Part shown: positions 1-64,000 of the stretch, in pieces
How positions within the stretch are numbered: the first letter of the stretch is position 1
How the letters are laid out: each line of letters begins with the position of its first letter
IMG/VR virus record: IMGVR_UViG_2703718817_000003
Strand: one strand, 5' to 3'
From: a virus
Lineage: Duplodnaviria > Heunggongvirae > Uroviricota > Caudoviricetes
Length of the DNA stretch: 64,000 bases
Position numbers and translations under genes: made by a program
The notes under the pieces: model-generated
What the model was told of the DNA's origin: nothing
Database searches by the model: none
Seen by the model: the letters and a program-made list of their open reading frames with translations, nothing else

Positions 1-183
1 GGTTGATTCTCGGCTTTACCCTGTCTGTCGTCGCTGCATGAATGCCCTTCCAGCCAGACCAGTGCTTGTCGCATGAAATACGCAATATGCTTGCCGTGGT
101 AATCGTCTTCATCGATGTGAAAAGCGATACTGCGGATATATTCAATTGCGTTTTCAATGGCCTCCGGCGTTATCGGTGCTGAC
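1..183 (-). pseudogene. 3'-ward continuation of the IS2-interrupted gene (runs off window)
   Basis: Removing IS2 and one CTGAC copy gives an open frame ...KNMSDPITPEALKNALEYIRSIAFHIDEDDYHGKHIAYFMRQALVWLEGH... continuing to position 1. Confidence 0.6.
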
Positions 184-194
184 TGGATTTGCCC

Positions 195-1100
195 CTATAT
201 TTCCAGACACCTGTTATCACTTAACCCATTACTGGCCTGCTGCCGCAGATATTCCCGTGGCGAGCGATAACCCAGTGCACTATGCGGATGCCATTCGTTA
301 TAATGCTCGAACGCCTCTGCAAGGTTCTTTGCTGCCGTTAACCCGTCTGGTTTAGGCATGATACTGATGTAGTCACGCTTTATCGTTTTCACGAAGCTCT
401 CTGCTATGCCGTTACTCTCCGGACTCCGCACCGCCGTGTTCTTCGGTTCAAGCCCCAACATCCGGGCAAACTGCCGTGTTTCATTAGCCCGGTAGCATGA
501 ACCATTATCCGTCAGCCACTCTACTGGAGACGCCGGAAGCTCGTTGCCGAAGCGGCGTTCCACCGCTCCCAGCATTACGTCCTGTACTGTTTCACTGTCG
601 AAGCCGCCCGTAGTGACTGCCCAGTGCAGTGCCTCACGGTCACAGCAGTCCAGCGCGAACGTGACTCGCAGTTTTTCTCCGTTATCACAGCGGAACTCGA
701 ACCCGTCAGAGCACCATCGTTGATTGCTTTCTTTCACGGCCACTTTGCCAGTATGTGCCCGTTTCGATGGCGGTACAGCGGTTTTTCGCTCAAGCAACAG
801 CGCATTCTGGCGCATGATCCGGTAAACACGTTTGGCATTGATCGCAGGCATACCATCAAGTTCGGCCTGTCTGCGAAGCAGCGCCCATACCCGACGATAA
901 CCATACGTGGGCAGCTCTCCGATAACATGGTGTATACGGAGAAGCACATCCGTATCATCTGAGTGACGGCTGCGGCGACCATCTTTCCAGTCATCGGTTC
1001 GTCTGAGAATTACGTGCAACTGCGCACGCGACACCCGGAGACAACGGCTGACTAAGCTTACTCCCCATCCCCGGGCAATAAGGGCGCGTGCGCTATCCAC
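195..1100 (-). CDS. insD: IS2 transposase InsD (orfB)
   Basis: 301-aa ORF with IS2 InsD sequence ([30 protein letters not shown]...). Confidence 0.9.
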
Positions 1101-1423
1101 TTTTTTGCACGCCCGTATTCAACGGCTTCTTTAAGGAGTTCATTTTCCATCGTTTTTTTGCCGAGCAGGCGCTGGAGTTCTTTAATCTGCTTCATGGCAA
1201 CAGCAAGTTCAGAGGCAGGAACGACCTGCTCTCCTGCGGCCACAGCAGTAAGACTTCCCTCCTGGTATTGCTTGCGCCAGAGAAATAACTGGCTGGCTGC
1301 CACACCGTGTTGCCGGGCAACAAGGGAGACCGTCATTCCCGGTTCAAAACTCTGCTGAACAATAGCGATCTTTTCCTGTGTAGTACGCCGTCTGCGTTTC
1401 TCCGGTCCTAAGACATCAATCAT
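1058..1423 (-). CDS. insC: IS2 InsC (orfA), start moved to [12 protein letters not shown]
   Basis: ORF-track frame 1058..1468; canonical InsC start [26 protein letters not shown] at 1423; overlaps insD as in IS3-family frameshift architecture. Confidence 0.85.
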
Positions 1424-1519
1424 CTGCTCTCCAATGACTAGTCTAAAAACTAGTATTAAGACTATCACTTATTTAAGTGATATTGGTTGTCTGGAGATTC
1501 AGGGGGCCAGTCTACTGAC

Positions 1520-1887
1520 ATATTTTTATTTTGGAGTGCCAAGACGCGGCTGGCATCCTCTACGCCTTTAACTGCATCTGCGCAGTAGTTATAGCGATTG
1601 CATTCCACTAACTTCTGCTTGAGATTTTCAATTGCTTGTGCGACATCAGCCTGCAATTCCGGAACTGGCGGAGTGGCATATAACGGCACCCACTTTGGTG
1701 CTTTATCCCCGACCGAACGCTGATACCAGTCACCCGGTTTGTATTCATAAAAATCACCAACTGGCTCTGCTTCCAGAGATGCCAGCGCAATTTCATAAGC
1801 ACGGCGCTCAATATTGTCTCGCACGTCCAGACTGCCTATGCGCTCTTTGATTTCTTTAATCAGTTCTTTGTCGGTTAAAGTGGTCAT
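1520..1887 (-). pseudogene. 5' part of a phage gene interrupted by IS2
   Basis: ORF 1465..1887 is native for its first ~124 codons (MTTLTDKELIKEIKERIG...) then runs into IS2 sequence; reading frame resumes across the target duplication at 183. Confidence 0.7.
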
Positions 1888-1897
1888 AAATTATGCC

Positions 1898-2431
1898 TCA
1901 GTTGTATCCGATTGGATTAACCGCAACAATAACGCCATCCGCGAACAAATCTTTAATGAGGTGTTCGCTCGGCTCGCCTTTTTCGTACTCTTCAATAAGG
2001 TAAGTGTCTCCATCCTCATTGATATAAACTGGAAGAATGGAACCGTTGATGAAGTAGGTTCCGTTGTTATCGAGGATTTTTGCCTCGGCGATTTGTTTTT
2101 TGGTAAAACGATCTTCTTTTTTCAAAGTTGCCATATCTGTTTCCTTATGTGGGTTAATTTTATTGTGTAGCTTCCTGAATGGGGTCCACACTATATCGAT
2201 ATACAGTTCAACTAACGGTTCAAATACTTTCCCCATTAGAACAGTCACTAATATTGAGGCTATTGGTATCAGCAACACGAAAAACAGAATGATAAACAGC
2301 AATTCTAGTGCTCTACTCTTTCGCGGATATTCTTTTCTGAATAAAGTGGGCATTTCCTCCCCATTAAATGCCTCAATGATTTCTCCAGTGTTTTGCGCTG
2401 CACCTGAATTATCTTTAAATCCTTCTTTCAT
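1898..2431 (-). CDS. hypothetical protein with hydrophobic segment
   Basis: 177-aa ORF, 4-bp overlap with upstream gene; LLFIILFFVLLIPIASILVTVL transmembrane-like stretch. Confidence 0.5.
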   Translation of the reverse strand: MKEGFKDNSGAAQNTGEIIEAFNGEEMPTLFRKEYPRKSRALELLFIILFFVLLIPIASILVTVLMGKVFEPLVELYIDIVWTPFRKLHNKINPHKETDMATLKKEDRFTKKQIAEAKILDNNGTYFINGSILPVYINEDGDTYLIEEYEKGEPSEHLIKDLFADGVIVAVNPIGYN

Positions 2432-3126
2432 CGTTTGCTATCTTCCTCACACCCAAGATATGAAAGAGATGTAATTGCTTTTGCACGGAAACCACCAACC
2501 TTGCTAAGTGCGCTTTTAAGTGCGTCAAGGTCAGATTGTGATTTGATCATGAAAGTTAACCGCGCAATTCCAGACATAGAGTCAGAACCATTCACTGCGT
2601 TGTAGTGATATATGTATCGGGTGACTGATTGAGTCACGCCCTCCTGCTGGTGGTTTATATTGGCGTCCTGTCTTGTGTTGGCCTGCTCCAACTCTTCGAT
2701 ACGTTCAGCCATCGCAGCACACTCTTCAAAGTTGCTTAATGCTTTTCGCTCCGATTCAGCGCATTGTTTTTCCAGTTCTGCTATGCGCTTACCTCCATCC
2801 GCGATTACTCCCTCGTAATGCTCGCGCTGCTCGTTGAGTTTTGATTTTGCCGACTCCAGTTGTTTTGTTAGTTCCACAATACGGCAAACATCGTTGATAC
2901 GCGTTTCCTCTAATGCGTTGATCTCATCCAGTAGTGCCAAAGCAACCTTGGGATTAAAGGCAGCAATAAATTCAGCGTTGTTTTTCAGAACGTGTTGCGC
3001 AATGGCCTGACTACTTAGTCGGACCTCATAACCACGTGCGCCACGGTGTGGTTTATATGAGTCCCAGTCTCCCCACGTTGCTTTCACTGCCGCCTCACGC
3101 AGTGCCTGGTAATTAATTTCGCTCAC
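2428..3126 (-). CDS. Ea22-like phage protein
   Basis: N-terminus [13 protein letters not shown] typical of Ead/Ea22-like family; GTG start overlapping upstream stop (GTGA). Confidence 0.7.
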   Translation of the reverse strand: MSEINYQALREAAVKATWGDWDSYKPHRGARGYEVRLSSQAIAQHVLKNNAEFIAAFNPKVALALLDEINALEETRINDVCRIVELTKQLESAKSKLNEQREHYEGVIADGGKRIAELEKQCAESERKALSNFEECAAMAERIEELEQANTRQDANINHQQEGVTQSVTRYIYHYNAVNGSDSMSGIARLTFMIKSQSDLDALKSALSKVGGFRAKAITSLSYLGCEEDSKR

Positions 3127-3571
3127 TGGTTGCCTCCTTATTAATCAGTTTATACAGGTGCACCACAGTCACAGAGAGTGCATCCATCGCTCGTTTATCC
3201 AGGCGCGGGGCCAGAGCAACCAGTTCATTTATTGCAATCTGAATACGCTGCTCCGCCGCCAGCGTCGCGCGATTGCTCTCCAGTTCTGCAATTCGGCACA
3301 TGGCATCAATATTTGCGTCTTCCAGGCGCTTAATTTCGCCCAGTAGCGCCAGCGCAACTTTTGGTGGGATAGCCGCGATATAACGGGCATTGGCACCAGC
3401 GTTTCTCAGCCCATCAATACCAGGCCAGTCAATAAAGTATCCGCAATGCCTACCCTCAGACGTGCGCGCAGGATAAATGCCGTTATGACCCGGCAAAATA
3501 TATGCTACCCATTCATCTTGCGTTGCCTGTTCCGCCGCCTCGCGCAGTTCTTGATAGTTAATTTTGATCAC
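3113..3571 (-). CDS. Ea22-like phage protein (paralog)
   Basis: N-terminus MIKINYQELREAAEQATQDEW; GTG start preceded by GGAGG. Confidence 0.7.
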   Translation of the reverse strand: MIKINYQELREAAEQATQDEWVAYILPGHNGIYPARTSEGRHCGYFIDWPGIDGLRNAGANARYIAAIPPKVALALLGEIKRLEDANIDAMCRIAELESNRATLAAEQRIQIAINELVALAPRLDKRAMDALSVTVVHLYKLINKEATSERN

Positions 3572-3824
3572 TGGTTGCCTCCGCTTCCCACGTTTTCAGA
3601 CTTTCACCACAGAACGGGCAAAATGAAATTCGAATCGGCGATTTAGAAAACTCGCCTGACCGCAGCATGATCAGGTCTTGTGAATGAATTAATGCATGGT
3701 TATAGATTTTGTATTTCAGCAGACCTTTTCGCGTCGTGTATTCAGCGTCATGTTCCAGGGATTGCGTCAACGCCGCGCACGGTTCTATCTTGTTGCCATT
3801 AATTTGGCATTTTGACTCACTCAC
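3558..3824 (-). CDS. small zinc-ribbon protein
   Basis: GTG start 3824 overlapping upstream stop with GGAGG SD; CPFCGESL motif plus upstream Cys pair. Confidence 0.45.
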   Translation of the reverse strand: MSESKCQINGNKIEPCAALTQSLEHDAEYTTRKGLLKYKIYNHALIHSQDLIMLRSGEFSKSPIRISFCPFCGESLKTWEAEATSDQN

Positions 3825-4060
3825 TGGTTGCCTCCTTTGCGGAGTTGCGCTGCGATGCACGAAAAAAAAGACTCCCGAGTATGACAGTTAAGAGCTGGTG
3901 CGAACGCCGCGTTAAGAACGGCGGCATCACAGCCGTCATCAATATAGAGCGCAATTTTTTTCTCCAGGCGCGCTTTGGCTTCCTGCAACTGCATACCCCG
4001 GCACGCACGCGGGATATAATCAGCAATTTGAGCGATAGCTTTTTCGTTCTGTTTAAACAT
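3821..4060 (-). CDS. Ea22-like C-terminal-type small protein
   Basis: 79 aa ending [10 protein letters not shown], the C-terminal signature shared by the larger Ea22-like paralogs. Confidence 0.55.
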   Translation of the reverse strand: MFKQNEKAIAQIADYIPRACRGMQLQEAKARLEKKIALYIDDGCDAAVLNAAFAPALNCHTRESFFSCIAAQLRKGGNQ

Positions 4061-4256
4061 GCTTCACCTCGATAGGCTTGATGGTGTCTAACAGCAGTCG
4101 GCGGCGCGTATTTTCTGCAAAATGGCGGCGTCCAGTTTCTTTGTGGTAAAACTCGTTTTTGCCAACGACCCACATCCGCTCTGTTTGGTGCAGTTTTTTT
4201 ACCTGCGGGCCATCTTTGGTGATCACGGTACCGGTATGGGTTTTTACGATTGTCAT
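4053..4256 (-). CDS. hypothetical phage protein
   Basis: 67-aa ORF in operon context, overlapping neighbours by a few nt. Confidence 0.4.
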   Translation of the reverse strand: MTIVKTHTGTVITKDGPQVKKLHQTERMWVVGKNEFYHKETGRRHFAENTRRRLLLDTIKPIEVKHV

Positions 4257-4305
4257 GCCACTACCTATTCGAACAGATGAACGAGATTTGATGCATACTC
4301 ACGGT

Positions 4306-5034
4306 TTATTCCTGAATGCGCTTAAACTCGATTACCCACACCCAGGGATTAGCGTTCCAGCTTTCTTCACCATAGATGGATTCCCACAGGCGCTGGAACG
4401 CAACCTTGGCCATTGCGAAATCCCCCTTGGGAGTAAGGAATGTTCCCGGGTGATCAGGGAGCAAACTTCCAGCAGGCGGAACGCCCTCATCCCTTGCATC
4501 GCATTCGCTGATATCGTTCAACCGCTCAACGCGCACGTTGGTAATTTCCAACAGGATGCGTGATGCCCATCGCGGCATGTGAATTGATGGACGCCACCCA
4601 CCATCAAACTTTTCATTCACAGTGTGAGGTTTCCAGTCGGCATCATCGGGTATCGACCATAAACCGTAATCACCAGGCTTTTGCTCACAACTGGCCCGAT
4701 AAATCCTTGCTGCGTTCTTCTCATCGCCACGACAAAGGTTGTCGTTCCAGTCCACACTGCAACCATCTTCATTGCCTAATATCGCCCATGTTTCACGAAC
4801 CCAAATTCGATCGCCGACGATACCAAAGGGGCAATTGAAAACACTGCTTACACCATCAGCCCCGTACCACTGAAAACCTGCACCAATTTCCCTAACCATC
4901 ACTGGTGCTTCTGGACCAACTTCCGCAGGCTGATTTTTCATTATCCGCCGCGTCTGCGTTTTCCTTCCTTCGAGGATGGCTCGGACCATCTCATCGTTAA
5001 AAATCATCCCGCGTTCTTTCATTTTTTGATCCAC
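4306..5034 (-). CDS. ASCH/PUA-like domain phage protein
   Basis: MIFNDEMVRAILEGRKTQTRR resembles the ASCH motif (G-x-K-x-x-E/T-x-R); start among three nearby Met is uncertain. Confidence 0.5.
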   Translation of the reverse strand: MDQKMKERGMIFNDEMVRAILEGRKTQTRRIMKNQPAEVGPEAPVMVREIGAGFQWYGADGVSSVFNCPFGIVGDRIWVRETWAILGNEDGCSVDWNDNLCRGDEKNAARIYRASCEQKPGDYGLWSIPDDADWKPHTVNEKFDGGWRPSIHMPRWASRILLEITNVRVERLNDISECDARDEGVPPAGSLLPDHPGTFLTPKGDFAMAKVAFQRLWESIYGEESWNANPWVWVIEFKRIQE

Positions 5035-5038
5035 ACCA

Positions 5039-6034
5039 TCAGTTATTGAACGTGATCACTCCGCGCTCGATGGCGAAGTCGAAAAGCTGGTTGGCGGCTA
5101 CGTAAAGGCGTATGCCATGTGCTTTTTCCCATGCCCGGACATCGTTTTCTGCGCTTCTGGCGCATTCATCGCAAAGAGGAACGGCCCAGCGATCGTGTTC
5201 GTTTAACGAGCGGGCGCGGTACATGAACGGGTGATTAACTTTGCCTCCGCATCCGATGCACGGACGAGAAATCACAAACCGGAGATAAGCCGGGCTTTTA
5301 CCGAGAACCGCTTTTGGTCGGCGCATATACAGCAGGCCGGAATCCTCATCTACAGACAGGTTGACGATCTGCTCTGCGGTTATGTCCACCAGCTCACGGG
5401 TGCTGTGCTCCCAGGTGATATCCGATTCTTTCAGTGTGCCGGTAGGGATTTCCTGTTTTGGCTGACAAAATGCAATGCGACCGGCTTCATCTGGCAGCTC
5501 GTCTTTCAGATTCCGGCGAATGGCCCAAAAAGTGAGTTCAACCATGCTCAGATCGCGTTCTGGCGGTAGTTTTAACTCGCTCGCAGCCCAGTTCATAACC
5601 CAGTTGGCACGATTCAGGGATAACTGGTCATCCAGCTTGCCGTACCCCTTCATCATGTATTCCGCATCATGCTTCCAGCACAGGCGAACGGCAGAGCCGT
5701 TATAGAAATGAGTGGTTAGCTGGTGGCTGCAATCGCGCTTATCGTGCGCCTGGCAATCGTGGATATTGGAACTTACCCAATGAACAAGCGAATCTTCACC
5801 GCCTAATGCGTTAAATACGCGCTCGCTTTGAAAAAATGCTTTCAGAGACTGGTTGGCAACCAGCGAATAGTTCAGATCCACTACGCCATCTGGCGTGTTT
5901 TCAGCCTGTTCGCGCGGAAGTGGAGAGATAATGAAACGGCGACCTGCGCCAATGTAGTTGCTGGTGGGCTTGTCTACCGGAAAGACAGCCACACCAGCTC
6001 CGTTTACGAAATGAGGTGTGATTATTGCACTCAT
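5039..6034 (-). CDS. DUF968-like phage protein with C-terminal Cys cluster
   Basis: 331 aa; C-terminal CIGCGG...HDRWAVPLCDEC zinc-binding-like motifs typical of prophage DUF968 proteins. Confidence 0.5.
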   Translation of the reverse strand: MSAIITPHFVNGAGVAVFPVDKPTSNYIGAGRRFIISPLPREQAENTPDGVVDLNYSLVANQSLKAFFQSERVFNALGGEDSLVHWVSSNIHDCQAHDKRDCSHQLTTHFYNGSAVRLCWKHDAEYMMKGYGKLDDQLSLNRANWVMNWAASELKLPPERDLSMVELTFWAIRRNLKDELPDEAGRIAFCQPKQEIPTGTLKESDITWEHSTRELVDITAEQIVNLSVDEDSGLLYMRRPKAVLGKSPAYLRFVISRPCIGCGGKVNHPFMYRARSLNEHDRWAVPLCDECARSAENDVRAWEKAHGIRLYVAANQLFDFAIERGVITFNN

Positions 6035-6076
6035 AATGTATACCGACTCTGTTTTGTTCCGAGCGGTAAAATAATA

Positions 6077-6106
6077 TGTTAGAAAATTAAAATCAATATT
6101 CTAACA
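6077..6106. promoter_or_regulatory. palindromic operator-like site (TGTTAGAAAATT..ATATTCTAACA) upstream of phosphatase gene
   Basis: Inverted repeat with core TGTTAGAAAAT; same motif recurs at seven other intergenic positions. Confidence 0.5.
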
Positions 6107-6138
6107 CGGTTTTGAGTGCATAAACGATGTGTTCAGGA

Positions 6139-6825
6139 TTACGGCTGGCCTCCCTTCACCTGCTTTAGCGTCAGATTTCCGCAAAAAACCGCGCCAGTGT
6201 CTATGTAGTGCTGGTTCCAGAAAGATTTCGGGCTGTTTACTGGCGTATGCCCGAAAATAAAGCTATCTGCACCAGTGATCATTCCACCAACACCATCAAC
6301 CGCGTCATAAAATCGCTCACGCCGCCAGGTAACATTGAGATCGCTAACAGGTTTACCAAACTGGTATTCGTTATCAGGATAGTCGGCATGGGCTATAACG
6401 ATAGTTTCATGCCCGGTGTTCAACTCAATGATATAGGGTAAACGTCTTACCAGCTCCACCAGCGCCCTGGCTAATATTTCCCGATCAGCGTCCAGCATGA
6501 AGAACCATTGGCCGCCATTCATTAGCCAGTTATTCACGTTGCCTGCGGGGCTTAACGCATCGATCATTAATCGCTCGTGGTTTCCCATAACCGACCGAAA
6601 CCAGGGCATCTGCAATAGCTCCAGGCATTCAACATTTTCGGTGCCGCGATCGATAAGGTCGCCAACCGATATCAGTAAATCCTGTGTCGGGTCAAAGTCC
6701 ACACGATGAAGTTCAGACATCAATCTGGTGTAGCAACCATGCAGATCACCAACAACCCATATGTTTCTGTAGCCTGAACCATCAATACTGCTATATAAAT
6801 TCACTTCATGCAGCGCCTGGGTCAT
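6139..6825 (-). CDS. Ser/Thr protein phosphatase (lambda PPase/PrpA-like, calcineurin-like phosphoesterase)
   Basis: [29 protein letters not shown] motifs; start set at MTQALHEV (6825) giving ATGA overlap with upstream gene. Confidence 0.85.
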
Positions 6826-7133
6826 GCGGCAACCTTCTCCCGCAGCCAGATACAAACCGGGCCATCTTCAGTGTCATGAATAGAGCCAACAAACCATCCT
6901 TCGCCCTCTGGTCGCTCTGGTTCCCAGGCGGCAATATCGGGACCATCTGCGTCCAGATTAAAATGATCTTCATCCATACTGCGAATAGTCCACTGAAGAT
7001 TATTTTCCTTCATCCAGGCGTCAAATTCCTCAGTGGATATATATTCACGACCTGCGCAAAACTTTTCATACTCCGGATGTGTCCAGCAGCCATATTCATC
7101 ACGTTCTACCGGCATTTCTTTAATGATGCTCAC
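6822..7133 (-). CDS. hypothetical phage protein
   Basis: 103-aa ORF, operon-style 4-bp overlaps on both sides. Confidence 0.45.
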
Positions 7134-7354
7134 TCTTCATCCTCCAAGTCGGCAACGGCCTCCATCACATCAGAACCGCGAATAACCTCAAAAGCACGGC
7201 AGGCCATTTCAAACACCTGTTGTTCTTGCGGATGCGGTGACTCCCAATACTTAAAACCAGGTCGATGCTCGTAACCCAACATGGAATAAAAATCGCCAGC
7301 AAGCTCAATCGCGGCATCAACAAGTTCGCGATTTGTCATCGTCTGTTCTGTCAT
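7130..7354 (-). CDS. hypothetical phage protein
   Basis: 74-aa ORF, 4-bp overlaps with neighbours. Confidence 0.4.
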   Translation of the reverse strand: MTEQTMTNRELVDAAIELAGDFYSMLGYEHRPGFKYWESPHPQEQQVFEMACRAFEVIRGSDVMEAVADLEDEE

Positions 7355-7626
7355 TTTGTTTTCTCCTGTCTGAACATCACTATCATCAGGTCGCCTTTTG
7401 TCGCTATCCTGGCTGTTGTACCTGGTTCAATGCGGCTAAGCTCAAATGCGTCATAGAACGCTTCTAATGCCTTCTGGCGTAGTTCCTGTTTGCGCCGTTT
7501 TTTCCACTGTTTCAGGAAAATGGAACCCAGCCATCGCCATGTACGGGACATGATGTAAAGCCAACCGAGAAGTGCCAGACCGGTATTTAGGAGCGTATCG
7601 ATCGTTATTGTCGTGTCGATATTCAC
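7351..7626 (-). CDS. small membrane protein
   Basis: 91 aa with one hydrophobic helix (LLNTGLALLGWLYIM) followed by basic stretch. Confidence 0.45.
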   Translation of the reverse strand: MNIDTTITIDTLLNTGLALLGWLYIMSRTWRWLGSIFLKQWKKRRKQELRQKALEAFYDAFELSRIEPGTTARIATKGDLMIVMFRQEKTK

Positions 7627-8335
7627 TGGCTGCCTCCTTTGCGAAGCTGTTCAGCAATACTTACGCATATCTCTGCGCCTCTAATCAGCCCCGGAACGTT
7701 CTTGTTTGGCCCAACTTCACCATCGACAAAATCAATCATCGCGTTACGAGCCATATCCACGCCCTGCGCACGTACTTCAGCCAGGAAAGCATCGGTGGCT
7801 GGGGTATCAACACGGATACTGTCGCGCAAGATGAAAAATGCATTGAGCATTCCAGTCTCTGGCACTTCATCCTGATGCTTCTCATACGCATCAAGAGCCT
7901 TCATCATCTCAGCTCCGAATGGTTGAGGGTGCACAGACTTCAGCTCCGCATTCTCCGCCGCCAGCACCGCGCGTTCGCTCTCCAGTTCTGTAATGCGCCG
8001 TCTTGCAGCATCCAGTTCAATCGACAATTTTCCCAACTGCTCTTTATGCTTCTTGTATTCCTGATATGCGTGCCAAGACTGACCTTTGCGCACACTATCC
8101 GTGATATCAGTAATCTGTTCTGGTGTTAGCGTGGTCAGTGGCTGTGCTGGGAAAATCAGCACTTTCCCGGCATCCCAATCAAAACCCACCTGAATTGACT
8201 GAACCTCAACTGATGGTGTTGAACCGATGCGACCAGGCGAATGAACAACGATCGTTACATCCATATCGCGACGATGGCTGTGGTTGTTGGACAAAATACG
8301 ATTCACCAACTCAGAAAATTTGGAAAATTTCATGC
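7623..8335 (-). CDS. Ea22-like phage protein (paralog)
   Basis: C-terminus EQLRKGGSQ; start set at MKFSKFSEL (8333) directly after upstream stop with AAGGGA SD; ORF-track start 8384 would overlap 54 nt. Confidence 0.6.
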
Positions 8336-8653
8336 TGATTCCCTTTGCTCTTCCAGGATAATGTTGTTGCAATCTTTCACGCACTCGTTGCAGATGAAAA
8401 CGTTGTCCCCGGCAATTAACTTTTTAACGGTGTGCTGGGATTTGTTGCAGAAGCTGCAATAAAGCGTTGGACTGGCTGATACGGATGGTGCGCCAGATGT
8501 CAGCCGCGCGATGTCGTTCTTGCGACGCAATATCACACGGCTGCACTCGACCAGCATCTCCGGGGATATATCCTCCTCCGTGGCGAGCGCCTCCAGACGT
8601 TCGAGCAAGCGAAATACTTTTTCCCGGGTGATTGCAGAATGCGATGTGGTCAT
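8330..8653 (-). CDS. ClpX N-terminal zinc-finger (C4) domain-containing phage protein
   Basis: C-terminal [36 protein letters not shown] closely matches the ClpX zinc-binding domain; start at MTTSHS (8653) with AAGGAGAG SD. Confidence 0.65.
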
Positions 8654-8654
8654 C

Positions 8655-9140
8655 TCACTCTCCTTTGAGGCGAATGCCTGTTGCAATGCTGTTTATGATG
8701 CTGTCAGTGCATGGGGTAGAAAGCTGGGCATCTCCAGCAATTTTCATGACCTCAACATCTGCATATCGAATACCGAGGTGTATCAGACCGGCTATGCCTG
8801 ACTTAAGCCGAGCATTTTCCATAAATAGAACCTTTGCCCGCTGTTTTTCTGCTTCAAGCTCAACGCGCAGCTTCCCTACCGTTAGCGCAATATCCTCGTT
8901 CTCCTGGTCGCGGCGTTTGATGTATTGCTGGTTTCTTTCCCGTTCATCCAGTAGTGCCAGCACGGTTTCTGGTCCGGCCAGAAATTTGAAGGCGTTGAGC
9001 GCATCAATATCCACACCGTAATCTTTAAGTTCCTGTTCACTTAACAAATCATCATCAGCTGGCAACATTAACAGGCGTTCCATTGCTGGAATTGCACGTT
9101 CCGCCGCCTCACGCAGTGCCTGGTAATTAATTTCGCTCAC
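8655..9140 (-). CDS. Ea22-like phage protein (paralog)
   Basis: N-terminus [16 protein letters not shown]; GTG start with GGAGG SD overlapping upstream stop. Confidence 0.65.
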
Positions 9141-9811
9141 TGGTTGCCTCCTTTGCGAAGCTGGGCAGCGAACCTATCAGCTGCATCCGCGCAAGCAGAA
9201 GCAACGGAATCAAAAAATGGATCATCTCCTGTATCGCGCATCGTCAAAGCGAATGCCTCCACCCCTTGTGCCTGTATTTCTACAAGGGATGCCTTAGATG
9301 TAGTGCTTTTCGCCTCGCCTAATTCGTTATGAGCGATGTTCGCTATACATGCGATGTCTATATCTGGATGATTAATTGGGCAATGGCTAAGAATTGCCTC
9401 AAGTGCTGCTTTTTTGCTTTGGCATTCCGCCACCAGCGCCCCGCAATTGCTTTCCAGCTCTGCAATACACTTTTTAGCGGCCTCCAGCTCAACACGCAGA
9501 TTCTCAAGCGTTAGAGCCTTCTCCACGTTCTCGTCCAGCAGTTCAATCACATCAGGATCGCTACCATCAACTACTGATATGCGCGAATTTTTGTAATGCT
9601 CGTCAGCATAAGTTCGTCCAGTTTTGAAGCATCCGTCATCCTCCATGCCGGAACAGGCATAAACAACATGTGATCCAGATATGCGCTGCATTGACATTTC
9701 CTCGCCACAAACAGGGCATTTAGGCGCTGGTTTCGGTGAATAACGTTCACGTAACGGATAGTAAAGCTCGATCTCCGCCAGTTGCTCTGGCGTTAAACCT
9801 TCAGACTTCAT
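9137..9811 (-). CDS. Ea22-like phage protein (paralog) with N-terminal Cys4 zinc ribbon
   Basis: C-terminus [10 protein letters not shown]; CPVCGEE...YACSGMEDDGC motif; AAGGAGAG SD before ATG. Confidence 0.65.
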   Translation of the reverse strand: MKSEGLTPEQLAEIELYYPLRERYSPKPAPKCPVCGEEMSMQRISGSHVVYACSGMEDDGCFKTGRTYADEHYKNSRISVVDGSDPDVIELLDENVEKALTLENLRVELEAAKKCIAELESNCGALVAECQSKKAALEAILSHCPINHPDIDIACIANIAHNELGEAKSTTSKASLVEIQAQGVEAFALTMRDTGDDPFFDSVASACADAADRFAAQLRKGGNQ

Positions 9812-10118
9812 GTACTCTCCTTTCGAAATAAACGTACTGATTAATCATTCCCAGGGGCATTTCGAGTTTTTCTGCGATCTCACGGCGGGGAACACCACAC
9901 TGATGAAGCTGCCGCGCCAGTTCTATATCGCTCTGCCGGTATTTGGCTGACTGGTGAAAGTCTCCTTTCAGAATCATGCTGATCCGCAGTTGCCGCGCTT
10001 TAGTCCTGACAGCACCACCGGTACGCCCGATCAGTCTCCCAATACCCTCGACTGTCATAGTCCCGGCGCACTGGCGGAGCATCATGATTTCTGCCCTTCC
10101 CCATCCCCGCCAGCTCAC
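9801..10118 (-). CDS. small helix-turn-helix DNA-binding protein
   Basis: 105 aa; HTH-like segments (GVPRREIAEKLEMPLGMINQYV); candidate transcription regulator. Confidence 0.4.
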   Translation of the reverse strand: MSWRGWGRAEIMMLRQCAGTMTVEGIGRLIGRTGGAVRTKARQLRISMILKGDFHQSAKYRQSDIELARQLHQCGVPRREIAEKLEMPLGMINQYVYFERRVHEV

Positions 10119-10726
10119 GCAGAACTCCTTCTAACCAAAAGAACGCCATCTTCAGAAACAATGTTGCAGGACTTCAGGTAATTCATTGCTACTTTCGGTA
10201 ATGGATTCTTTGGATCGGCGTTTGCCAGGGATTTCGATAACCTCATGATAAATTTGATCATTACCTTCTGACGGAGCTTGTGCTCATGAGATGCAGACAG
10301 GTAATAGGAAATGGTATGGGCTAAACGCTCACGAAGCTGTTCTGTGCCGTGATATACAGCAGCGATATCACGCAGTGCATTGACCAGTTCCCGGTAAATA
10401 TGCGGAGCAACCTGGCATTCAATGTTGGTTGGTGACTCATAAATTACATTCAGCCCCAGCTTTTGAGCCAGCTCGTGCTCTGCACGAGCGCCAACTGATT
10501 CCTCCCACCCCTTGAGCAAATAGACCGCATTAGCCGAACGCACCATTGCAAGGCAAATATCCATGTATTCGCTCTCGCAGAGGCCAGCAGGTAACAGCGC
10601 CGGATTCAGAACAATATGCCCTACCTCCATCAGCTCTTTTGCTTTCGAAAAAAACGCTGTGCGGTTGTAGTCGGGATAACCAGTCATCGGCCCTGCGATG
10701 TAAATTTTCATAATGCGTTTTGACAT
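10115..10726 (-). CDS. DUF4406 / nucleoside 2-deoxyribosyltransferase-like protein with C-terminal extension
   Basis: MKIYIAGPMTGYPDYNRTAFF...NPALLP N-terminal signature; start set at MSKR (10726) where upstream small ORF stop overlaps (TGATG). Confidence 0.5.
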   Translation of the reverse strand: MSKRIMKIYIAGPMTGYPDYNRTAFFSKAKELMEVGHIVLNPALLPAGLCESEYMDICLAMVRSANAVYLLKGWEESVGARAEHELAQKLGLNVIYESPTNIECQVAPHIYRELVNALRDIAAVYHGTEQLRERLAHTISYYLSASHEHKLRQKVMIKFIMRLSKSLANADPKNPLPKVAMNYLKSCNIVSEDGVLLVRRSSA

Positions 10727-10881
10727 CAAAGTTTCCCCAGGAACGTTACGCAAAAGTTGATGAGAGCAAAGAGTTCAATGCCCAGCTCAAACAACGCCAG
10801 GACAGTGAAAAACAGGGCATATAGCAACCCAATTTCTGTACCGGATTGCTGGTGGATTGCACTTATTGCGACAAGCATCAT
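10726..10881 (-). CDS. small hydrophobic peptide (about 50 aa), first gene of leftward operon
   Basis: ATG at 10881 with GGAGGT SD; product MMLVAISAIHQQSGTEIGLLYALFFTVLALFELGIELFALINFCVTFLGKL; below ORF-track size cutoff. Confidence 0.4.
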   Translation of the reverse strand: MMLVAISAIHQQSGTEIGLLYALFFTVLALFELGIELFALINFCVTFLGKL

Positions 10882-10921
10882 GACCTCCTGATATAGCGTC
10901 TGAAAAAAGTATCTTCATTTT

Positions 10922-10953
10922 GTGTTAGAAAATCAATTTTGATTTTCTAACAC
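10922..10953. promoter_or_regulatory. 32-bp perfect palindrome operator between divergent operons
   Basis: GTGTTAGAAAATCAATTTTGATTTTCTAACAC, perfect inverted repeat; between leftward early operon and ref-like gene. Confidence 0.6.
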
Positions 10954-10997
10954 GTTTGATCAACCATAGCGGCGATGTAGACAAACCGGGTATTTCT

Positions 10998-11573
10998 ATG
11001 AAGCAAAGCTATTGGGAGAAACAGACACAAAAAGCCCTGCAAAAACTGGCTGATCCGAAATGGCGGGAGGAACAAAGGGCAAAGCGTCTTCAGCAAGCTC
11101 AACGCCTGCAGCAGCGTGCGCGAGAAAAAGCCGCATCGCCTGAATATCGGCAAAAGAAAATTGAAAAAGCGAAGCAATATGAACAGCGAAGAAAAGAGAA
11201 GGCCGCTTCTGCTCCTGTCAAAAAAACTCGCGCGTCACGCGGCCTGAAAGGCAGAACACTCACAGCAGATGAGCGCCGGATACAAACTGCCATCGGTGCT
11301 CTCCCCTGCATTGCCTGCCATATGCACGGACAGCATAGCCCTGTGGTATCCCTGCACCACATCTTCGGAAGAACAGCAGAGAACGCGCATAAATACGTCC
11401 TCCCTTTGTGTAAATGGCACCATCAACACGCAGCGCCAGCAGAGATCCGCGAGCAATACCCCTGGTTGGTTCCTGTTCATGCTGATGGAAAAATAGGCGG
11501 CAAAGCAGATTTCAGGCGGCACAATGCTGATGAAATGACGTTGTATCAGATGGTGACTGAATTAATAAATTAA
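10998..11573 (+). CDS. P1 Ref-like HNH-type protein (basic disordered N-terminus plus Cys/His core)
   Basis: Lys/Arg-rich N-terminal ~75 aa then CIACHMH...LHHIF...CKWHHQH; size (191 aa from ATG 10998) and architecture match phage P1 Ref. Confidence 0.5.
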   Translation: MKQSYWEKQTQKALQKLADPKWREEQRAKRLQQAQRLQQRAREKAASPEYRQKKIEKAKQYEQRRKEKAASAPVKKTRASRGLKGRTLTADERRIQTAIGALPCIACHMHGQHSPVVSLHHIFGRTAENAHKYVLPLCKWHHQHAAPAEIREQYPWLVPVHADGKIGGKADFRRHNADEMTLYQMVTELIN

Positions 11574-11904
11574 TTTTCTAACATTTTAAGTTGAATTGTG
11601 AGATCCGCCGTTGTACATTCACAACCGATTGGTACACCGGTCAACTTTTTGAGACAAACCGTTTGGTTTTTCGTATGATTGCCGCCGCCATACCAATGGC
11701 GGTGCAATATAGGTGGCTGAAAAGCCCCCGTTGACTCACGGTGTTCCAACCTTTATTGCGCCGCCACCAGACCGTGGAACAGTCGATGGCGGCTCCGAAA
11801 GCAAGGAGTCACTACACTATGAACAGCTACTGTCTTTTCCCATCACTCGTTATCCGCCACTCACGCGATAATCTGCATTCTTTACTCGCGCTGGGGGTGT
11901 CAAA

Positions 11905-12072
11905 ATGACCGTTCGCTATCTCAACTTTCAAATCCAGAACATCACTGGCGGTTGCTATGACTGGTTTGTCACTCTCGGAAAAGAAGTGATCACCGGAAAG
12001 CTGGATGAAGTGAAAGCTAAAGCAATGGCCTACGCCTGCAAGCAAGCCCAAAAGAAGAAAAGAAAAGCATAA
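11905..12072 (+). CDS. small basic protein (55 aa)
   Basis: ATG 11905 preceded by GGGGG; product MTVRYLNFQIQNITGGCYDWFVTLGKEVITGKLDEVKAKAMAYACKQAQKKKRKA; followed by terminator. Confidence 0.35.
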   Translation: MTVRYLNFQIQNITGGCYDWFVTLGKEVITGKLDEVKAKAMAYACKQAQKKKRKA

Positions 12073-12178
12073 TAAAACACACAGTTGCGCCCTGGCATTA
12101 TCGTGGGGTATATTTCTACGGCACCTTAGAAAAACGGGTGCCGGGATTGGAACCCCGGATAATGTCAAAGGCGACACA

Positions 12179-12200
12179 GACGCCGAAAGCGTCTTTTTTT
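12179..12200 (+). terminator. Rho-independent terminator
   Basis: GACGC-CGAAA-GCGTC hairpin followed by TTTTTTT. Confidence 0.6.
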
Positions 12201-12224
12201 GTGTCATGCCATCGCGCAGCCATA

Positions 12225-12320
12225 CGTAGCGTTTAGCTCAGAGATCAATGGTAGTGCTGGCTGGGCTGCCGAAAGGCAGGCCGGTTCCCTTTGACGCCGG
12301 TAGTTCCAACCCAGTCAGTG
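12225..12320 (+). ncRNA. c4-like antisense RNA of immI-type module (copy 1)
   Basis: Contains b' CCCTTTGAC (12288-12296) and a' GTTCCAA (12303-12309) complementary to b2 GTCAAAGG (12367-12374, at the icd SD) and a2 TTGGAAC (12336-12342); same targets repeated upstream as a1/b1 (12147-12171); boundaries approximate. Confidence 0.45.
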
Positions 12321-12385
12321 CTACCGCCATTGAGATTGGAACCTCACGCGGTAGCTCCTTAACTTAGTCAAAGGAGGCTGCCAAT

Positions 12386-12601
12386 ATGGCTACTATCCCC
12401 ACCCCAACTCATTCTGAATTTATCTGGCGTTTCTATTCCTGCCAAAAACACCTCTATATCTGCGTCATGGCTGCTACCGAAGCAGAAGCGCGCTCATACC
12501 TTCCCGAAGAACCCTGCATTTTTGCTGCTCGCTTCACTCTTGATGCGATGGAGATCCTCAATTACTGGAATCTGCCGATGAACTGCGTGGAGGTGCACTG
12601 A
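12386..12601 (+). CDS. Icd-like small protein (immI module)
   Basis: 71 aa, AAGGAGG SD, stop overlaps rha start (TGATG); paralog of 63277..63501. Confidence 0.6.
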   Translation: MATIPTPTHSEFIWRFYSCQKHLYICVMAATEAEARSYLPEEPCIFAARFTLDAMEILNYWNLPMNCVEVH

Positions 12602-13542
12602 TGAATCTGTCCATCTCTCAAAAAGCGACAATGACCAGTATTGAAATCGCGGAACTGGTAGGTAAGCGTCATGATAATGTGAAGCGTACCATTGAAGTAT
12701 TAACTAAAGGTGGTGTCATTCAATTTCCTCAAATTGAGGAAATTGAAAATAAACAATCAGTTGGCCCTCGTCGATTTTCCAAGGCTTACATCTTTGAAGG
12801 CGAACAAGGCAAGCGTGACAGTATCATTGTCGTTGCGCAGCTCTCTCCGGAATTCACCGCCCGGCTGGTGGACCGCTGGCGCGAACTGGAGAATGCCAGG
12901 GGACCGTTAAAATCAAAAGCCGAAATCCTGGCTGAAATGGCGCAAATGCATCTTGAGCATGAACGCCGGATCAACGCTGTTAATGCCCAGGTAGCCGAAG
13001 TATCGGCACAAGTGTCCAAAGTCGCTGAAACCGTCGAGCAGATCAAGAAAGGCAACATACCAGAAGGTTACATTGGCTATCGCCAGTTAGCGGCGAAATG
13101 CGGCCTGACTGAAGCCAAATGCCGCAACCTGGTCAACGCTTACCGGATCCCCACAGATACGCATGAGTTTTTGACTCCCGACGGTTTGCTTGCGCGACGC
13201 TCAATTGTGGCCCTGGCCCCCTTCCGGAAAGCCTTTAAGCAGGTGATGTCGGAGGCAGAACCACGTAACAAACGCTGGTATCATCCCAGGATGGGGCTAT
13301 TTCAGGCCATTCACCATCCTGTGCCTGAAAGTCCAAAGGCAAACCTGTCGTTGCATACCGCCAGAGAGAAGATTAAAACAGGGTATGCAACCGTATGCCG
13401 TCGAGCATCCTGGCCTGAAAGTGTCTGGGTATGGCCCGAAAGAGGCTCACGGAAAAACTGGCGCACCATTCGCGACGGCAAGATCTGTGCGATTGATTTA
13501 CAGCCAGAAGATGTAGCAGCGACCGACTGGATTGTTAGTTAA
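12601..13542 (+). CDS. Rha-family phage regulatory/antirepressor protein
   Basis: N-terminal MTSIEIAELVGKRHDNVKRTIEVL... Phage_pRha-type signature; 313 aa. Confidence 0.75.
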   Translation: MNLSISQKATMTSIEIAELVGKRHDNVKRTIEVLTKGGVIQFPQIEEIENKQSVGPRRFSKAYIFEGEQGKRDSIIVVAQLSPEFTARLVDRWRELENARGPLKSKAEILAEMAQMHLEHERRINAVNAQVAEVSAQVSKVAETVEQIKKGNIPEGYIGYRQLAAKCGLTEAKCRNLVNAYRIPTDTHEFLTPDGLLARRSIVALAPFRKAFKQVMSEAEPRNKRWYHPRMGLFQAIHHPVPESPKANLSLHTAREKIKTGYATVCRRASWPESVWVWPERGSRKNWRTIRDGKICAIDLQPEDVAATDWIVS

Positions 13543-13549
13543 TAGATTT

Positions 13550-13572
13550 GCCCCGGTCATGCCGGGGCTTTA
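13550..13572 (+). terminator. hairpin terminator after rha
   Basis: GCCCCGG-TCATG-CCGGGGC stem-loop followed by TTT. Confidence 0.45.
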
Positions 13573-13598
13573 ACTACTAAGTGACCGGACACAGCAAA

Positions 13599-13919
13599 AT
13601 GTATGCCACGAAAAAAATTGATTTCACTTATTCTTCCGCCACAATTGAGCGGCGCTTCACCCTCATTAGAGAGTTGGAACTGTCAAAAGTCTGGTATCAA
13701 ATTCTACTGGATGAAGAGTTCTCACTGATGATAATGGCTGAAAAAGAAGCAATGCCGAATGACCGGCATAAAGTCATTGCCAGCCTTGACCTGGTGACAA
13801 ACAGATACTGGGAGACAGAGGAACTGCGTGAAGCGGGAGTAATTCGTGACCTGATGGAGAGTTCCGTTCCCCGCCGCTATCGTGCGGGAAACGAAATCTC
13901 CGTGATTAAAGGGGCTTAA
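13599..13919 (+). CDS. hypothetical protein
   Basis: 106 aa from ATG 13599 (ORF-track frame 13581..13919); no recognisable motif. Confidence 0.4.
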   Translation: MYATKKIDFTYSSATIERRFTLIRELELSKVWYQILLDEEFSLMIMAEKEAMPNDRHKVIASLDLVTNRYWETEELREAGVIRDLMESSVPRRYRAGNEISVIKGA

Positions 13920-14308
13920 AGCTCACCAGCACGCTGTTTTTCAAGCGTAGATTTAACATTGGGCGCTTTCCCTTTAAAAGAATGGAAAGTGCCACATTTT
14001 TCTGTTTTAACCTCGCGCAGAGCTTCGCCATCGGCATTCTGCCATTGATGAGATAACGTCATATCACCACGAGAAGGAACATCCAGCGAGTACAACGTGT
14101 AAGTTCCCCCCATCTCGGCATACTCCTGGAACACATAGCTCATTACGTCAGATTCAGTTTTCCGGTGCGCGTTATCGACCTTATTCCCATTCAGAAATAT
14201 GGCGTTCGGATAGATTTTTATATCAAACCTACCGCACTTCACTTGTAAATTCCCGGCATGAGCGATCAAAGGGAAAGCTGCCAATAAAGCAATAGCTAAT
14301 CTTTTCAA
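13916..14308 (-). CDS. secreted protein with signal peptide (cargo)
   Basis: MKRLAIALLAAFPLIAHA signal peptide; 130 aa. Confidence 0.55.
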   Translation of the reverse strand: MKRLAIALLAAFPLIAHAGNLQVKCGRFDIKIYPNAIFLNGNKVDNAHRKTESDVMSYVFQEYAEMGGTYTLYSLDVPSRGDMTLSHQWQNADGEALREVKTEKCGTFHSFKGKAPNVKSTLEKQRAGEL

Positions 14309-14328
14309 TTCTGCCTCCGCTGCGTAAC

Positions 14329-14949
14329 TTATTGCCCGTATTGTTTACACCATTGCTCTGCCATTTGTGGGGCTAAAGGCCCAGCCACTGCGCTGTATTC
14401 TGCTGTTTTGCTTTGCACGCATGAGGCAGATGGTTTTTTATTGCGCTGTTCCTTGAGTTGTTTTTCATAGGCAACGATGGCATCGAAACCAGCTACATCT
14501 TCCTCCCTCATGAACCCTTTCTTGATCAGAAACTGCTGACCTTCCGGCACCAATGCTAGAGCATACAACGGCTGCAACAGCTCCCCCAATCCTTCCCGGC
14601 TATAAACTTGAAACTGCATCCAGCTTTTACTTAACGCTGTCATAGTGTCTTTGGTGGAATAGCCAGCCTTGCGTATAGCCTTGTCTAATCGATCTGCTGA
14701 ATACGCAAACAAACAGAAATCGCCCTTTCCTGTAAACCCCGGTTCAACCGGTTGCAACGTGATATTTTCTTTTTCGCAAAAGTCTATAAATTCATCAGGT
14801 CTATCGGTTTTATAGTCCCGCAATACCTTCAGTCCAGCCTCATACTTTGCAGGTAACGCGCCTGCATAGGCAGCATTAAGAGAAACTCCCCCCAATATAA
14901 CCGCGAGCACTGCTCCCAAAACCCTTAACTTCACAAAACCATCCTTCAT
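14329..14949 (-). CDS. secreted/periplasmic protein (cargo)
   Basis: Start set at MKDGFVKLRVLGAVLAVILGGVSLNAAYA (signal-peptide-like); ORF-track frame 14329..15090. Confidence 0.5.
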   Translation of the reverse strand: MKDGFVKLRVLGAVLAVILGGVSLNAAYAGALPAKYEAGLKVLRDYKTDRPDEFIDFCEKENITLQPVEPGFTGKGDFCLFAYSADRLDKAIRKAGYSTKDTMTALSKSWMQFQVYSREGLGELLQPLYALALVPEGQQFLIKKGFMREEDVAGFDAIVAYEKQLKEQRNKKPSASCVQSKTAEYSAVAGPLAPQMAEQWCKQYGQ

Positions 14950-15164
14950 GTAAAAAAACTGAAGTTTTATGTTACAAAAGCAAACATGTACGCCAAAATG
15001 ACCTAGGCCAAATTCAGCGCGAATAAAAAATTCAAAAAAATTGTTGACACTATTCTGGAAATCACAATCTGGACAAAATCCATTACGCAAACGGCTCCCG
15101 TTGAAGGTTCTTTTGACGACTAACTTTCAGCCGATGCGCGGTAGGGAGTCATAACGCCAAAGCA

Positions 15165-15188
15165 GGCCGCCATGTGCGGCCTTTTTTT
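15165..15188 (+). terminator. Rho-independent terminator 26 nt upstream of 15215 gene
   Basis: GGCCGC-CATGT-GCGGCC hairpin followed by TTTTTTT. Confidence 0.55.
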
Positions 15189-15214
15189 GTGCCTGCTATC
15201 GTGGAGTAAAAGCC

Positions 15215-15868
15215 ATGCAAAAGATCGCAATATTCAGCCTTTCTACTAACAAGCCGCTGATGGCTACAGCAGTCCTGAAAGACGGCGCGCTTGTAATTGA
15301 CAAAGTAAAGCCCCTCCCTGCATCTGCAATTGAGCAAAAACGAAAAATTCCACCAGCAATTGCCGAGCTGCGTAAAAGTGAATTTAAGGTGCTGGTTGAC
15401 GAAATCACGCCAACCATTTCAGCCGGTACAGGGGCCAGTCAGGTAACATTAAAAACACGGCACGCCGACGGCAGAGCGGCGATCATTGTCGGCATGGAGA
15501 GATACCGAGAGCTGAAACTACAAAGACTGCTATCCCTGCCTGACAAGAACAAAGGGGCATTCGAGATCCCCGACTCTATCGTCGATACCGAATACAACGG
15601 CAACGGTGAAGAGGTTTATCGAGTTAACTGGCAAGATATCCGACCAGAGCACATCCTGATGATTCTGTGCTGCTATGCAACGGTATACCACAATGTTGCC
15701 AGCGCGGATTACCTGAAACAAATGACAGGAGCGGTAGAGAAAGAAAACAAAGCAGGGATAATGGCCTCGTTCCTGTCAATTATCAGCGATCAAAAAGCTA
15801 AAGCAGGAAATACCCAACCAAAATCGCTGGCCGGGCAAGTAATTGATGAAGATACGGTGATACTTTAA
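15215..15868 (+). CDS. hypothetical protein (cargo)
   Basis: 217 aa, GGAG SD; no recognisable catalytic motif. Confidence 0.5.
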   Translation: MQKIAIFSLSTNKPLMATAVLKDGALVIDKVKPLPASAIEQKRKIPPAIAELRKSEFKVLVDEITPTISAGTGASQVTLKTRHADGRAAIIVGMERYRELKLQRLLSLPDKNKGAFEIPDSIVDTEYNGNGEEVYRVNWQDIRPEHILMILCCYATVYHNVASADYLKQMTGAVEKENKAGIMASFLSIISDQKAKAGNTQPKSLAGQVIDEDTVIL

Positions 15869-16003
15869 TCAACTCAGTAGCTTTGTTAACTCCCTTAATA
15901 CAAGGTAGAAGAGTAACAAAAACACTGACGTGGATACCTGCTGAGTTAAAGAAGCACTAATGAATTTATTCAATAAATCAATCAGCTTATTAAAAATATT
16001 CAT
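15869..16003 (-). CDS. possible small hydrophobic peptide (44 aa)
   Basis: MNIFNKLIDLLNKFISASLTQQVSTSVFLLLFYLVLRELTKLLS; AT-rich context, weak support. Confidence 0.2.
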   Translation of the reverse strand: MNIFNKLIDLLNKFISASLTQQVSTSVFLLLFYLVLRELTKLLS

Positions 16004-16204
16004 CTTTTCGAATCCATTCGATCGGTAAATAACACCCAGCTCACTATCGAGCTGGTCCATGCCTTAAGATTAATGAAAGTCACTTGTTGACAGTCAATAA
16101 ATTCCAGGGCGGCGAAAAAACTCTGTCTATACGGATAGTGCTTGCATTTTGCTCTTTCTGCGTGTAGCGTATATACACAGGTTACACGCACGAATGGAAT
16201 TATT

Positions 16205-16486
16205 TTGATTAAGTCATTTCGCCATAAAGGGCTTGAACGCTTTTTCAAGACAGGTTCAACCGCAGGCATTCAGGCCAAACATGCGGTTAAGCTACGCATT
16301 CAATTGACTGCGCTTAATACAGCTAAACGCCCGGACGATATGTCTGCGCCTGGATGGGAATTGCACCCTCTAAAGGGGGCGGACCTTAAAGGTCACTGGG
16401 CAATATCGGTAAACGGTAACTGGCGACTTACCTTCCGATTTGAAGGAGAAGACGCAATTCTAGTTGACTATCAGGATTATCATTGA
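16205..16486 (+). CDS. higB: HigB toxin (RelE/ParE superfamily, plasmid maintenance killer type)
   Basis: [18 protein letters not shown]...[31 protein letters not shown] signature; TTG start at 16205 (ORF-track frame starts 16142). Confidence 0.75.
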
Positions 16487-16494
16487 GGAACACT

Positions 16495-16776
16495 ATGAGT
16501 CGTATGCATAATCCCGCGCATCCAGGCGCGGTTCTTCGTGAATATTTGGGAGACATGTCAGTCACAGACGCCGCTGCTGCATTAGGCATTACTCGCACGG
16601 CGCTTTCCCGAATTCTGAACGAAAAAGCAGGTATTTCTGCTGATATGGCACTTCGTCTGGAGTCCGCTCTTGGAACCAGTGCCGAAATGTGGACCGGTAT
16701 GCAATCCCAGTATGAGCTTTGGGTTGCTTCGCAAACCACTCGCCCAAACATCCGTCCATTATTTTTCCACGCATAA
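16495..16776 (+). CDS. higA: HigA antitoxin (XRE-type HTH)
   Basis: [18 protein letters not shown]... with HTH; directly downstream of higB; GAGGAA SD. Confidence 0.75.
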
Positions 16777-16868
16777 TTTCACAGCGTCACCAAGCCAGGT
16801 GGCGCTGCTTTCTCGCATTTCACACCCTGCATACAGTTCCCCCCAGGTTATGACTGTGAGGAACTGTT

Positions 16869-17198
16869 ATGAGTTACAGCAGGCTCGACGATCGATGCAT
16901 TGAAGACGATGTGCTGCGCGCACTATTCCATCAGGAGATGATCAAGCGGGTATCGGAGTATCACTCCGATAATTTCCAGTACACGATAAAAATTGATGAG
17001 GTTTATCGCTCAGACCTGGCGGCCTATCGCGCCTATGGCAACGCTGATTTGCGCTGGGTATTTCGCGTGCTGGTGGGCCATGAGTCAGAAATGGAAGAAA
17101 TGCCGGTCGGGACAACGTTAACTCTTCCTGACGCAGCATGGCTAAGAAACAAGATTCGCGATTACGCTGGCTCGGCACCGGAGATAGAAAATGCCTGA
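16869..17198 (+). CDS. hypothetical protein, first gene of unknown two-gene operon
   Basis: 109 aa; stop overlaps next start (ATGCCTGA). Confidence 0.45.
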   Translation: MSYSRLDDRCIEDDVLRALFHQEMIKRVSEYHSDNFQYTIKIDEVYRSDLAAYRAYGNADLRWVFRVLVGHESEMEEMPVGTTLTLPDAAWLRNKIRDYAGSAPEIENA

Positions 17199-18396
17199 CT
17201 TCCTGAAAAATCAGGACGGGCGATATATCACTGACGGCCTGTCCTCTAAGGATTTCACACGCGTATTTGAACTCATCAGGAAAGAGCAAAACCGCAAACG
17301 CCGCCAGGCGCACAGGACACTCACGCCGGGCAGGCTTAGGAATAAATCAGCCGAAGACATTCTTAAGCTGGGGAAAAAGAAAGGCGGCACGTTCTTTACG
17401 CGTGACGATCTGAAAGGCTTCGAAAAGCTGCGAAGCAAAGCTCGCGAAAAATACGACAGCAAGACGGCTGGCATTACATACGCACAACTGGTAGCGTCCA
17501 GCCAGGCTATCGATATTAAGCGAGCAAATAACGCCGTAGACGACGGTTCTGGTATCAAAAGAGCTACGCCCGTATCTCTTCGTCACAATGTGATTAATAT
17601 CCGCGTGGAAGCGTCCGATATATCCGTTCACCAGCACCACATTGTCCGGGTACGTTTTGAAGAATGGGATCAGATGGTCGATGACATCGCAGAAGACGAT
17701 AAATCAGCCCTGAAAGTCACAAAATCACTGTGTGCCGGGCGAGTGTCTTTCGATTGTGACTGCGGTCGCCATCAATACTGGTATCGCTACATCGCCACTG
17801 CGGGTAACTTTGCCCTGGCCCCGCCAAAAGAATACGCCTATCCAAAAGTTCGCAACCCTAAGCTGCAAGGCGTCGCCTGTAAACATGTGATCCACTCAAT
17901 GACACGACTACAGTCTGCCAGTTGGCAGATGAGTATTGCTCGCGCCCTGCAAAAAGCTGCAACGCAAGTTGCCTTTGGTGACGATCGCCGCCGCACGACA
18001 AAACACTTCACAAAAGAAGACGAGAAGGCGTTCAATCGAAACCGTAGCAGCAAAACGAATGTTGAGGCAGCTAAACGTGAATGGAAGCTCTATCAGAAAC
18101 GCCAGGCCGCTTTAAGCTCAAAACTGGCAAAGGACAACGGTAAGATCGACAAGCTGCGCGACCAACTGACCAGGGCCAGAAAGTTATCCGACGCACAGAA
18201 AAAACGGGCAGCGGCAAAAGAAGCTGCTTTGCAACGGGAGAAGCAGAAAAACAAGGAACTTCAGCAACGCCTTGCTGATCAGTTCGCACTGAAGAAGCAG
18301 GCGTTCATTGATGCGCTTGTTATGGCAGGAACACCACCAGCACAAGCCGAAAAGATGTTCATGGCGTATGTGAAGAACAACGTAAAAAATGTATAA
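17191..18396 (+). CDS. hypothetical protein with Cys/His cluster and Lys-rich coiled-coil C-terminus
   Basis: 401 aa; FDCDCGRH...CKHVIH motif; C-terminal ~120 aa strongly basic/coiled-coil. Confidence 0.5.
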   Translation: MPDFLKNQDGRYITDGLSSKDFTRVFELIRKEQNRKRRQAHRTLTPGRLRNKSAEDILKLGKKKGGTFFTRDDLKGFEKLRSKAREKYDSKTAGITYAQLVASSQAIDIKRANNAVDDGSGIKRATPVSLRHNVINIRVEASDISVHQHHIVRVRFEEWDQMVDDIAEDDKSALKVTKSLCAGRVSFDCDCGRHQYWYRYIATAGNFALAPPKEYAYPKVRNPKLQGVACKHVIHSMTRLQSASWQMSIARALQKAATQVAFGDDRRRTTKHFTKEDEKAFNRNRSSKTNVEAAKREWKLYQKRQAALSSKLAKDNGKIDKLRDQLTRARKLSDAQKKRAAAKEAALQREKQKNKELQQRLADQFALKKQAFIDALVMAGTPPAQAEKMFMAYVKNNVKNV

Positions 18397-18596
18397 GTGT
18401 TTGCAAGGACATGAATAGTACACTATTATGATGGTGAAGGAATGGTACATGTTGAACCAAACCTTCGAGGATGCAGCAGACTGAAGAAATTCAGACATCC
18501 CGCAACCAGCTATCATAACAGGTCAAACCAGTTGTGATACTTGGTCAAGGCAAAGTCCGGTAATGGCGTTCTGAATACCAGAAAATAATTTCTGGC

Positions 18597-18630
18597 GAAG
18601 CCCACCTTAAGGTGGGCTTTGTTATTTTGG
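18597..18630 (+). terminator. Rho-independent terminator between convergent genes
   Basis: AAGCCCACC-TTAA-GGTGGGCTT hairpin then TTTGTTATTTT. Confidence 0.7.
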
Positions 18631-19161
18631 TGGCTTAGGAAGCGGTTTGTTCCTTAACAGATTGTATGCGATTGCGAAAAACTTCACTGACCTGCCATTT
18701 GGTTTTTCTGATACCGGGTAGGCGCTAGTGATGTGTAACCGCAACTTTTTCTTTTCCCTGAAAGCCTTAAACGCAACAAAATAATACTCCTTGTTACCCT
18801 CCCCAATATTTACCTCAATAACGGCATAGCTTCCGTATCCGGCATGGATCACCTTACCTTCCGACAATGACAGAATTGCCTCTTTTAAGTGAAGTTTGGC
18901 AAGATTATAGCGACGCTCACAAAATGGACGAGACTCTTTAGGGGCGTGGTACATTAACGCCAGTTTCTCTTCCTCAGTCTGGTGTGCATAGTCTTTTGTG
19001 AAGCAGTGAAAAGAGTACGTAACCCAAAAGCGATACTCTATCGGTTGCTTTCCTTCTTGTTGCTGAACAAACACAGCCTGATGAGCATCAAGAAATGACA
19101 AATCACGAATAACACCATCAGGGTGTTCAAATGCTCGCCACTTTTCAACTTCCTGACTCAC
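18622..19161 (-). CDS. hypothetical protein, single-gene opposite-strand insertion (moron-like)
   Basis: 179 aa on minus strand between plus-strand operons, own upstream region and shared terminator. Confidence 0.5.
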   Translation of the reverse strand: MSQEVEKWRAFEHPDGVIRDLSFLDAHQAVFVQQQEGKQPIEYRFWVTYSFHCFTKDYAHQTEEEKLALMYHAPKESRPFCERRYNLAKLHLKEAILSLSEGKVIHAGYGSYAVIEVNIGEGNKEYYFVAFKAFREKKKLRLHITSAYPVSEKPNGRSVKFFAIAYNLLRNKPLPKPPK

Positions 19162-19312
19162 TGTCTCTCCTTAAATTTCAACCGAGCAATGATACCGCAC
19201 CTCTGATAGTTTTCGCCTCCCCAATCTACATAAATCTCCTGTCAGCAAACAAATCACAATCTCCCGAAAATCTTCCTTTCGATACCTGATAAATCGACCT
19301 TTGAGGACGCTT

Positions 19313-20107
19313 ATGGGCCGTTTTGATGAATGGCTTGCTGATGATGCAAGCCTGATGAGAAAGGGAACAGAACATGACAGCACGCAGAGAGAAGAGACAA
19401 CGACGGTTGAAGCGAATGAAGGAAGCACAACGGAAAATGGGAAGGTCAGTACAGGGCCATTCAGTATTCTGGAAGAACGCGCTGCCACCGAAGCAGATAG
19501 CCGCCATGATAATTGGTCTGATAATGCTGGTGACTCTGTTACGGAAGTGATTGAACCTGACATCGCTCCCCTACCGGCATCGCTCGCTAACAGAGAACCA
19601 AACCAGCAGCTTAAAACCCGATATAACGGACACAAAGCGTTCAACGACCAGATCCGCGCCGATTGGATGCTCATTATTGAATCAAGCCCTGACGCATTCG
19701 AGGCGCTTTTATATCGCCCGGCTGATGGCACCTATGGCGTCGTAAACGATGAAACAGGTGAAGAGTCATTCACGCAACTGGACAACAACCAGCGTGAGCT
19801 TACCTATCTGGAACCGGAAATCGTATACGTCCTGGACAACCCGGACGGAAGGGATTCGTTTCATGCCATTGATGCCGATGGAGAACAGGATGGTCTTGCT
19901 GATGAAGTGCTAATCCTGCGTATTGCTGCAAACAACGTACCTGTTGGTTCAATCCTGGAATGGAACGAAGAAATGGCGAATGGCCTCGCCCGCCGCTGGT
20001 GGTACGTGCACCGAATCTTCAGCTACGGAACACAACACGTCGGCTCCCTTTATTACTGCATCCCGGCCAGGAACTTTGATACCACTCAAAACGGAGTGAT
20101 CGAATGA
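19313..20107 (+). CDS. hypothetical acidic protein
   Basis: ATG 19313 with GAGGA SD (ORF-track frame 19301..20107); acidic N-terminal half. Confidence 0.45.
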   Translation: MGRFDEWLADDASLMRKGTEHDSTQREETTTVEANEGSTTENGKVSTGPFSILEERAATEADSRHDNWSDNAGDSVTEVIEPDIAPLPASLANREPNQQLKTRYNGHKAFNDQIRADWMLIIESSPDAFEALLYRPADGTYGVVNDETGEESFTQLDNNQRELTYLEPEIVYVLDNPDGRDSFHAIDADGEQDGLADEVLILRIAANNVPVGSILEWNEEMANGLARRWWYVHRIFSYGTQHVGSLYYCIPARNFDTTQNGVIE

Positions 20108-20871
20108 CATCCAACAAAACTCTCCTGTCCCGCATTGGCGAGTGGCAGACAACGCGTACTGGAAAATTCCAGACAACTGGTCTGGAAAGAGTGGATAACG
20201 CTTTTGCTACGCTAATCAGCGACATTTTTTCTGACGTAACGCTGGTGGAACCAGCAAAAGAAGAAAGGCGCTTTGCATCATTCCTGAGTCGCCCACCAGC
20301 GGAGCGTGTTTATGTTGCCCGTTTTGATAACGCGGTCGAGTTCCTTAAATCGGTTCGCCGTGCTAATGCCGGGCAAGGGAGAAAGCCAGAGAATCCGAAC
20401 ATTAATCGCGATGCGCTCCCTCTGATTAATATCTCGCGCTCAATGGATATCAGCTATATCAACAATGACCAGCAGATAGACCGCAAAAGCTGTGATCACT
20501 TCTGCGAACCTGGCAGCGGTATGCCTTTAGTAGCCCTGGAATACACCCAGGCAAATCTGACGTATGACGTTACGTTAATGGCGACGGATAAGGCGACCAT
20601 GAGTCTGATGTGTAATTCGCTAGGAGCACGTCTTCGCTTGATGGCAGGAACGCAGTTTGAAGCAACAACCCCGCTGGTACGAGTACCCGTCCCGCTAATT
20701 TGCGCGATTCAGGATGCTAAAGACATCAGTTTTACTGATGTTTCAGCCCCAATTGGGGAAGAGCGTATTTATGCTGCACAAACGGCAATTAGTGTTATAG
20801 CAGACGTGATCACCGCCTGGGAGCTGGACGCGAAACGAATTATTACTGAAACCTCTCTGAGAATGGGGTAA
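20104..20871 (+). CDS. hypothetical protein (possible virion/baseplate-associated)
   Basis: 255 aa; ATGA overlap with upstream gene; no specific motif. Confidence 0.4.
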   Translation: MTSNKTLLSRIGEWQTTRTGKFQTTGLERVDNAFATLISDIFSDVTLVEPAKEERRFASFLSRPPAERVYVARFDNAVEFLKSVRRANAGQGRKPENPNINRDALPLINISRSMDISYINNDQQIDRKSCDHFCEPGSGMPLVALEYTQANLTYDVTLMATDKATMSLMCNSLGARLRLMAGTQFEATTPLVRVPVPLICAIQDAKDISFTDVSAPIGEERIYAAQTAISVIADVITAWELDAKRIITETSLRMG

Positions 20872-20874
20872 GCC

Positions 20875-21855
20875 ATGTCCCAGGAGCTACAGCAATACTT
20901 TCTACAGTCCGTTACCATCAACGGAAACAAAGTACCCAGGGAGTGGATATTCACTGCCGTATATGTGGAAAAGGCAAACCTGCGTGCACCATTGCTGAAA
21001 CTGGAAATTCACGACATTACCGGCACCATAATTGATGACTGGAAAACAAAATACGGCGCAGCACTGGTTGCAGAGATGGGAGATCCACAAGGCAATTCAG
21101 GCACGTTTAAAACAACTTTTTTCGTAACATCTGCGGTGCTGGCTGGTGATGTCATCACGGTCATTGCAGTCAGTGAAGACGTTCGGATATTTAAGATCCC
21201 CGCTATACGGGCTAACCTGCATACAAATAAAACGCCTGATACCATTTTCAAGACGTATACCGGTACACTGAAAATCGCCTCCAGCGCATTGAAACGAAGC
21301 TGTACGTACCATCTTTCCGCCGGGGAAAAACCCTCCAAAATGCTATCTGAAATGGCCCGCGACAAAGGCGCTTTATGCTGGGCCTGCCGTGGTCAGTTTA
21401 ACTTTTATACATTAGCTGACCTTATGAAAGCCAAACCATCATTCACCTATGAAGGGAACAACCCCAGGGCGGAATACACGATTTCAAAAATGAGGCTTAT
21501 ACAGCAAGAGTATGCCGTTACGGCAAATACTCAGTATCGATTTACCGGCTATTCAATGACTGAAGGCTATGTCGAATATGGCGATAGCTCACTTCCAATA
21601 CGCTATATATCCGATCCGGATATGGAAACTCTGCGCAATATGCAATTGTCGCTCGTACCCAAAATGGATATTGAGGTCGCGGGTAATCCCGACATCACGC
21701 CGGGAATGGTTATTGAGATCCTCGTGTATCGTTACGACCAGGAAAATAAGCTGGACGAATCGTTGCCTCGTAAGCTGTTGGTGAAAAACGTAGCCCATTT
21801 TGAGGACCGGATCGGATATACAACACGAATGATATTAGGAGTACCCAACCAGTGA
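20875..21855 (+). CDS. possible baseplate hub-like protein
   Basis: 326 aa immediately upstream of gpV-like spike gene with GTGA overlap; assignment by position only. Confidence 0.3.
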   Translation: MSQELQQYFLQSVTINGNKVPREWIFTAVYVEKANLRAPLLKLEIHDITGTIIDDWKTKYGAALVAEMGDPQGNSGTFKTTFFVTSAVLAGDVITVIAVSEDVRIFKIPAIRANLHTNKTPDTIFKTYTGTLKIASSALKRSCTYHLSAGEKPSKMLSEMARDKGALCWACRGQFNFYTLADLMKAKPSFTYEGNNPRAEYTISKMRLIQQEYAVTANTQYRFTGYSMTEGYVEYGDSSLPIRYISDPDMETLRNMQLSLVPKMDIEVAGNPDITPGMVIEILVYRYDQENKLDESLPRKLLVKNVAHFEDRIGYTTRMILGVPNQ

Positions 21856-22529
21856 AACGCAGAGCGCAAATCGTAGGGACCAAACACCCTGCCGGACTTA
21901 TGCGAGCGCAGGTCCGCATACTGCCTGACTGGAACGGTGTACCGGATGAAGACCTCCCATGGGCAGAGTATCAAATGCCTATCGGTAACGCCTTTACACC
22001 TACAGTCAGCGGCGATTTAGTCTGGGTAGAATTTCCTTATCTGGATGCTAAAGGCAGGATAGACACGCGCCGACCTTTAATCGTTGGTGCGGCGCAGGAT
22101 GCCCCAGGAGGCGTACCAAATGTGCCTCCGGAAGCCTCCGGACAAGGAAGTGGATGGTCGCCAGAAGAAGTTGATGGTGCTCCTGCCCGCCCCCAGTTTT
22201 CGGCGACTGAAGATTTTGTTATTCACCGAAACAATATCCTTGAGGTCAGAACGGCTGGCGGTGGCTATGAAATAGCAAACACCGCCGCAGGATCAAGGAT
22301 AGGGATGAACGAATCCGGCCAGATTTACATAATCGGCCCGGCGAATATAGTGCTTAATGCTGGAGGTGAGGTTAACGTCAAATCAAGCAGCAAAACCAAT
22401 GTATCCTCTGATGGAGACGTTAATGTAAAAGGCAGCAATGTAACCGTCGCCGCTGATGGTGATATAGCCCTGAAAGCTGGTGGCGCGCTAAAAGCAACAG
22501 CGAGCAATTTCTCCTTTGTGAAGGGATAG
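21852..22529 (+). CDS. baseplate central spike protein, gpV/Phage_base_V-like
   Basis: N-terminal OB-like region (GDLVWVEFPYLD...RRPLIVGA) and C-terminal beta-helix-like repeats (GGEVNVKSS..GDVNVKGSNVTVAADGDIALKAGG). Confidence 0.5.
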   Translation: MKRRAQIVGTKHPAGLMRAQVRILPDWNGVPDEDLPWAEYQMPIGNAFTPTVSGDLVWVEFPYLDAKGRIDTRRPLIVGAAQDAPGGVPNVPPEASGQGSGWSPEEVDGAPARPQFSATEDFVIHRNNILEVRTAGGGYEIANTAAGSRIGMNESGQIYIIGPANIVLNAGGEVNVKSSSKTNVSSDGDVNVKGSNVTVAADGDIALKAGGALKATASNFSFVKG

Positions 22530-22540
22530 CAAAATGCAAA

Positions 22541-22576
22541 ACTGTGTTAGATAATTGAGTTTTATTTTCTAACACA
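22541..22576. promoter_or_regulatory. palindromic operator-like site upstream of rdgC
   Basis: CTGTGTTAGATAAT-N8-ATTTTCTAACACAG inverted repeat. Confidence 0.55.
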
Positions 22577-22588
22577 GTTTTGCGAAAC

Positions 22589-23494
22589 ATGAGATTAGTC
22601 GCCTTTAAAAACATATACGTCTATCGCCTTGCCCGCGAAATTAAACTGGACTCAACCACCGTTAGTGATGCCTTAAGCCAATTCACATTCACTCCATGCG
22701 CATCACAAGAAATGGCAAAAGTCGGATGGGTGCCGGTTCTGGCTGACAACCTGATCCATGAATACCACGGTTTTCTACTTCTCCAGCAACAGCGAGAAAT
22801 TAAGCTCCTGCCCTCTCATGTCATTAAGGAGGAAGTGCAGAAAAAAGTGGAAAAGCTCGAAAATGAGCAATCTCGTAAGCTGAAGAAGTCGGAAAAAAAC
22901 ACCCTGAAGGATGAAGTTCTCCACTCTTTGTTGCCTCGCGCATTCACTCGCAAATCATTGTCGCGAATCCTTATTGATCGCGACAACTATCTGGTCTTCG
23001 TAGAAGCTTCCAGCGCCAGAAAAGCAGAAGAAATGCTGGCGCTCTTACGTAAATCACTTGGCAGCCTGCCAGTGATTCCATTCACGCCGATAGAACCGCT
23101 CGAAATGACTATGACCGAATGGTTCAAGTCAACATTTCCTCAAGGCTTTAAAGCAGGCGAAGAAGCCATATTGAAATCGCTGTTCGATGACGGCGGCGCA
23201 GTTCGTTGCAAGAAAGTAGACCTACAGTCAGAGGAAATAATGACTCATATTGAAGCCGGAAAAGTTGCAACAACAGTTGCAATCAACTGGCAGGACCGCG
23301 CGACCTTCAGGTTAAACGATGATATGAGCATCAAAGCACTGACGTTTTGCGATGATCTCTATGACCAGAACGATGACATCGACCGTGAAGATGTTGCCCA
23401 GCGATTTGATGCTGACTTCATTCTGTTCACAAGCGAATTATCCGCGATGTTTAGCTCGCTGGTGGAGGCCATTGGCGGTGAAGCAGAGCATTAA
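22589..23494 (+). CDS. rdgC: recombination-associated protein RdgC homolog
   Basis: Strong match to E. coli RdgC along whole length (VAFKNIYVYRL..., KLKKSEKNTLKDEVLHSLLPRAF, ALLRKSLGSLPVIPF, DIDREDVAQRFDADFILFTSEL, GGEAEH). Confidence 0.85.
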   Translation: MRLVAFKNIYVYRLAREIKLDSTTVSDALSQFTFTPCASQEMAKVGWVPVLADNLIHEYHGFLLLQQQREIKLLPSHVIKEEVQKKVEKLENEQSRKLKKSEKNTLKDEVLHSLLPRAFTRKSLSRILIDRDNYLVFVEASSARKAEEMLALLRKSLGSLPVIPFTPIEPLEMTMTEWFKSTFPQGFKAGEEAILKSLFDDGGAVRCKKVDLQSEEIMTHIEAGKVATTVAINWQDRATFRLNDDMSIKALTFCDDLYDQNDDIDREDVAQRFDADFILFTSELSAMFSSLVEAIGGEAEH

Positions 23495-23537
23495 TAACCG
23501 ACCGCTGGCGGTGAGTCTTTGTGATTATACAGGGAAT

Positions 23538-24158
23538 ATGGTTTCCCCCTGGCTGGAACACGGCATTGATGCAGTCATTGTCGATCCGCAACACCAGGAG
23601 TCCGGCAGCCAATTGATGGAGTCAGGTGCTGTACTCACACGTATCAGCGCAATTATTGACAGTGATGAGGTCTACAATTTCCTTCGGAAAAATTTGCACA
23701 GAGTTGTATTTTTAGCCGGTTTCCCTCCATGTACTGACCTGGCTGTATCTGGCGCACGCTGGTTCGCAGATAAAGCGAAAAAAGATCCGGTTTTCCAGTT
23801 CAAAGCAATGCAGGTTGTCTGGCAGTGTTACGACATTGCAAAGATGATTGGTTGCCCGTACATGATTGAAAACCCGGTCAGCCAAATATCGACATTCTGG
23901 CGTAAACCTGATCACATATTCCATCCTTATCACTTCACTGCATATTGCAAGGAAGACAATTACACCAAAAAAACATGCCTGTGGAGCGGACAAGGATTCA
24001 TCATGCCAACTCCGCGAATCGACGAGTCGTTAGGTGATCCAGACAACCGAATACACAAGGCACCGCCAGGACCTGAAAGAGCGAATTTTCGTAGCGCAAC
24101 ACCTTACGGTTTTGCAAGAGCTGTATTTGAAGCAAATAAGGAGGGAATCCGTGGCTGA
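23538..24158 (+). CDS. C5-cytosine methyltransferase-like protein (PPC and ENV motifs, no obvious target-recognition domain)
   Basis: AGFPPCTDLAVSG (motif IV Pro-Cys) and YMIENPVSQ (motif VI-like); AdoMet motif I atypical; alternative GTG start at 23511. Confidence 0.5.
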   Translation: MVSPWLEHGIDAVIVDPQHQESGSQLMESGAVLTRISAIIDSDEVYNFLRKNLHRVVFLAGFPPCTDLAVSGARWFADKAKKDPVFQFKAMQVVWQCYDIAKMIGCPYMIENPVSQISTFWRKPDHIFHPYHFTAYCKEDNYTKKTCLWSGQGFIMPTPRIDESLGDPDNRIHKAPPGPERANFRSATPYGFARAVFEANKEGIRG

Positions 24159-25068
24159 TATTGGTGCTAAATTTATTTCTTATAGCGACAATCATCGTCC
24201 TGCGGCGGAAGCCACTATCAACCATATGCGACGTATTCGCTCGGAGGACGAATTTGATCGCCCCGTCTTTAAGTGGGTCGGCGGCAAATTTTCTGCACTG
24301 CCCATTATCTTCGAACACCTGCCCCACGGAAAACGGTTGATAGAACCTTTCGTTGGAGGTGGCGCTGTTTTCACTAATGCCGGATTTAAAAGCAACCTGC
24401 TGAACGATATCAATAATGACCTGATTAACTTCTATCAGACATTGCAGCGTGAAGGGCATTCTCTTATCACACTGGCATATCGTTTTTTTCAGGATTACAA
24501 CTCTGCTGATGCATTTTTGAATGTTCGCAATGCATTCAACAATGGTGCTTATGATTCTCTTCACCATGCGGCGGCGTTCCTGTATCTCAATCGTCATTGT
24601 TTTAATGGCGTCACTCGCTATAACCGTAAAGGAGAGTTCAACGTCGGATATGGAAAGCAGAAATCTCCCTACTTCCCTCTCGCGGAAATGGAGGCGTTCC
24701 TGGATGACGATATTTCAAAGTATTCGGAGTTTGTGTCCGGCGATTTTGCTGGTGTAATTGAGGCTGCCGGGAATGATGATGTGATTTTCTGCGATCCCCC
24801 CTATGAACCATTGCCTGACACTACCGGATTTACAAATTACTCAGGGCATAGCTTTAGGTTTGAAGATCAACAACGGCTGGTGTCACTGCTGGTGGATGCC
24901 CACAGACGCGGAGCGAAAATTGTGATAACAAACAGTGGTGCGCCTAACATTCGCGAACTTTACGTTGGCAATGGCTTCAAGGTGTATCCTATGCCATCCC
25001 GTCGCTCTGTATCCTGTAAAGCATCAACGCGAATGATAGCTAACGACATTATAGCCACGCTTAATTAA
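24151..25068 (+). CDS. dam: DNA adenine methyltransferase (Dam family)
   Basis: FKWVGGK, EPFVGGGAVF, DPPY motifs and overall similarity to E. coli Dam; GTG start with AAGGAGGG SD. Confidence 0.85.
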   Translation: MADIGAKFISYSDNHRPAAEATINHMRRIRSEDEFDRPVFKWVGGKFSALPIIFEHLPHGKRLIEPFVGGGAVFTNAGFKSNLLNDINNDLINFYQTLQREGHSLITLAYRFFQDYNSADAFLNVRNAFNNGAYDSLHHAAAFLYLNRHCFNGVTRYNRKGEFNVGYGKQKSPYFPLAEMEAFLDDDISKYSEFVSGDFAGVIEAAGNDDVIFCDPPYEPLPDTTGFTNYSGHSFRFEDQQRLVSLLVDAHRRGAKIVITNSGAPNIRELYVGNGFKVYPMPSRRSVSCKASTRMIANDIIATLN

Positions 25069-25070
25069 GA

Positions 25071-25092
25071 AAAGCCCCATATGGGGCTTTTA
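25071..25092. terminator. bidirectional hairpin terminator between dam and parG-like gene
   Basis: AAGCCCC-ATAT-GGGGCTT hairpin with flanking A/T runs. Confidence 0.6.
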
Positions 25093-25109
25093 TAACATCA
25101 AACAAGCAC

Positions 25110-25200
25110 CGTTACGGTACACTAATAACACCATTCTGGTACTAAAAAGGAACCAAAGCAGCCTCAAAATAACACATGGAACCAAAACGGTGTTATTCCG
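25110..25200. repeat. centromere-like repeats (GGTAC/GGAACCAAA family) downstream of parA/RHH operon
   Basis: GGTACTAAAAAGGAACCAAAG and GGAACCAAAACGG; related repeats recur at 26140-26365 on the other side of the operon. Confidence 0.4.
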
Positions 25201-25203
25201 GCG

Positions 25204-25491
25204 TCATTTTGTATCCTCAGACTCTGCAAGCATGAGGATAGCATGGCGGATCATATTCAATTTGCTGCGATTATGCTTTTTGCTTAACGCATCAAGTACC
25301 TGGTACTCGTATTCATTGAAGCCAACACGAATGGATTTAAAATCACGTGGGGCGTCCTTATCGAGCACTTTGTTGTCTTCTGGTTGCTCACCCGGCACCA
25401 AATCAGCTTTGCTGGCAAAAGCCTCAATTCGGCGTTCAAGATCGAGGTCTTTTACTTCGGGGGCTTTTACCGATTTACGAGGCTTAATCAC
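25204..25491 (-). CDS. ParG-like ribbon-helix-helix partition protein
   Basis: 95 aa downstream of ParA-type ATPase; C-terminal RHH-like segment (KLNMIRHAILMLAE). Confidence 0.5.
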   Translation of the reverse strand: MIKPRKSVKAPEVKDLDLERRIEAFASKADLVPGEQPEDNKVLDKDAPRDFKSIRVGFNEYEYQVLDALSKKHNRSKLNMIRHAILMLAESEDTK

Positions 25492-26125
25492 TTAATAACT
25501 CCTTAACCAACATCTGGATTTCACCTTTAGCTTTCCCGTTGTCCATCTCAACAACGCCCTTCCCTTCAGCCATACAATCGCGGTAAACCTTGCGATCGCG
25601 AATGATGGTTTTCAGCAACTTCAGTTGCGGATATTCAGCAAGGTACTCTTTGGCCTCATTGGCTTCATTCACAACCGGATTGGATGGGGCCATTGTTAAG
25701 ACTGCGCACGCCTTAATGCTAGGATTAGGCATCAGATCCAAAGCCTCTTCAAAGACTTCAACAAAATGCGCCAGCGTGTCTAAATCTGGCTGAGATGGCC
25801 TGAATGGAACAAGCAAAACATCCGCCGCAGTAATACCGGTGCGCATCTCTTTGCTATCACGACCAGCGGTATCAACAACCACAAATTCATAACGCTTGTC
25901 CAGATCAAGAAGTGTTTCACGAATATTCCCAAACTTCTGGACGCAATGAATTACTGGAGAAACCTCTGCCGCATTACGGTCCGATGCCCAACGGGCAGAT
26001 GTTCCTTGCTTATCTGCATCAAGTAGAACTACGTCCTTATTTGCGCGGGCAAGCTCCGCACAAATGTTTACGCTGGTGGTTGATTTGCCACAGCCACCTT
26101 TTTGGCTGGCTACCAATATAATCAT
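25484..26125 (-). CDS. ParA/ParF-type partition ATPase (small, type Ib)
   Basis: Deviant Walker A KGGCGKST at N-terminus; 213 aa. Confidence 0.8.
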   Translation of the reverse strand: MIILVASQKGGCGKSTTSVNICAELARANKDVVLLDADKQGTSARWASDRNAAEVSPVIHCVQKFGNIRETLLDLDKRYEFVVVDTAGRDSKEMRTGITAADVLLVPFRPSQPDLDTLAHFVEVFEEALDLMPNPSIKACAVLTMAPSNPVVNEANEAKEYLAEYPQLKLLKTIIRDRKVYRDCMAEGKGVVEMDNGKAKGEIQMLVKELLSD

Positions 26126-26139
26126 ATCCGTTCCTCGGT

Positions 26140-26365
26140 GTTATTTTGGTATCAAAATGGTTCCAAACAGAAGCCTTATTGATGCGGTTTTGGCTCTATA
26201 GTGGAGTCACTATGCTTTGCAAAAGTATAACACTAAACACTCTAAATTTGCCCTCTGTTGCATCCTGTTTAACACGAAATCAGCCTCAAAGTGGAACCAG
26301 ACACAAAACAGCACCATAACAACACCGTTTTGGTACTAAAAGAACACCAAATTAGAACCATAACA
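26140..26365. repeat. centromere-like repeats upstream of parA-type gene
   Basis: TTTTGGTATCAAAATGGTTCCAAAC, GTGGAACCAGACACAAAACAGCACC, GTTTTGGTACTAAAAGAACACC, AGAACCATAACAG. Confidence 0.4.
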
Positions 26366-26370
26366 GTATA

Positions 26371-26396
26371 AAAAAGGCTGCAAATTGCAGCCTTTG
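26371..26396 (-). terminator. Rho-independent terminator after parR
   Basis: GGCTGCAA-AT-TTGCAGCC hairpin followed by U-run on minus strand. Confidence 0.6.
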
Positions 26397-26410
26397 AAGA
26401 TGTAGATTTG

Positions 26411-26776
26411 TTAATCAGGGAGTGAGTTTGCCAAATTCTGTGCAGAGCGGCTTTTCGAAACGCCAGGTTTTTTAACATCCGCTGAGGCAGAGGGGTTTCC
26501 TTCAGGGTTTTCCCGAACTTCAGGCGAAATTTCAAGAAATGAAACCAGCATTTTTCTGATCACTTCAGGGCTATTATCACCGGATAAAAGCGATGCCAAC
26601 ATGGGAGGTAATCTGCTATCAACCTCGCCAAGAGCGATACCTGCAAGCATCGCTGTGCGCGCCATATCATTGCGATCTCTTAATGGATGGCCCTCAAGTT
26701 TTGCATCAGCATATTGCTCACTGGCGTTAAGACCAGGACGAAGATAAAACAATACTTTTCGACGTTCCTGAGACAT
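26411..26776 (-). CDS. parR: ParR-like centromere-binding protein
   Basis: RNDMARTAMLAGIALGEVDSRLPPMLASLLS resembles plasmid R1 ParR; directly downstream of parM. Confidence 0.65.
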   Translation of the reverse strand: MSQERRKVLFYLRPGLNASEQYADAKLEGHPLRDRNDMARTAMLAGIALGEVDSRLPPMLASLLSGDNSPEVIRKMLVSFLEISPEVRENPEGNPSASADVKKPGVSKSRSAQNLANSLPD

Positions 26777-26786
26777 GGCAACCTCA

Positions 26787-27746
26787 TCAACCGATAGATT
26801 TTAGACCATAGACAAGAGCAAGTTGTGGATCATCAGCAACGAAAAACCTATCGTCACGAATGTTTACCTGCTCACGGATAGCATCAGCAACAAGCGGCGC
26901 GCCGCCACCAATGACCATAACATGCGTGTATCCTTTGAAATCACTGATCACATCCAGTACGCGTGTACGGAGTCGTTCTATGCTTGACGAAATGGCTTTC
27001 TTAACATCATCAATAGCAGACGGATCGTTAATATTGTCGGTCAAATAATCCTCATCATCACGATTAATGATTAATTGATCGACATTATAATTAGAGGTTT
27101 CGGTATTCGCTTTTGCAAGTGCCTGTCTGACCTCTTTAGTTACCAGCGAAACGCCGAGATTAGAATCGCCAAATACGCGAGAAACGGCGGTCATTTGCCC
27201 GGCGACCATCGACACATCCAGAGTAGTCCCACCAAGATCAACAATAAGCACAGAATGCGCTGGCACAAGGCTGTCGCACAGACCGATCCCTGCGGGTATT
27301 GACTCCGGGCGCACAGTCACTTTTTTGATAGTAAAAACCTGACCTTTGTTAAGGGTGACTGGTCGCATCAGGCTGGCCTTTTTCCGCTCAATATTTTTCA
27401 TGTTGTATTGTGCGTCGTCGTCATAAAACTCTGCCAGTGGCAACGTGACAACTATTTCCACTTCTTGAGGCTCAATGCCACTTGTAAGCAGGGCATGATG
27501 AACAGCAAGCACATTAAGCGGGCTGTATTGCCATTCAACGTTATTCGTCGGCAGCACATCCGGCGAGATCAAGTCATATGAATATTTTTCGTCATCAATG
27601 ATGTAGTTAAACGGCTTTCCTGCGCCAAATGTGGCGGACCATCCACGTTTAAAACTGTTCGGACAGATATGGGTTCGAGTTTCCCCGTCTTGTTCCCACA
27701 GCATTTTGATATTGGTAGAACCATCGTCGATAAAAATGCGCATCAT
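26787..27746 (-). CDS. parM: ParM/StbA actin-like plasmid segregation ATPase
   Basis: MMRIFIDDGSTNIKMLW..., SPNSFKR, NVLAVHHALLTSG, LIVDLGGTTLD, GYTHVMVIGGGA closely match R1 ParM; start at 27746 with GGAG SD. Confidence 0.85.
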   Translation of the reverse strand: MMRIFIDDGSTNIKMLWEQDGETRTHICPNSFKRGWSATFGAGKPFNYIIDDEKYSYDLISPDVLPTNNVEWQYSPLNVLAVHHALLTSGIEPQEVEIVVTLPLAEFYDDDAQYNMKNIERKKASLMRPVTLNKGQVFTIKKVTVRPESIPAGIGLCDSLVPAHSVLIVDLGGTTLDVSMVAGQMTAVSRVFGDSNLGVSLVTKEVRQALAKANTETSNYNVDQLIINRDDEDYLTDNINDPSAIDDVKKAISSSIERLRTRVLDVISDFKGYTHVMVIGGGAPLVADAIREQVNIRDDRFFVADDPQLALVYGLKSIG

Positions 27747-27842
27747 ATTGCTCCACTTCTGAGACACATTTGAGAAAGAATTGAATTTTATATGAGAAAA
27801 CAAAATAAGACCAGAAGTTAGATAGCGTAAAAAGCATCAAAC

Positions 27843-27970
27843 TAGAGACGTAAAAGAGACACAAAAGAGACTTAGATGATACATGATGTACCCACGATAC
27901 CCATTTGAGACAAATCAGAGACAAATATGAGAAGTAAGAAATCTGAAGAGTGAAAATCACAAAGTGGAGA
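27843..27970. repeat. parC-like centromere: two clusters of ~11-bp direct repeats (core GAGAC) flanking promoter
   Basis: TAGAGACGTAA AAGAGACACAA AAGAGACTTAG ... TTTGAGACAAA TCAGAGACAAA TATGAGAAGTA at 11-bp periodicity upstream of parM. Confidence 0.65.
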
Positions 27971-27995
27971 AGATTTAAGAAAAAGGAGGTGTTAG

Positions 27996-28280
27996 ATGAG
28001 TGCAATAGCGACCAGTGACACAGTTTGTTCTGGTCATGGAGGATTCCCTCCGCGACCTGTAGCAGAAACAGTTTCCTGGTTTACCGTAAATGGAAAGCCA
28101 GTGGTTGTAGATGGGGGAGCGTTCCCCAGCCATACAGACGGAAATAGCGCGCACCCCGGATCAGCCGTATCGACGCGCTCATGGTTTGCAATAGGCGGAA
28201 AAGGAGTTGTTTGTGTGGGAGATCCCCTTTCTTGTGGCTCAGTCATCGCCAATGGTGAGGCAATTTTTCAGGTGTCATAA
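27996..28280 (+). CDS. PAAR-like spike-tip domain protein
   Basis: 94 aa with repeated G-K-x-V-x-V / GD..xCG motifs (FTVNGKPVVVDGG, IGGKGVVCVGDPLSCG); AGGAGG SD. Confidence 0.45.
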   Translation: MSAIATSDTVCSGHGGFPPRPVAETVSWFTVNGKPVVVDGGAFPSHTDGNSAHPGSAVSTRSWFAIGGKGVVCVGDPLSCGSVIANGEAIFQVS

Positions 28281-29074
28281 TGCTTGATTCAATCGCTGAA
28301 GTTAATGCATTCAAAATTCTAAATGCATCAGGCACAACTACGCCTGCATCTATCACGCTAAGTAAAACAGCGTCATCCAATGCCAGTTCTCTGGAAGAGA
28401 ATATCCAGGCTCTTATCCTGAAGGATAAAGCATACCCGGCGTCGGTGGTTTCATGGGTCAATCAGCTTTCTGTCTTTTCAGAACAACTGAAAACTGTCAG
28501 TGCAGAAGCAACCAATTTAGCCGACTCGCTGTCTCCGTATACTTCGCCAACTGAATTACTTCAGATGAAAATTGGCTGGGAATGTTACGTCAAAGGTAAT
28601 GAGTTATCTCCTGCGCCAGAATTTGCTCTCGTAACAGTTATGGGAGATACCCTGCATCCGCAATCGCTTATTGACGCGTTGGCTGCATTTGAACTGGTGC
28701 CAATCACTTCAGCCATGGCCGCTATAAATGCAAAAGTTCAGGCGTCAAGCGGGGAGGCTTCAGGCAACGGAAGTTCCACCGGAACAACACAGCAACCAGC
28801 ACTAACAGAAGAAGAGATCAAAGCACTAAAAGACGCTGTGGAAGCAGCAACAGAACAAATAAATGCAATAAACAACACGAGCAGTAGTCTCTCAACACTT
28901 GCACAGCAAGTTAAGGACTCTACCGGAAAAGCCAAACAGGGACTGGAAAATGCTGTAGCTATTACGTTAACCGGTTCTCTACTGGGCGATGAAGTAATGA
29001 GTCCGGCAATCAGTTTGATCATGCCACAAGGTGTAATCGATGCGCTCCAAAGCAACACTAAAAAGGAATCATAA
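28280..29074 (+). CDS. hypothetical protein coupled to PAAR-like gene
   Basis: 264 aa, start overlaps upstream stop; Ser/Thr/Ala-rich, no enzymatic motif. Confidence 0.45.
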   Translation: MLDSIAEVNAFKILNASGTTTPASITLSKTASSNASSLEENIQALILKDKAYPASVVSWVNQLSVFSEQLKTVSAEATNLADSLSPYTSPTELLQMKIGWECYVKGNELSPAPEFALVTVMGDTLHPQSLIDALAAFELVPITSAMAAINAKVQASSGEASGNGSSTGTTQQPALTEEEIKALKDAVEAATEQINAINNTSSSLSTLAQQVKDSTGKAKQGLENAVAITLTGSLLGDEVMSPAISLIMPQGVIDALQSNTKKES

Positions 29075-29144
29075 CCACACCATTTAAGCCCATAAATGGT
29101 TACAAATTGGTACACATATCACACCAACAAAAAATCTGAAGAGG

Positions 29145-29603
29145 ATGGTTTTGAAAAAGATAATTTTGATAGTAGTTGCGCTTTTAGCCATTTATGGAAT
29201 TTACCGTACTACGGCGGCAGTTATCGATCACATCAGGTATATCCGTTCCCTGGAAGACTCAAAATCACAACTTGAAAGCGAGAACAACACGCTTTCTACC
29301 GCATTGCAGTTAAGTGAAAAATCGCGATCTGCCATGATGGCTGAAAACGAAAGAATTAAAACACTGGAGAAGGAGTACCAGCGCAAAACAGCAGAACTGA
29401 ATACCAGCCTGATCAAACAACGGGAGGAAAGCCAGAATGAAATCAATCGTCTTGAAACTGCGTTACGTAATGCCGGGGTTAATGATGTGCGTGTGCCTGA
29501 TGACGTTATCAGGATGCAGCGGGAACGGGCAAAAGAAATCAATCAGCGTGCCAATGCAAATTACCGTAGAAGCCACCAGCAAACCGCAGGGAAATCTGAT
29601 TGA
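29145..29603 (+). CDS. i-spanin (Rz-like)
   Basis: N-terminal TM helix (IILIVVALLAIYGIY) then long coiled-coil periplasmic domain. Confidence 0.65.
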   Translation: MVLKKIILIVVALLAIYGIYRTTAAVIDHIRYIRSLEDSKSQLESENNTLSTALQLSEKSRSAMMAENERIKTLEKEYQRKTAELNTSLIKQREESQNEINRLETALRNAGVNDVRVPDDVIRMQRERAKEINQRANANYRRSHQQTAGKSD

Positions 29604-29769
29604 TTATACCCCTTGCATAGTGCCAGAGGACACACCTGTGCTGTTAAACAAGTATCCGGCATACACTGAACAGTTATTCAGCACTATCGATGAATGCAAC
29701 CAACGAAATGCACTGAATAACCAAAGGAACAGGGAAATTTGGGAAGGGAAGGGGGATCACGGCTCCTGA
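29437..29769 (+). CDS. o-spanin (Rz1-like lipoprotein), overlapped with i-spanin in another frame
   Basis: Signal peptide with lipobox LMTLSGC; starts inside i-spanin gene and extends past it; GGGAGG SD. Confidence 0.6.
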   Translation: MKSIVLKLRYVMPGLMMCVCLMTLSGCSGNGQKKSISVPMQITVEATSKPQGNLIDYTPCIVPEDTPVLLNKYPAYTEQLFSTIDECNQRNALNNQRNREIWEGKGDHGS

Positions 29770-30215
29770 AGCCAGATATCCTGGCTGTCAGCTTCTTCAA
29801 AACCGTGACAGACGTTAAAGTCACTCAAGCGATACTGGCGCTGACGGCCTCTATTTCGCTCATGCCAATGCATATATCCACCGGCAAATGCCAGCGGACA
29901 ATCGCTATAGTCGATGTAGCCAATACCATTACCCAAACGCGCTTCGCGCGCCCCGGCTTTCCAGGACAGTAGAAAAGAGTCACGATCTGCCAGCATGACT
30001 ACAAAATCATCTGGATCGCCTATGCAGTGAAGAATGCCTGCCTTGCATAACTGTTTGAGTGCCTTAGACTGGCTCAGGATGTCTTCACCGTAATACTGAA
30101 AACAATCATCAACAATAGCGGGATAGCCAGCGGGTGGATTCAGGCTGGTTGGTATAGCTGACGCGATAGCCAGCATTAAACGATATTGTGTTTTCGATGG
30201 GTTCGCGTGACTCAT
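29757..30215 (-). CDS. hypothetical protein
   Basis: Start set at MSHANPSK (30215) with GAGGA SD; ORF-track frame 29757..30239. Confidence 0.4.
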   Translation of the reverse strand: MSHANPSKTQYRLMLAIASAIPTSLNPPAGYPAIVDDCFQYYGEDILSQSKALKQLCKAGILHCIGDPDDFVVMLADRDSFLLSWKAGAREARLGNGIGYIDYSDCPLAFAGGYMHWHERNRGRQRQYRLSDFNVCHGFEEADSQDIWLQEP

Positions 30216-30226
30216 GTTTCCTCTAC

Positions 30227-30619
30227 TCACTGTCTCCATGCATTTTTCAGCTCCGGAATATCAGCCATTTCCACTAACTTCCGAAGCCCCGCGCTGACCT
30301 TCCCATTACCAACCGCAGCAAGCCAATCCCTTACTGACTTCGGCATATAAAGAGTGGTCGTTACAGGATCTTCCACTCTTACAGGCGTGCCAATTTGAGG
30401 CCACTTAACAGATGCCAAAACGTCAGAAGGCGGGGTAAGCGCGGGAACATTAAGAATAGCCTTTCCTGAATGGAGAATCACGATTCGTTCAGCCAGGGAA
30501 AGAATGTCTCTTTCAGTAAGGATTGATGACAGTTGAGCTTCTACAAGGCATCTGCTGCTTGTATTCAGAGAATGGCTTTTAGCACCATTTTTGTATGAAA
30601 CGAAGATCTTGTACGCCAT
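30227..30619 (-). CDS. hypothetical protein, candidate regulator adjacent to operator cluster
   Basis: 130 aa; transcribed divergently from head gene; C-terminal helical segment (VRDWLAAVGNGKVSAGLRKLVEM). Confidence 0.4.
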   Translation of the reverse strand: MAYKIFVSYKNGAKSHSLNTSSRCLVEAQLSSILTERDILSLAERIVILHSGKAILNVPALTPPSDVLASVKWPQIGTPVRVEDPVTTTLYMPKSVRDWLAAVGNGKVSAGLRKLVEMADIPELKNAWRQ

Positions 30620-30620
30620 T

Positions 30621-30700
30621 TGTTCTAATGTTTTATGTTAGAAAATTAAGATTAAAACATACTAACACAAGATTGTTAACGAAAATTATTTTTCTAATGC
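30621..30700. promoter_or_regulatory. cluster of operator-like half-sites (TGTTAGAAAAT / TTCTAATG) in divergent promoter region
   Basis: TTCTAATG (30623), ATGTTAGAAAATT (30635), ACTAACAC (30661), TTTTTCTAATG (30689). Confidence 0.5.
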
Positions 30701-30778
30701 TATTGACTAAATAACAAAGTGAGTATTGTCACCTCGTCAAAAGAATCTTCACGCCGCGCCCGAATTTAGGGTTTAACC

Positions 30779-32476
30779 GTGAACAAGAACATTGAGCCAG
30801 CTCGTAAGCGCGAGCGCGAGATTATGAATCGGGCGGCAAGCGTCATGGCTATGACCGTCGATCCAACCACTGATGCTGCCGGTAACATGATTGCCGACAA
30901 CGAAGTGATGATGGCTAACCTGGAAAAAGCTATCCAGAAAGAGCCTATGTTTGAAGGCGTTGAACCAGAAGCAGCTCGCCAGATCATTGGTAGCTGGGCC
31001 ATGTCTATTCATGAATACAAACGCCAGTATGGGCATTATCCGGCAAGCGATGTATTAGCCAACGCCCATGTAGCACTTGAGCGCCTGATGATGGAGTCCG
31101 CTAAAGAGACTCATGAAGGCGCTGGCAAAGCCATGTTTGAATCAGTAGCCAAGGACATGCGCACCTCCGATGGTGTAATGAAGGTTGCACAATATGCCGC
31201 ACTGATCCTGCCTGCTTCTCTCGGCGCAGCCACCAGCGACGCATGTACGTTTATCCCTTGTGATCGTGATGAAACCAATATTTACGAGCTGACCAACGTT
31301 GCTGGTACAAAATTCGGTACATTCGAGCAGGGCGATGAACTGAACATGCAGTCTGCTGGAGTGTATTCGCAGATGAAACGCCTGTACATCCTGACCGAAA
31401 AAGGAGATGGCAGCAAAACCACCTTCCAGTTTGATATCCAGAACTTCGAAGGCCAGGCCTGCCCACTGCGCCAGGGCTACAACAAACTGCTGATTAACCG
31501 CAAACCGTCCAAAGTAGATGATGGTGACGGCAACCTGTATTTCAACGACAAAGACGTCAACGGCAACTCTTTCTCTGTGACGGCAAAGGTTCGATACGAT
31601 ACCGGCGTTATCGATATCACCTTTAATGAAGCACCAGCAGAAGGCACAGAAATCGCTGTTCAGGTTGAAATCAACATTGAACGCAATCCGAACCTGATAC
31701 CTGTCATTAACCAGTCCATGCGCAATTACGCCCTGCGCCCGTCGGAGTACGTGATCGCATCCGAACATACGGTTATGGCTGCATCTGACCTGAGCCGTGA
31801 ACACGGACTCGAACTGGCAGCATTGCAATTCTCTGCAATGCGCAACTGGATTTCCCACGAAATCGATATGATGCGCCTGCGCACTCTGGTATTCCACACC
31901 GTTTACGGTCGTGAATTTGATGTGGCACTGCCAGAAGCGCAGAACTACGAGTCGTGGGTTGGTTTAATTCGCCATGTTGTGAACGCGCTGTCACAGGAGA
32001 TGGCTGACCGCACCCTGACTACCGGTATCCGTGGTGGCTTTGCTGGTGGCGATGCTGCTAACTTCCTGCGTTCCTTACCGCCGCAGCACTTCCAGTTGGC
32101 ACCGGGCTATGTACAGTCGCCGTACATTCAATACATCGGCACCCTGTTTGGTTCCATTCGTATCTACGAAGTGCCGAAGCCTATCTGCAAACAATTCCAG
32201 AAATATGGCTACGACTTCGGCCTGGACGACATCTATTTCTATGGTCGTGGCGAAGGCATTGGTAAAGCAGGCCTGGTCGCAGGTGATGCTGTGCCTGCTA
32301 TTCCGTATGTCCACGAAACAAATCCAGCCCTGGTGAACCGCACCACTTTCTGGGGCAAAGCAATCAACGATGTGCATCCGCGCAACGGTGAGAACTATTT
32401 CACTCGCCTTCGCCTGACACGTTCGAAAGAAGGTGCGATTGACATGTTGAGCGGGCAAATCAACGAAAAAAAGTAG
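30779..32476 (+). CDS. putative major head (capsid) protein precursor
   Basis: 565 aa (~62 kDa) with helical N-terminal ~120 aa (delta/scaffold-like) followed by large beta-rich body; immediately upstream of sheath-like gene; start GTG 30779 or ATG 30824. Confidence 0.45.
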   Translation: MNKNIEPARKREREIMNRAASVMAMTVDPTTDAAGNMIADNEVMMANLEKAIQKEPMFEGVEPEAARQIIGSWAMSIHEYKRQYGHYPASDVLANAHVALERLMMESAKETHEGAGKAMFESVAKDMRTSDGVMKVAQYAALILPASLGAATSDACTFIPCDRDETNIYELTNVAGTKFGTFEQGDELNMQSAGVYSQMKRLYILTEKGDGSKTTFQFDIQNFEGQACPLRQGYNKLLINRKPSKVDDGDGNLYFNDKDVNGNSFSVTAKVRYDTGVIDITFNEAPAEGTEIAVQVEINIERNPNLIPVINQSMRNYALRPSEYVIASEHTVMAASDLSREHGLELAALQFSAMRNWISHEIDMMRLRTLVFHTVYGREFDVALPEAQNYESWVGLIRHVVNALSQEMADRTLTTGIRGGFAGGDAANFLRSLPPQHFQLAPGYVQSPYIQYIGTLFGSIRIYEVPKPICKQFQKYGYDFGLDDIYFYGRGEGIGKAGLVAGDAVPAIPYVHETNPALVNRTTFWGKAINDVHPRNGENYFTRLRLTRSKEGAIDMLSGQINEKK

Positions 32477-32580
32477 CAGTGGCGAACGTGTCAGTTTCAC
32501 CAACGGCAATTGAAGTAAACGAAGGTGAAACTATCGCCGCGAGCACTTCAAAGACACGAAAAACACCCAAAAAGAAGTAA
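32467..32580 (+). other. candidate -1 programmed frameshift site (A_AAA_AAG) and 35-codon -1 frame extension encoding start of an Ig-like (Big_2) domain
   Basis: Heptamer A AAA AAG at last two codons of head gene; -1 frame reads VAVANVSVSPTAIEVNEGETIAASTSKTRKTPKKK then stops at 32578-32580. Confidence 0.4.
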
Positions 32581-32617
32581 AACCAGCCCCTGAATAGGGG
32601 GCTATATGGAGGAAAAA

Positions 32618-32896
32618 ATGGCTGATATCAAAGTAACTATTACCCCACCAAATGCGACAGATAAAACTTTCACTGTCGAATCCGATCATCCGGAAATTGT
32701 GAGAGTTGATGGAACCACATGCACCGCAGTATCTGCTGGTACTGCGGTACTAACCATCAAAACTACAGATGGAAATAAAACCGCAACGTGCACTGTAACG
32801 GTTAATGAAGCCGTAGTAAGTGTCGACTCTGTCAGCGTTGATCCGTCAACCAAAGAAGTGACGGTAGGTGACAGCTTCACGGTCGGCGAAGCCTGA
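32618..32896 (+). CDS. Big_2 (bacterial Ig-like) domain protein
   Basis: ITPPNATDKTFTVESDHPEIVRVDGTTCTAVSAGTAVLTIKTTDGNKTATCTVTV matches Big_2 pattern; GGAGGA SD before ATG 32618; alternative ATG 32606. Confidence 0.55.
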   Translation: MADIKVTITPPNATDKTFTVESDHPEIVRVDGTTCTAVSAGTAVLTIKTTDGNKTATCTVTVNEAVVSVDSVSVDPSTKEVTVGDSFTVGEA

Positions 32897-32961
32897 TAAA
32901 AGCCTCCCCATGCAAATGGGGAGGCTTCTCTCATCCGCTCGATAAAGAGGAAAAGAGCAGC

Positions 32962-34617
32962 ATGAATAAAATTGGTTTTTCTGTTGGTCAGGCTGCGGGC
33001 GTTGCGGTAGCGGACGTTAATGCCGATGCTACTCTGACTAACACATCTGGCGGTGCTTCCGTCTTTGCCGGGCTGGTCATTTCCCGCAGAGGGGCGCCAG
33101 GTAAGGTTTTGCAGGTTACAGCAGCCAACTATCAGAGCGTGTTAGGTTCACCTCTTCACCCGCGCACCGGGGCCGCATTTGAACCATATCGCCACGTTGA
33201 ACGCGCAGTAAAAGGCGGCAGCGGTTATGTGGTTCGCGTATGCGCAAAAGACATGAAAGTACCGGGCATTGCCGTTTCTGTTCAGGCCAAGTCGAAAAGC
33301 ACTAAGTCTGCAAAAACTCTGCAAATTGCTCCGACCGAAGCAACGGTAAACATCGGCGATACACTGACCGTTCGTGCCGTTTCTGGTGCCACTTCTACGG
33401 TAACTTTCGCTGCAAGCGAAACACCTGAAATTTCCGGCAGTGAACTGGCTATTTTCTACATAAAGGACGGTGATGCTTCGACAAACCGCACGTTATCACT
33501 GACCCGTGAGGACGAAGAAAATGACCTGTTCACTCTGGAACTGAAAGAGACACAGACCGATGGTTCTGTAGAAACTCTGGAAAGCTACCAGGTTTCTTTC
33601 GATCCGGATGCAACGAACGATATGGGCCAGCCAGCATGGATTCCTGCGTTGTTAGAAAGTCAGTCCACCAGGCTTGGAGCTGTACTGGCTGATGGTGCCG
33701 AAGACTCCGCTCACTTGCTGACTTTCGAAGATGTAGCGTTTGAAGGCGGTACAGATGGCGATCTGTCCTCAATTGACGCTGATGATTATCTGAAAGCGTT
33801 AGAGGTTCTCGAAGCGTCAGAAGTTAATTATACCGCGCTGCTTTCTCTGGGCTGCTACGACGCATCCGTGCTGGCAAAAATCAATTCGCTGGCAGAAGAC
33901 GTTCGCGTGGATATGTTCTACGACCTGAAATGTGCTCAGACTGGTGAAAACGCTATCGCAGAAGCTAAATCACATGGTTTCGGCAAATCCCACCAGGCTG
34001 CACGTTATCACTTCCCGTACTCATGCCGTGACACTTTCAGCGGTATGAATGTGGTTTACGGAATCAGTTGCGACGCATTTGTGGCAAAAGCGAAAGGCGT
34101 TGCGCTTGTGTCTGATGTAGGCGGCTGGCATTACGCCCCGGCTGGTCTGTCTCGCGCAATCATTGATCGCCAGAACATCACCAGACTCTCCGGGATTGGC
34201 ACAATCGATCGTGAAGCGTATGTAACCGCTCGTATTAACCCTGTAAGCGTTGCAGCGGATGGTTCTGTCTACATCGACGACTCCCTGACGACATACAGCA
34301 AAAATAACCATCTGCGATTCCAGCACGTTTCATCACTGATGAATGCAATTGCCCGCAATTTCTATGAAGTTGCTCAGGCAATCAAGCATGAACCTGATGG
34401 CGTAACGCAGGAAAGTCTGACTAACGCACTGACAGATCTTCTGGACCGTTTTTATGCGGCTGGTGCGCTGGTTACACCACGCGATGAATCTCAAGGTTCA
34501 GACCCTTATGTGGTCAAGGTAACTCAAAAAGACATCGACTTGTGGGAAGTGGAATGGTCCGTGTGCCCAACAGGCACTGCTCGTCGAATCCTCGGCAAAC
34601 CAATCCTGATGCGTTGA
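32962..34617 (+). CDS. putative tail sheath protein (with Ig-like insertion)
   Basis: 551 aa (~58 kDa) following head gene, consistent with P1-like head-sheath order; internal Ig-like segment (QIAPTEATVNIGDTLTVRAVSGATSTVTF). Confidence 0.4.
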   Translation: MNKIGFSVGQAAGVAVADVNADATLTNTSGGASVFAGLVISRRGAPGKVLQVTAANYQSVLGSPLHPRTGAAFEPYRHVERAVKGGSGYVVRVCAKDMKVPGIAVSVQAKSKSTKSAKTLQIAPTEATVNIGDTLTVRAVSGATSTVTFAASETPEISGSELAIFYIKDGDASTNRTLSLTREDEENDLFTLELKETQTDGSVETLESYQVSFDPDATNDMGQPAWIPALLESQSTRLGAVLADGAEDSAHLLTFEDVAFEGGTDGDLSSIDADDYLKALEVLEASEVNYTALLSLGCYDASVLAKINSLAEDVRVDMFYDLKCAQTGENAIAEAKSHGFGKSHQAARYHFPYSCRDTFSGMNVVYGISCDAFVAKAKGVALVSDVGGWHYAPAGLSRAIIDRQNITRLSGIGTIDREAYVTARINPVSVAADGSVYIDDSLTTYSKNNHLRFQHVSSLMNAIARNFYEVAQAIKHEPDGVTQESLTNALTDLLDRFYAAGALVTPRDESQGSDPYVVKVTQKDIDLWEVEWSVCPTGTARRILGKPILMR

Positions 34618-34660
34618 TTTATCTTCCCCGCTGAAACGCGGGGATGAATGAGGTTTCCTA

Positions 34661-35407
34661 ATGAAAAACTATTCTGTTGTTGATCCATTCATGCGCGCGC
34701 TATTTGCAGGCAAAACAGCCGATAACGCAGATACAGCCATACTGGAAAGCGCCAAAGATTCTGGTTGTTTTGAAAGTGGCGATAACGCCATCCTGGAAAG
34801 TGCCAAGAATGGAACCGATGGCGCGGATATCGAAGCCGCAATGATGGAAGCGGTGGAATCCCGTGCACAAAGTGACATCCGCAGTCTGGCAGCTTCAATG
34901 CTGGCGAGCTGGGTAGAAGATGGCGACCCTGAAGCGGATTCATTTGATGCGCTGGCAATCACAATGGCTGGCCTGGCCGACATTGACGAAGACACAGAAC
35001 TGACCGACGAACAGGTTGACGCATATAACGACGCACTCGCGGCGTTGGCTAACGCGGCTGTGGCCCTGGGCGCTGATCAGGACGACGTCACCGAGATGAT
35101 CGATGACGAAGATGACGCGGCAGCAGAACGCGTATTTGACGCACTGTCAGAAAGCGATAGCGAAATGATGGAAGAAGCCATTGCAATTTACACCGTTGCT
35201 GGTGGCAATACAGCAATGCTCGAAGCTGTAAGCAAAAAAGTCGTCCGTGATGGCAAGGTTACTATCATCCGCAAACGCCCGCGCCCGCGTCGCATGACGT
35301 CCTTACAAAAGCAGGCGCTGAAAAAAGCGCGCCTTAAGGCGCATACGTCGATAGCTAACACTCGCCGCCGGAAGTCTATCCGCATTCGCAAAAAACGCGG
35401 CCTGTAA
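34661..35407 (+). CDS. acidic protein with basic C-terminal tail (virion-associated candidate)
   Basis: 248 aa, very acidic (D/E-rich) body, C-terminal RKRPRPRR...RRRKSIRIRKKRGL. Confidence 0.45.
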   Translation: MKNYSVVDPFMRALFAGKTADNADTAILESAKDSGCFESGDNAILESAKNGTDGADIEAAMMEAVESRAQSDIRSLAASMLASWVEDGDPEADSFDALAITMAGLADIDEDTELTDEQVDAYNDALAALANAAVALGADQDDVTEMIDDEDDAAAERVFDALSESDSEMMEEAIAIYTVAGGNTAMLEAVSKKVVRDGKVTIIRKRPRPRRMTSLQKQALKKARLKAHTSIANTRRRKSIRIRKKRGL

Positions 35408-35425
35408 TTATGTAAGCCACCTGTA

Positions 35426-36043
35426 ATGGTGGCCTGTTTGGGAGAAATAGCAGTGATTTGCGGCGCGATCATGGCAGACGGCATAAGCCCGCTAATGAAA
35501 GCCTACATCAAGTCAAGTGAGGATATGGTAGTCGGATATATCGGCGAAGGTTCCTCTGCCGAACTATCGTCTCTGTGGCAGTCGCCATTTGAAGATAAAG
35601 CGATGGGCAGCATGTTAGGCGCTATTAGCGAGGCTGCATCATCTCTTGCAGGCATCGTGCAGACATCATCAGGGTACACGAGTAAAAGCCGGTTCAACTC
35701 CACCCTCGTGTGGGAAGGGCAACAACCGCCGGAATTTACCCTTGTCCTGGATTTTTTAGCTACATCCAGCGCAAAAATTGAGGTGAATGACGCCATCACG
35801 ACGTTGCTGAAAATGGCATCGCCAGAACTAAACGACATTACGCCTTTTGGTCGAGTCCCGGAGGCCGTAACGATAAATATCGGCAGGAACGTGATGTTAA
35901 CGAACGTTGTGATCAAAAGCGTCAGCTATCAGCTTGACGCCCCGCGCACATCGGAAGGCTATTTCACCCACAACACGGTCACTCTGCAATGCAGTGGCAA
36001 CACATCTATTAACCGCAGCAATATCTCATCTGTTTTTGTTTAG
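35426..36043 (+). CDS. hypothetical tail-region protein
   Basis: 205-aa ORF in structural operon; start uncertain (alternative GTG 35453). Confidence 0.4.
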   Translation: MVACLGEIAVICGAIMADGISPLMKAYIKSSEDMVVGYIGEGSSAELSSLWQSPFEDKAMGSMLGAISEAASSLAGIVQTSSGYTSKSRFNSTLVWEGQQPPEFTLVLDFLATSSAKIEVNDAITTLLKMASPELNDITPFGRVPEAVTINIGRNVMLTNVVIKSVSYQLDAPRTSEGYFTHNTVTLQCSGNTSINRSNISSVFV

Positions 36044-36051
36044 GAGTAATT

Positions 36052-36543
36052 ATGGCCGGTTTTTCAAACACAAAAGCCGATCTCGCCTTCCTGAAAGCCA
36101 GATTCAACAAGAACCTGGCAGCAGGCGAAAAATTAATTGGCACTGAATACTGGATGACCATTAAGGGATACGAAAATCTGTCAGTGCTGATCCGCACTGC
36201 GCAGTTACCGGAAATGACGCGTGAAGACGTAGAAGATTACGCACCAGGCGGTATGAAGTTCAACCAACACGGTCCGCTGCGTAACTCAGGTGAATTTCAG
36301 GTTACCTGTGCGGAGACGATTGAAGGTGTTGTACTCGCTGCCGTCAAAGAGATGGTTTATCAGAAGAAATATCTGGATATCTCTTTCCAGGCTGCCGCTG
36401 AATCTAACAGCGGTGACAGCAAAGGTCTGTCACGTACTTACTCACACTGCAAAGTGTATTCCGATGCCGTTGATTTCTCATCAGAAGATGTAACGGCGGT
36501 TGTCAGACCGACCCTGCGTATTGTGTACAACTGGGTTGAGTAA
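36052..36543 (+). CDS. possible tail tube protein
   Basis: 163 aa, size and position downstream of sheath-like gene. Confidence 0.35.
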   Translation: MAGFSNTKADLAFLKARFNKNLAAGEKLIGTEYWMTIKGYENLSVLIRTAQLPEMTREDVEDYAPGGMKFNQHGPLRNSGEFQVTCAETIEGVVLAAVKEMVYQKKYLDISFQAAAESNSGDSKGLSRTYSHCKVYSDAVDFSSEDVTAVVRPTLRIVYNWVE

Positions 36544-36594
36544 TACCGATCCCGCTCAAAAGAGCGGGGTTATCCCCCTCCGTCCGGAGCATCT

Positions 36595-37146
36595 ATGACA
36601 CCTTCTGAACTATTAGAAAGCGTTAAAGCGCGATTCAATCCTCTTCTTGTACGGGAAGAGGAGACACTGAAAGCATTCCTGATCAAAGCATTGACTACTT
36701 ACCAGGACAGAGCGGGAGTAGTGAAGGCATTAAAGCTGGAGAAAGCAGACGGTACGGCGATCCCTGTTCCGGATGATTATCTGTCTCTGGTCCACGTCAC
36801 TGACCACAACGGACTTCTGGTTTACGCCGACGAGATTGCCGGTTTTGTCGAACTTGAGCTTACCGGTTCTGAACGCTGGCCTTTCAAGATGCAATACCTT
36901 GTAAATCTCCGCGATCGCAACCTGGATGAGTGGCAAGTTCCACCTGCGATTATCGGAATGCTTGAGGAATATCTTGAAGCACTAATCAATGTCCGCAACG
37001 TTGCCCGCCAGCGAAGGGCGTCAATTGATGGCAAGTTTGATTACTCCGATCTTCCTGATGAGGCGACGCTCTACGCGCGTGTTCAGGAGATAGAAGAAAA
37101 AATGGCAGCCAACCGGGCCATTATCCCTGGTGCCACCATTTTTTAA
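36595..37146 (+). CDS. hypothetical tail-region protein
   Basis: 183-aa ORF in structural operon. Confidence 0.4.
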   Translation: MTPSELLESVKARFNPLLVREEETLKAFLIKALTTYQDRAGVVKALKLEKADGTAIPVPDDYLSLVHVTDHNGLLVYADEIAGFVELELTGSERWPFKMQYLVNLRDRNLDEWQVPPAIIGMLEEYLEALINVRNVARQRRASIDGKFDYSDLPDEATLYARVQEIEEKMAANRAIIPGATIF

Positions 37147-37159
37147 CACGGAGGGCTAC

Positions 37160-37867
37160 GTGAGTATTTTTAGTGCTACAACGCAAACGCTAGCCAGTGC
37201 GGTATCGTTTAGCGCGAAATCGTTCACCAGCAACCTTATCAGCGACATTCTGGATAGAGCGGTGTCTGGCAGTGGCGTTAGTGGGAGCTACGGCAATGAC
37301 ATCGCTTACGGAAAGAACGTAGTTGCTACGGCTATGCGTATCCGCTATGCCCAGGGCTGGCAGTGGACGGTAGACGTAGACGGATTAAGCGGCTTTGATA
37401 TGTTCGTTAAGGACATCACTTACAGTAGCGGGAATATTGAAACAGAAAGCAAAATCATTGGTAGCGTCGAGTTCAATAAGCCAACGCACGTAACCGCCGG
37501 ACCGGTAACAATGACGGTCAGAGACACAGAAGACGGCAAAATAATGAATTGGTTCAAGGAGCGCCGCGCCCGTGTAACCAATAGCGATGGTACGCTAAAC
37601 CTGCCGCCAGATTATCTCATGAATATCAGGCTATACCGCGTTACACAGGAAGGCGGGAAAGAGCTGGAAGAGGAAATGCGTGTATTTCCGACTCAGATAG
37701 GAGAGATCAGCCGCTCACGTGATCAGGTGTCCGAATTCTTGTCCTATCCGATCACGTTCCAGCGATACACATCTGCTGGTTCCGGCCTGTCCGCATTAGT
37801 CAATGGAGCTGCTGGTTTAGCAACAAGCGCACTTAAAAGCGCCGCCAGCAACGTGATCAAGTTTTGA
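37160..37867 (+). CDS. hypothetical tail-region protein
   Basis: GTG 37160 with GGAGGG SD (ORF-track frame 37130..37867). Confidence 0.4.
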   Translation: MSIFSATTQTLASAVSFSAKSFTSNLISDILDRAVSGSGVSGSYGNDIAYGKNVVATAMRIRYAQGWQWTVDVDGLSGFDMFVKDITYSSGNIETESKIIGSVEFNKPTHVTAGPVTMTVRDTEDGKIMNWFKERRARVTNSDGTLNLPPDYLMNIRLYRVTQEGGKELEEEMRVFPTQIGEISRSRDQVSEFLSYPITFQRYTSAGSGLSALVNGAAGLATSALKSAASNVIKF

Positions 37868-37907
37868 AATGCAATATTAAAGTGCGAGAAGGAGAGGAAA
37901 GGACAAA

Positions 37908-38203
37908 CTTGAGGGCAATTTTTACACCAGCTATTTACACCAGTGATGGCATTTTTTACACACCACAACAAAATCAATGAGTTACATTCAAAAAACACTT
38001 AACAGGTGTGCTATAAAAATAGCTATAACATACGATGCTATCTGAGGGTGATTTTTACACATTACTTATTAATCAATAAATTACAAATGATGTTAGCCGT
38101 TAAAGCTCCAACCAACTCACTAATGGTGTAAGAATTGCCCTCAATCTCCCATCTTTAAGGGCAAATCCTACACCTACAGAGAGGTGTAGAAATTGCCCTT
38201 AAG
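37908..38203. repeat. iteron cluster downstream of repE (incC-like), mixed orientation
   Basis: Five copies of TGAGGGCAA(A/T)NNTTACACC-type 19-21-bp repeats at 37908, 38042, 38125(inv), 38156, 38183(inv). Confidence 0.7.
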
Positions 38204-38954
38204 ACTGCTGATAGGTGAATTTTATTTTTGTAACTCTGCCACCTTCTGTAACCTCTGAGAAAACTATTTTCATTTTTGTGTTTTTTTCGATTTCAGCTAC
38301 AGCTTTTGCCAGAAAGCTTCTCTTAAATTCGGCGTACCGTTGATAGCTTTTGGGAAGACCATAACGCTCCCGCATCCATTCAACGCCAAGTATAGCGAAG
38401 CCGCTCCCATCATCCTTTCTATACTGGCATAAGGACTCATAAAGCCGCATAGAATAAGGGTTTGTCAGGCGAGACACTTCAGTAAAATTCAGCCTCGTGA
38501 ACCTCTTATCAAGCAGAGTAAAAAACGGCATGAGATATGGATTCAGATGAATAATGTAAGTCCCCCGGCGTGGTGAGTAAGCATCCTTAATCATCCAGGG
38601 ATAAGACTCATAACTGTCTTCTGATTCGGTTGATTCATCAGGGTTATATATCGTGACTTTCTTCTCACTAAGTCCGGAGATAGCTTTACGAATATCCTTG
38701 CTGGCTTCAGCAGAGGGCAAATTATACATCTCTGCATATTCGTTGACCGTCAACTCACAGGCTCCTGAACCAAGAACGCCATCCTTAGAAGCATAGCGAA
38801 GTCTTCCCACCACAATAAACAACAGTCGCTTTTGGTCGCGTGTCAGGTGATAAGCCGCCTCTGTGATCTCATTGGCCTGCGCCAAGCTACGGCTAATTGG
38901 TGTCGCTGATTCAATCAGACTGACGGCTTTTGCCGTTAATTCCGCTCTGTTCAT
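38199..38954 (-). CDS. repE: RepE-type (Rep_3 family) iteron-binding plasmid replication initiator
   Basis: 251 aa from ATG 38954; similarity to F RepE (ITEAAYHLTRDQKRLLFIVV, AEASKDIRKAISGLSEKKVTIY, YESYPWMIKDAYSPRRGTYIIHLNPYLMPFF, NPYSMRLYESLCQYRKDDGSGF). Confidence 0.85.
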   Translation of the reverse strand: MNRAELTAKAVSLIESATPISRSLAQANEITEAAYHLTRDQKRLLFIVVGRLRYASKDGVLGSGACELTVNEYAEMYNLPSAEASKDIRKAISGLSEKKVTIYNPDESTESEDSYESYPWMIKDAYSPRRGTYIIHLNPYLMPFFTLLDKRFTRLNFTEVSRLTNPYSMRLYESLCQYRKDDGSGFAILGVEWMRERYGLPKSYQRYAEFKRSFLAKAVAEIEKNTKMKIVFSEVTEGGRVTKIKFTYQQS

Positions 38955-38976
38955 AACCCTGTGTGATCCTTCAAAT

Positions 38977-39239
38977 GGTGAGGGCAATTTTTACATCACT
39001 TTGAGGGCAATTACTACACCTTTTGAGGGCAAATCTTACACCTGCTGAGGGCAAATCTTACACCTCAATAGCTTAATTGAGGGCAAATCTTACACCTTGG
39101 TCCTCTACAAGCCCCGCCACACCTGACCTCCGCGATGCCTAAAAAGGATCTAAAAAGGATTAAAAAGAGAAAAAGGTTTATAAAAATACTCTGTGGATAT
39201 GTGAATTGCGTCACTTAAGGTGTAAAAATCACCCTCAAT
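38977..39239. repeat. origin-like region: five direct iterons at ~22-bp spacing, DnaA-box-like site, A-rich repeats, GATC pairs
   Basis: Iterons at 38977, 39001, 39023, 39046, 39077 (TTGAGGGCAAATCTTACACC), inverted copy 39214-39239, TGTGGATAT at 39193, TAAAAAGGA repeats 39140-39175. Confidence 0.7.
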
Positions 39240-39340
39240 AGTTGCTGTTCGATCGACAAAGATCCTTATTCAATACTCCCACAAATCACACACTCCCTAT
39301 CCTCTGAAAAACTAACTGAACCTAGCTTTCGGAGGAATCC

Positions 39341-40165
39341 TTGAACATTCCCAAATTCCCATTGCCTTCACAGCCTGAAATGGAAATTCAGTTTCATGCA
39401 CCTACTGTGAAAGATGCCCTGAAATATTCAGACATCAATCCGGCAGAAGACGAGGCAACCACAACAGAATACCTCAATGCCATGCAAGACGGCGAAATTA
39501 ACGACAGCTCAAACTGGACAGTTCAGGATCGCAGAACCGCACTTTGGTGGATCTTTGTCAATTCCAGACCAGATGCCGTAATGACTTACTCATACGAGTG
39601 TGGTCACTGTGGAAGCGTTCATCACGCAGATATTAACCTTTCCGACCTTGCCGAAACGGTAGAAATCCTGACTGTTCCGCCGTTTATTAAAACTATGGTC
39701 CCAATAAACGGAGTACCAACCGAGTGGACGCTTAAACCACTAACAGGGAAAGGCGCTGAATTGCTTGAGCGTATGCGCGCCACTCTGCCTGATATGAAAA
39801 CTCCAGAGTACAGTGCTAAGGTTGCTCGTCTCCGCATAGCTGAGTTGGCCTTGTGTACATCTCTGAACGACGATCCAGAAGACTTCACACAAGCTGCAAA
39901 CAGACGATTCGATATCATTGAAAACATGGCACTGGAAACCGAGTTTACCCCTCTGGTAGCTCGCATTCAGCTCATGCAGAAAGACCTTCGCCACGGCTTA
40001 AAAATGGCTATTGAACGAGGCACAAGCCGCCTGATCCTACCGCCACAACGTTGCAAAAACGCTAAGGAGGGTGCAGACGTGACTACCACGCTGTACGCCC
40101 CATTTCTCAATAGAGAGTTTATCCCATCAATTAGATCTGAATGGATGGCTAACCATTATCAATAA
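39341..40165 (+). CDS. hypothetical protein
   Basis: 274 aa with Cys cluster (YECGHCGSVHH). Confidence 0.45.
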   Translation: MNIPKFPLPSQPEMEIQFHAPTVKDALKYSDINPAEDEATTTEYLNAMQDGEINDSSNWTVQDRRTALWWIFVNSRPDAVMTYSYECGHCGSVHHADINLSDLAETVEILTVPPFIKTMVPINGVPTEWTLKPLTGKGAELLERMRATLPDMKTPEYSAKVARLRIAELALCTSLNDDPEDFTQAANRRFDIIENMALETEFTPLVARIQLMQKDLRHGLKMAIERGTSRLILPPQRCKNAKEGADVTTTLYAPFLNREFIPSIRSEWMANHYQ

Positions 40166-40216
40166 CCTGACGTTATACGGCTACCAGCCAGTTAGTGACG
40201 TTGAACAATTACCGCA

Positions 40217-43200
40217 GTGGCGGGCACTCCATATGGAAAAAGCACTGGAAGAGAAATACAAAGCCCACGCCAAAAAAACAGGGTGATCACCGCCGATGTA
40301 AGTGAGGTTATTTTGAACGATAAAAAAGACCGAATAGCGATAATCGACGCAATACAAACGGCAAACGCGAAAGAGCTAGCTGCGCTTTCAGAAATAAAAA
40401 AAGCACTTGAGTCTTACGGACGCAATCCTGATACCAGCGACGCACCACAAGGACGCGTAAGTCGTCGCCTGGCCCGAACAGGGAAAGCAGGGGCGCAACG
40501 CAACAGTTTCACACAGGGGCCGTATAAAGACCGGCTCCCTGCCAAGAAACAGAGATTACGTATAAACAACGCTAGCGAGATAGATAATCCGCAAAAAGCA
40601 GCAGCAGATCACCGCACCGCTCATTCGGAATCAAAAACAGCACCGCTGGCTGAAGGCAAAGCCACGAAGTCATCACCTGAGCGCATTCAGTCGCTCACTT
40701 CTGACATTCAGCCTGCAAGGCAAGAACAACCAGTTAGAGAAAACCAGAGTATCGCTGGTGCACCGTTACGGGATAGCAACGGACGATTTGCCTCTCAGAA
40801 AAAAAACGAGGATCTCGCACGCCAGAATGAGCTACGCGCACAGGCAAAACTACAGGTTGGGTTCCTGCGAAAACTCGGTTCCATTATGGGGGTTGATGGT
40901 TCAGGGAAAGTCGACGATGGAGCTGTAACCGATGCTGCTGGGGTAGGTGCTGGTGGTCCACTATGGATGGCAGCACGGGGCGTATTTGATATCAGCCGCG
41001 AGATTACTGGTAAGGCTAAATCATTGAAAGAATGGATAGATAATGGCAACGACAAGGCGGCTGGCGCACCGGTGGTCGCAAAATCCCCCGCCATTACTTA
41101 CCCGGCACCTGACAATGAAAGGAAGACTCCAGATAACGCGCCCGGTTCAGCAAAGGCATTTACTGAAGCCGTTAAAGAAAAATCTGTACGTGCGATCGAA
41201 GAACAAACGAAAGTTCTTCAACGCAACGACAGCCAGATAATTGATGAGCTGGAAACTGTATCCGAAGAGATCCGGAAACTACGAAAGTCGCAGGAGAGTG
41301 GGCTAAAACTGAGCGACCTCCTCGGCGGTGGCGGATTACGTACCAAAATATCCCCTACACGCGGTCGTAGCAGTGCACGTGGTGGCAACACGGGCCGCAC
41401 TGGAGACAGTAAAGAAAACAAGGGCAAGAAGGGAAAAAACACCAGCAAACCTACTGAGACGGGCAGGAGTCAGGAAGGCAAAGAGGGGAAAAAAAATCAG
41501 CCAGGCAAAAACAACAGTGCGGGCGAGGAAAAAAATCGGACAAAAAATGCTGGTGGGAACGAGGGTAGTACCTCACCAAAATCATCGGGTGATAAATCTT
41601 CAGTTAAAACCAGAGCAGGTAAGGTCACTGAAGAAAGTGTAGCCAAAACGGTGACTGGTGGAGCGGCAGGGAAAGACGCTGGTAAAGCGGCAACTTCCGC
41701 TGGGGAAAGCCTTACCAGGAAAGAGGCGGGTAAGGTTGCCGTTGCCACTGGTGAAAACATCGCGAAAAAAGAAGCTGGAAAAGTGGCTCTCAAAGCTGCC
41801 GGAGGTGTTGCCGCAAGGGCCGGATTCAGGGCGATTCCAGTCATCGGCCAGGTGGCTATGGTTGGTTATGATGCCGTAGACGGCTACAGCGACACAGAAG
41901 CGCAGAGGGCGACTTATAACCTGAAGGAAGGGCAGGACGTTACAACACAGCAAAAGAGCGCCTACGCCGCTGCTAACGTCCTGGATATGGGCGGTCTGGT
42001 GACGGGAGCGGCTAACCTCATTGGCGAGGGGATGTCCGCGCTAGGCTTTGAAGGTGTCGGACAAAAACTTCAGAGTCTTGATACCAGCAATATCGCTCGC
42101 GGCATAAATAGTTCTATCGACGCGTCGAAGAACGCATTCAGCAGCCTAAAAGAATCGTTCTCATCAAGCAGCGAAGGCACTGCGCAGGTTAAGAAAGCCG
42201 TTGAAGATGGCACCAAGCAAACGGTAGCCGCAATTAATGATCTGGCCCGACAGCTACAGGGCGGGCGCAGAGGTGAGGATGGCGTGGGTGAACACGGCTA
42301 CAAATCGCCAGACGAATTTAAAGCGCCTGAAAAAAATACAATAACGGCTGATCTGAATATAGGCGGAAGCAACGCCAAGAACAGGAATTACCGGAATAAC
42401 AACCTGGGGAACCTGGTTTTTGCAAATCAGGAGGGGGCGGTACTGGAAGCGCCGAACGCGAAAGGCGAACAGCGTTTTGCGCGGTTTAATACGCCCGAAG
42501 AAGGGATTCGGGCATTGGCAAACCAGGTATCGAGTTATTACAACGGTACAAGTGCTGCCGCCGGGTATCAGAAGCTGCAAACAGTATCCAGCATCATTTC
42601 AAAATGGGCACCACCAACAGAGAACAACACCAATCAGTACATTGAAAACGTCAGCAAATATCTCGGGGTATCCCCCAACGATAAAATAGACGTTAGCAAC
42701 CCTGAAGTTATGACGCACCTTGTTCGCGCCATTGCGACGAAGGAGGGGGGTAACCCGGCGGTTAACAACAATTTCATCAAAACAGCTCTTGGTTCATTCA
42801 ACGCTAAAACTGGGCGTTGGGAAGGGCAATTCAATGATGAAACGCTGGAACACATTAATAAAATCCAGAAGGAAAAGGGCGGTCCTCTAATCGCTCGCAA
42901 CTCCCAATATAGTGTCGGTAGCAAAGTCAAATACGCCAACGGCTCATCTTCTGCTATTCCTGCGTCAAGCGTAGCCCAGGCTGTAATGCCTAGCCCTACT
43001 GACGTGGTTCAACACGCACAGGCAGCTAAAAAACCGAAGGCAGCTCAACAGGAAAATGCCCAGGCGATCAGCCACGCGAAAGCTAGTGGCAATTCTTCCG
43101 CCGCAGCCGGATTGACGGAGCGGTTAATGAGTGCAGACGGTGTTGGGGGCGTCATCGCCGGGATAGTTGGGGGAGATCCCAATATGGGGCTAAATCTCGG

Positions 43201-44080
43201 CCCTGTCAGTTCTCCGGAAGAGATGTCCTCGTTAGCAGCAAAAGCCAAGCAATTGGATAAGTTTCTTGTTGAAAAAATATCCAGAGCAACGGGCAAAAAC
43301 TTTAGTTTCCAGAAGGCGGAACAGATCGCCGATATCACTACGGCTATACAGCAAAAGCGCAACGTTAACCGCGATACAGAAACCATTGGCCTGCTTCCGG
43401 AGAGTCCGGCAACCATCAGCGAGAAGCGTGCCACATCGACACCGGCGGGTGTGCAGATGTACGACAACGGCTACAAGGTGGTTGAAGGTGAGGACAGGGG
43501 CTTCTTTGGCTCGCTATTTGATTCAACTGTGTCAGGGCTTAACCAGGTAGGCTCCGCCGTCCTCCCCGCCGTTGGAGATAACCTCTCGCGACTTGTGGGC
43601 GGTATTGATAGCACCGGAATGTTAAATGACTTTGTATTGCAGTCCTCTGGACAGAATACCGATGTTGCTCGCGCTATTAGTCCGTTAACAAGGAGTGTTG
43701 GCGGTTGGCTGAATGGTGGCATACAGAAAACGGCGGATACGATCAGGGACACAACTGGCGCAATCAATCAAAGCCTGTTTGCTTCGGGCGTGGCTGCTAA
43801 AGAACCGTTCCTTGCAATGCCTCCGCAGCTACCAATCGTCACGGACCTCGCACGAAGCGGAATAAGGCAGATGCTAACAACAGATACCGCAAATAACGAT
43901 CCGGCTATGTTGAAAGCACTGGAGAACGTTTATTCCGTTCTCAAAGAGATTCTTGGCGTAAGCAAAGACAACCGAAAAGGCGATCAGGACAAAGTTGTGA
44001 ACACATCACAACCACAACCTCGTCAGCGTGCCAGCACGACTATCAATGACCCATCTCTTGACAAATTACTGGAGGATTAA
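40217..44080 (+). CDS. large virion-associated protein (tape-measure / injection protein candidate)
   Basis: 1287 aa, Lys/Gly-rich low-complexity N-terminal third, immediately upstream of baseplate W-J-I genes; start uncertain (GTG 40217, GTG 40283 or TTG 40313). Confidence 0.5.
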   Translation: MAGTPYGKSTGREIQSPRQKNRVITADVSEVILNDKKDRIAIIDAIQTANAKELAALSEIKKALESYGRNPDTSDAPQGRVSRRLARTGKAGAQRNSFTQGPYKDRLPAKKQRLRINNASEIDNPQKAAADHRTAHSESKTAPLAEGKATKSSPERIQSLTSDIQPARQEQPVRENQSIAGAPLRDSNGRFASQKKNEDLARQNELRAQAKLQVGFLRKLGSIMGVDGSGKVDDGAVTDAAGVGAGGPLWMAARGVFDISREITGKAKSLKEWIDNGNDKAAGAPVVAKSPAITYPAPDNERKTPDNAPGSAKAFTEAVKEKSVRAIEEQTKVLQRNDSQIIDELETVSEEIRKLRKSQESGLKLSDLLGGGGLRTKISPTRGRSSARGGNTGRTGDSKENKGKKGKNTSKPTETGRSQEGKEGKKNQPGKNNSAGEEKNRTKNAGGNEGSTSPKSSGDKSSVKTRAGKVTEESVAKTVTGGAAGKDAGKAATSAGESLTRKEAGKVAVATGENIAKKEAGKVALKAAGGVAARAGFRAIPVIGQVAMVGYDAVDGYSDTEAQRATYNLKEGQDVTTQQKSAYAAANVLDMGGLVTGAANLIGEGMSALGFEGVGQKLQSLDTSNIARGINSSIDASKNAFSSLKESFSSSSEGTAQVKKAVEDGTKQTVAAINDLARQLQGGRRGEDGVGEHGYKSPDEFKAPEKNTITADLNIGGSNAKNRNYRNNNLGNLVFANQEGAVLEAPNAKGEQRFARFNTPEEGIRALANQVSSYYNGTSAAAGYQKLQTVSSIISKWAPPTENNTNQYIENVSKYLGVSPNDKIDVSNPEVMTHLVRAIATKEGGNPAVNNNFIKTALGSFNAKTGRWEGQFNDETLEHINKIQKEKGGPLIARNSQYSVGSKVKYANGSSSAIPASSVAQAVMPSPTDVVQHAQAAKKPKAAQQENAQAISHAKASGNSSAAAGLTERLMSADGVGGVIAGIVGGDPNMGLNLGPVSSPEEMSSLAAKAKQLDKFLVEKISRATGKNFSFQKAEQIADITTAIQQKRNVNRDTETIGLLPESPATISEKRATSTPAGVQMYDNGYKVVEGEDRGFFGSLFDSTVSGLNQVGSAVLPAVGDNLSRLVGGIDSTGMLNDFVLQSSGQNTDVARAISPLTRSVGGWLNGGIQKTADTIRDTTGAINQSLFASGVAAKEPFLAMPPQLPIVTDLARSGIRQMLTTDTANNDPAMLKALENVYSVLKEILGVSKDNRKGDQDKVVNTSQPQPRQRASTTINDPSLDKLLED

Positions 44081-44085
44081 GACCG

Positions 44086-44460
44086 ATGCTTTATGAGATT
44101 GATGCCCGCCTTCAGACAAACGAGAGCGGGGTGGTGATCGCTGAAGGCGACACAAACGCCTGGATAGCCCGACTCGATGAATGGCTACGGACACCAAATG
44201 GCAGCGTTTACGGATTGCCGTCATGGGGGAATCCGATGGAGGAGTTCAAACACGAACCCTTCGGTTCTGATACGTCACACATTGTTGAAGTGGCGATTGA
44301 AGCGCGAATGATGACGAAGCTACAGCAGGACTTACCAGGGCTTGGACTCCAGGCGATCCGCTGCGCGACTGTCTCTGAAGACCAGTTACTAATTAGCTTC
44401 CAGGCAAAAGGAGGCACCGTGAATGTTGTTATGCAGAAAGATAGCGGAGATACAGCGTGA
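44086..44460 (+). CDS. baseplate wedge protein, gpW/gp25-like
   Basis: WLRTPNGSVYGLPSWGN motif resembling P2 gpW (ILRTPVGSRVMRRDYGS); 124 aa. Confidence 0.6.
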   Translation: MLYEIDARLQTNESGVVIAEGDTNAWIARLDEWLRTPNGSVYGLPSWGNPMEEFKHEPFGSDTSHIVEVAIEARMMTKLQQDLPGLGLQAIRCATVSEDQLLISFQAKGGTVNVVMQKDSGDTA

Positions 44461-45887
44461 GTATTACCGAATTACTGGACAAGTTTAATGCCAAGCTGAA
44501 CGAAAACCCCTGGTGGGCGCGATTTGTAAACAGCCAGTTTATTCAAATGCAGTCCGTTTTGGGCGCGCAGATTGTTTATATTGCGCGTACATTTGCAAGC
44601 CGTGCACTTACAGAAGGATTCATTTCCACCGCGACGCGTAGAGCAAGTATTCTCGCGGCAGCGGAAGACCGTGGCTATGTCGGTCGTTTGGTCGATGCGT
44701 CATACGGCACTGTTTCCATCACCAACAAAACCGACAGGGATATTACTCTACCCGGAGGGGCTGAATTACTGACAAGTGACCAGACACCAATTGCAACCAG
44801 CAGTAGTGTTGTTATCCCTGCTGGTGAAACAGTACCCGGCATAGAAGTAAAACAGCATGAAGCAGTCAGCGTAACGTTCGACGTGGTGCAAGAAACACCA
44901 TTCTTGACGCTGTTACTTTCCCGTGAGTTAACAGCAGAAGTCGCCAGCCTGGAAGTTGTCGTGATAACTAATGGTGTCGAGGAAAAATGGACACATAACC
45001 CCCTGTTCCGCATGTCCAGGGATAACAGTAAACATTATGTGTTGGTTTATAAGCCGACAGAACAGATCGGCGTGCGCTTCGGTGATGGATCAATGGGGAT
45101 GATGCCAGCGGCAGGGAGTCAGGTACGCATTGACATTATGGCAAGCCTCGGTGATTACACGCTGGCTGAAGGCCAGAAACTTGAACCAGCAGGGAACATC
45201 TCCGGGTATGTCGAATCACTGGAAGTAAAAACCGATTCGATCATTTCTGGCGGTGGTGGCATGGAAACTACCGAGGAAACCCGAAACAGGGCGCAGTATT
45301 ATGTGGCCTACGATGAGCAGGTTGTTTGGGGCGGTGATTACCGCCAGTTCATTCAGAACGTGGTCAGTGGCACGTCATGGCTTAACGTGTGGGGGGAGGC
45401 GCTACAGGAGAAAATAACGGGCTTTGATGTGCGTAATATCAACAAAATTTTCTTTTGTGGGCATAAGCCCGGCGTAACACAGGAAGCTCTGAAAACAGAG
45501 ATATTATCAGCCCTTGAGAGTATCCCTAATGAGCTGAATAAGAAGTTCGAATACGTCGCCACCAATGAACAGCCGTTCAACATCAAATTTACCGGTATCG
45601 TAAAAAAGAGTGTGCTGGTGGATGACGCGCTAACTGCAATTAAAGCGGCACTGGAGGAGAACTTCGGTAAAGACTCCATGTCATTTAACCAGCTATTGCA
45701 GAGTGATGACGACTCACAGCAATGTTATGCACAGGTCAAAGTAAAAGATATCTGGCGAGTAATCGAATCGCTGGATATGTTCCTGTCTTATGACGTGGCT
45801 ACGCAGAACATGAAAGAAGCAGTGTACTTTAATGATTTTGTTTATCTGGACGTGGAATCATCAACGTTCAGCATAACCTATCCGTAA
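44457..45887 (+). CDS. baseplate J-like protein
   Basis: 476 aa directly after gpW-like gene with GTGA overlap; W-J-I order. Confidence 0.55.
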   Translation: MSITELLDKFNAKLNENPWWARFVNSQFIQMQSVLGAQIVYIARTFASRALTEGFISTATRRASILAAAEDRGYVGRLVDASYGTVSITNKTDRDITLPGGAELLTSDQTPIATSSSVVIPAGETVPGIEVKQHEAVSVTFDVVQETPFLTLLLSRELTAEVASLEVVVITNGVEEKWTHNPLFRMSRDNSKHYVLVYKPTEQIGVRFGDGSMGMMPAAGSQVRIDIMASLGDYTLAEGQKLEPAGNISGYVESLEVKTDSIISGGGGMETTEETRNRAQYYVAYDEQVVWGGDYRQFIQNVVSGTSWLNVWGEALQEKITGFDVRNINKIFFCGHKPGVTQEALKTEILSALESIPNELNKKFEYVATNEQPFNIKFTGIVKKSVLVDDALTAIKAALEENFGKDSMSFNQLLQSDDDSQQCYAQVKVKDIWRVIESLDMFLSYDVATQNMKEAVYFNDFVYLDVESSTFSITYP

Positions 45888-45896
45888 GAGGTCACA

Positions 45897-46739
45897 ATGC
45901 AGAATAACTGGCTAAAAGAGCGTCTGACGCAATTTAAACAGGATTCTAAATTGTGGGCCGCCTTTGTTGATACGATTCAGGACGTGTGGAATGAATCGGT
46001 TGAACCTATTCTCACGCGAATAAGCAACCGTAAATCGTTTTTCACAATGGCAAGCGAGGATATGGACACTCGCATTGCTGAATATGGTCGTTTCTTTGTT
46101 ATCACAGAAACGGACAAAACACGCAGGCCAATGCTATTAGCTCAACGACTGGATGAGGTGCACTTCAAAGGAACAGTAAGGCCGATAGAGCAAACGTTCT
46201 GGCGTGAATTTGGCACAATCCCCGTCTCATGGGAACCTTTGTATGCGCCTGTCGATACAGAAAAACATCCCTATGGTTCATTCTTCGCGACTGCAAATGA
46301 AATACCGACTGCTCAGGCACAATATGGTGAGTTTTTCCTGACATCCAGAGGGCTGGTTGTCGTCAACCAAAATAAGCTGTATCGAGCTTATGATAGCGAT
46401 GACAGAGACGTTGCTGTACAGAAGCTACTTGCTGATTTTGATACGGTTATAGCGCCGCTATTGCCATTGCATATCGTGTTTGATGGTGTTTCTTTCCAGT
46501 TGAGCGCAACATTGCCGGAAATGGCGGAGATCCTGAATTGCTTATCTGCGGAAGTGTCCTTTATTGAGGGGGTGTACACGACGCAAGAGATGGTCGATGA
46601 ACTATCTATTAGCGATACGATCATTCAATTAGACGGCATCCAGTTCGCAGGAAGGCCAGACCGGACGACGGAAAGAGTGCTTCATCTCGATGAACTCCCG
46701 CTCGACGCCTGGGCGCTGGATTATAATTTTGCACCTTAG
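45897..46739 (+). CDS. baseplate/tail protein I-like
   Basis: 280 aa following J-like gene, position-based. Confidence 0.4.
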   Translation: MQNNWLKERLTQFKQDSKLWAAFVDTIQDVWNESVEPILTRISNRKSFFTMASEDMDTRIAEYGRFFVITETDKTRRPMLLAQRLDEVHFKGTVRPIEQTFWREFGTIPVSWEPLYAPVDTEKHPYGSFFATANEIPTAQAQYGEFFLTSRGLVVVNQNKLYRAYDSDDRDVAVQKLLADFDTVIAPLLPLHIVFDGVSFQLSATLPEMAEILNCLSAEVSFIEGVYTTQEMVDELSISDTIIQLDGIQFAGRPDRTTERVLHLDELPLDAWALDYNFAP

Positions 46740-46855
46740 CAAACCAGGCCCCACCAACCTGGGTGGGGCCATTTCTCAAAACAAAAGACCACTGGAAATC
46801 ACAAACTGAACATACTGCCCTTCGATTTATTGCTTGTTAAAGGGGCTATGTTCGT

Positions 46856-47302
46856 ATGGCTGAAACTTTAAAATCCCAAAGCGATTCAAGTATTTACAAG
46901 GCGCAACTCCTTTCTTACTACTACTCTCGCCGTGCAGAGTCTGCAATCGGCAGGGGTGAGCGTTTTGTTATGACAAAGGCTTATTGGTGCAAGTCCGATC
47001 TTGTGACGGTAAATAGTGCTGGTGGCTGGACTATTTCTGATATTCCGCTCGACTTCAAGTTAAGTGATGCACAGCATTTTGCTGAATCCAATCTCATTCT
47101 TTCCAGCCTCGATGGTGTCATTACGATTAATGCCGCTTTTCCACAAGAAACGATGCCGGACGATACACCTTACGATTTCAATACGCTGGTTCTCGTAGAT
47201 GCAGAGGATCAGGCTTTTGGGGTTGTTTGTACTCAACAGGACACCTTATTCAAAGGTAAGCGATACAGCTTGCTCATGACCATTGAACAGGTCGAGGGAT
47301 AA
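46856..47302 (+). CDS. hypothetical protein upstream of tail fibre
   Basis: 148-aa ORF. Confidence 0.4.
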   Translation: MAETLKSQSDSSIYKAQLLSYYYSRRAESAIGRGERFVMTKAYWCKSDLVTVNSAGGWTISDIPLDFKLSDAQHFAESNLILSSLDGVITINAAFPQETMPDDTPYDFNTLVLVDAEDQAFGVVCTQQDTLFKGKRYSLLMTIEQVEG

Positions 47303-47304
47303 TT

Positions 47305-50300
47305 ATGTGCGCAGATAAAGTAAAGAATATTGTCACCTTATCTTCGGACATTTCCGCTCCACTAATTGCAGACATGCAATACTTTGAGCTGTATAGCACC
47401 GAAGCTCTAAACAGGAAGATGAAAAATATCGTTCTGCCCGGAGTGTACTGTGGGTTTGAACCGGTGCCAGGGGATGGTCTGTTTGTGCGTATTACATCCG
47501 AGAAAACAGAGGGAAGAGGGGCGGCTTCAATTGACGTGGGTAAATGTCAGATATCCGTGCAGCAAGTCAGTGATGTTCTTGTTCCTGTAGAAGCTGGTGT
47601 AACGACAATCATCGTTCTTGAAGCTAATTACGAACATGGAGTGAAAACCAGCCAGGTAGATAGCTCATCGGATATTAGCGCAGCGAGAATTATTGCTCTC
47701 GTTGATGAGGAAATAGCATCTAACCAGATTGAGCTATGCCGCGTGATCGTGCCTGACAATGCTCAAGCCGTTACCGCAGATATGATTAGCACTGAATATC
47801 GTGCTAATCGTGCTGTTGGTGTTGAGTTTTCCAGTGCTTTGGATAGTGACGAAGAATATAAAGCCGCAACACCTCTTGCTATCAGCACGTTAAACAAACT
47901 AAAAGCTCCGGTTGATAGCCCGGAGTTTATTGGTATACCTAAATCTCCAACTCCGGAACAAGGTACAAACAGTACACAAATCGCAAACACTGCCTTTGTT
48001 CAGGCCGCAATAACCGCCCTTATTGATGGTTCTCCTTCAGCGTTGGATACGCTGAAAAAAATTGCAGATGCAATTAACAATGATCCTCAGTTTAGCCAGA
48101 CGATTAATGCTGCTTTAGCTCTTAAAGCACCGTTATTAAGCCCGGCATTTACAGGGGTGCCAACAGCGCCTACAGCGTCACAAGGTACGAACAACACTCA
48201 GATTGCAACAACCGCTTATGTTCGTGCCGCTATTTCTGCATTGGTCGGCTCATCACCAGAAGCTCTTGATACTCTTAATGAGCTTGCTGCGGCGCTGGGC
48301 AATGACCCGAACTTTGCGGCTACAATGACAAATGCCCTGGCAGGTAAGCAGCCTCTCGACGCAACCTTAACCGCGCTCGCTGACCTGGCGACGGGGGCAA
48401 ATAAATTACCGTACTTTACCGGAACAGACACTGTAGCCCAGACTGATTTAACGTCAGTCGGTCGCGATATTCTTGCTAAAACAAGCACACTGGCTGTTAT
48501 CCAATACCTTGGTTTAAGAGAACTCGGAACCAGCGGAGAAAAGCTCCCCCTGTTGAGCACAGCTAATACCTGGAGTGCACGCCAGACTTTCAGCGCGGGG
48601 ATCACTGGTACGCTGACCGGGAACGCCGATACTGCGACGAAATTAAAAACAGCCAGAAAGATTAACGGTGTGGCATTTGATGGGTCGGCAGATATTACTC
48701 TGACCCCTGAAGATCTTGGCTTAACGGATATTGCTTCTCAAGCTGGTAACGCAGTTCAGCGTTCTGGCGACACAATGGGGGGGCAGCTAAAAATTGGCAC
48801 AATAAATGCCCTTCGAATATTTAACCAGGACTTTGGCCTTATCTTCAGGAGATCCGAGGAATATCTTCATCTTATCCCGACAAATGAAGGTGAGGGAGAA
48901 AATGGTGACATCGGCCCATTAAGACCTTTTGCTATAAATTTAAGAACCGGGTTGGTGTCCATCGGTAATGGGGTAACAGTTAGTGGTGGCATTACAGGTA
49001 ATTTGACGGGAAACGCAGATACTGCGACAAAGCTCAAGACGGCACGCACAATCGGCGGAGTGTCATTTGATGGCAGCGCCAATATCGACCTGCCAGGCGT
49101 GAATAAAACAGGTAATCAGAGCACTACCGGCAATGCTGCAACCGCAACGAAACTTCAGACGGCACGCACAATCGGCGGAGTGTCATTTGATGGCAGCGCC
49201 AATATCAACCTGCCGGGTGTGAACATTGCCGGTAACCAGAACACAACAGGTAATGCTGCAACCGCTACAAAACTGCAAACAGCCCGCACAATCAACGGTG
49301 TTAATTTTGATGGTTCTGCGAACATTTCGATACCAACAATTACGTCCAGAGGGCGTGTTACTGCGCTCACCGGTACAACGCAAGGTGCTGCTGCTGGATT
49401 GCAGATGTATGAGGCGTACAACAACGGCTATCCTTCTGCTTACGGGAATGTGCTTCATCTTAAGGGCGCAACGGCAGTTGGTGAAGGCGAGTTGTTCATA
49501 GGCTGGAGCGGTACAAGTGGCGCTCATGCTCCGGCTTTTATTCGCTCTCGCAGAGATTCAACAGATGCAGCATGGTCTGATTGGGCGCAGGTCTACACAT
49601 CGAAGGATTCCATCCCTGGTGTAAATACAACAGGCAACCAGAACACAACCGGAAACGCGGCGTCTGCAACGAAATTACAAACGGCAAGAACCATTGGTGG
49701 CGTTTCATTTAATGGCACCGCAAACATCGACCTGCCAGGTGTGAATAAAACAGGTAATCAGAGCACTACTGGCAATGCCGCAACTGCAACAAAACTGCAA
49801 ACAGCACGCACAATAGGCGGGGTTTCGTTTGATGGCACCGCAAACATCAATCTTCCGGGCGTCAATATTGCCGGGAATCAAAATACAACTGGTAATGCAG
49901 CTACAGCGACAAAGTTAAAAACAGCCAGGAAAATAAGTGGCGTGGCTTTTGATGGTTCCGCAGATATCACATTAACGGCAAGTCATGTTGGTGCGTTAGC
50001 AACAACAGGTGGTACTGTTACCGGTGAAATTATATCCAGCAGCCAAAATGCTATACGCCTAACTTATAATAATAACTATGGATTCCTAATAACTAATACT
50101 GGATATAGTTTCCAGATATCAACCACTGGGCAAAATGTTAATGGTGATGTCGTTTACACTCCATTAAAGATAGATGGCGGTGATGGTCGCGTAGAATTAG
50201 GACGTGCTGATGGTCATGTAAGGGTTATGGGGAATTTATCTGCCGCTGGTCAGATTACCCCTGGTAACTATAGTAATTTCAACACGAAATATCAGGCTAA

Positions 50301-50574
50301 AAACACTGCATATGCCAACATTCATGGATGGCATAAGGATACATCAACTAAGGTGATGATGCAGTGGGGGTTTATAACAAATTTAACTCCAGGAAGCGTG
50401 GTTAACTTTCCGACTACTTTTCCTGAGGCGTGTGCGGTAGTTGTGATTTCGCCTCACAGCGGGAATGCTGTCAATTCAATTCTTTATACATACAACCACT
50501 CAGTCACTGGTTTTACAGTGAAAAGTAGCTCCACTGATAAAATATATGCACAGTATGTTGCTTATGGTTATTAA
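47305..50574 (+). CDS. tail fibre protein with multiple Phage_fiber_2-type repeats
   Basis: 1089 aa; about nine copies of GNA(A/D)TATKL(Q/K)TARTIGGVSFDGSANI repeat; followed by Tfa. Confidence 0.8.
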   Translation: MCADKVKNIVTLSSDISAPLIADMQYFELYSTEALNRKMKNIVLPGVYCGFEPVPGDGLFVRITSEKTEGRGAASIDVGKCQISVQQVSDVLVPVEAGVTTIIVLEANYEHGVKTSQVDSSSDISAARIIALVDEEIASNQIELCRVIVPDNAQAVTADMISTEYRANRAVGVEFSSALDSDEEYKAATPLAISTLNKLKAPVDSPEFIGIPKSPTPEQGTNSTQIANTAFVQAAITALIDGSPSALDTLKKIADAINNDPQFSQTINAALALKAPLLSPAFTGVPTAPTASQGTNNTQIATTAYVRAAISALVGSSPEALDTLNELAAALGNDPNFAATMTNALAGKQPLDATLTALADLATGANKLPYFTGTDTVAQTDLTSVGRDILAKTSTLAVIQYLGLRELGTSGEKLPLLSTANTWSARQTFSAGITGTLTGNADTATKLKTARKINGVAFDGSADITLTPEDLGLTDIASQAGNAVQRSGDTMGGQLKIGTINALRIFNQDFGLIFRRSEEYLHLIPTNEGEGENGDIGPLRPFAINLRTGLVSIGNGVTVSGGITGNLTGNADTATKLKTARTIGGVSFDGSANIDLPGVNKTGNQSTTGNAATATKLQTARTIGGVSFDGSANINLPGVNIAGNQNTTGNAATATKLQTARTINGVNFDGSANISIPTITSRGRVTALTGTTQGAAAGLQMYEAYNNGYPSAYGNVLHLKGATAVGEGELFIGWSGTSGAHAPAFIRSRRDSTDAAWSDWAQVYTSKDSIPGVNTTGNQNTTGNAASATKLQTARTIGGVSFNGTANIDLPGVNKTGNQSTTGNAATATKLQTARTIGGVSFDGTANINLPGVNIAGNQNTTGNAATATKLKTARKISGVAFDGSADITLTASHVGALATTGGTVTGEIISSSQNAIRLTYNNNYGFLITNTGYSFQISTTGQNVNGDVVYTPLKIDGGDGRVELGRADGHVRVMGNLSAAGQITPGNYSNFNTKYQAKNTAYANIHGWHKDTSTKVMMQWGFITNLTPGSVVNFPTTFPEACAVVVISPHSGNAVNSILYTYNHSVTGFTVKSSSTDKIYAQYVAYGY
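48600..49960 (+). repeat. tandem near-identical ~120-bp DNA repeats inside tail fibre gene
   Basis: For example 49021-49140 vs 49141-49260 and 49680-49800 vs 49800-49920 are nearly identical at nucleotide level. Confidence 0.7.
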
Positions 50575-50605
50575 AAATATAGTTAATTAGAATGAAGGTG
50601 CTTAA

Positions 50606-51028
50606 ATGGCAAAGTATTACAGCAAAGAGACTGGTGGTTTCTACGACGACAGACTAAAAGAAGATTACGATAAAAACGGTTCATGGCCGTCCGATACTGT
50701 ACATATACCTGATGACTTATATGATGAATTGTTATCAGGGTATGGCAATGGGAAAATAATAATTGCAAATGGCGATGGTTATCCAATGTTATCTGACCCA
50801 CAACCTATGAGCTTAGAGGATAGAGTCAGCATTGCTGAAAACACCAAAAGTAGTCTTATCAATGATGTGAGCATAAAAATATCAACGCTTCAGGATGCTG
50901 TTGATATGGATATTGCCACTGATGAGGAAATAGAAATGTTGACAAAGTTAAAGAGGTATAGAGTTCTTCTTAATAGAGTTGACACTTCTGTTGATGCAGA
51001 TATCTCATGGCCTGAGATGCCTGCATAA
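50606..51028 (+). CDS. tail fibre assembly protein (Tfa)
   Basis: N-terminal MAKYYSKETGGFY and C-terminal LQDAVDMDIATDEEIEMLTKLKRYRVLLNRVDTSVDADISWPEMP match Tfa family. Confidence 0.8.
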   Translation: MAKYYSKETGGFYDDRLKEDYDKNGSWPSDTVHIPDDLYDELLSGYGNGKIIIANGDGYPMLSDPQPMSLEDRVSIAENTKSSLINDVSIKISTLQDAVDMDIATDEEIEMLTKLKRYRVLLNRVDTSVDADISWPEMPA

Positions 51029-51070
51029 ACAATCATAACAATCCAATCAGCACTGCTTTTTTGATATTTC

Positions 51071-51096
51071 AAGCCCTCTTTTGTTGAGGGCTTTAT
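51071..51096 (+). terminator. hairpin terminator after tfa
   Basis: AAGCCCTC-TTTTGTT-GAGGGCTT hairpin then T-rich. Confidence 0.5.
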
Positions 51097-51142
51097 TAGT
51101 GAGTGCTTTTGTGACCTTTTTTAGTAATACAATCCTTTGGTA

Positions 51143-51176
51143 CAAAAAAGCCGCCGTCCAGTCAATGACGGCGGGC
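51143..51176 (-). terminator. Rho-independent terminator for small minus-strand gene
   Basis: GCCCGCCGTC-ATTGACTG-GACGGCGGC hairpin followed by TTTTTT on minus strand. Confidence 0.6.
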
Positions 51177-51187
51177 AAAATGAACAC

Positions 51188-51406
51188 TCAGTTAGTGGTA
51201 TCTGAGAGGGGGGCATTATATTCACTGAATGACGCTTGTGAAGACTCACATGTCATCATTTTGTCCTCAAGAATCAGCTCACATCTTGCGCATTCAAGCG
51301 TATTTCTCTTTAAAGCCGTGTTTGGACCATTTTGTTGATACGCGAATTTGGCATCCTCCACGCTCTGAGTGACGAGGTTTACGGACCACCGGGCCATCAT
51401 ATGCAT
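51188..51406 (-). CDS. small protein on opposite strand between tfa and holin
   Basis: 72-aa ORF with own terminator 12 nt downstream. Confidence 0.4.
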   Translation of the reverse strand: MHMMARWSVNLVTQSVEDAKFAYQQNGPNTALKRNTLECARCELILEDKMMTCESSQASFSEYNAPLSDTTN

Positions 51407-51488
51407 CCATTTTGTGTGAATGGCATTTAGTCGGGAAATAACAAACTGGATAAGTTGAAGCCGCGTTAAACGTCATTTCTGGAGGGGT

Positions 51489-51815
51489 ATGTTTGCAGAT
51501 TATGAAAATCTGGCTGTAGCAGTCATAACATCCCTGCTGAGTGGAACCGGCGTATTCCTTCTCGGAGTTAGAGACGGGCGCATTTCTGCGTCACTGCTCA
51601 ACCTCGCGAGTGAATTGTTTACTGCGGTAACTGCCGGGCTTGCGGGGTTTTGGGTGGCTGATAGCTATGAATGGCCGGAAGGCATCATTTACTGCGTTGT
51701 TCTGATTGCCAGTAACAACGGAAGTGAAATTTTACAGGGCTTGAAGTCCAGAGCTAGTAACGTCTTGAATCTCTTAAGCGTAATAGCGAGTGGGGGAAAA
51801 GGTGGAGAGAAGTAA
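51489..51815 (+). CDS. holin (multi-TM small membrane protein, lambda S / P1 LydA-like)
   Basis: 108 aa with three hydrophobic segments and charged C-terminus. Confidence 0.55.
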   Translation: MFADYENLAVAVITSLLSGTGVFLLGVRDGRISASLLNLASELFTAVTAGLAGFWVADSYEWPEGIIYCVVLIASNNGSEILQGLKSRASNVLNLLSVIASGGKGGEK

Positions 51816-52261
51816 TGGGTGACTTTGGAAATTATTTCATTTTTATCATGGCATTTGTTGCCGTTATTGACCGTTTCTTATTTCGTCGCAAGAGTGTTGA
51901 TATTTTGAGCATTGGCGAAGCTGTAGTGAAAGAGTCTGCTATAGCGTTTCCTGTGTCGCTTCGCGTTAAACGAAGCTGGGTAAGCAATGCACAAATCGAA
52001 TATTGGTTGCAGGACTTGAAAAATCCATCTGTGGTTATTTCGGGGAAAACCAGACCAGTTGACGCATCAAAACGCGGTGAGAGAGAAGAATATTTGCTCA
52101 TCGACACGAAATATCTTGAGCCAGCGAAGTGGGATCTAAAGGTCACATTGACTAACGGTAATTGCCGCCTGAATCCGCTTTATCGCATTTTCCCTATCAA
52201 TGACTGCATAGAACGTCAGTTTATGATTGAAAAGTGTGAAGGAGACTGGAATGTCAAATAA
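51815..52261 (+). CDS. membrane-anchored protein downstream of holin (antiholin/LydB-like candidate)
   Basis: 148 aa, N-terminal TM (YFIFIMAFVAVI); start overlaps holin stop. Confidence 0.4.
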   Translation: MGDFGNYFIFIMAFVAVIDRFLFRRKSVDILSIGEAVVKESAIAFPVSLRVKRSWVSNAQIEYWLQDLKNPSVVISGKTRPVDASKRGEREEYLLIDTKYLEPAKWDLKVTLTNGNCRLNPLYRIFPINDCIERQFMIEKCEGDWNVK

Positions 52262-52868
52262 GTCTAATTATGTTCTTCTTAATTATGATGAGTTAAACGA
52301 AAAGGGGCTGGCAAAACTCGTCAAAGAAATCGATAAAGGAGGCTACAAGATAGCGAGGGTGATCCCCGCCAGTAATGGCAGGAAGAAAGACGGGATCATG
52401 ACGCGCACGTTTACCCTTATCGGAATCGATGAGCAGACGATGGACGTTCAGGTTAATGATACTGGTGATATTTCTGGTGTAAAACTGAACGGAAAAATTG
52501 TTCCTTTCAAGCCAGTTAAAACGCTGATGGCTTTAGGGCAATCACTGGCTGCTTTATTTAATAAAGGCGCATCATCATTTCAGAAATCATTGGCGCGTAA
52601 GTTAGCTCGTGCGGCGAAAGATATTGATGATGGGAATAAGAAAATAAAAGGCGTTAAGTCCAATGCGCAGAAACTAGCAGAGGCAAAGGAATCTCGCGAT
52701 GCGATCCGCGAGGATATTGAAAGGGCCAAAGAAAAATTAAATCAGGTGCAAGGTAATTCAGACCGCGCAACAAGAGAAACTGAAATCATTAGAACCGAGA
52801 TGGCGCAGGAACTGGCGAAAACTCGCGTATTGAAAGAAGAAATAGCGCGCCTGGAGGAAGATGCATGA
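52251..52868 (+). CDS. hypothetical coiled-coil protein (dar-like operon)
   Basis: ATG 52251 with GGAGA SD; C-terminal half charged coiled-coil. Confidence 0.45.
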   Translation: MSNKSNYVLLNYDELNEKGLAKLVKEIDKGGYKIARVIPASNGRKKDGIMTRTFTLIGIDEQTMDVQVNDTGDISGVKLNGKIVPFKPVKTLMALGQSLAALFNKGASSFQKSLARKLARAAKDIDDGNKKIKGVKSNAQKLAEAKESRDAIREDIERAKEKLNQVQGNSDRATRETEIIRTEMAQELAKTRVLKEEIARLEEDA

Positions 52869-54817
52869 TAAAGAAACCTATTCGAATAAATATCCAGTCC
52901 ACTTTTGCAGATACGCTCACTGGATATACGCCTAATCGTTGGGTGGCGGAAGATATCACCGAGGATGATTTACTTATCGAGCCTGCGACGCTGGAAGATA
53001 TCGAGCTGGCCTATATGGGCAACGAAATTTTGGTAACTACCAATGAGGCAATGTTCGAAGCTATAACCACAACAAAATTGCGGTTAGCGCAAACAATGCG
53101 AGCATTTGTCCGGGCGCTTAATCGCGGCCTGAATGGCACTGACATTGCTGCGGGTACGGATGAGGCAGGTGAATATGAAGACGGACGTAATAGTATCGGT
53201 GGGGCAATCATTGGGCGCGTGCGCCGGGTTGCTAATATCCCTGTTGTAACAGCACAAATACCTCTAACCGATGGACAAACGACAAGCATAATTTTCCATT
53301 CTCCAACCGCAGACGGCACAAGAATTAAAGGGGATGACGAGCTGGTTGCGTTTCAGTTTCTTCTTAACAAAAGAAACGTTACGCATGTTGTTGCGCCAAT
53401 CGGTGGGCGTGATGTATCTCTGAGCCAGGTGTGTCAGGCGCTTTCTAACCTCATTGAGCGTAACAGTGCAAAATTCAAAAAAGCAAAGGAGCGCCAGGAC
53501 AAAATGAAGGCTGATATTGAGGGGTATCTCAATGAAGCCGACAAGCTGGCAGAAGAACGTTCTGTGCTGATTGAGCAGGTTGAAGACGCACAGCGGGGGC
53601 TGGCAGAGAAACGCTCAACACTCAATGATATGCAGAATAAATTAGACGCACAAAAAGCCCTTAACGCGGAATTGCAGGCTAAACGCGATAATTTATTGTC
53701 AGCTAAGAGCCAAGGAACTAAAGAGCGTGCCTTCAATGATCAACTGCGACACATAAAACATAATCTTGCTACAGAAGGCCAAACAACGCTGGATAATGGT
53801 GCTGTAGTTAAGTATGTCACGTCAGGCAGTGATAGCTTTGTCACGATTGAGGCACCAGAAGGCAATTTCAGTATTGATGTCAGTGCTGTTAAAGGTGGGA
53901 GTTCAGCGGACGCTGCAACCAAATTACTTAAAGCCTATCGTGAACATAATGCTGATCAATACAAAGTGGATGTGTTGCCGGGCCAGCCTGAGCCAACTGA
54001 TCAGCCGCAGCCTGAACAGGAGCCACAACCAGCATCACATCCTGATCCCCTGGAGGTTGGTAAATATCGCTATGCGCTCCAATCTCGCCCGGCGGGTGTT
54101 GGTGCGGTTCCTGAAGGAAATAAAGCTGTACTTGACCGTCCTGATCAGGCTGATCCGTATTACGAATATGCTCGTCACGGAATCATTACGTATGACCGCA
54201 AACTGACAGACGAAGAAGTCAGTCAGTACGAGTTGCTATATCTCCCTGGTGACGATGAATTGAAAGAGATTGCAGGCGAATTGGTTGCGTCCAGTATGTC
54301 GAACCATATTGATGGCTATGTTGATCTGTTTGGAAGCGACTTGAAAACCTTTAAGGCGCAGATAAAAATCCTCTTCCGCAAAGCATTTCCTAACGTCGCT
54401 TATCCACTTGGAGATGGGGAGAACCTTTTTATAATGGATATCTATGACGCGCTTCAGAATCAATCAGAAGTAGTCGAAGCTGAACAGACATTAGATCAGG
54501 CACCGGAAGCAGTACAAGAACCAGAACCTGAGTCTGAACCTGAATCCCCCCAAGAGTCTGATACAGGTTCAGATGGGCCAGTAGTTAGTGAGGCTGATCA
54601 GGAGGCGGACAGTGCGCTGGAATATCTGAAATCCGTGCCGTTGCAGTTTACGTCCCGTGATTTGACGGTGATTAGAGCGGAGTTTGATCGCATTCAGGAG
54701 GCAGCTAATGTTCTTATCAACGCAGGTCGATATGATGAGAACGAGTCACTTGTTGGTGCGGCAGCCGATCACCTGATCAACATTCTGGCAGAGATACAAC
54801 AAGGGGGCGTGTGGTGA
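52865..54817 (+). CDS. large hypothetical protein (DarA-like by size and position)
   Basis: 650 aa; ATGA overlap with upstream gene; acidic Pro/Glu-rich linkers; no enzymatic motif. Confidence 0.45.
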   Translation: MIKKPIRINIQSTFADTLTGYTPNRWVAEDITEDDLLIEPATLEDIELAYMGNEILVTTNEAMFEAITTTKLRLAQTMRAFVRALNRGLNGTDIAAGTDEAGEYEDGRNSIGGAIIGRVRRVANIPVVTAQIPLTDGQTTSIIFHSPTADGTRIKGDDELVAFQFLLNKRNVTHVVAPIGGRDVSLSQVCQALSNLIERNSAKFKKAKERQDKMKADIEGYLNEADKLAEERSVLIEQVEDAQRGLAEKRSTLNDMQNKLDAQKALNAELQAKRDNLLSAKSQGTKERAFNDQLRHIKHNLATEGQTTLDNGAVVKYVTSGSDSFVTIEAPEGNFSIDVSAVKGGSSADAATKLLKAYREHNADQYKVDVLPGQPEPTDQPQPEQEPQPASHPDPLEVGKYRYALQSRPAGVGAVPEGNKAVLDRPDQADPYYEYARHGIITYDRKLTDEEVSQYELLYLPGDDELKEIAGELVASSMSNHIDGYVDLFGSDLKTFKAQIKILFRKAFPNVAYPLGDGENLFIMDIYDALQNQSEVVEAEQTLDQAPEAVQEPEPESEPESPQESDTGSDGPVVSEADQEADSALEYLKSVPLQFTSRDLTVIRAEFDRIQEAANVLINAGRYDENESLVGAAADHLINILAEIQQGGVW

Positions 54818-55182
54818 AAATATCAGTAACGGAGCGCCTTAGCTTAGGCAAAGAACTGTCTGAGCTGATGTCAGCGCAAAAAAGCGCGACTGCGGTACAA
54901 CGTGTCACTATTGGCGTGCGGATAGTTGAAGTGATGATGAAGCTGGGGCTTGGTTCATCGAATAATCCAGCACAACAGCAAGAAGAGGAAGTGCAACCGG
55001 CGGCACAAGAAACGCCTAAAATTGTTGCTGACTTCCTTAGTGGTGCATTTACTAAATCATCACAAATGGAGTTCATCGATGCTTTGAGAGGCATATCTCA
55101 ATATATTGGTGAATTTTTGACACTCGACCAGGCCAAAGAACAGACCGTAAACTGGGTTTCAGCTAACGGGTATGCAGCGTAA
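54811..55182 (+). CDS. hypothetical protein
   Basis: 123 aa, GTG start overlapping upstream stop. Confidence 0.4.
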   Translation: MVKISVTERLSLGKELSELMSAQKSATAVQRVTIGVRIVEVMMKLGLGSSNNPAQQQEEEVQPAAQETPKIVADFLSGAFTKSSQMEFIDALRGISQYIGEFLTLDQAKEQTVNWVSANGYAA

Positions 55183-55273
55183 AAGAGAGGGGCAGAATGC
55201 CCCTTTCTTCTTAAAATAGTCACCGAAATAACACACTTTTTACACTGCCTTTTTTACAGAAAGGTGGTTAATT

Positions 55274-56659
55274 GTGACTCAAAACGTAACATCAGCACTT
55301 CTGGCCGCAGCGAACATTGAGGGGGTTATCGCTGTGGTGTCATCTCTTGAAAAGCAAGAGACGAAGTTGGGGCGTAGCAGCTATGTCGTCACCAGCAAAG
55401 GCGACGAAGTTAAAACAGCGTTCAAGGTTATTGATGCCAAAAAGCTCATCATTTCTAACAACCTGGACGGAAGTATAAATCCGTCATTTCCGGAGGAACT
55501 CCAGCCTCGCGATCGCACCCGACTGTCAAGTAAGCTCCAGGTTAACCGTATCGCCGCCAATTTACGCCCGGCACAGCTCACTGATTCGGGTATGAGTAGT
55601 CATGGTTCCCCGATTGTTGGTCCGGATAATGTCGTTGAGTCTGGTAATGGTCGAAGCATGGGAATCTGGCGTGCTTATGAACAAGGACAGGCTGAAGATT
55701 ACCGACAATATCTTATCGATCACGCTAAAGAGTTTGGCCTTAATCCCGAAGACGTCAGGGCAATGGTGATGCCTGTACTGGTTCGCGAGCGCCTCACTGA
55801 CGTTGATCGTGCTCAATTTGCACGCGACTCAAACATCAGCGATCTGCAAGAGATGGCTGCAAGTGAGAAAGCGTATGCGGATGCGCAATTTCTCACTGAG
55901 AGCGTCATGGCGCTATTTAATCCTTCAGATGATGGAAATCTACTGGCGCGGTCCAATGATGCGTTTATTCGTGCGTTTTTGCACGAAATAGGCGATACCG
56001 CGACGGCAGGTTTGCTTACAGCCGATGGACGTCCAACGAAACAGCTTATCGATCGCATTCAGAATGCGATTTTTGCCAAAGCCTATAAGGATGAGCGACT
56101 TGTTCGGCTTGTGGCGGAAGAACCGGATCCGGAAATGCGCAATATCCTGACCGCGCTTAATACAGCAGCCAGTGACTTTGCGCAAATGCAGTCGATTTCT
56201 GGCGATGCACATCATGATGCTGTAACTGGTCTGGTTGATGGTATAGAGCAGGTGAACGGTCTGGATAAACAGGCTATAGCAGCACTCCAGGACGCGATTA
56301 ACCTTGTTCGTGAAGCCAAAGACAACGGTCAGGCAGTGGAAGAGGTGATAGCCCAGCGCGGACTCTTCGGTGATAGCACGCCGGAAGCTGAGGCGTTGGC
56401 GCTATTCATCGTGGCAAATAATCGAAGCGCGAAGCGCATGGGGGCTGCATTCAAAAAAATGGCACAAAAAATCAACGACGAACTGATTCATAAACAGCAG
56501 GCGTTGGGCGATATGTTCGGCGGTGGAGATGTCGATCTACGTAGTATTTTGACCGCTGTTTCTAATGAGATTGAACTGGAACATGGAGAGGGGAAAGGGC
56601 TTAACTTCACGATGTTCGAAGCCAAAACAGAACAAAGCGATTTTGGGCTGGAAACCTGA
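55274..56659 (+). CDS. hypothetical protein
   Basis: 461 aa, GTG start with AAGGTGG SD; terminator hairpin (CCCCGGA..TCCGGGG, 56675-56693) downstream. Confidence 0.45.
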   Translation: MTQNVTSALLAAANIEGVIAVVSSLEKQETKLGRSSYVVTSKGDEVKTAFKVIDAKKLIISNNLDGSINPSFPEELQPRDRTRLSSKLQVNRIAANLRPAQLTDSGMSSHGSPIVGPDNVVESGNGRSMGIWRAYEQGQAEDYRQYLIDHAKEFGLNPEDVRAMVMPVLVRERLTDVDRAQFARDSNISDLQEMAASEKAYADAQFLTESVMALFNPSDDGNLLARSNDAFIRAFLHEIGDTATAGLLTADGRPTKQLIDRIQNAIFAKAYKDERLVRLVAEEPDPEMRNILTALNTAASDFAQMQSISGDAHHDAVTGLVDGIEQVNGLDKQAIAALQDAINLVREAKDNGQAVEEVIAQRGLFGDSTPEAEALALFIVANNRSAKRMGAAFKKMAQKINDELIHKQQALGDMFGGGDVDLRSILTAVSNEIELEHGEGKGLNFTMFEAKTEQSDFGLET

Positions 56660-56771
56660 CCTGGCGACCGGACACCCCGGATAACCTCCGGGGGATTCGG
56701 TATTTCTTCTTTGAATAGAGCATTTTTAACAAATATCCCGTAAATCCTCGCCCAGCCAGGGCGGGGAGCAG

Positions 56772-57203
56772 TCACCGCATTGGTGTGACAGATACGGCGA
56801 TATTTTTATTCAGTTGATGCAGTGCCAGCTCGACAGTTTCAACTTTCGATGAATGTTCGACGTCGAGAAGCCGATCAATCTGTGTTCCATTTTTTCCGAG
56901 TTTGCGCGCCAACTCTGCTTTGCGTGTGCCGGTTTCTATCATCGCGTTGTGGAGTGCAGCCTTCATTGCTGGTAGCACTGGCAAAGAGACAACGTACTCA
57001 CCTTCTTTTGGCTCGCTACCAGTGGGAACAGGTCGGCGTTCTTCAATCTCAATCGCAACCGCTGCGACCAATCCATAACCAGCCTCAAGCAACGCTTCTT
57101 TAACTGAGTCACCCACGGAATTAAACAATGGTAGGTCGCGGCATGATACGACATACGCGCCGGTTTTGTCGTCGCGCTCCAGTTTTACCGGATAGTTAAA
57201 CAT
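56772..57203 (-). CDS. hicB: HicB antitoxin
   Basis: N-terminal YPVKLERDDKTGAYVVSCRDLP RNase-H-like HicB fold signature plus C-terminal HTH; downstream of hicA. Confidence 0.75.
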   Translation of the reverse strand: MFNYPVKLERDDKTGAYVVSCRDLPLFNSVGDSVKEALLEAGYGLVAAVAIEIEERRPVPTGSEPKEGEYVVSLPVLPAMKAALHNAMIETGTRKAELARKLGKNGTQIDRLLDVEHSSKVETVELALHQLNKNIAVSVTPMR

Positions 57204-57233
57204 AGAGAAGCTCCTAGTGAAAAAGGCTGGGGC

Positions 57234-57440
57234 TTAAAGCCACAGGTCCTTCATTATTTTCTTGCGTAGCGGTTCAGGCATTTCCTTTGAACCGTGGTCC
57301 GGGAAAACCGACCGCTTTCCGTTCAGGTTCACTTTCTGATGACTGCCGCCACCTGGCGCTTTCCTGAACTCTGCCCCTTGCTGGATTAACCAGCGTTTGA
57401 ACTGTGACTGCTCCCCGCCCGGTCGGACGAGGATTCCCAC
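57234..57440 (-). CDS. hicA: HicA toxin
   Basis: GSHQK, RSVFPDH, LRKKIMKDL motifs of HicA family; no ATG, putative GTG start 4 nt after tnpB stop. Confidence 0.65.
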   Translation of the reverse strand: MGILVRPGGEQSQFKRWLIQQGAEFRKAPGGGSHQKVNLNGKRSVFPDHGSKEMPEPLRKKIMKDLWL

Positions 57441-58720
57441 TTCTCAGGCCGCAACCGTCTGTTCGACGGATTTACGCTGGCCTCCATGGACAGAAACGAC
57501 GAGTCCCGCCGCCTTTAGTTCCAGTATTCCTTTTTGCCGGATGTTGAGTGCCGCATTGATATCGCGGTCATGCTCTGCTCCACATTCAGGGCATCGCCAG
57601 ATGCGTTTATGAAGAGGCATTTCCGGCATCCTGTAACCACAACAATGGCAGTTTTTCGAACTGGCAAACCACTGGTCGAGTTTTACCAGGTGAACGCCTT
57701 TTTCTGCAGCCTTGTACTCCAGCTTTGTGATGAAGCTGTGCCAGCCTGCATCACCTATCGCTCTTGCCAGATTGTGGTTTTTCATCATGTTGGCTGTTTT
57801 CAGCGTCTCCACAATTACCGCTTGGTTTTCGTCAACAATTGCACGAGAGAGCTTGTGTTGAAAATCAGCACGGGCATTAGCCACCCGTTCGTGTAAGGCC
57901 GCAAGACGGATTCTGGCCTTTTTACGATTCGCGCTTCCCTTTTGCTTACGGGATAATGCTTTTTGTTTGCGTCGCAGATTACGACCTGCATTGATGAGAT
58001 GGCGAGGATTCGGAACTTTTACAGCATCAGAAGTGATGGCATAGTGCTCCAGTCCCATATCCAGACCTGTAATCTTTTCTTCCTTCAGGTACGTGGGTTT
58101 CTCTGGTGCGGAAGCGCCATCGTCACAAAGAATGGAAGCGTAGTATTTCCCCGTTGCAGAACGGGTGACAGTGATGCTTTTCAGCTTTCCATGAAGTTCA
58201 CGATGAAGGCGTGCTTCTATCGGGGCCAGTTTGGGGATTTTGATGGCATTATCCAGCACCTTAATCCCGACACAGTGATAGCTCGATTGTTTTCCGCGTT
58301 TGCGTTTAAACGTCGGGAACCGGGCTTTCAGCTTCGGATTAAAAAAGTTGGAAAACGCCACATCAAGATTGATTACCGCCTGTTGCAATGCCATTGAATC
58401 AAATTCTTTAAGCCAGGCATATCTGCGGGACTTCTTCGCCACAGACAACAACGGCTTTAAATCTTTACGCGGACTTAAATTCACTCCGTGTCGCTGGTAA
58501 GCGTGTTTTTTGATGTGAAGAGCTTTGTTGTACGCAAAACGCACTGCACCGAACTGAGCATTGAGATACTCAGCCTGTTCAGTGGTTGGATAGATGCGTA
58601 CTTTTGTTGCTCTTAACATAGTCACGGCTCATTGATACAGGTTTTTATGCTAACACCGTAATAATATTTTTAAAGCCCTTCGAGCTTTTCCGCCTTTCCT
58701 CCCCGCCCGCATTGGGCGAG
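57415..58720 (-). mobile_element. IS605/IS1341-group tnpB-only element (ends approximate)
   Basis: tnpB with no adjacent tnpA; element ends not defined from sequence alone. Confidence 0.45.
57444..58625 (-). CDS. tnpB: IS605-family TnpB (OrfB) RNA-guided nuclease-type transposase accessory protein
   Basis: 393 aa; N-terminal KVRIYPTTEQAEYLN..RFAYNKAL, central GLDMG, C-terminal CHCCGYR...CPECGAEHDRDINAALNI zinc finger. Confidence 0.85.
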   Translation of the reverse strand: MTMLRATKVRIYPTTEQAEYLNAQFGAVRFAYNKALHIKKHAYQRHGVNLSPRKDLKPLLSVAKKSRRYAWLKEFDSMALQQAVINLDVAFSNFFNPKLKARFPTFKRKRGKQSSYHCVGIKVLDNAIKIPKLAPIEARLHRELHGKLKSITVTRSATGKYYASILCDDGASAPEKPTYLKEEKITGLDMGLEHYAITSDAVKVPNPRHLINAGRNLRRKQKALSRKQKGSANRKKARIRLAALHERVANARADFQHKLSRAIVDENQAVIVETLKTANMMKNHNLARAIGDAGWHSFITKLEYKAAEKGVHLVKLDQWFASSKNCHCCGYRMPEMPLHKRIWRCPECGAEHDRDINAALNIRQKGILELKAAGLVVSVHGGQRKSVEQTVAA

Positions 58721-58883
58721 GGTTCTCGGCGGTTGTTTGCTGAATACTTCACAAGTTTCCTTATGCGATTTATCCATCGTGGGCGATAAGAATAGCAACA
58801 CAAAAGATGTAAAACACAACAAAAATGTTTATAAACATAACTTTTGTGTTTAGTGATTGCGTTTTTGGAAAAGCATTTCCGCA

Positions 58884-58958
58884 TATGAAAAAAAACATAA
58901 ATGATGAAAAAAACATCAATAAATGGTGAAAACAACGAAAAATTACTGATGAAATCAC
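58884..58958 (+). repeat. four direct (T/G)RTGAAAA repeats in AT-rich region upstream of portal-like gene
   Basis: TATGAAAAAAAACAT, GATGAAAAAAACAT, GGTGAAAACAAC, GATGAAATCAC at ~20-bp intervals. Confidence 0.35.
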
Positions 58959-59004
58959 ACACTGGATAAGCTGCCACGAAATCGGAAACCTTTTGCGGTG
59001 AATC

Positions 59005-60690
59005 ATGGCAACGAAAGACAAAAACAAGGGCTTTCTGTCGGCATTGAAGAAAGCCTTCAGCGGTGGTGATGTTACGCCTGCCGATCCGGTCGTATTTGCG
59101 AGCGGGCATAGCGTCGTTGCTCGTTCTGGCCTGTCCGCCTTGCGTCCTGGCATCCTGGGGAGCAATAGCGATGGCATGACAAGCGCGGCGGATACTGTAT
59201 CTATATCGGCAGAATTACCGAGTGACCGCCTGCAAAAATACAACATACTGGAGACGATGGCGAAAAGTCCGACTATCTCCACAGCATTAAACATTCACAT
59301 TGCGCATTCTCTGGCTCCATCAAAAAAAACAGGCCTCGCATTTATTCTCTCTCCGAAAAATGGGGCGGATAAGGAGGCTGTAAGTCGATGTGAGGAATTG
59401 ACCGCTGATTTAAGCTCAATGATTAATGATGGCCTGCCATCGTGGGCCATGATCATGGCTATTTTCGGTGTGTCGTATATCCGTCCATATGCAGAGCAAG
59501 GGAAGGGGATAACTGGAATTGAGTCGAGCTATTACACGCTCCCTCATTTCGTTCAGGAGTTTTATCGCGGTAGCCAACTTGTCGGATTCAGCGGTGATTA
59601 TATTCTGGATACGCATACTTTGCGCAGAGTTATAACCGAACCGTGGAATCTGGTTTCCATGAAAAACCCGTACTGGATGCCTCAGCATAAAGTAATGCCA
59701 GTAACTTACGGCACTAACGGCTATTCCTTGCTTAGTGAACAGCAGGACAAGCCGTTAATGGAGACGCAGAACTACGGTACGTCGTTTCTTGAATACAGTT
59801 ATGAACCCTACCTGAATTTATGTGCCGCGCTTGCTGCGCTGAAAGCAACGCGAAACAACGCTGCAAAAATTGATCGCCTGATTGCACTCACAACGAACAC
59901 GATAGATCCGGTAAACGCGGCGAATTATACGCGCGGGGTCAGCCAGGCACTGAAGCGTCATAGCGACCTCGTAGCGCAACGGTCGATTAATTCTAATGCT
60001 CTCCCATCTGTACTTAACCATCTGATACCCGTCATGGGGGATGGGAAGAACGGGATCACCATTGATACGCAATCTATACCCGCAGATATCAGTGGTATCG
60101 AAGACGTTATGTTTCATCTCCGACAGCTCGCGGCAAGCCTCGGTATTGACGCAACAATGCTTGGCTGGGCTGATCAGATGAGTGGTGGACTTGGAGAAGG
60201 CGGTTGGCAGCAAACAGCTATCCAGGCCGCCTTACGCGCGAACTGGATCAGACAGGCCGCCCAGCGGACTATTTATCGGCTTCATGACATTCACCTCGCT
60301 TATAAATACGGGAAGGTTTACACCGAAAAAAACCGTCCTTATGACGTGCAATTCAACTCAATGAACACAGCTATCCAGGAAGAGGAAAACCGAGAGCTGG
60401 ATGCGCGCGCCAACTTCGTAGCTGTCATCTCGCAAATAATGGACCAGATCCAGAACAACCCGAAACTGGCGGGTAGCGACGCGTTTATGCGTTATCTGTT
60501 CACCGAACAGCTTCGTATCGACGATGACACTCTCAACGTAATGATCAAAGAGTTTAAGGCGAATGAATCAGAGCAAAACAACGAGCATGGTATGTACGAA
60601 TCCGCGCCGTTGTCGTCCGGTGACGATCCGGAAAACTGGACGCAAGAACAATTAATCAACTTTGCAAAATTTGTGATGAGCAATAATTAA
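59005..60690 (+). CDS. putative portal protein
   Basis: 561 aa followed by protease/scaffold-like gene; assignment by size and gene order. Confidence 0.35.
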   Translation: MATKDKNKGFLSALKKAFSGGDVTPADPVVFASGHSVVARSGLSALRPGILGSNSDGMTSAADTVSISAELPSDRLQKYNILETMAKSPTISTALNIHIAHSLAPSKKTGLAFILSPKNGADKEAVSRCEELTADLSSMINDGLPSWAMIMAIFGVSYIRPYAEQGKGITGIESSYYTLPHFVQEFYRGSQLVGFSGDYILDTHTLRRVITEPWNLVSMKNPYWMPQHKVMPVTYGTNGYSLLSEQQDKPLMETQNYGTSFLEYSYEPYLNLCAALAALKATRNNAAKIDRLIALTTNTIDPVNAANYTRGVSQALKRHSDLVAQRSINSNALPSVLNHLIPVMGDGKNGITIDTQSIPADISGIEDVMFHLRQLAASLGIDATMLGWADQMSGGLGEGGWQQTAIQAALRANWIRQAAQRTIYRLHDIHLAYKYGKVYTEKNRPYDVQFNSMNTAIQEEENRELDARANFVAVISQIMDQIQNNPKLAGSDAFMRYLFTEQLRIDDDTLNVMIKEFKANESEQNNEHGMYESAPLSSGDDPENWTQEQLINFAKFVMSNN

Positions 60691-60703
60691 CCGGAGGGAA
60701 ATA

Positions 60704-61702
60704 ATGCAATCACTGAATACCGTTACGGATCGCTTCTCCCTGGTAGAGAAAATCCGCAAACACACACCTCAGAACAATCGCAATTACGTTATCCAGTCGG
60801 TACGAGACACATTCAACTCGCCAGAAACAAAAGAGCGTATCGCACTGGGTGAGATGTATGGTTATTACGGTCATGGTCGCCGGGCGATGCACTATAACAA
60901 AACGAAAAGCCTGGACTTGCCGGAAGTCTCTGTTGTGATGGTAGATGGGAAGCCTGTTGTATTGGAGAACGTGCCGTCAAACAGGACTATCGACATTTCA
61001 ATTGACGACAACGGCATTGTTACCCATACACAGGAAATACTGGATACGGACACCGGACGTATTGTTCAGGGTATGATTAATTCTGGCGCAGGTGGTTGGT
61101 CATGGGCTACATCTGGTCCAGATTACTCTGTATCCCTGGTAAAGTCTTTTCACGGTTTTGATTACGTAACTGTGCCTAACTATATCAGCCTCGACAAGAA
61201 AAGCCTGATGCTTGAATCAGCAGAAGAACGCGACGCGGCGATTCATGCGGCACTTATCGAACAAGGTTTTACCGATAATGCTGCTACGGATCTGGTTCAC
61301 CACTTTTCAGCAATGAAGAGTCAGCAAGCCATATTCGAATCAGCACAACGTGAAGTTCTGGAGTCGGAACTGATACATCTTGAAGTGGAAAATATGCAGC
61401 TTCGCGACAAACTACGCGACCAGGCCGCGATGATGGAAAGCCAGGGGGAGAACGCGAAGAAATGCCGCCGTATTTTGCGTGATGCTATCCAGGAAATGCC
61501 TGTTTTTATCAGCGCAGAACAGCGCCGGGCGCTCTGCCGTATGCAGTCAGAGGATGATGCACGCATTGTCGCAGCGATGCTTGAATCCCTGGGGGCTAAT
61601 GCCACTTATGGTCTGCCAATATCAGCCAATAAACAACAAGAAATACCGGTGAAAGAGAACAAGACGGTGACTCCGCTGATCTTTGTGTCTAAGAGGATGT
61701 GA
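60704..61702 (+). CDS. putative head maturation protease / scaffold protein
   Basis: 332 aa with C-terminal coiled-coil region; position after portal-like gene. Confidence 0.35.
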   Translation: MQSLNTVTDRFSLVEKIRKHTPQNNRNYVIQSVRDTFNSPETKERIALGEMYGYYGHGRRAMHYNKTKSLDLPEVSVVMVDGKPVVLENVPSNRTIDISIDDNGIVTHTQEILDTDTGRIVQGMINSGAGGWSWATSGPDYSVSLVKSFHGFDYVTVPNYISLDKKSLMLESAEERDAAIHAALIEQGFTDNAATDLVHHFSAMKSQQAIFESAQREVLESELIHLEVENMQLRDKLRDQAAMMESQGENAKKCRRILRDAIQEMPVFISAEQRRALCRMQSEDDARIVAAMLESLGANATYGLPISANKQQEIPVKENKTVTPLIFVSKRM

Positions 61703-61818
61703 GCTAAAAGCTAGCTTAATTTTCTAACACAGTGTGTTTTTATACACTGTTGATCCGATGGCGCGTGATCGAGTAGGATCGCGGTCACTGCTCCGGTAGC
61801 GACTGCCAAAAAAGCAAA

Positions 61819-61840
61819 AGCCGCTGAGAAGCGGCTTTTG
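61819..61840 (+). terminator. Rho-independent terminator
   Basis: AGCCGC-TGAGAA-GCGGCT hairpin followed by TTTTG, preceded by A-run. Confidence 0.6.
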
Positions 61841-61842
61841 GG

Positions 61843-61870
61843 TGTATAAATCTCCGGACATAGATTTATA
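61843..61870. promoter_or_regulatory. perfect 10-bp inverted repeat (GTATAAATCT-N8-AGATTTATAC) upstream of 61901 gene
   Basis: Seen directly; followed by second imperfect IR TAGATAG..CTATCT. Confidence 0.45.
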
Positions 61871-61900
61871 CGGTAGATAGATTTTTCACGGTACTATCTG

Positions 61901-62860
61901 GTGAGTATTTTAAATTCAGTTTCAGTAACTTTCAACACTTCTGAGTATAAAAACAACACTGAATACCACAAAAAAATCAAAGGTCATCAGTTGAGTTTTT
62001 TTGCTCGTCATAGCGGTTTTCTTTCCCCTTCACATAGCGCCATTATTGCCGAGTTCGCCAACCTGGCAGGAGCTACCGATGAATACATGATCCGTCGCTC
62101 ATATGCTGATATGTCCGAGATTACAGGACGCAGTATTTCTACTGTGCGCCGGGCATTTACCGAAGCGACGAAGTGCGGAATGCTTGTTAAGCAGCATCAG
62201 GTAGCGAATAACAATGCTCAGGTGTGTAACGTGTACCGGTTTACAACACAATTTCTCCACTTCATTCATGTAGCAATGGAGATAGGGAGTAAGCAGGGCA
62301 TCAAATTTGCCAACGCCACAAAACTGGTTAAGCAGTTGATTTCAAAGGTTCGTTATTTTTTTGAAACTGGGAACCCCCTGTTCAAATTGAACAAGTCCCC
62401 CCATGTTCAAAATGAACAGCCAATAGAAAATAAGAGTCACTCTATAGCCAAAAGAAGAGAAAGATCATGCGCGGTTCAGCCAAAGGCTTCACCAGCAGAT
62501 AGTTCTCAAGCGGATAATGGCTTGCTGGATAAAAAAACAGTAATCAGGGAAGAACTTACCAACCACTGCCTGGCGGCAGCAAAAGCGAGAGCTGCAAAGC
62601 GTCGTTCAGACGAGGGGTACGCAAAACGGCAGGCTCTGTATCGTACCGCTGAAAAACTGGCAAAAAAATTTGCATGGTTACGTAGTGCTACCACAGTGAA
62701 TAAGCCCAAACGATCCAGCGCCCTGGATTTCTCTATGGATTATTCTGCTTCCCAGGGATGTGCAACCATCAATGAAGCATTTGACCTGATGAAACAGCGT
62801 GGCTATCGGTCTGAATTTGACCGGGAAGACTGGTCAATTCCGGAGGGCTTTCGGGGATGA
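61901..62860 (+). CDS. HTH DNA-binding protein (candidate regulator or replication-associated protein)
   Basis: HTH-like segment MSEITGRSISTVRRAFTEATKCGML; start uncertain (GTG 61901, TTG 61991 or ATG 62084). Confidence 0.45.
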   Translation: MSILNSVSVTFNTSEYKNNTEYHKKIKGHQLSFFARHSGFLSPSHSAIIAEFANLAGATDEYMIRRSYADMSEITGRSISTVRRAFTEATKCGMLVKQHQVANNNAQVCNVYRFTTQFLHFIHVAMEIGSKQGIKFANATKLVKQLISKVRYFFETGNPLFKLNKSPHVQNEQPIENKSHSIAKRRERSCAVQPKASPADSSQADNGLLDKKTVIREELTNHCLAAAKARAAKRRSDEGYAKRQALYRTAEKLAKKFAWLRSATTVNKPKRSSALDFSMDYSASQGCATINEAFDLMKQRGYRSEFDREDWSIPEGFRG

Positions 62861-62916
62861 TGTTGCGATTGACTGTACAATAACCGTGCGGCGGGAATTT
62901 CATCGCTCGAAAATGT

Positions 62917-62946
62917 ATGTTAGAAAATTAAATTGATGTTTCTAAT
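62917..62946. promoter_or_regulatory. palindromic operator-like site upstream of second immI module
   Basis: ATGTTAGAAAATTAAATTGATGTTTCTAAT; further half-site TCTTTCTAATG at 63005-63015. Confidence 0.5.
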
Positions 62947-63139
62947 CAAGAATGTATGATTTATATCGTCACTAAAAAACAGCATCTGATAAAAATTCTG
63001 TTGATCTTTCTAATGTTCAGGCTTATATTCATGCCGTCGTAGCAAATTCTGCGACCGGGTTTAGCAGCCTGAATGTTAGTGCGGACAACCGCAGATATCC
63101 GATATTGCGGTATTTTTGTGTCCGTAAAACCGCGTTACG

Positions 63140-63225
63140 CCCAAATTATGGTGGGGCGTGATGGGGAGGCTTCGGCCTGCTGGTTTCACTAACGCCAGTC
63201 TGCTAACCCCGTCACGTCCTGCCAC
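63140..63225 (+). ncRNA. c4-like antisense RNA of immI-type module (copy 2, different specificity)
   Basis: b' TTCACTAAC (63185-63193) and a' CTGCTAA (63200-63206) complementary to b2 GTTAGTGAG (63260-63268, includes SD) and a2 TTAGCAG (63230-63236); a1/b1 copies at 63061-63081; boundaries approximate. Confidence 0.45.
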
Positions 63226-63276
63226 CTGTTTAGCAGCGGGTAGCAGGTTGTTAAACCTGTTAGTGAGGCCGTAACT

Positions 63277-63501
63277 ATGGTTAATGCCAATCCTTGCTCA
63301 CGTCCAGAATTCATCTGGCGTTTTCACTCCCTGCAAAAACACTGCGATCACTTCGCAATTGCCGCAACTGAAAAAGAAGCCCGTTCTCTGATCCCGGATC
63401 AGTATGGCGTTCTCACTGGTCGTTTCTCTACTTCCCCACAACCAAACACCAATCCCTGGTATCGCAATATTACCAATCCCGGCATTGTGGAGGCTCACTG
63501 A
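63277..63501 (+). CDS. Icd-like small protein (immI module copy 2)
   Basis: 74 aa paralog of 12386..12601 (PEFIWRFHSLQKH...); stop overlaps rha start. Confidence 0.6.
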   Translation: MVNANPCSRPEFIWRFHSLQKHCDHFAIAATEKEARSLIPDQYGVLTGRFSTSPQPNTNPWYRNITNPGIVEAH

Positions 63502-63986
63502 TGGATATCTGCATTCTCGAAAAGCCATCAATGACAAGCATTGAGATCGCGGAGCTGGTGGGAAAACGTCATGACAATGTGAAACGCACTATTGAGACAT
63601 TAGCCAAAGGTGGCGTTATTGTTCGTCCTCAAATTGAGGTTTTCGAAAAAATCAATAACTTAGGACTACGACGTAGTGTTGAGGCTTACGTCTTCGAAGG
63701 CGAGCAAGGCAAGCGCGATAGCATTATCGTCGTCGCGCAGCTCTCTCCCGAATTCACCGCCCGGCTGGTGGACCGCTGGCGCGAACTGGAAGAACAAGTA
63801 CGCCAGCCGTTGACCGAAATAGAGATGATCGCTGCAATGGCTGCAAATGCAGTTCAGCAGCAAAAGCGGCTTCATGTTGTTGAGTCAAAGGTTAGCCAGG
63901 TTGCTGAAACCGTCGAGCAGATCAAGAAAGGCAATATTCCGGAAGGCTACATTGGCTATCGCCAGTTGGCGGCAAATGCGGCCTGA
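63501..63986 (+). CDS. Rha-family protein, copy 2, apparently frameshifted/truncated
   Basis: N-terminal 150 aa paralogous to 12601..13542; 1-nt deletion relative to copy 1 near 63975 (GCGGCAAATGC vs GCGGCGAAATGC) gives stop at 63986. Confidence 0.55.
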   Translation: MDICILEKPSMTSIEIAELVGKRHDNVKRTIETLAKGGVIVRPQIEVFEKINNLGLRRSVEAYVFEGEQGKRDSIIVVAQLSPEFTARLVDRWRELEEQVRQPLTEIEMIAAMAANAVQQQKRLHVVESKVSQVAETVEQIKKGNIPEGYIGYRQLAANAA

Positions 63987-64000
63987 CTGAAGCCAAATGC

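Follow-up and report, generated by a model that had tools for sequence, protein, structure and literature searches.

The 64-kb stretch of DNA analysed here (hereafter the window) carries on its minus strand a gene for a RepE-like plasmid replication initiator of the Rep_3 family (38199..38987), assigned from Pfam, PDB, NCBIfam and homology to phage D6. The open reading frame contains the Rep3_N (4.5e-29) and Rep3_C (3e-15) domains, matches the structures of F RepE (PDB 1rep/2z9o) at E about 1e-73, and is 98% identical in amino acids to D6 orf42; its score of 280.9 bits against the NCBIfam RepE model lies under the equivalog cut-off of 342. No match to it was found among P1 proteins. Its true start is likely the ATG at 38954, annotated so in relatives. 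Upstream, on the origin and promoter side, the 19-bp iteron TGAGGGCAAATCTTACACC is repeated five times in tandem with a spacing of 22-32 bp (38979..39096), followed by an AT-rich stretch (39139-39185, 72-80% AT), a DnaA-box-like site with one mismatch (39192-39200) and a single inverted iteron (39219-39237). By analogy with the layout of F ori2, 39139..39237 is presumed to be the unwinding side of the origin, and six more iterons in both orientations downstream of rep (37910..38201) presumably form a copy-control array of the incC/incA kind. At up to three mismatches the iteron occurs nowhere else in the window than at the rep locus, and D6 carries identical iterons. The sequence-only reading of a RepE-type initiator flanked by iterons, F-RepE-like rather than P1 RepA-like, is thus confirmed, P1 RepA being undetectable.

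Two partition systems lie next to each other on the same strand. The first comprises a ParM actin-like segregation ATPase (26787..27803, start likely at 27743; Pfam StbA_N 2.4e-69, ParM C-terminal 9.8e-56), which R1 ParM in the PDB matches at E 1e-110 and which is 93% identical in amino acids to D6 orf58, and a ParR/StbB-type adaptor (26411..26776; Pfam Plasmid_stab_B 3.1e-14) sharing only 59% with D6 orf59. Upstream of parM, inspection revealed a parC-like array of about eight repeats with an 11-bp period (…TTTGTCTC…, 27830..27935), which completes the predicted ParMRC system. The second consists of a small ParA/ParF-type ATPase of 213 aa (25484..26125; Pfam AAA_31, MipZ and CbiA), 96% identical to D6 orf60 and matched by TP228 ParF (PDB) at 3e-18, with 158 bits against NCBIfam ParA_partition, under the equivalog cut-off of 180, and of a 95-aa partner (25204..25491), 95% identical to D6 orf61. 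This is the ParA half of the proposed ParA/ribbon-helix-helix (RHH) pair. The partner matches nothing in Pfam or NCBIfam and gives a weak Arc-like PHROG match (4.7e-4); a strand-helix-helix pattern is conserved at its C-terminus, an AF2 model places helices at residues 60-73 and 77-93, and Foldseek ranks ParG and other RHH proteins at the top, every match with E>1. Together these suggest a ParG-like RHH centromere binder, a fold that is plausible, though not statistically supported. Downstream of the ParA operon the motif ACCAAAACGGTGTTATT occurs as an inverted pair (25124..25197), and related copies stand upstream of parA (about 26140-26160 and 26320-26341); all were seen by inspection and are candidate centromere and operator sites.

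The virion genes are of myovirus type, as predicted, and all lie on the plus strand. A head/tail block (30779..37867) runs in the order Gp23, Ig-like protein, Gp22, gp21, PmgG, BplB, PmgC and Tub, and includes the major capsid protein Gp23 (30779-32476; P1 Gp23 in the PDB, 1.2e-164), the Ig-like protein (32606-32896), the tail sheath Gp22 (32962-34617; PHROG sheath 7e-190) and the tail tube Tub (37130-37867; PHROG tube 4e-94). A second block (39341..51028; PmgB, Sit, PmgA, BplA, gp16, R, S, U/Tfa), with a PHROG baseplate match at 3e-189 and a Pfam Gp53-like_C match, encodes the Sit tape-measure/transglycosylase (40217-44080), the baseplate wedge proteins PmgA (44086-44460; P1 PmgA in the PDB, 7.6e-20), BplA (44457-45887) and gp16 (45897-46739; P1 Gp16 in the PDB, 7.6e-61), the tail fibre S (47305-50574) and its assembly protein U/Tfa (50606-51028; Pfam Caudo_TAP 2.8e-34). 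The fibre with its Tfa had been recognised correctly; the genes named W, J and I are indeed baseplate genes, and their proper names are PmgA, BplA and gp16, corresponding respectively to T4 gp25, gp6 and the third wedge subunit (bioRxiv 10.1101/2025.07.21.665459). Further tail and baseplate genes (26, 25, 7, 24, 6 and 5; 16869..22529), assigned by D6/P1 homology and annotation, are interrupted by a yjaZ/sroH cargo slot (18397-19300). The portal (59005-60690; PHROG portal 1.8e-225) is followed by the head-processing protein Pro (60704-61702) and the lytic replication protein RepL (61901-62860), the latter two recognised from D6 and P1. This portal/Pro/RepL block (59005..62860) is 92-95% identical in amino acids to D6 and 30-48% to P1; virion proteins are 55-97% identical to D6 and about 40-56% to P1. 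For head, sheath, RepE and ParM alike, D6 homologues were found throughout, and P1 homologues for the virion proteins and none for Rep.

Lysis genes comprise the holin lydA and antiholin lydB (51489-52261, plus strand; Pfam LydB 1.5e-24), the LydA match of 5.4e-4 falling under the Pfam cut-off while the protein is 94% identical to the D6 holin, and an overlapping spanin pair on the same strand (29145-29769; PHROG Rz-like spanin 8.6e-15), whose i-spanin (29145-29603) has an N-terminal transmembrane segment and a coiled coil and whose o-spanin lipoprotein (29437-29769) has an LSGC lipobox in its translation. Spanins and holin had both been proposed. After lydA/lydB, and within 51489..56659, come hdf, darA, ddrA and ddrB on the plus strand, identified by D6/P1 homology as encoding head-associated anti-restriction proteins. 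Two immunity loci are present on the plus strand: one (12121..13542) with an isrK-like RNA (Rfam 62.7 bits), a C4 antisense RNA (12244-12331; 77.1 bits), icd and an antirepressor, homologous to D6 orf82/83, and another (63023..63986) with c4-a1b1 targets, a C4 RNA (63144-63229, by Rfam), icd and an antirepressor, homologous to D6 orf18/19.

Both toxin-antitoxin pairs of the sequence-only reading were recovered, one of them interrupted. The higBA pair is on the plus strand, with higB at 16142-16486 (Pfam HigB-like_toxin 1.2e-20, the match beginning at residue 24) and higA at 16483-16776 (Pfam HTH_3 3.8e-10; NCBIfam HigA 98.6 bits, exceeding the cut-off of 47.7). The hicAB locus (56772..57440, minus strand) holds hicB (56772-57203; Pfam HicB-like_2 3e-12) and the native part of hicA (57234-57407; Pfam HicA_toxin 1e-7), but a 1.33-kb element of the IS200/IS605 family (57408..58739, minus strand; junctions inspected) interrupts hicA behind its fourth codon. 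This element has tnpB only (57444-58625; Pfam OrfB_IS605, Cas12f1-like_TNB and HTH_OrfB_IS605) and visible hairpin ends, and it pushes the hicA start codon and promoter to about 58740-58752. Elsewhere in the window an IS2 is inserted in a pmgU-like gene, and an 87-bp cin remnant marks the loss of the Cin invertible segment with its alternative fibre genes. All three events might compromise phage or addiction functions in this copy.

Taken together, the window is most probably (roughly 93%) an internal 64 kb, the middle two thirds, of a D6-like phage-plasmid of Escherichia, belonging to the P1-g2 subgroup of P1-like elements. It is colinear with phage D6 (NC_050154.1) over its whole length, at a mosaic 68-98% nucleotide identity, and almost throughout with circular, non-mobilizable E. 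coli plasmids of about 90 kb at 98-99%. One of these is NZ_LR890273.1, the 92.8-kb circular plasmid 4 of E. coli strain MINF_7C; NZ_CP104667.1, NZ_CP069647.1, NZ_CP098883.1 and NZ_CP159120.1 are similar. The host of D6-type viruses is E. coli, in which they live as low-copy plasmids. Nearly every item of the predicted phage-plasmid gene list (virion, lysis, RepE with iterons, partition and toxin-antitoxin genes) is present. Within the 64-kb window cre/lox, c1, pacAB and phd-doc are absent, and in D6 these lie outside the matching region, so that the ends and circularity of the element rest on its relatives and cannot be read from the window. The D6-type family, with its F-RepE-like replicon, its pair of partition systems and its toxin-antitoxin genes, has been described since 2018 (D6 and D6-like plasmid prophages of the P1-g2 subgroup: Gilcrease & Casjens 2018; PMC7969092; PMC6799933); the finding is correct and already known.

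Alternatively, the element might be a D6-derived plasmid that still replicates and segregates but no longer forms infectious particles. The IS2-split pmgU-like gene, the loss of the Cin invertase and alternative fibre genes, and the position of the TnpB element beside the portal gene all speak for such a defective derivative, and defective phage-plasmids may account for many of the plasmids with P1-type structural genes (PMC7969092, PMC10879196). However, all D6-homologous structural, lysis and lytic-replication genes in the window are intact, full-length open reading frames, neither IS strikes a known essential virion gene, and losing cin does no more than lock in a single type of fibre; we regard defectiveness as unlikely.

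The sequence-only reading rightly concluded on a P1/D6-like extrachromosomal prophage, given the synteny with D6 and the 98-99% identical circular plasmids, but its "swapped maintenance module" is misleading, because D6 holds the same genes at the same positions (Rep 98%, ParM 93% and ParA 96% identical in amino acids). The module is swapped only relative to P1; the RepE-like replicon, ParMRC and small ParA are the native D6 set, and in the literature this rep/par set is the hallmark of the D6/P1-g2 subgroup (PMC6799933, PMC7969092). D6-like plasmids carry repB with iterons, cop/parA/stbB/parM, phd-doc and higAB (PMC6799933), and in P1-g2 rep and par are set apart by 14 persistent genes (PMC7969092), a spacing matched here, where 14-15 genes separate 27803 from 38199: rep sits between tub and pmgB, the par loci between upfC and dmt. 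Replacement of the P1 cassette in place is ruled out, since these are other sites than that of P1 repA-parAB. Taken literally, a swap would make the element a recent hybrid, its repA-parAB module having given way to an F-plasmid (IncFIA) replicon together with par cassettes of the R1/TP228 type, as the similarity of Rep, iteron sequence and origin layout to F RepE/ori2 and of ParM to R1 ParM might suggest; rep and parA are moreover islands of 92-95% nucleotide identity to D6 within a 68-85% backbone, which implies that these loci move or homogenise between lineages. We nevertheless find a recent hybrid highly improbable: PLSDB is nearly empty, with one record at 60-80%, between IncFIA RepE at about 50% and 108 D6-type copies at 95% or more, and the low identity of the virion proteins to P1 makes the split from P1 old and genome-wide. 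A chromosomally integrated D6-like prophage without a plasmid state is likewise very doubtful: of 743 places matched in complete E. coli genomes, 128 are chromosomal, and integrative P1-like prophages have been reported (PMC10879196), but those chromosomal matches are partial, the records covering at least 80% of the 25-50 kb segment are all plasmids of 89-95 kb, and the window combines a complete replicon and both par systems with no integrase, tRNA gene, att site or chromosomal core gene.

The gene content, homology, repeats and synteny of the D6-like phage-plasmid suggest, by analogy with F, R1, TP228 and P1, that this particular copy would persist as a prophage in the form of a low-copy circular plasmid. 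The RepE-type initiator would bind the five 19-bp iterons beside the AT-rich, DnaA-box region and so open the origin. It would probably also repress its own promoter, with which these iterons overlap, and pairing with the other iteron array, on the downstream side of rep, would probably keep copy number in check. Segregation would rely on an R1-type ParM/ParR/parC actin-like pusher and, alongside and independently, on a TP228 ParF/ParG-like machine made up of the small ParA, its 95-aa DNA-binding partner and their own repeated sites. HigBA would penalise loss of the element, as may Phd-Doc, which relatives carry outside the window, while HicAB may be impaired here because the IS splits hicA. 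The two C4-RNA/icd/ant loci would guard lysogeny together with a C1 repressor lying beyond the window. On induction, RepL would drive lytic replication, the P1-type capsid, contractile tail, baseplate and tail-fibre genes would yield a myovirus particle, and LydA/LydB with the spanin pair would lyse the cell.

Compared with known systems, F RepE/ori2 (IncFIA) shares with the window a two-winged-helix Rep_3 initiator, and 19-bp iterons with a common TGAGGGCAA…ACA (14 of 18 positions match, 4 differ). In both, iterons with a 22-bp spacing stand in tandem upstream, another array follows downstream, and there are AT-rich and DnaA elements. IncFIA RepE is only about 50% identical in amino acids to the window Rep, which falls below the NCBIfam RepE cut-off, so nothing indicates recent capture from an F plasmid; the neighbours of rep are phage tail genes here and sopABC in F. 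R1 ParMRC likewise has ParM and an upstream 11-bp repeat array, and TP228 ParFG likewise pairs a small ParA, the one closest to ours, with a short downstream protein ending in a strand-helix-helix; our ParG-like partner gave no significant match in sequence or fold. In contrast to R1 and TP228, both systems here are adjacent and on a phage genome. P1 (NC_005856.1) resembles the window in virion architecture, with solved capsid and baseplate proteins homologous to ours, in most of its gene order, Lyd lysis, dar genes, repL, C4 immunity and plasmid-prophage lifestyle, but differs in amino acid identity (only 30-64%), in RepA with its own iterons and type Ia ParA/ParB/parS, none of them detectable in the window, and in having repA-parAB at a single site flanked by gene 23 and upfA. 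D6 agrees in gene order, rep, parM/parR and parA/partner at the same positions, toxin-antitoxin genes, two c4/icd/ant loci, repL and P1-type virion proteins. Most of its virion genes are only 68-85% identical in nucleotides, and Sit (55%) and ParR diverge further in amino acids; D6 has glnS, cin and an invertible fibre segment that the window lacks, whereas the window also has hicAB, IS2 and the TnpB element and holds higBA in another slot, yjaZ/sroH occupying that of the D6 higB-HTH (higBA) pair. NZ_LR890273.1 and similar plasmids are without the two IS insertions, the TnpB element included, and those of the NZ_LR890273.1 type carry other cargo at window positions 4273-4943, 15930-16805 and 18377-19251.

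Our megablast comparison of the window with phage records gave Escherichia phage D6 (NC_050154.1, 91,159 bp) as the sole long match among the matches listed, none of which was an SSU5-type record. The D6 match lies on the reverse strand and consists of three colinear stretches with 81-85% identity, in which positions 1-24962, 25206-49679 and 51434-63999 of the window correspond, respectively, to 61.7-84.1, 35.9-59.7 and 20.2-31.5 kb of D6. Nearly all ORFs of at least 90 aa outside the IS elements and cargo slots have a colinear match in D6, and both ends of the window fall inside D6-homologous genes. Because of this D6-wide synteny and the position of its ends, we regard the window as about two thirds of a D6-like phage-plasmid, taken from its interior. 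According to the RefSeq annotation and papers citing the D6 genome paper, from which our facts on D6 are drawn, the Cre/lox-type resolution system, C1 repressor, terminase and phd-doc genes of D6 occur at 0-5 kb and 86-91 kb, beyond the part matched by the window; they are also present in NZ_LR890273.1, a 98% relative carried as plasmid 4 by E. coli strain MINF_7C.

Searched against collections of plasmids and of complete E. coli genomes, the window is best matched, at 97-99% identity, by 89-95 kb plasmids of E. coli and E. marmotae that are circular and non-mobilizable. Aligned directly, NZ_LR890273.1 (92,830 bp) and the window are colinear with 98-99% identity along almost all of the window, the only interruptions being two insertion sequences and three short cargo replacements. 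Chromosomal integration is rejected, as the near-full-length matches are all plasmids; within the 64-kb window, we found no tRNA gene, integrase or chromosomal core gene. The partition genes (25.2-27.9 kb) and the replication gene (38.2-39.0 kb) are separated by 14-15 genes, which fits the definition of P1-g2, the D6-like subgroup of P1-like phage-plasmids, in which the Rep_3 replicase and partition genes lie about 14 persistent genes apart (PMC7969092). The features of P1-g1, that is P1 proper (a RepA/incA-incC replicon, and ParA-ParB-parS beside gene 23), were not found, and the positions differ from those of P1. The assignment to a P1/D6-like family, proposed in the sequence-only reading, was therefore right, being supported by synteny and protein homology with D6 genome-wide. 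Judged by its sequence, the element is a D6-like (P1-g2) phage-plasmid, presumably circular like its 89-95 kb relatives; its family has been described before, and plasmids nearly identical to it have been deposited.

The virion and lysis genes recognised in the same reading were also borne out by a tblastn comparison of our six-frame ORF set with D6 and P1, and by PDB and PHROG matches. All structural genes are full-length ORFs in D6 order, with respective identities to D6 and P1 of 87% and 44% for the Gp23 capsid, 80% and 42% for the Gp22 sheath, 83% and 43% for Tub, 81% and 43% for PmgA, 83% and 42% for BplA, 77% and 43% for gp16, and 94% and 48% for the portal; Sit is 55% identical to D6, its P1 value not being comparable (152-aa match). 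The whole virion module is only 40-56% identical to that of P1. The genes for R, the S fibre, gp26, 25, 7, 24, 6, 5 and Pro were found as well. Pfam had no match for the capsid, sheath, tube, portal, Sit, PmgA and gp16, or for RepL, the blank on the virion proteins reflecting the poor coverage of P1-type virion proteins. Assignment of the virion genes relied instead on PHROGs (sheath, tube, baseplate and portal), on D6 and P1 homology, and on PDB sequence searches, in which three proteins matched solved P1 capsid or baseplate chains (Gp23, 1.2e-164; Gp16, 7.6e-61; PmgA, 7.6e-20).

The genes first read as baseplate W-J-I are present, and correspond to PmgA, BplA and gp16 of the P1 type, which we take to be the counterparts of P2 W, J and I from established baseplate homology. 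A study of the P1 baseplate equates PmgA with T4 gp25 and BplA with T4 gp6, places gp16 as the third subunit of a BplA-BplA-gp16 wedge trimer, and likens the gp16-gpR contact to that of T4 gp7-gp8 (bioRxiv 10.1101/2025.07.21.665459). Lysis functions comprise lydA/lydB (51489-52261) and an overlapping spanin pair (29145-29769) with a transmembrane segment, a coiled coil and an LSGC lipobox, while the D6 endolysin gene is located just beyond the window. The Cin invertase and alternative S'/U' fibre genes of D6 and P1 were not found in the window (48499-51488), where all that is left is 87 bp from the 5' end of cin (51261-51347), the part that harbours the inversion enhancer in P1. Fibre S in its C-terminal part and Tfa are of a different type (Gp53-like_C), Tfa having 31% aa identity to D6 U.

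The initiator is encoded on the minus strand at 38199-38987, and has both Rep_3 winged-helix domains above the Pfam cut-offs (Rep3_N, 102 bits; Rep3_C, 56.7 bits) as well as PDB matches to F-plasmid RepE crystal structures (E about 1e-73). Against the NCBIfam RepE model (NF010305) the protein scores 280.9 bits, where the equivalog cut-off is 342. Our tblastn search of PLSDB retrieved at least 108 plasmids encoding Rep at 95% identity or more and one at 60-80%; all others, IncFIA RepE among them, have about 50% identity or less. With the NCBIfam cut-off missed and about 50% aa identity, the protein appears not to be equivalent to F RepE itself. The 19-bp iteron, TGAGGGCAAATCTTACACC, is present as five tandem copies spaced 22-32 bp apart (38979-39096), which lie just upstream of rep and overlap its start, as one inverted copy at 39219, and as six more copies downstream of rep (37910-38201). 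At up to three mismatches, no copy occurs elsewhere in the window, so that the iterons are confined to the rep locus. The interval between the tandem iterons and the inverted copy holds an AT-rich stretch, together with a DnaA box that has one mismatch. The iterons of D6 are essentially identical to these, and that of F shares 14 of 18 positions. We detected no similarity to P1 RepA, and none of Rep, ParA and ParM has a P1 match by tblastn. Rep_3 domains, RepE structure matches, iterons and the lack of P1 RepA similarity thus agree with the initial description of the replicon as F-RepE-like rather than P1 RepA-like.

Two partition systems lie next to each other. ParM (26787-27803) matches R1 ParM at E 1e-110, ParR has a Pfam Plasmid_stab_B domain, and inspection by eye revealed about eight repeats with an 11-bp period upstream of parM that constitute a parC candidate. 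Taken together, the protein matches and upstream repeats indicate a type II ParMRC system, as previously claimed. The adjoining 213-aa ParA (25484-26125, minus strand) is of the small Walker type without the N-terminal DNA-binding domain; its closest solved relative is ParF of TP228 (3e-18), and it scores 158 bits against NCBIfam ParA_partition (cut-off 180). A 95-aa partner is encoded directly after it (25204-25491, minus strand), for which Pfam, NCBIfam and PDB sequence and profile searches gave no meaningful match. Its family is narrow (15 homologues, all at least 74% identical), its conserved C-terminus has a strand, helix, helix pattern, and it has a weak Arc-like PHROG match. The AlphaFold2 model, shallow because the homologue search gave only these 15 close relatives, has a mean pLDDT of 61, with 75-82 for the two C-terminal helices; Foldseek ranked ParG first, then Arc, CopG, TacA, AmrZ and other ribbon-helix-helix (RHH) proteins, all at E>1. 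Of the ParA/RHH pair proposed in the sequence-only reading, the ParA part therefore stands, but the RHH label of the partner, which has no significant match, is plausible rather than demonstrated. Copies of the motif ACCAAAACGGTGTTATT are found upstream of parA and again, as an inverted pair, past the downstream end of the operon, and are candidate binding sites.

Both toxin-antitoxin pairs named from the sequence could be examined against Pfam and NCBIfam. HigBA (16142-16776) was confirmed, both genes passing in Pfam and HigA lying above its NCBIfam cut-off, with the toxin gene higB first and a 4-bp overlap with higA. HicB (56772-57203) and HicA (57234-57440) have the expected Pfam domains, but hicA is interrupted. 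Comparison with NZ_LR890273.1 revealed that a 1.33-kb IS200/IS605-type element carrying tnpB only (57408-58739) is inserted after hicA codon 4, leaving the native start codon and promoter 1.3 kb away; the rest of hicA can be read in frame, as a fusion ORF, from a GTG codon 4 nt past the tnpB stop. The toxin gene may be silenced or coupled to tnpB. The location of higBA also differs, being between mat and gene 26 in the window and between genes 25 and 7 in D6.

The gap between tail genes 25 and 7 is occupied in the window (18435-19161) by a yjaZ/sroH pair that is 77% identical in nucleotides to the chromosomal yjaZ-sroH beside rpoC, and in D6 and NZ_LR890273.1 by higB with an HTH antitoxin. The 179-aa YjaZ/HtrC homologue (18622-19161, minus strand) scores 332.9 bits, above the 324-bit equivalog cut-off of NCBIfam YjaZ, the adjoining sroH RNA (18435-18620, plus strand) matches Rfam at 113 bits, and about 90 plasmid records from complete E. 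coli genomes carry the pair. The literature on YjaZ is nearly without functional reports. It is conceivable, at long odds, that this gap is an exchangeable addiction or defence slot; yjaZ/sroH might then be an uncharacterised protein-RNA toxin-antitoxin-like or anti-phage module recruited by phage-plasmids. Three cargo segments look like hot spots between conserved blocks when aligned with NZ_LR890273.1: 4273-4943, with a PmgT-like gene (97% identical to P1 pmgT) in place of a PAPS-reductase family gene; 15930-16805, with higBA opposite a 207-bp gap; and 18377-19251, with yjaZ/sroH instead of higB-HTH and a hypothetical gene. An IS2 copy (183-1515; 5-bp target duplication CTGAC), 99.8% identical to that of phage phi456, splits a pmgU-like gene homologous to D6 orf104, and glnS is present in D6 but not in the window. 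At 13916-15090, the position of a simB-like gene in D6, the minus strand carries two ORFs of 130 and 253 aa, whose products have N-termini resembling signal peptides and fall in PHROGs without known function. They may be superinfection-exclusion candidates; PADLOC matched neither of them, and found no known defence system among ten cargo or unknown proteins.

Tiled against D6 in 500-bp pieces, the window is a pronounced mosaic with identities of 68-98%; for most virion genes the values are 68-85%. The rep core (38501-39000) reaches 94.8% and parA with its partner (25001-26000) 92-95%, in contrast to flanks at 68-80% in nucleotides. These islands suggest exchange, recombination or homogenisation among D6-like lineages, and may reflect incompatibility-driven exchange of maintenance cassettes between them. 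ParM is 93% identical in protein versus 77-80% in DNA, a contrast that would fit purifying selection. ParR is only 59% identical in amino acids although ParM is at 93%, which suggests a changed ParR/parC specificity among D6-like lineages.

Immunity is represented by two C4 antisense RNA/icd/antirepressor loci, one at 12121-12331 with an isrK-like RNA and the other at 63023-63229 with a c4-a1b1 target element; the same duplication exists in D6. The gene families, repeats and synteny, and the near-identity with plasmids that are circular, are directly seen here; the biology of F, R1, TP228 and P1 can be projected onto them as follows. Rep monomers bound to the five iterons of the origin would act with DnaA to open the AT-rich region; Rep would repress its own promoter, and the downstream iterons would limit copy number by pairing. 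ParM filaments nucleated by ParR-parC would separate the copies by pushing, a second, independent positioning system would be formed by the ParF-like ATPase with its small partner, and HigBA, plus Phd-Doc outside the window, would kill cells that lose the element. The C4 RNAs would silence both antirepressor loci; on induction, RepL would replicate the genome, a P1-type virion would be built, and LydA/LydB and the spanins would lyse the cell.

Beyond correct annotation these findings have little importance, since E. coli, Shigella and Salmonella commonly carry D6-like phage-plasmids, whose replicon, paired partition systems and toxin-antitoxin genes have been published before. Three minor points may be of specialist interest: the uneven D6 identity at rep and parA, the variable cargo slots between blocks of tail genes, and the plasmid-borne yjaZ/sroH. 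The observation behind the idea of a swapped maintenance module is confirmed, and the interpretation is partly supported. A recent swap from F is rejected by the gap to IncFIA RepE, at about 50% identity in PLSDB. In the RefSeq annotation of D6, a pfam01051 initiator is already listed, placed between pmgB and tub, along with a StbA/ParM pair, a ParA-like gene followed by a small ORF, and a toxin-antitoxin pair; the window proteins are found in the same places, with 98% identity for Rep, 93% for ParM, 96% for ParA and 95% for the partner. D6-like plasmids have been reported to carry "repB associated with iteron sequences", "cop, parA, stbB and parM", phd-doc and higA-higB (PMC6799933). P1 has its repA-parAB between gene 23 and upfA, with tub directly beside pmgB. 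On this comparison, the D6-type modules are different genes at different sites and not an in-place cassette replacement; the word "swapped" holds only for the old, known split between P1 and D6. The window is a clean worked example of how an F-RepE-like replicon, an R1-like ParMRC and a ParF-like ParA form the native D6 set, at sites other than that of the P1 cassette.

Follow-up and report, generated by a model that had tools for sequence, protein, structure and literature searches.

The window analysed here is a 64,000-nucleotide stretch of DNA from a virus (Caudoviricetes; IMG/VR record IMGVR_UViG_2703718817_000003). It contains a short gene, read from the sequence as running on the minus strand from an ATG at 8653..8651 to a TGA at 8332..8330, which encodes a polypeptide of 107 residues ending in a ClpX-type zinc-binding domain (ZBD; Table 1). 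An earlier, sequence-only reading of this DNA had claimed an open reading frame at 8330-8653. The open reading frame listing reproduces these coordinates exactly, and the strand, which that reading left unstated, is minus.

The ZBD gene is closely packed against its neighbours. Its Shine-Dalgarno (SD) sequence lies within the final codons of the Ea22-like gene upstream, which stops at 8657..8655, one base from the ZBD gene start, and the stop codon of the ZBD gene shares the bases ATGA with the start of the next gene. The position of the SD sequence inside the upstream gene suggests that translation of the ZBD gene is coupled to it. The ZBD gene looks like a real, translated gene, and its near-identical RefSeq counterpart is WP_021551796.1, a 'ClpX C4-type zinc finger protein'.

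Table 1. Features of the ZBD gene, its product and the surrounding operon, in window coordinates
Feature	Position	Strand	Evidence
ZBD gene, complete coding sequence, 107 aa + stop	8330..8653	minus	ORF listing, Pfam, PHROG, RefSeq match
Shine-Dalgarno sequence AAGGAG	8660..8665	minus	6 nt 5' of the ZBD gene ATG; read from sequence
N-terminal helical hairpin, residues 10-52 (helices 10-26 and 31-52)	8498..8626	minus	AlphaFold, pLDDT 82-88; profile search
Low-confidence Ser/Ala/Pro-rich linker, residues 53-62	8468..8497	minus	AlphaFold model, variant alignments
ClpX-type C4 ZBD, residues 63-106	8336..8467	minus	Pfam, PDB sequence matches, Foldseek, alignment
Codon of zinc ligand C66	8456-8458	minus	Sequence
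Codon of zinc ligand C69	8447-8449	minus	Sequence
Codon of zinc ligand C88	8390-8392	minus	Sequence
Codon of zinc ligand C91	8381-8383	minus	Sequence
Gene string containing the ZBD gene, eleven overlapping or abutting genes	6139..10881	minus	ORF listing, Pfam, plasmid annotation
Perfect 30-bp palindrome TGTTAGAAAATCAATTTTGATTTTCTAACA	10923..10952		Divergent intergenic region between this operon and a Ref-family gene

The gene string and its host element

The string begins with a small ORF, a DUF4406 gene, a gene for a DNA-binding protein and two Ead/Ea22-like genes, which are followed by the ZBD gene and then by genes for a 236-residue mosaic protein and a DUF4752 protein, two small ORFs and a metallophosphoesterase gene. 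As all eleven genes lie on the minus strand and overlap or abut, they probably form a single transcription unit. The Ead/Ea22 profile PF13935 has matches flanking the ZBD gene at 8655..9140 and 9137..9811 (E = 2e-32 and 3e-10), and two further matches at 2428..3571. The best-matching plasmid carries annotated neighbours for a Ref nuclease and for Icd-like, Rha/Ant, DUF4406, two Ead/Ea22-like, DUF4752, metallophosphoesterase and DUF968 proteins, and Pfam scans of the window ORFs agree with these annotations.

E. coli plasmids of ~90-95 kb carry near-identical copies of the locus (99.3%). In addition, phage D6 matches a 24-kb part of the window at 80% identity, a part that takes in genes for virion structure and plasmid maintenance. 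In D6 the homologue of the ZBD gene, orf93, likewise lies in the accessory region between Ref and ppp/pdcB. Judged by these matches, the window is a D6-like phage-plasmid and not a lambdoid phage.

The perfect palindrome TGTTAGAAAATCAATTTTGATTTTCTAACA is a candidate repressor operator at the start of the operon, and it appears to overlap a putative weak minus-strand promoter (TTGATT-17-GATACT, read by eye). Its half-site, TGTTAGAAAATCA, occurs ten times in the window when up to two mismatches are allowed, compared to 2.3 ± 1.4 times in shuffled sequences, none of which reached ten in 100 shuffles. The copies are mostly intergenic, and several have an inverted partner. Such a spread is reminiscent of a P1-type master repressor with its dispersed operators; the P1 C1 operator consensus itself has no match in the window. 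D6-like elements carry a c1 lytic-cycle repressor gene (PMC6799933), and the TGTTAGAAAATYA sites are candidate targets of the putative C1-type repressor of this element. The earlier description of the string as an early operon is plausible given the operator-like palindrome at its head and the c1 gene of D6-like elements, although it is inferred and not demonstrated.

A zinc-binding domain behind a private helical hairpin

The C-terminal domain is unmistakably of the ClpX type. The Pfam profile zf-C4_ClpX (PF06689) matches residues 65-100 with E = 2.4e-17 and a score of 63 bits (gathering score, 27 bits), over profile positions 2-38 of 39, and the top sequence matches of the whole protein among solved structures are those of the E. 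coli ClpX ZBD (1OVX, E = 2.6e-15; 2DS5, E = 1e-14). In an in-register alignment, 28 of 40 residues (70%) are identical to residues 12-51 of E. coli ClpX. The cysteines at 66, 69, 88 and 91 correspond to the ClpX zinc ligands C14, C17, C36 and C39, in the pattern CxxC-18-CxxC, and the pocket residues F16 and I46 of ClpX align with F68 and I98. ClpX numbering here and below is that of the mature protein, which reproduces the published ligands. The sequence-only reading had called this domain nearly a copy of that of ClpX. The similarity is far above chance and all four ligands are kept, but with 28 of 40 residues identical the phrase is somewhat generous. Its broader claim, of a free-standing protein in which a ClpX-type ZBD forms the C-terminal 40 or so residues, was borne out by Pfam, PDB and Foldseek matches alike.

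The protein is not a ClpX. Against the NCBIfam equivalogs for ClpX (TIGR00382 and NF003745, cutoffs 359 and 371) it scored 46 and 42 bits, and matched at profile positions 5-50 only; the AAA+ module, with its pore loops and ClpP-docking IGF loop, is absent. We rejected ClpX identity on its length, on the lack of this module and on scores far under the equivalog cutoffs. An older family name, 'carboxylate--amine ligase', is a mis-annotation, as zf-C4_ClpX is the sole Pfam domain and 107 residues are too few for a ligase with an ATP-grasp or GCS2-type catalytic domain. There was no match to the PADLOC defence-system profiles at E ≤ 0.1. While the phage domain appears to share its fold, C4 zinc site, pocket and core with the E. 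coli ClpX ZBD (1OVX, 2DS5-2DS8; PF06689), it lies at the C-terminus behind a linker, whereas in ClpX the ZBD is N-terminal and ahead of one, and there is no ATPase attached to it.

The AlphaFold2 model, built from a 24-sequence alignment, has a mean pLDDT of 75 and a pTM of 0.34. The low pTM is expected because the two domains sit on a flexible tether. In the ZBD, the model predicts a helix at residues 89-106, starting at the second CxxC and preceded by short strands, in line with the treble-clef-like fold of ClpX-type ZBDs. The best Foldseek matches of the model in the PDB were 2DS6 and 2DS5, with a probability of 1.00, 71% identity over 38 columns and an rmsd of 2.8; their E value was only 2e-3 because the ZBD is tiny.

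The N-terminal hairpin, in contrast, resembles nothing outside the family. Foldseek searches of the PDB and BFVD returned nothing for the hairpin, and Pfam gave just a chance-level match to Sp-DndD (E = 0.14). The Ead_Ea22 profile (PF13935) did not match the 107-residue protein at E ≤ 1. A tblastn search with residues 1-59 recovered family members only. A hairpin profile run against 1.84 billion representative proteins found only ZBD-carrying proteins, truncated or frameshifted copies of them (P0041, P0043-P0045) and spurious matches to translated repeats (P0046, P0047). Thus the hairpin appears to be private to the ZBD family. The protein has a conserved, ATPase-free, two-domain build of hairpin, flexible linker and ZBD, and is encoded in accessory early-type gene strings of phage-plasmids and temperate phages of enterobacteria.

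Distribution, mosaicism and divergence of the family

The family is already catalogued. PHROG 6797, labelled 'unknown function', matches residues 1-106 at profile positions 1-106 of 107 (E = 5.2e-56), and both it and the RefSeq family 'ClpX C4-type zinc finger protein' are uncharacterised as to function. The sequence-only reading passed over this existing domain-based family name, as it did the N-terminal helical domain, the cassette shuffling among Ea22-like genes described below and the phage-plasmid nature of the window.

In a word-indexed search of 5.8 billion proteins, full-length relatives fell into about 24 clusters, and wherever a cluster had a named source, this was Escherichia or Salmonella. 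The gene is present in 195 of 5426 complete E. coli genomes (~3.6%), about evenly divided between plasmids and chromosomes, and carries the RefSeq name throughout. In PLSDB it was found almost only on non-mobilizable plasmids, of ~84-120 kb among the matches listed, in Escherichia, Salmonella, Shigella and E. albertii hosts. Its carriers are phage-plasmids, lambdoid prophages and P2-like phages, and it is always co-oriented beside early or replication genes. The D6 and P88 homologues (orf93, 82% identical over the full length, and gp19, 52%) have the same two-domain build and are true family members. The P2-like members (P88 gp19, P0040 and P0042) retain both domains at 52% identity and are placed after replication gene A and before ogr/portal, the slot where P2 has tin and old. 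There is no conserved partner gene: the next gene downstream has homologues across Ea22-type contexts, and that in P88 is unrelated.

The ZBD is also joined to N-termini of other kinds. P0022 and P0024 are variants in which Ea22-like coiled-coil N-termini precede the linker and ZBD, the joint falling in residues 53-62, and the N-terminus of P0001, P0008 and P0017 is that of the adjacent Ea22-like gene. A lambdoid prophage carries P0022 as a called gene, just downstream of a lambda-P-like replication gene and with a DUF551 protein encoded directly after it. The genes adjoining the ZBD gene in the window are mosaic as well, and swap modules in the same way. Ea22 proteins consist of an N-terminal segment, a coiled coil and an interchangeable dimeric C-terminal domain (CTD), and these CTDs are unrelated between phages (PMC10834534). 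These joints mark the ZBD as a cassette that has been shuffled among the mosaic Ea22-like genes, and this shuffling gives support to a role that is independent of ClpX.

Acquisition from clpX was not recent. When the DNA encoding the ZBD is aligned three ways, between the window, E. coli clpX and P88, column identity averages 79%; the P88 and clpX sequences are 65% identical, with all synonymous sites changed. As the coding DNA is so strongly diverged, we reject a recent capture from the host gene, and any capture must be old. Despite this divergence, the encoded domains remain 70-78% identical to ClpX, which is, going by the residues retained, a tighter constraint than a generic zinc ribbon requires.

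Conservation within the family is uneven. Across 27 family ZBDs, the four zinc-ligand cysteines are present in all, and F16, I28, G30, I35, V40 and C43 (ClpX numbering) are likewise invariant; position 46 is Ile or Val in 25 of the 27, and position 47 is Ile in 24. The F16/I46 client-docking pocket is thus retained, as judged by sequence conservation alone. The variable or systematically altered positions are 18, 23, 31-32, 34, 41-42, 45 and 48-51. Relative to ClpX, clade-specific changes fall at positions 18, 23, 31, 32, 34, 41, 42 and 45; the clade of the window protein differs from E. coli ClpX and the P88 clade, which is closer to ClpX, by P31 to D/E, S32 to D/N/A, Y34 to F and G18 to N/K. 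The window protein also has an Asp in place of L42, a neighbour of I46 on the helix. Pairwise dN/dS among three close members was ~0.3 for the hairpin compared to ~0.7-1.1 for the ZBD half, from very few substitutions and with recombination possible. Selection on the ZBD surface may therefore be relaxed, with these ratios, from few and noisy sites, serving as a flag.

Possible roles at the ClpX N-domain

ClpXP controls many proteins on which the fate of a phage depends, namely lambda-O, MuA, the Mu repressor, the P1 antitoxin Phd, repressor and LexA fragments, RpoS, FtsZ and the type I subunit HsdR. Wojtyra and colleagues reportedly found in 2003 that the isolated ZBD inhibits lambda-O degradation, and work by Donaldson and Wojtyra from the same year reportedly showed that ClpX N-domains are very stable homodimers. 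The N-domain dimer docks SspB and RssB and aids recognition of lambda-O, MuA and FtsZ, and is dispensable for ssrA-tagged substrates (PMC5415555, PMC7226468, PMC7804408). F16 and I46 lie in a hydrophobic side pocket for trigger factor (TF), which overlaps the lambda-O site and is the region to which SspB and RssB bind (PMC7804408). [quoted passage not shown]

What might a phage gain from such a domain on its own? The simplest reading of a free-standing, conserved ZBD with intact pocket residues in a phage operon is that of a decoy, and we favour it tentatively: the 107-residue protein may, with a probability we place somewhat short of even, sequester adaptors or substrates that depend on the ClpX N-domain. 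Titration of this kind had been put forward in the sequence-only reading, and is plausible by analogy with the in vitro precedent and from the retained pocket. The phage ZBD would fold and dimerise as the ClpX N-domain does and display the same hydrophobic docking pocket. Once the operon is derepressed, the phage protein would vie for N-domain-dependent clients with the ZBDs of ClpX itself, of which each hexamer has three dimers. Such clients are the adaptors SspB and RssB and direct substrates such as lambda-O-type initiators, MuA and FtsZ. Proteolysis by ClpXP that depends on the N-domain would be dampened, while N-domain-independent degradation, as of ssrA-tagged proteins, would go on. The private hairpin would probably serve either as a second oligomerisation interface, adding avidity, or as a binder of one preferred client, adding specificity. 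The gain to the phage may be the stabilisation of a phage or host protein relevant to replication or to the lysis-lysogeny decision.

Several observations argue for the decoy reading. The family keeps F16, I46 and I47 largely unchanged and holds to its two-domain build in members as distant as the P2-like ones (52% identity). In all three phage types the gene is co-oriented with early or replication genes, and it combines a strong SD sequence and coupled translation with an operator-like palindrome heading its operon. Others argue against it. The clade of the window protein carries changes in its ZBD (at P31, S32, Y34 and G18), to which the window protein adds one at L42, and dN/dS, from few and noisy sites, is higher in this half than in the hairpin. 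Moreover, in vitro it takes a large molar excess of the ZBD alone to inhibit, so a decoy must be abundant or assisted by its N-terminal domain. Fusions of the ZBD with Ea22-like coiled coils also occur (P0022 and P0024), as would be expected for a generic dimerising cassette.

That last fusion leads to the alternative that survives best, in which the ZBD is a portable, zinc-stapled dimeriser at the C-terminus of Ea22-like early accessory proteins and has no link to ClpXP; its function could then be, for example, to shift the balance between lysis and lysogeny, an effect reported for lambda Ea22. The setting of the gene among Ead/Ea22-like genes with PF13935 matches agrees with this, as do the joints in P0022 and P0024, the N-termini of P0001, P0008 and P0017, the module swaps of the neighbouring genes and the variation of the ZBD surface within the family. 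Lambda Ea22 itself is built with a dimeric, portable CTD (PMC10834534). A mere dimeriser, however, does not account well for 70-78% identity to ClpX retained over diverged DNA, with F16, I46 and I47 kept. The hairpin, too, gives no Ead_Ea22 signal in Pfam and is never paired with another C-terminal domain, and the P2-like homologues lie outside Ea22 arrays. Likewise, while the 107-residue protein and the Ead/Ea22-like proteins (PF13935) have a neighbourhood, a modular build and recombination joints in common, the former lacks the PF13935 match, has a much shorter helical part and carries an N-terminal domain exclusive to ZBD partners. We regard a pure dimerisation cassette as a credible rival, somewhat less likely than the decoy; were it correct, the finding would be an ordinary one.

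More doubtful still is a direct association with ClpX, in which the phage ZBD heterodimerises with the ClpX N-domain, or otherwise tethers itself to the hexamer, and the hairpin delivers a target to ClpXP or blocks the pore or the movement of the N-domains. The ClpX ZBD is a constitutive dimer, and the phage domain has the same residues as ClpX at the core positions; a flexible linker with a second, family-specific domain is a typical adaptor layout. Exchange of subunits is nevertheless unlikely, given the high local concentration of N-domains in the hexamer and the reported stability of their homodimers, and no degron-like or XB-like motif is apparent in the N-terminal domain of the phage protein. 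CLIPPERs do show that tethering through the ZBD suffices for degradation of a bound target in E. coli (PMC12373786). On balance we consider this association improbable.

Finally, a decaying clpX fragment left by illegitimate recombination would fit the plentiful gene fragments of temperate-phage accessory regions and the truncated or frameshifted copies P0041 and P0043-P0045, but is effectively refuted by conservation, namely a frame and architecture that stay intact in 27 or more different sequences across three types of phage, a dN/dS of ~0.3 in the N-terminal domain, invariant zinc ligands, a strong SD sequence with coupled translation, and presence in 195 of 5426 complete E. coli genomes.

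The proposed decoy has partial parallels among known regulators. The RssB anti-adaptors IraD, IraM and IraP, also small, protect a ClpXP substrate by tying up part of its delivery route and leave the protease itself uninhibited; for IraD, a docking site on RssB in common with the ClpX ZBD has been proposed (PMC7226468). The Ira proteins have no kinship in sequence or fold with the phage protein, and are host-encoded and specific for RssB, whereas the phage protein copies the docking domain and would be expected to act more broadly. T4 PinA and T7 gp4.5 are likewise small, early phage products and modulate an ATP-dependent protease of the host; their target is Lon, and they are not copies of protease domains. 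In contrast, the phage ZBD protein copies the docking domain of the protease itself.

Searches of the full-text literature found no functional study of a stand-alone or phage ClpX zinc-finger protein, and no phage inhibitor of this kind directed at ClpX or at its substrate-selection domain. This agrees with the statement in the sequence-only reading that such proteins have no characterised function, and a 2025 review likewise describes the function of phage ClpXP homologues as unknown (PMC12707154). That this captured client-docking domain, fused to private helices, is the first phage-encoded modulator of ClpXP to work by domain mimicry is a slightly more tentative claim than that of the decoy.

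If it were true, the protein would be a selective 'anti-N-domain' factor, under which RpoS (via RssB), SspB cargo, lambda-O-type initiators, MuA and FtsZ would be stabilised and ssrA quality control spared. It could then tune replication, the choice between lysis and lysogeny, or the exclusion by the prophage of ClpX-dependent invaders such as Mu. A decoy would also illustrate a simple evolutionary route to host-takeover factors, in which the docking domain of a host machine is copied and expressed alone, and would provide a natural, genetically encoded switch-off for only the N-domain-dependent branch of ClpXP proteolysis. It would, in addition, give a first biochemical handle on the large and poorly understood mosaic Ea22-like arrays, as well as on a gene present in ~3.6% of sequenced E. 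coli.

Mosaic neighbours and the joint to the C-terminal cassette

The Ead/Ea22-like genes flanking the ZBD gene are mosaics. The protein encoded at 8005-8526 of the related locus L003 combines the N-terminal ~100 aa from window 7623..8333 with the C-terminal ~60 aa from window 8655..9140, and a C-terminal '...AEQLRKGG(S/N)Q' module is common to window 7623..8333 and 9137..9811.

Where the helical part meets the C-terminal cassette, L(K/T)S(G/V) recurs in the ZBD protein, in its Ea22-like neighbours and in P0022, a lambdoid prophage protein that joins an Ea22-like coiled coil to a ZBD through a linker. This joint is similar to 'LKxh', the ZBD-docking consensus proposed for RssB/SspB (PMC7226468). 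The likeness of this degenerate, four-residue motif may be due to chance, or the motif may just be a recombination joint.

Coordinates of mosaic genes, joints and motif copies
Feature	Position	Carrier
Ead/Ea22-like mosaic genes	7623-8333, 8655-9140, 9137-9811, 2428-3126, 3113-3571	window
Ead/Ea22-like mosaic gene	8005-8526	L003
Joint RLTSG	window 8495-8503	ZBD gene
Joint RLKSG	window 8655..9140	
Joint ELKSV	window 7623..8333	
Joint GLKSG		P0022
TGTTAGAAAAT(C/T)A copies	10923-10952; 6077, 11571, 14970, 22562, 30636, 33650, 61717, 62918	window

Family name and other stand-alone ZBD proteins

The family has long carried the name 'carboxylate--amine ligase', as in NC_050154.1 (D6 orf93), NC_026014.1 (P88 gp19) and many nr entries. 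As a ligase domain is absent from the ZBD-protein family, this name is an annotation error; the RefSeq name is now 'ClpX C4-type zinc finger protein'.

Stand-alone ZBD architectures also occur outside this family, in three metagenomic proteins. P0025 (145 aa) contains a tandem pair of ClpX-type ZBDs. In P0026 and P0031 (~118 aa each), a second CxxC...CxxC motif comes after the ZBD. Two further proteins, P0046 and P0047, matched the N-domain profile weakly. They are built of a repeated 'FSILKRIEASAT'-type unit with variable spacers; most likely they are translated (CRISPR-like) repeat arrays, not homologues.

Accessory genes

The minus-strand ORF at window 195-1100, which has HTH_21 and rve/rve_3 integrase core domains and breaks into the accessory region, is an IS3-family-type transposase. 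On the corresponding side, the best-matching plasmid (L001) has a type I restriction system (hsdR/hsdS) instead. Within its virion-gene region, the related D6-like plasmid NZ_CP085065.1 (L006) has a gene for a TnpB/InsQ RNA-guided endonuclease and, next after it, one for a HicA toxin (4460-5839).

A repeated operator-like motif

The motif TGTTAGAAAAT(C/T)A was found 10 times in the window, compared to 2.3 expected, a count reached in none of 100 shuffles. The majority of copies are intergenic and lie 5' of gene blocks, often accompanied by an inverted partner, ...ATTTTCTAA. The P1 C1 operator consensus was not found in the window. We propose these copies as candidate operators for the master repressor of the D6-like element.

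What the first reader, a model, noticed from the sequence alone, without database searches (positions are those of the whole stretch)
10922..10953. Dispersed palindromic operator motif (core TGTTAGAAAAT / ATTTTCTAACA) at eight or more promoter regions
A 32-bp perfect palindrome sits between the leftward early operon and the ref-like gene. The same core recurs at 6077-6106 (upstream of the phosphatase), 11573-11583, 22541-22576 (upstream of rdgC), 30621-30700 (divergent head promoter), 61718-61733, 62917-62946 and 63005-63015 (upstream of immI copy 2). A single repressor recognising many scattered operators is how P1 C1 controls its regulon, but this motif differs from the P1 operator consensus, suggesting a master repressor of distinct specificity. 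The repressor gene is not identified; candidates are 30227..30619 and 61901..62860.
Basis: partly seen in the sequence, partly recalled or inferred. Interest (0 to 1): 0.6.

Follow-up and report, generated by a model that had tools for sequence, protein, structure and literature searches.

The report
Operators of the D6-type C1 repressor
The scattered TGTTAGAAAAT motif is real and is most likely the binding-site set of the master prophage repressor (a distant relative of phage P1's C1) of a D6-like phage-plasmid, an expected feature of this phage family with a different recognition sequence; the repressor gene lies outside the window.

Summary
TGTTAGAAAAT/ATTTTCTAACA occurs 12 times at up to 1 mismatch (1.5 expected). 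Ten strong half-sites sit in seven intergenic regions, and it is the most over-represented intergenic word in the window.

The window is a D6-like, P1-family phage-plasmid. The sites occupy the positions where P1 carries its annotated C1 operators: ref, the two immI/c4 regions, repL, hrdC-dmt, and the early operons containing pdcB/pmgU and ppp. In D6 and the closest plasmid the motif also lies 12 bp upstream of the c1 homologue and upstream of lpa. It is an invariant island in otherwise diverged DNA across C1 lineages of 70-100% identity. P1 has no such site, and the window has no P1-type operator.

The best reading is mono- and bivalent operators of the D6-type C1. This protein is 345 aa and about 21% identical to P1 C1 (hhalign probability 97%). 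Binding is inferred, not shown.

61901..62860 is RepL, and 30227..30619 is a protein of unknown function with no detectable DNA-binding domain. The c1 gene is not in the window; it lies about 11 kb to the left in the nearest relative.

This is an ordinary regulon of a known kind with a new recognition sequence. In passing I noted a separate late-promoter motif and identity with the host DeoR half-site.

The parts
6077..6106 (.). Bivalent (palindromic) operator: TGTTAGAAAAT-N8-ATATTCTAACA. It lies between ppp and the pdcB-like gene, at the head of the leftward operon 6034->195.
   Evidence: (PWM 29.6 and 24.8). It overlaps a minus-strand promoter-like site: -35 TTGATT 6096-6091, -10 TATTTT 6073-6068. 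It is conserved in D6 (D6 80706-80741).
10922..10953 (.). Bivalent operator with 15-nt arms and a TT centre, in the divergent region between the leftward early operon (10881->6139, ending in ppp) and ref (10998-11573).
   Evidence: PWM 28.4 and 27.1. A leftward promoter-like site (-35 TTGATT 10936-10931, -10 GATACT 10913-10908) lies inside or next to the left arm. The operator block is a conserved island in diverged flanks when aligned with D6.
11567..11586 (+). Monovalent operator AAATTAATTTTCTAACATTT (core 11573-11583). It overlaps the ref stop codon and lies upstream of immI copy 1.
   Evidence: PWM 27.3. A promoter-like site TTGAAT-17-TACATT at 11591-11619 starts 8 bp downstream. It is conserved in D6. 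Downstream lie an isrK/a1b1-like element at 12121-12199 and C4 RNA at 12244-12331.
22545..22574 (.). Bivalent operator TGTTAGATAAT-N8-ATTTTCTAACA (the inverted repeat extends to 22536-22583), ending 14 bp upstream of the rdgC/hrdC start (22589).
   Evidence: (PWM 26.5 and 27.8). A -10-like GATAAT (22550-22555) lies inside the left arm. The D6 equivalent is at 64113-64148. A Klebsiella relative has the same arrangement upstream of rdgC.
30636..30665 (.). Degenerate bivalent operator: strong left arm TGTTAGAAAAT and right arm ACATACTAACA (8 of 11). It lies between the orf52-like gene (30227-30619, minus strand) and major capsid gene 23 (30779, plus strand). Weak TTCTAATG variants lie at 30621-30631 and 30689-30699.
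   Evidence: (PWM 28.8; weak sites 9.7 and 11.5). The D6 equivalent at 54201-54220 lies 13 bp upstream of orf52. A Klebsiella relative keeps TTTTTCTAACA upstream of its orf52 homologue.
61713..61732 (+). Monovalent operator AGCTTAATTTTCTAACACAG (core 61719-61729), between pro (ends 61702) and repL (61901-62860).
   Evidence: PWM 30.0. The D6 equivalent is at 22464-22483, upstream of repL. Promoter-like sites lie 20-130 bp downstream.
62918..62947 (.). Degenerate bivalent operator: strong left arm TGTTAGAAAAT and right arm TGTTTCTAATC (7 of 11). It lies just after repL and upstream of immI copy 2.
   Evidence: PWM 29.0. It overlaps the promoter-like site TTGATG-16-TATGAT at 62933-62960. Downstream lie a1b1 at 63023-63075 and C4 RNA at 63144-63229. 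The D6 equivalent is at 21260-21279.
63005..63015 (+). Weak candidate site TCTTTCTAATG (7 of 11), inside the spacer of a second immI-2 promoter-like site.
   Evidence: Sequence. The promoter-like site is TTGATC-17-TATATT at 63001-63029. It scores below the PWM threshold, so confidence is low.

Best explanation
The motif is the operator set of the D6-type homologue of the phage P1 C1 prophage repressor.

Each site is an asymmetric element of about 18 bp, with consensus 5'-AAATTAATTTTCTAACAY-3'. Sites occur singly (monovalent: 11573, 61719) or as two inverted copies whose AT-rich ends overlap by about 4 bp, giving a palindrome of about 32 bp (bivalent: 6077, 10922, 22545; degenerate at 30636 and 62918).

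In the plasmid prophage, C1 is encoded outside this window, next to the cre/lox-like site. It would occupy these sites, which lie in or beside sigma-70-type promoters. That would keep the following off: lytic replication (repL), both antirepressor operons (c4-icd-ant), ref, hrdC-methylase, two long early operons, and, outside the window, the late activator lpa and c1 itself.

Inactivation of C1 by the Ant-type antirepressors would release the regulon. Lpa would then switch on late operons through a different motif.

Shown here: the motif's existence, enrichment, intergenic and promoter location, orthology of positions with the P1 C1 operators, conservation, and co-occurrence with a C1 homologue. 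Inferred: that C1 is the binder, that binding represses, and the stoichiometry.
For: (1) Identity of the replicon. The window is 89% identical to phage D6 and 99% identical to D6-like E. coli plasmids.

(2) Positional orthology with the C1 operators annotated in P1 NC_005856:
- Oref and Oppp correspond to window 10922.
- Omat (at the ref stop codon) and Oc4 correspond to 11573.
- Odmt (uhr-hrdC-dmt) corresponds to 22545.
- OpmgT corresponds to 6077 (the pdcB..pmgU operon).
- OrepL corresponds to 61719.
- Orlf (just after repL) and Oc4 correspond to 62918.
- In D6, Oc1 corresponds to 196-215 (12 bp before the c1 ATG), Olpa to 4629-4648, and OpmgR to 10315.

(3) Specificity swap. The window-derived PWM gives 15 hits in D6 and 0 in P1. 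The P1 consensus ATTGCTCTAATAAATTT (PMC8546580) gives 0 hits at up to 3 mismatches in the window.

(4) The D6-type C1 is a true but distant C1 homologue: BLASTP 21% identity over 240 aa, E 2e-8; hhalign probability 97.2%, E 3.5e-11, 225 columns; NCBIfam phage_rep_C1 E 9e-6.

(5) Footprints. In 25 distinct c1-upstream sequences (C1 79-100% identical), the proximal TTTTATGTTAGAAAACTAAATCGAG is invariant and the distal TTTTCTAA is the only conserved block in unalignable DNA. The lpa-upstream operator is kept in all lineages, including a 70% C1 lineage. The ref-upstream operator is a conserved island when the window is aligned with D6.

(6) Five of the seven window loci overlap -35, spacer or -10 elements of promoter-like sites that read into the adjacent gene.

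(7) The architecture of single sites plus overlapping inverted pairs parallels the P1 monovalent and bivalent operators Obanab and Oc1ab.

(8) The closest plasmid, NZ_CP104667.1, encodes a C1 that is 80% identical to D6 C1, and carries the motif upstream of c1, lpa (bivalent) and the dut operon.
Against: No binding or expression data exist here; the assignment to C1 rests on homology and position.

The c1 gene is not in the window, so its presence on this particular replicon is inferred from relatives.

Two sites (11573 and 61719) lie 8-20 bp upstream of the best promoter-like -35 rather than over it, and several promoter calls are weak (8 of 12 matches).

The orf52-like protein has almost the same plasmid distribution as C1 (139 against 149 plasmids), so co-occurrence does not separate the two.

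The outer 8 bp of the half-site equal the host DeoR half-site.

I could not read the D6 genome paper (PMC5800970 is not held), so I do not know what it says about operators.
Confidence: 0.8

Rival explanations
1. The sites are bound by another element-encoded regulator rather than C1, for example the product of 30227..30619 (the orf52-like gene), whose own upstream region holds the densest cluster of motif copies.
For: The cluster at 30621-30700 lies directly upstream of this gene. The protein is confined to the same plasmid clade as the motif. By eye, its C-terminal 45 residues have a strand-helix-helix layout.
Confidence: 0.08
2. The host repressor DeoR, whose operator is TGTTAGAA-TTCTAACA, recognises the half-sites. 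Either it is the real binder, or it adds host nucleoside-status input to C1-controlled promoters.
For: The outer 8 bp of every strong half-site (TGTTAGAA / TTCTAACA) equal the DeoR half-site quoted in PMC5326754. DeoR is known to loop between distant operators (same paper).
Against: There is no contiguous 16-bp DeoR palindrome in the window (0 hits at up to 3 mismatches); here the 8-mers are 14 bp further apart. Conservation extends 3-9 bp inward of the DeoR half-site (ATT and the AAATTA positions carry 1.2-1.9 bits). P1, which lives in the same host, has C1 operators rather than this motif at the orthologous promoters. An 8-bp coincidence with one of a few hundred known E. coli operators is not very improbable.
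Confidence: 0.05
3. The motif is the D6-type version of the Lpa late-promoter box, i.e. an activator site rather than an operator.
For: One copy lies in the divergent region next to the major capsid gene (30636). Lpa of D6 is only 31% identical to P1 Lpa, so a changed box is expected.
Against: The sites precede early and immunity genes (ref, repL, c4-icd-ant, hrdC, c1, lpa itself), not the tail, lysis or portal operons. They have no fixed 4-bp spacing to a -10 element, unlike the P1 late promoters. A different motif, AAATMACAMACT followed by a -10-like hexamer, sits 50-70 bp upstream of the late operons in the window and in D6: 12 hits against 1.5 expected in the window, and 10 of 10 D6 hits at late operons.
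Confidence: 0.02
4. The motif is a chance product of AT-rich intergenic sequence or of recent duplication, with no regulatory role.
For: The intergenic regions are somewhat AT-richer than the window as a whole (44.6% against 47.8% GC).
Against: There are 9 intergenic hits against 0.26 expected from intergenic composition. The flanks of the copies are unrelated. The motif is conserved as an island in diverged DNA across lineages.
Confidence: 0.01

Closest known systems
Phage P1/P7 C1 repressor and its dispersed operators (ImmC; about 20-22 operators, 17-bp asymmetric consensus ATTGCTCTAATAAATTT)
   Same: Both have one repressor with many scattered operators at early promoters. The same target functions are controlled: ref, c4-icd-ant, repL, hrdC-dmt, lpa, c1, and the pmg and ppp operons. 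Both have single asymmetric sites plus overlapping inverted pairs. The repressor gene sits next to the lox-type site and pacAB. Both operators have an AT-rich tail (AATAAATTT in P1, AATTAATTT here on the complementary strand) and a shared TCTAA / TTAGA word.
   Different: The core sequence differs (TGTTAGAAAAT against ATTGCTCTAAT), with no cross-matches in either genome. The repressor is only about 21% identical and about 60 aa longer, with a C-terminal region of about 100 aa that has no P1 counterpart. Palindromic pairs are more frequent and span about 32 bp rather than 28 bp. No Coi homologue was found in the window, and Lxc was not detected in a D6-like plasmid (PMC6799933). There are two immI copies, each with its own operator.
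P1 Lpa-dependent late promoters (9-bp inverted repeat AAGTGACTT at -22, then 4 bp, then the -10 element)
   Same: These are also a dispersed short motif in intergenic regions of the same phage family.
   Different: The sequence, the spacing rule and the gene class differ. The window has its own late motif AAATMACAMACT and a single P1-type box at 16077-16085.
E. coli DeoR operators (TGTTAGAA-TTCTAACA)
   Same: The 8-bp half-site is identical and the arrangement is palindromic.
   Different: The half-sites are separated by 14 extra bp. Single half-sites are conserved. Conserved positions extend beyond the DeoR half-site. The motif is restricted to the element.

Membership tests
P1-type C1-controlled operators (ImmC regulon) | Match to the P1/P7 operator consensus ATTGCTCTAATAAATTT | tested here: not met
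   There are 0 hits at up to 3 mismatches in the window. Conversely, the window PWM gives 0 hits in P1. These are therefore not P1-specificity operators.
P1-type C1-controlled operators (ImmC regulon) | The replicon encodes a C1-family repressor | tested here: inconclusive
   None is present in the 64-kb window. One is present in D6 (orf1), in the closest plasmid NZ_CP104667.1 (about 10.9 kb left of the window start) and in 149 PLSDB plasmids. Homology to P1 C1: hhalign probability 97.2%.
P1-type C1-controlled operators (ImmC regulon) | Many dispersed sites at promoters of early, lytic and immunity genes, at positions orthologous to the P1 operators | tested here: met
   The seven window loci and the additional D6 loci map onto Oref/Oppp, Omat/Oc4, Odmt, OpmgT, OrepL, Orlf/Oc4, Oc1, Olpa and OpmgR.
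P1-type C1-controlled operators (ImmC regulon) | Operators upstream of c1 itself (autoregulation) and of lpa | tested here: met
   This was tested in relatives only, because both genes lie outside the window. The sites are D6 196-215 and 4629-4648. They are invariant across 25 c1-upstream and 18 lpa-upstream variants.
P1-type C1-controlled operators (ImmC regulon) | Asymmetric monovalent sites plus bivalent sites made of two overlapping inverted copies | tested here: met
   The monovalent sites are 11573 and 61719. The bivalent sites are 6077, 10922 and 22545, with degenerate ones at 30636 and 62918. Compare P1 Obanab and Oc1ab.
P1-type C1-controlled operators (ImmC regulon) | Direct binding by C1 and repression of the adjacent promoter | not testable with these tools
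   This needs EMSA or footprinting, ChIP, or reporter assays.
Lpa-dependent late promoters | Box at about -22, a fixed 4 bp from a -10 hexamer, upstream of morphogenesis and lysis operons | tested here: not met
   The sites precede early genes and have no fixed -10 spacing. The late operons carry a different motif.
Host DeoR operators | Contiguous 16-bp palindrome TGTTAGAA-TTCTAACA | tested here: not met
   There are 0 hits at up to 3 mismatches. Only the 8-bp half-site is shared.

The most novel reading that the evidence does not exclude
Every strong operator half-site ends in the exact host DeoR half-site (TGTTAGAA). The D6-type immunity operators could therefore also be read by host DeoR. 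That would couple derepression of prophage early genes (repL, antirepressors, ref) to deoxyribose-5-phosphate, a signal of DNA and nucleoside breakdown. It would be a host metabolic input into a P1-family lysis-lysogeny switch. The evidence here does not exclude this, but the spacing and the extended conservation argue against canonical DeoR binding.
Probability: 0.05. Interest if true: 0.7.

Novelty: new member of a known kind. Interest (0 to 1): 0.3.

Why it matters
D6-like phage-plasmids are common in E. coli, Salmonella and Shigella: 149 PLSDB plasmids carry this C1 type. Their immunity circuitry has only been inferred by gene homology to P1.

A defined operator consensus has four practical consequences:
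- It gives the C1 regulon of this lineage.
- It predicts that D6-like and P1-like elements are hetero-immune at the ImmC level.
- It offers a natural pair of homologous repressors with non-overlapping operator sequences, useful for working out how the structurally uncharacterised C1 family reads DNA.
- It provides parts for orthogonal repressor/operator tools.

It does not reveal a new kind of system.

Tried and rejected
- P1 late-promoter (Lpa) box. I read the annotated P1 late promoters. Their box is AAGTGACTT, unrelated to the motif, so I rejected this.
- P1 C1 consensus in the window. There were no hits.
- C1, Lpa and Coi of P1, and C1 and Lpa of D6, by tblastn against the window. There were no hits, so the repressor is not in the window.
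It is RepL, with only a sub-threshold HTH_36 hit.
- Co-occurrence as a way to separate C1 from orf52. Both proteins have nearly the same plasmid distribution, so it is not informative.
- Scan of species-representative genomes for the bivalent pattern. It returned only four MAG contigs unrelated to the window, where a similar palindrome precedes an AbiEi-like antitoxin gene. This is irrelevant to the finding.
- Canonical DeoR palindrome. It is absent.
- Literature. The D6 genome paper and the P1 genome paper are not held. Full-text searches for the motif strings and for D6 operators found nothing relevant.
- The strict sigma-70 scan found promoters only at the immI-2 sites. The other promoter assignments come from a relaxed scan and are tentative.

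Full report
**What is there**

The sequence at 10922-10953 is GTGTTAGAAAATCAA-TT-TTGATTTTCTAACAC. It has two 15-nt arms that are 100% complementary, around a 2-nt centre. It is therefore nearly, but not exactly, a perfect palindrome.

The 11-mer TGTTAGAAAAT occurs 12 times on both strands at up to 1 mismatch, against 1.48 +/- 1.13 in dinucleotide shuffles. I built a 20-nt weight matrix from the ten clear half-sites. It scores them 24.8-30, and nothing else in the window scores above 12.2.

All ten half-sites lie in seven intergenic regions. Intergenic DNA is 11.9% of the window, and TGTTAGAAA is its most frequent 9-mer. A Markov model trained only on the intergenic DNA predicts 0.26 hits where 9 are seen.

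Three loci are clean palindromes with identical geometry, 11 + 8 + 11 bp: 6077-6106, 10922-10953 and 22545-22574. Two have one strong arm and one degenerate arm: 30636-30665 and 62918-62947. Two are single half-sites: 11573-11583 and 61719-61729. A few TTCTAATG variants (30621, 30689, 63005) are weak candidates only.

Even the single sites share an AT-rich extension. The unit is about 18 bp and asymmetric, AAATTAATTTTCTAACAY, and the palindromes are two such units overlapping by about 4 bp.

**What the replicon is**

The window is a D6-like member of the P1 family of phage-plasmids. It is 89% identical to phage D6 around the finding and 99% identical to E. coli plasmids of about 90 kb. Its plus strand corresponds to the D6 minus strand, from roughly D6 position 88 kb down to 20 kb.

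Gene identities next to the sites were confirmed with PHROGs and pairwise comparison:
- the pdcB-like HNH gene (5039-6034)
- ppp (6139-6855)
- ref (10998-11573)
- rdgC/hrdC (22589-23494)
- the major capsid gene (30779-32476)
- pro (60704-61702)
- RepL (61901-62860)

Rfam finds two C4 antisense RNAs (12244-12331 and 63144-63229) with their upstream target elements. There really are two immI regions.

**Why these are C1-type operators**

The P1 record NC_005856 annotates the C1 operators: Oref, Omat (at the ref stop codon), Ossb, Oc4, OrepL, Orlf (just after repL), Odmt (uhr-hrdC-dmt), Obanab, O26, Oppp, OpmgRa/b, OpmgT, Olpa and Oc1a-e.

The window sites sit at the corresponding places:
- between ref and the divergent operon that ends in ppp (10922)
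- at the ref stop codon ahead of immI-1 (11573)
- ahead of hrdC and the methylases (22545)
- ahead of the operon containing the pmgU homologue (6077)
- ahead of repL (61719)
- just after repL, ahead of immI-2 (62918)

The two most diagnostic P1 targets, c1 itself and lpa, lie outside the window. In D6, however, the matrix built from the window finds a site 12 bp upstream of the c1 homologue (196-215), one upstream of lpa (4629-4648), and further sites at pmgS, repL, both immI copies, hrdC, ref, pdcB, orf52 and the dut operon. That makes 15 hits in D6. P1 has none.

Conversely, the P1 consensus ATTGCTCTAATAAATTT (quoted in PMC8546580) has no match at up to 3 mismatches in the window. The two operator sequences are thus mutually exclusive and follow the phage type.

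**The likely binder**

D6 orf1, annotated as 'prophage repressor, similar to P1 C1', is a genuine but distant C1 homologue:
- 21% identity over 240 aa, E 2e-8
- profile-profile probability 97.2%, E 3.5e-11 over 225 columns
- NCBIfam phage_rep_C1 at E 9e-6, far below the equivalog cut-off

It is 345 aa against 283 aa for P1 C1, with a C-terminal region that has no P1 counterpart. No relative has a solved structure.

Neither P1-type nor D6-type C1 or Lpa is encoded in the window. In the closest plasmid, NZ_CP104667.1, the C1 gene (80% identical to D6 C1) lies about 10.9 kb beyond the window's left end. The motif is found upstream of that c1, as a full palindrome upstream of lpa, and upstream of the dut operon.

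**Conservation**

I fetched 31 IMG/VR loci encoding C1 proteins that are 79-100% identical to D6 C1. Their 25 distinct c1-upstream sequences fall into three lineages that cannot be aligned over most of the region. Even so, the proximal TTTTATGTTAGAAAACTAAATCGAG is invariant, and a distal TTTTCTAA stands alone as a conserved block.

The lpa-upstream operator is likewise kept in every lineage, including a Shigella plasmid whose C1 is 70% identical. Upstream of ref, the window and D6 have diverged flanks around an identical operator block. A Klebsiella relative keeps the palindrome upstream of rdgC and a half-site upstream of its orf52 homologue. A Leclercia plasmid whose C1 is only 30% identical no longer matches the matrix.

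**Mechanism**

At 6077, 10922, 22545 and 62918, and at the weak 63005 site, the sites overlap the -35, spacer or -10 of promoter-like elements reading into the adjacent gene. This fits steric repression. At 11573 and 61719 the site lies 8-20 bp upstream of the best candidate -35. These promoter calls are weak, so they remain inference.

Comparison with the 20 aligned P1 operators allows two possible registers. In one, the two operators share TCTAA. In the other, the complementary strand RTGTTAGAAAATTAATTT aligns its AT-rich tail with the P1 tail AATAAATTT. The second register makes the palindromes architecturally equivalent to the P1 bivalent operators (two units overlapping at their AT-rich ends, 32 bp against 28 bp). 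I cannot decide between the two registers without a structure.

**Alternatives**

- *The Lpa late-promoter box.* This is excluded. The P1 boxes are AAGTGACTT, 4 bp from a -10 element. The window's late operons carry their own motif, AAATMACAMACT followed by a -10-like hexamer. It gives 12 hits against 1.5 expected, and in D6 all ten hits lie 50-70 bp upstream of late operons.
It has no Pfam or NCBIfam hit and no structural neighbour. It has no P1 homologue, whereas P1 has C1 operators at the orthologous positions. Its distribution mirrors that of C1, so it cannot be excluded by co-occurrence. I leave it at about 8%.
- *Host DeoR.* The outer 8 bp of the half-site equal the DeoR half-site (TGTTAGAA-TTCTAACA; PMC5326754). 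But no contiguous DeoR palindrome exists in the window, the spacing differs by 14 bp, and conservation extends beyond the DeoR half-site. I regard this as probably coincidental and flag it as the most novel reading that is not excluded.

**Verdict**

The feature is the D6-lineage counterpart of the P1 C1 operator regulon, with a different recognition sequence. That makes it a new member of a known kind.

I found no description of these operators in the searchable literature. The D6 genome paper could not be read, so prior description cannot be ruled out.

Interest is modest at 0.3. The finding is useful for annotating a widespread phage-plasmid lineage and for studying C1-family DNA recognition, but it is not surprising.

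Noticed in passing
window 19251, 27954, 30709, 39283, 46796, 51436, 55226, 58952 (all + strand); D6 (L004/L005) 19215, 25241, 27747, 31531, 38135, 45511, 54144, 56918, 67413, 72120: A second dispersed motif, AAATMACAMACT, is followed after 2-5 nt by a -10-like hexamer. It lies 50-70 bp upstream of late operons (tail, tail fibre, lysis, dar, portal, capsid). It gives 12 hits at up to 1 mismatch against 1.5 expected in the window, and only 3 in P1. It is probably the D6-type counterpart of the P1 Lpa late-promoter box, again with changed sequence.
   Followed up: partly
window 16077-16085: This is the single intergenic P1-type late-promoter box: CAACAAGTGACTT-TCAT-TAATCT on the minus strand (AAGTCACTT on the plus strand). 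It lies between mat and gene 26, like the shared LP26/LPpmgL box of P1.
   Followed up: no
all strong half-sites, e.g. window 10923-10930 and 10945-10952: The outer 8 bp (TGTTAGAA / TTCTAACA) are identical to the half-site of the host DeoR operator TGTTAGAA-TTCTAACA (PMC5326754). No contiguous DeoR palindrome is present. Possible cross-talk is untested.
   Followed up: partly
window 12121-12331 and 63023-63229: There are two complete immI-type antisense modules: C4 RNA at 12244-12331 and 63144-63229, with upstream a1b1/isrK-like target elements. Each is followed by icd and a different antirepressor, and each is preceded by an operator.
   Followed up: partly
[not shown]
   Followed up: partly
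window 37909-39088: There are repeated TTGAGGGCAAATC-type words on both sides of the gene at 38199-38987 (minus strand), which corresponds by position to D6 orf42 (annotated there as a putative RepA-type replication initiator). They look like plasmid replication iterons.
   Followed up: no
window 18435-18620 (+ strand): There is a full-length Rfam match to the sroH sRNA (113 bits; the gathering threshold is 80), next to the ORF at 18622-19161 (minus strand), in the region where D6 carries a RelE/HigA-type addiction module.
   Followed up: no
L041-L044 (MAG contigs JAKPAG010000034.1, JAMHVU010000095.1, WBUO01000236.1, QFNN01000011.1): These contigs are unrelated to the window. They carry a near-identical palindrome, TGTTAGAAAATAACGTGCTATTATCTAACA, 15 bp upstream of a gene pair that I read as AbiEi-like antitoxin and nucleotidyltransferase toxin, from the translated sequence only. 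It is probably that system's own operator, and the match to the pattern is a coincidence.
   Followed up: partly
L040 5583-5990 (Leclercia plasmid NZ_CP042508.1, C1 30% identical): The region upstream of this distant C1 homologue lacks the D6-type motif but contains three TTCTAA words (AATTCTAAG, GTTTCTAAA, GATTCTAAG). This hints that a TCTAA core may be common to operators of the whole C1 family: P1 has CTCTAAT and the D6 type has TTCTAAC.
   Followed up: no
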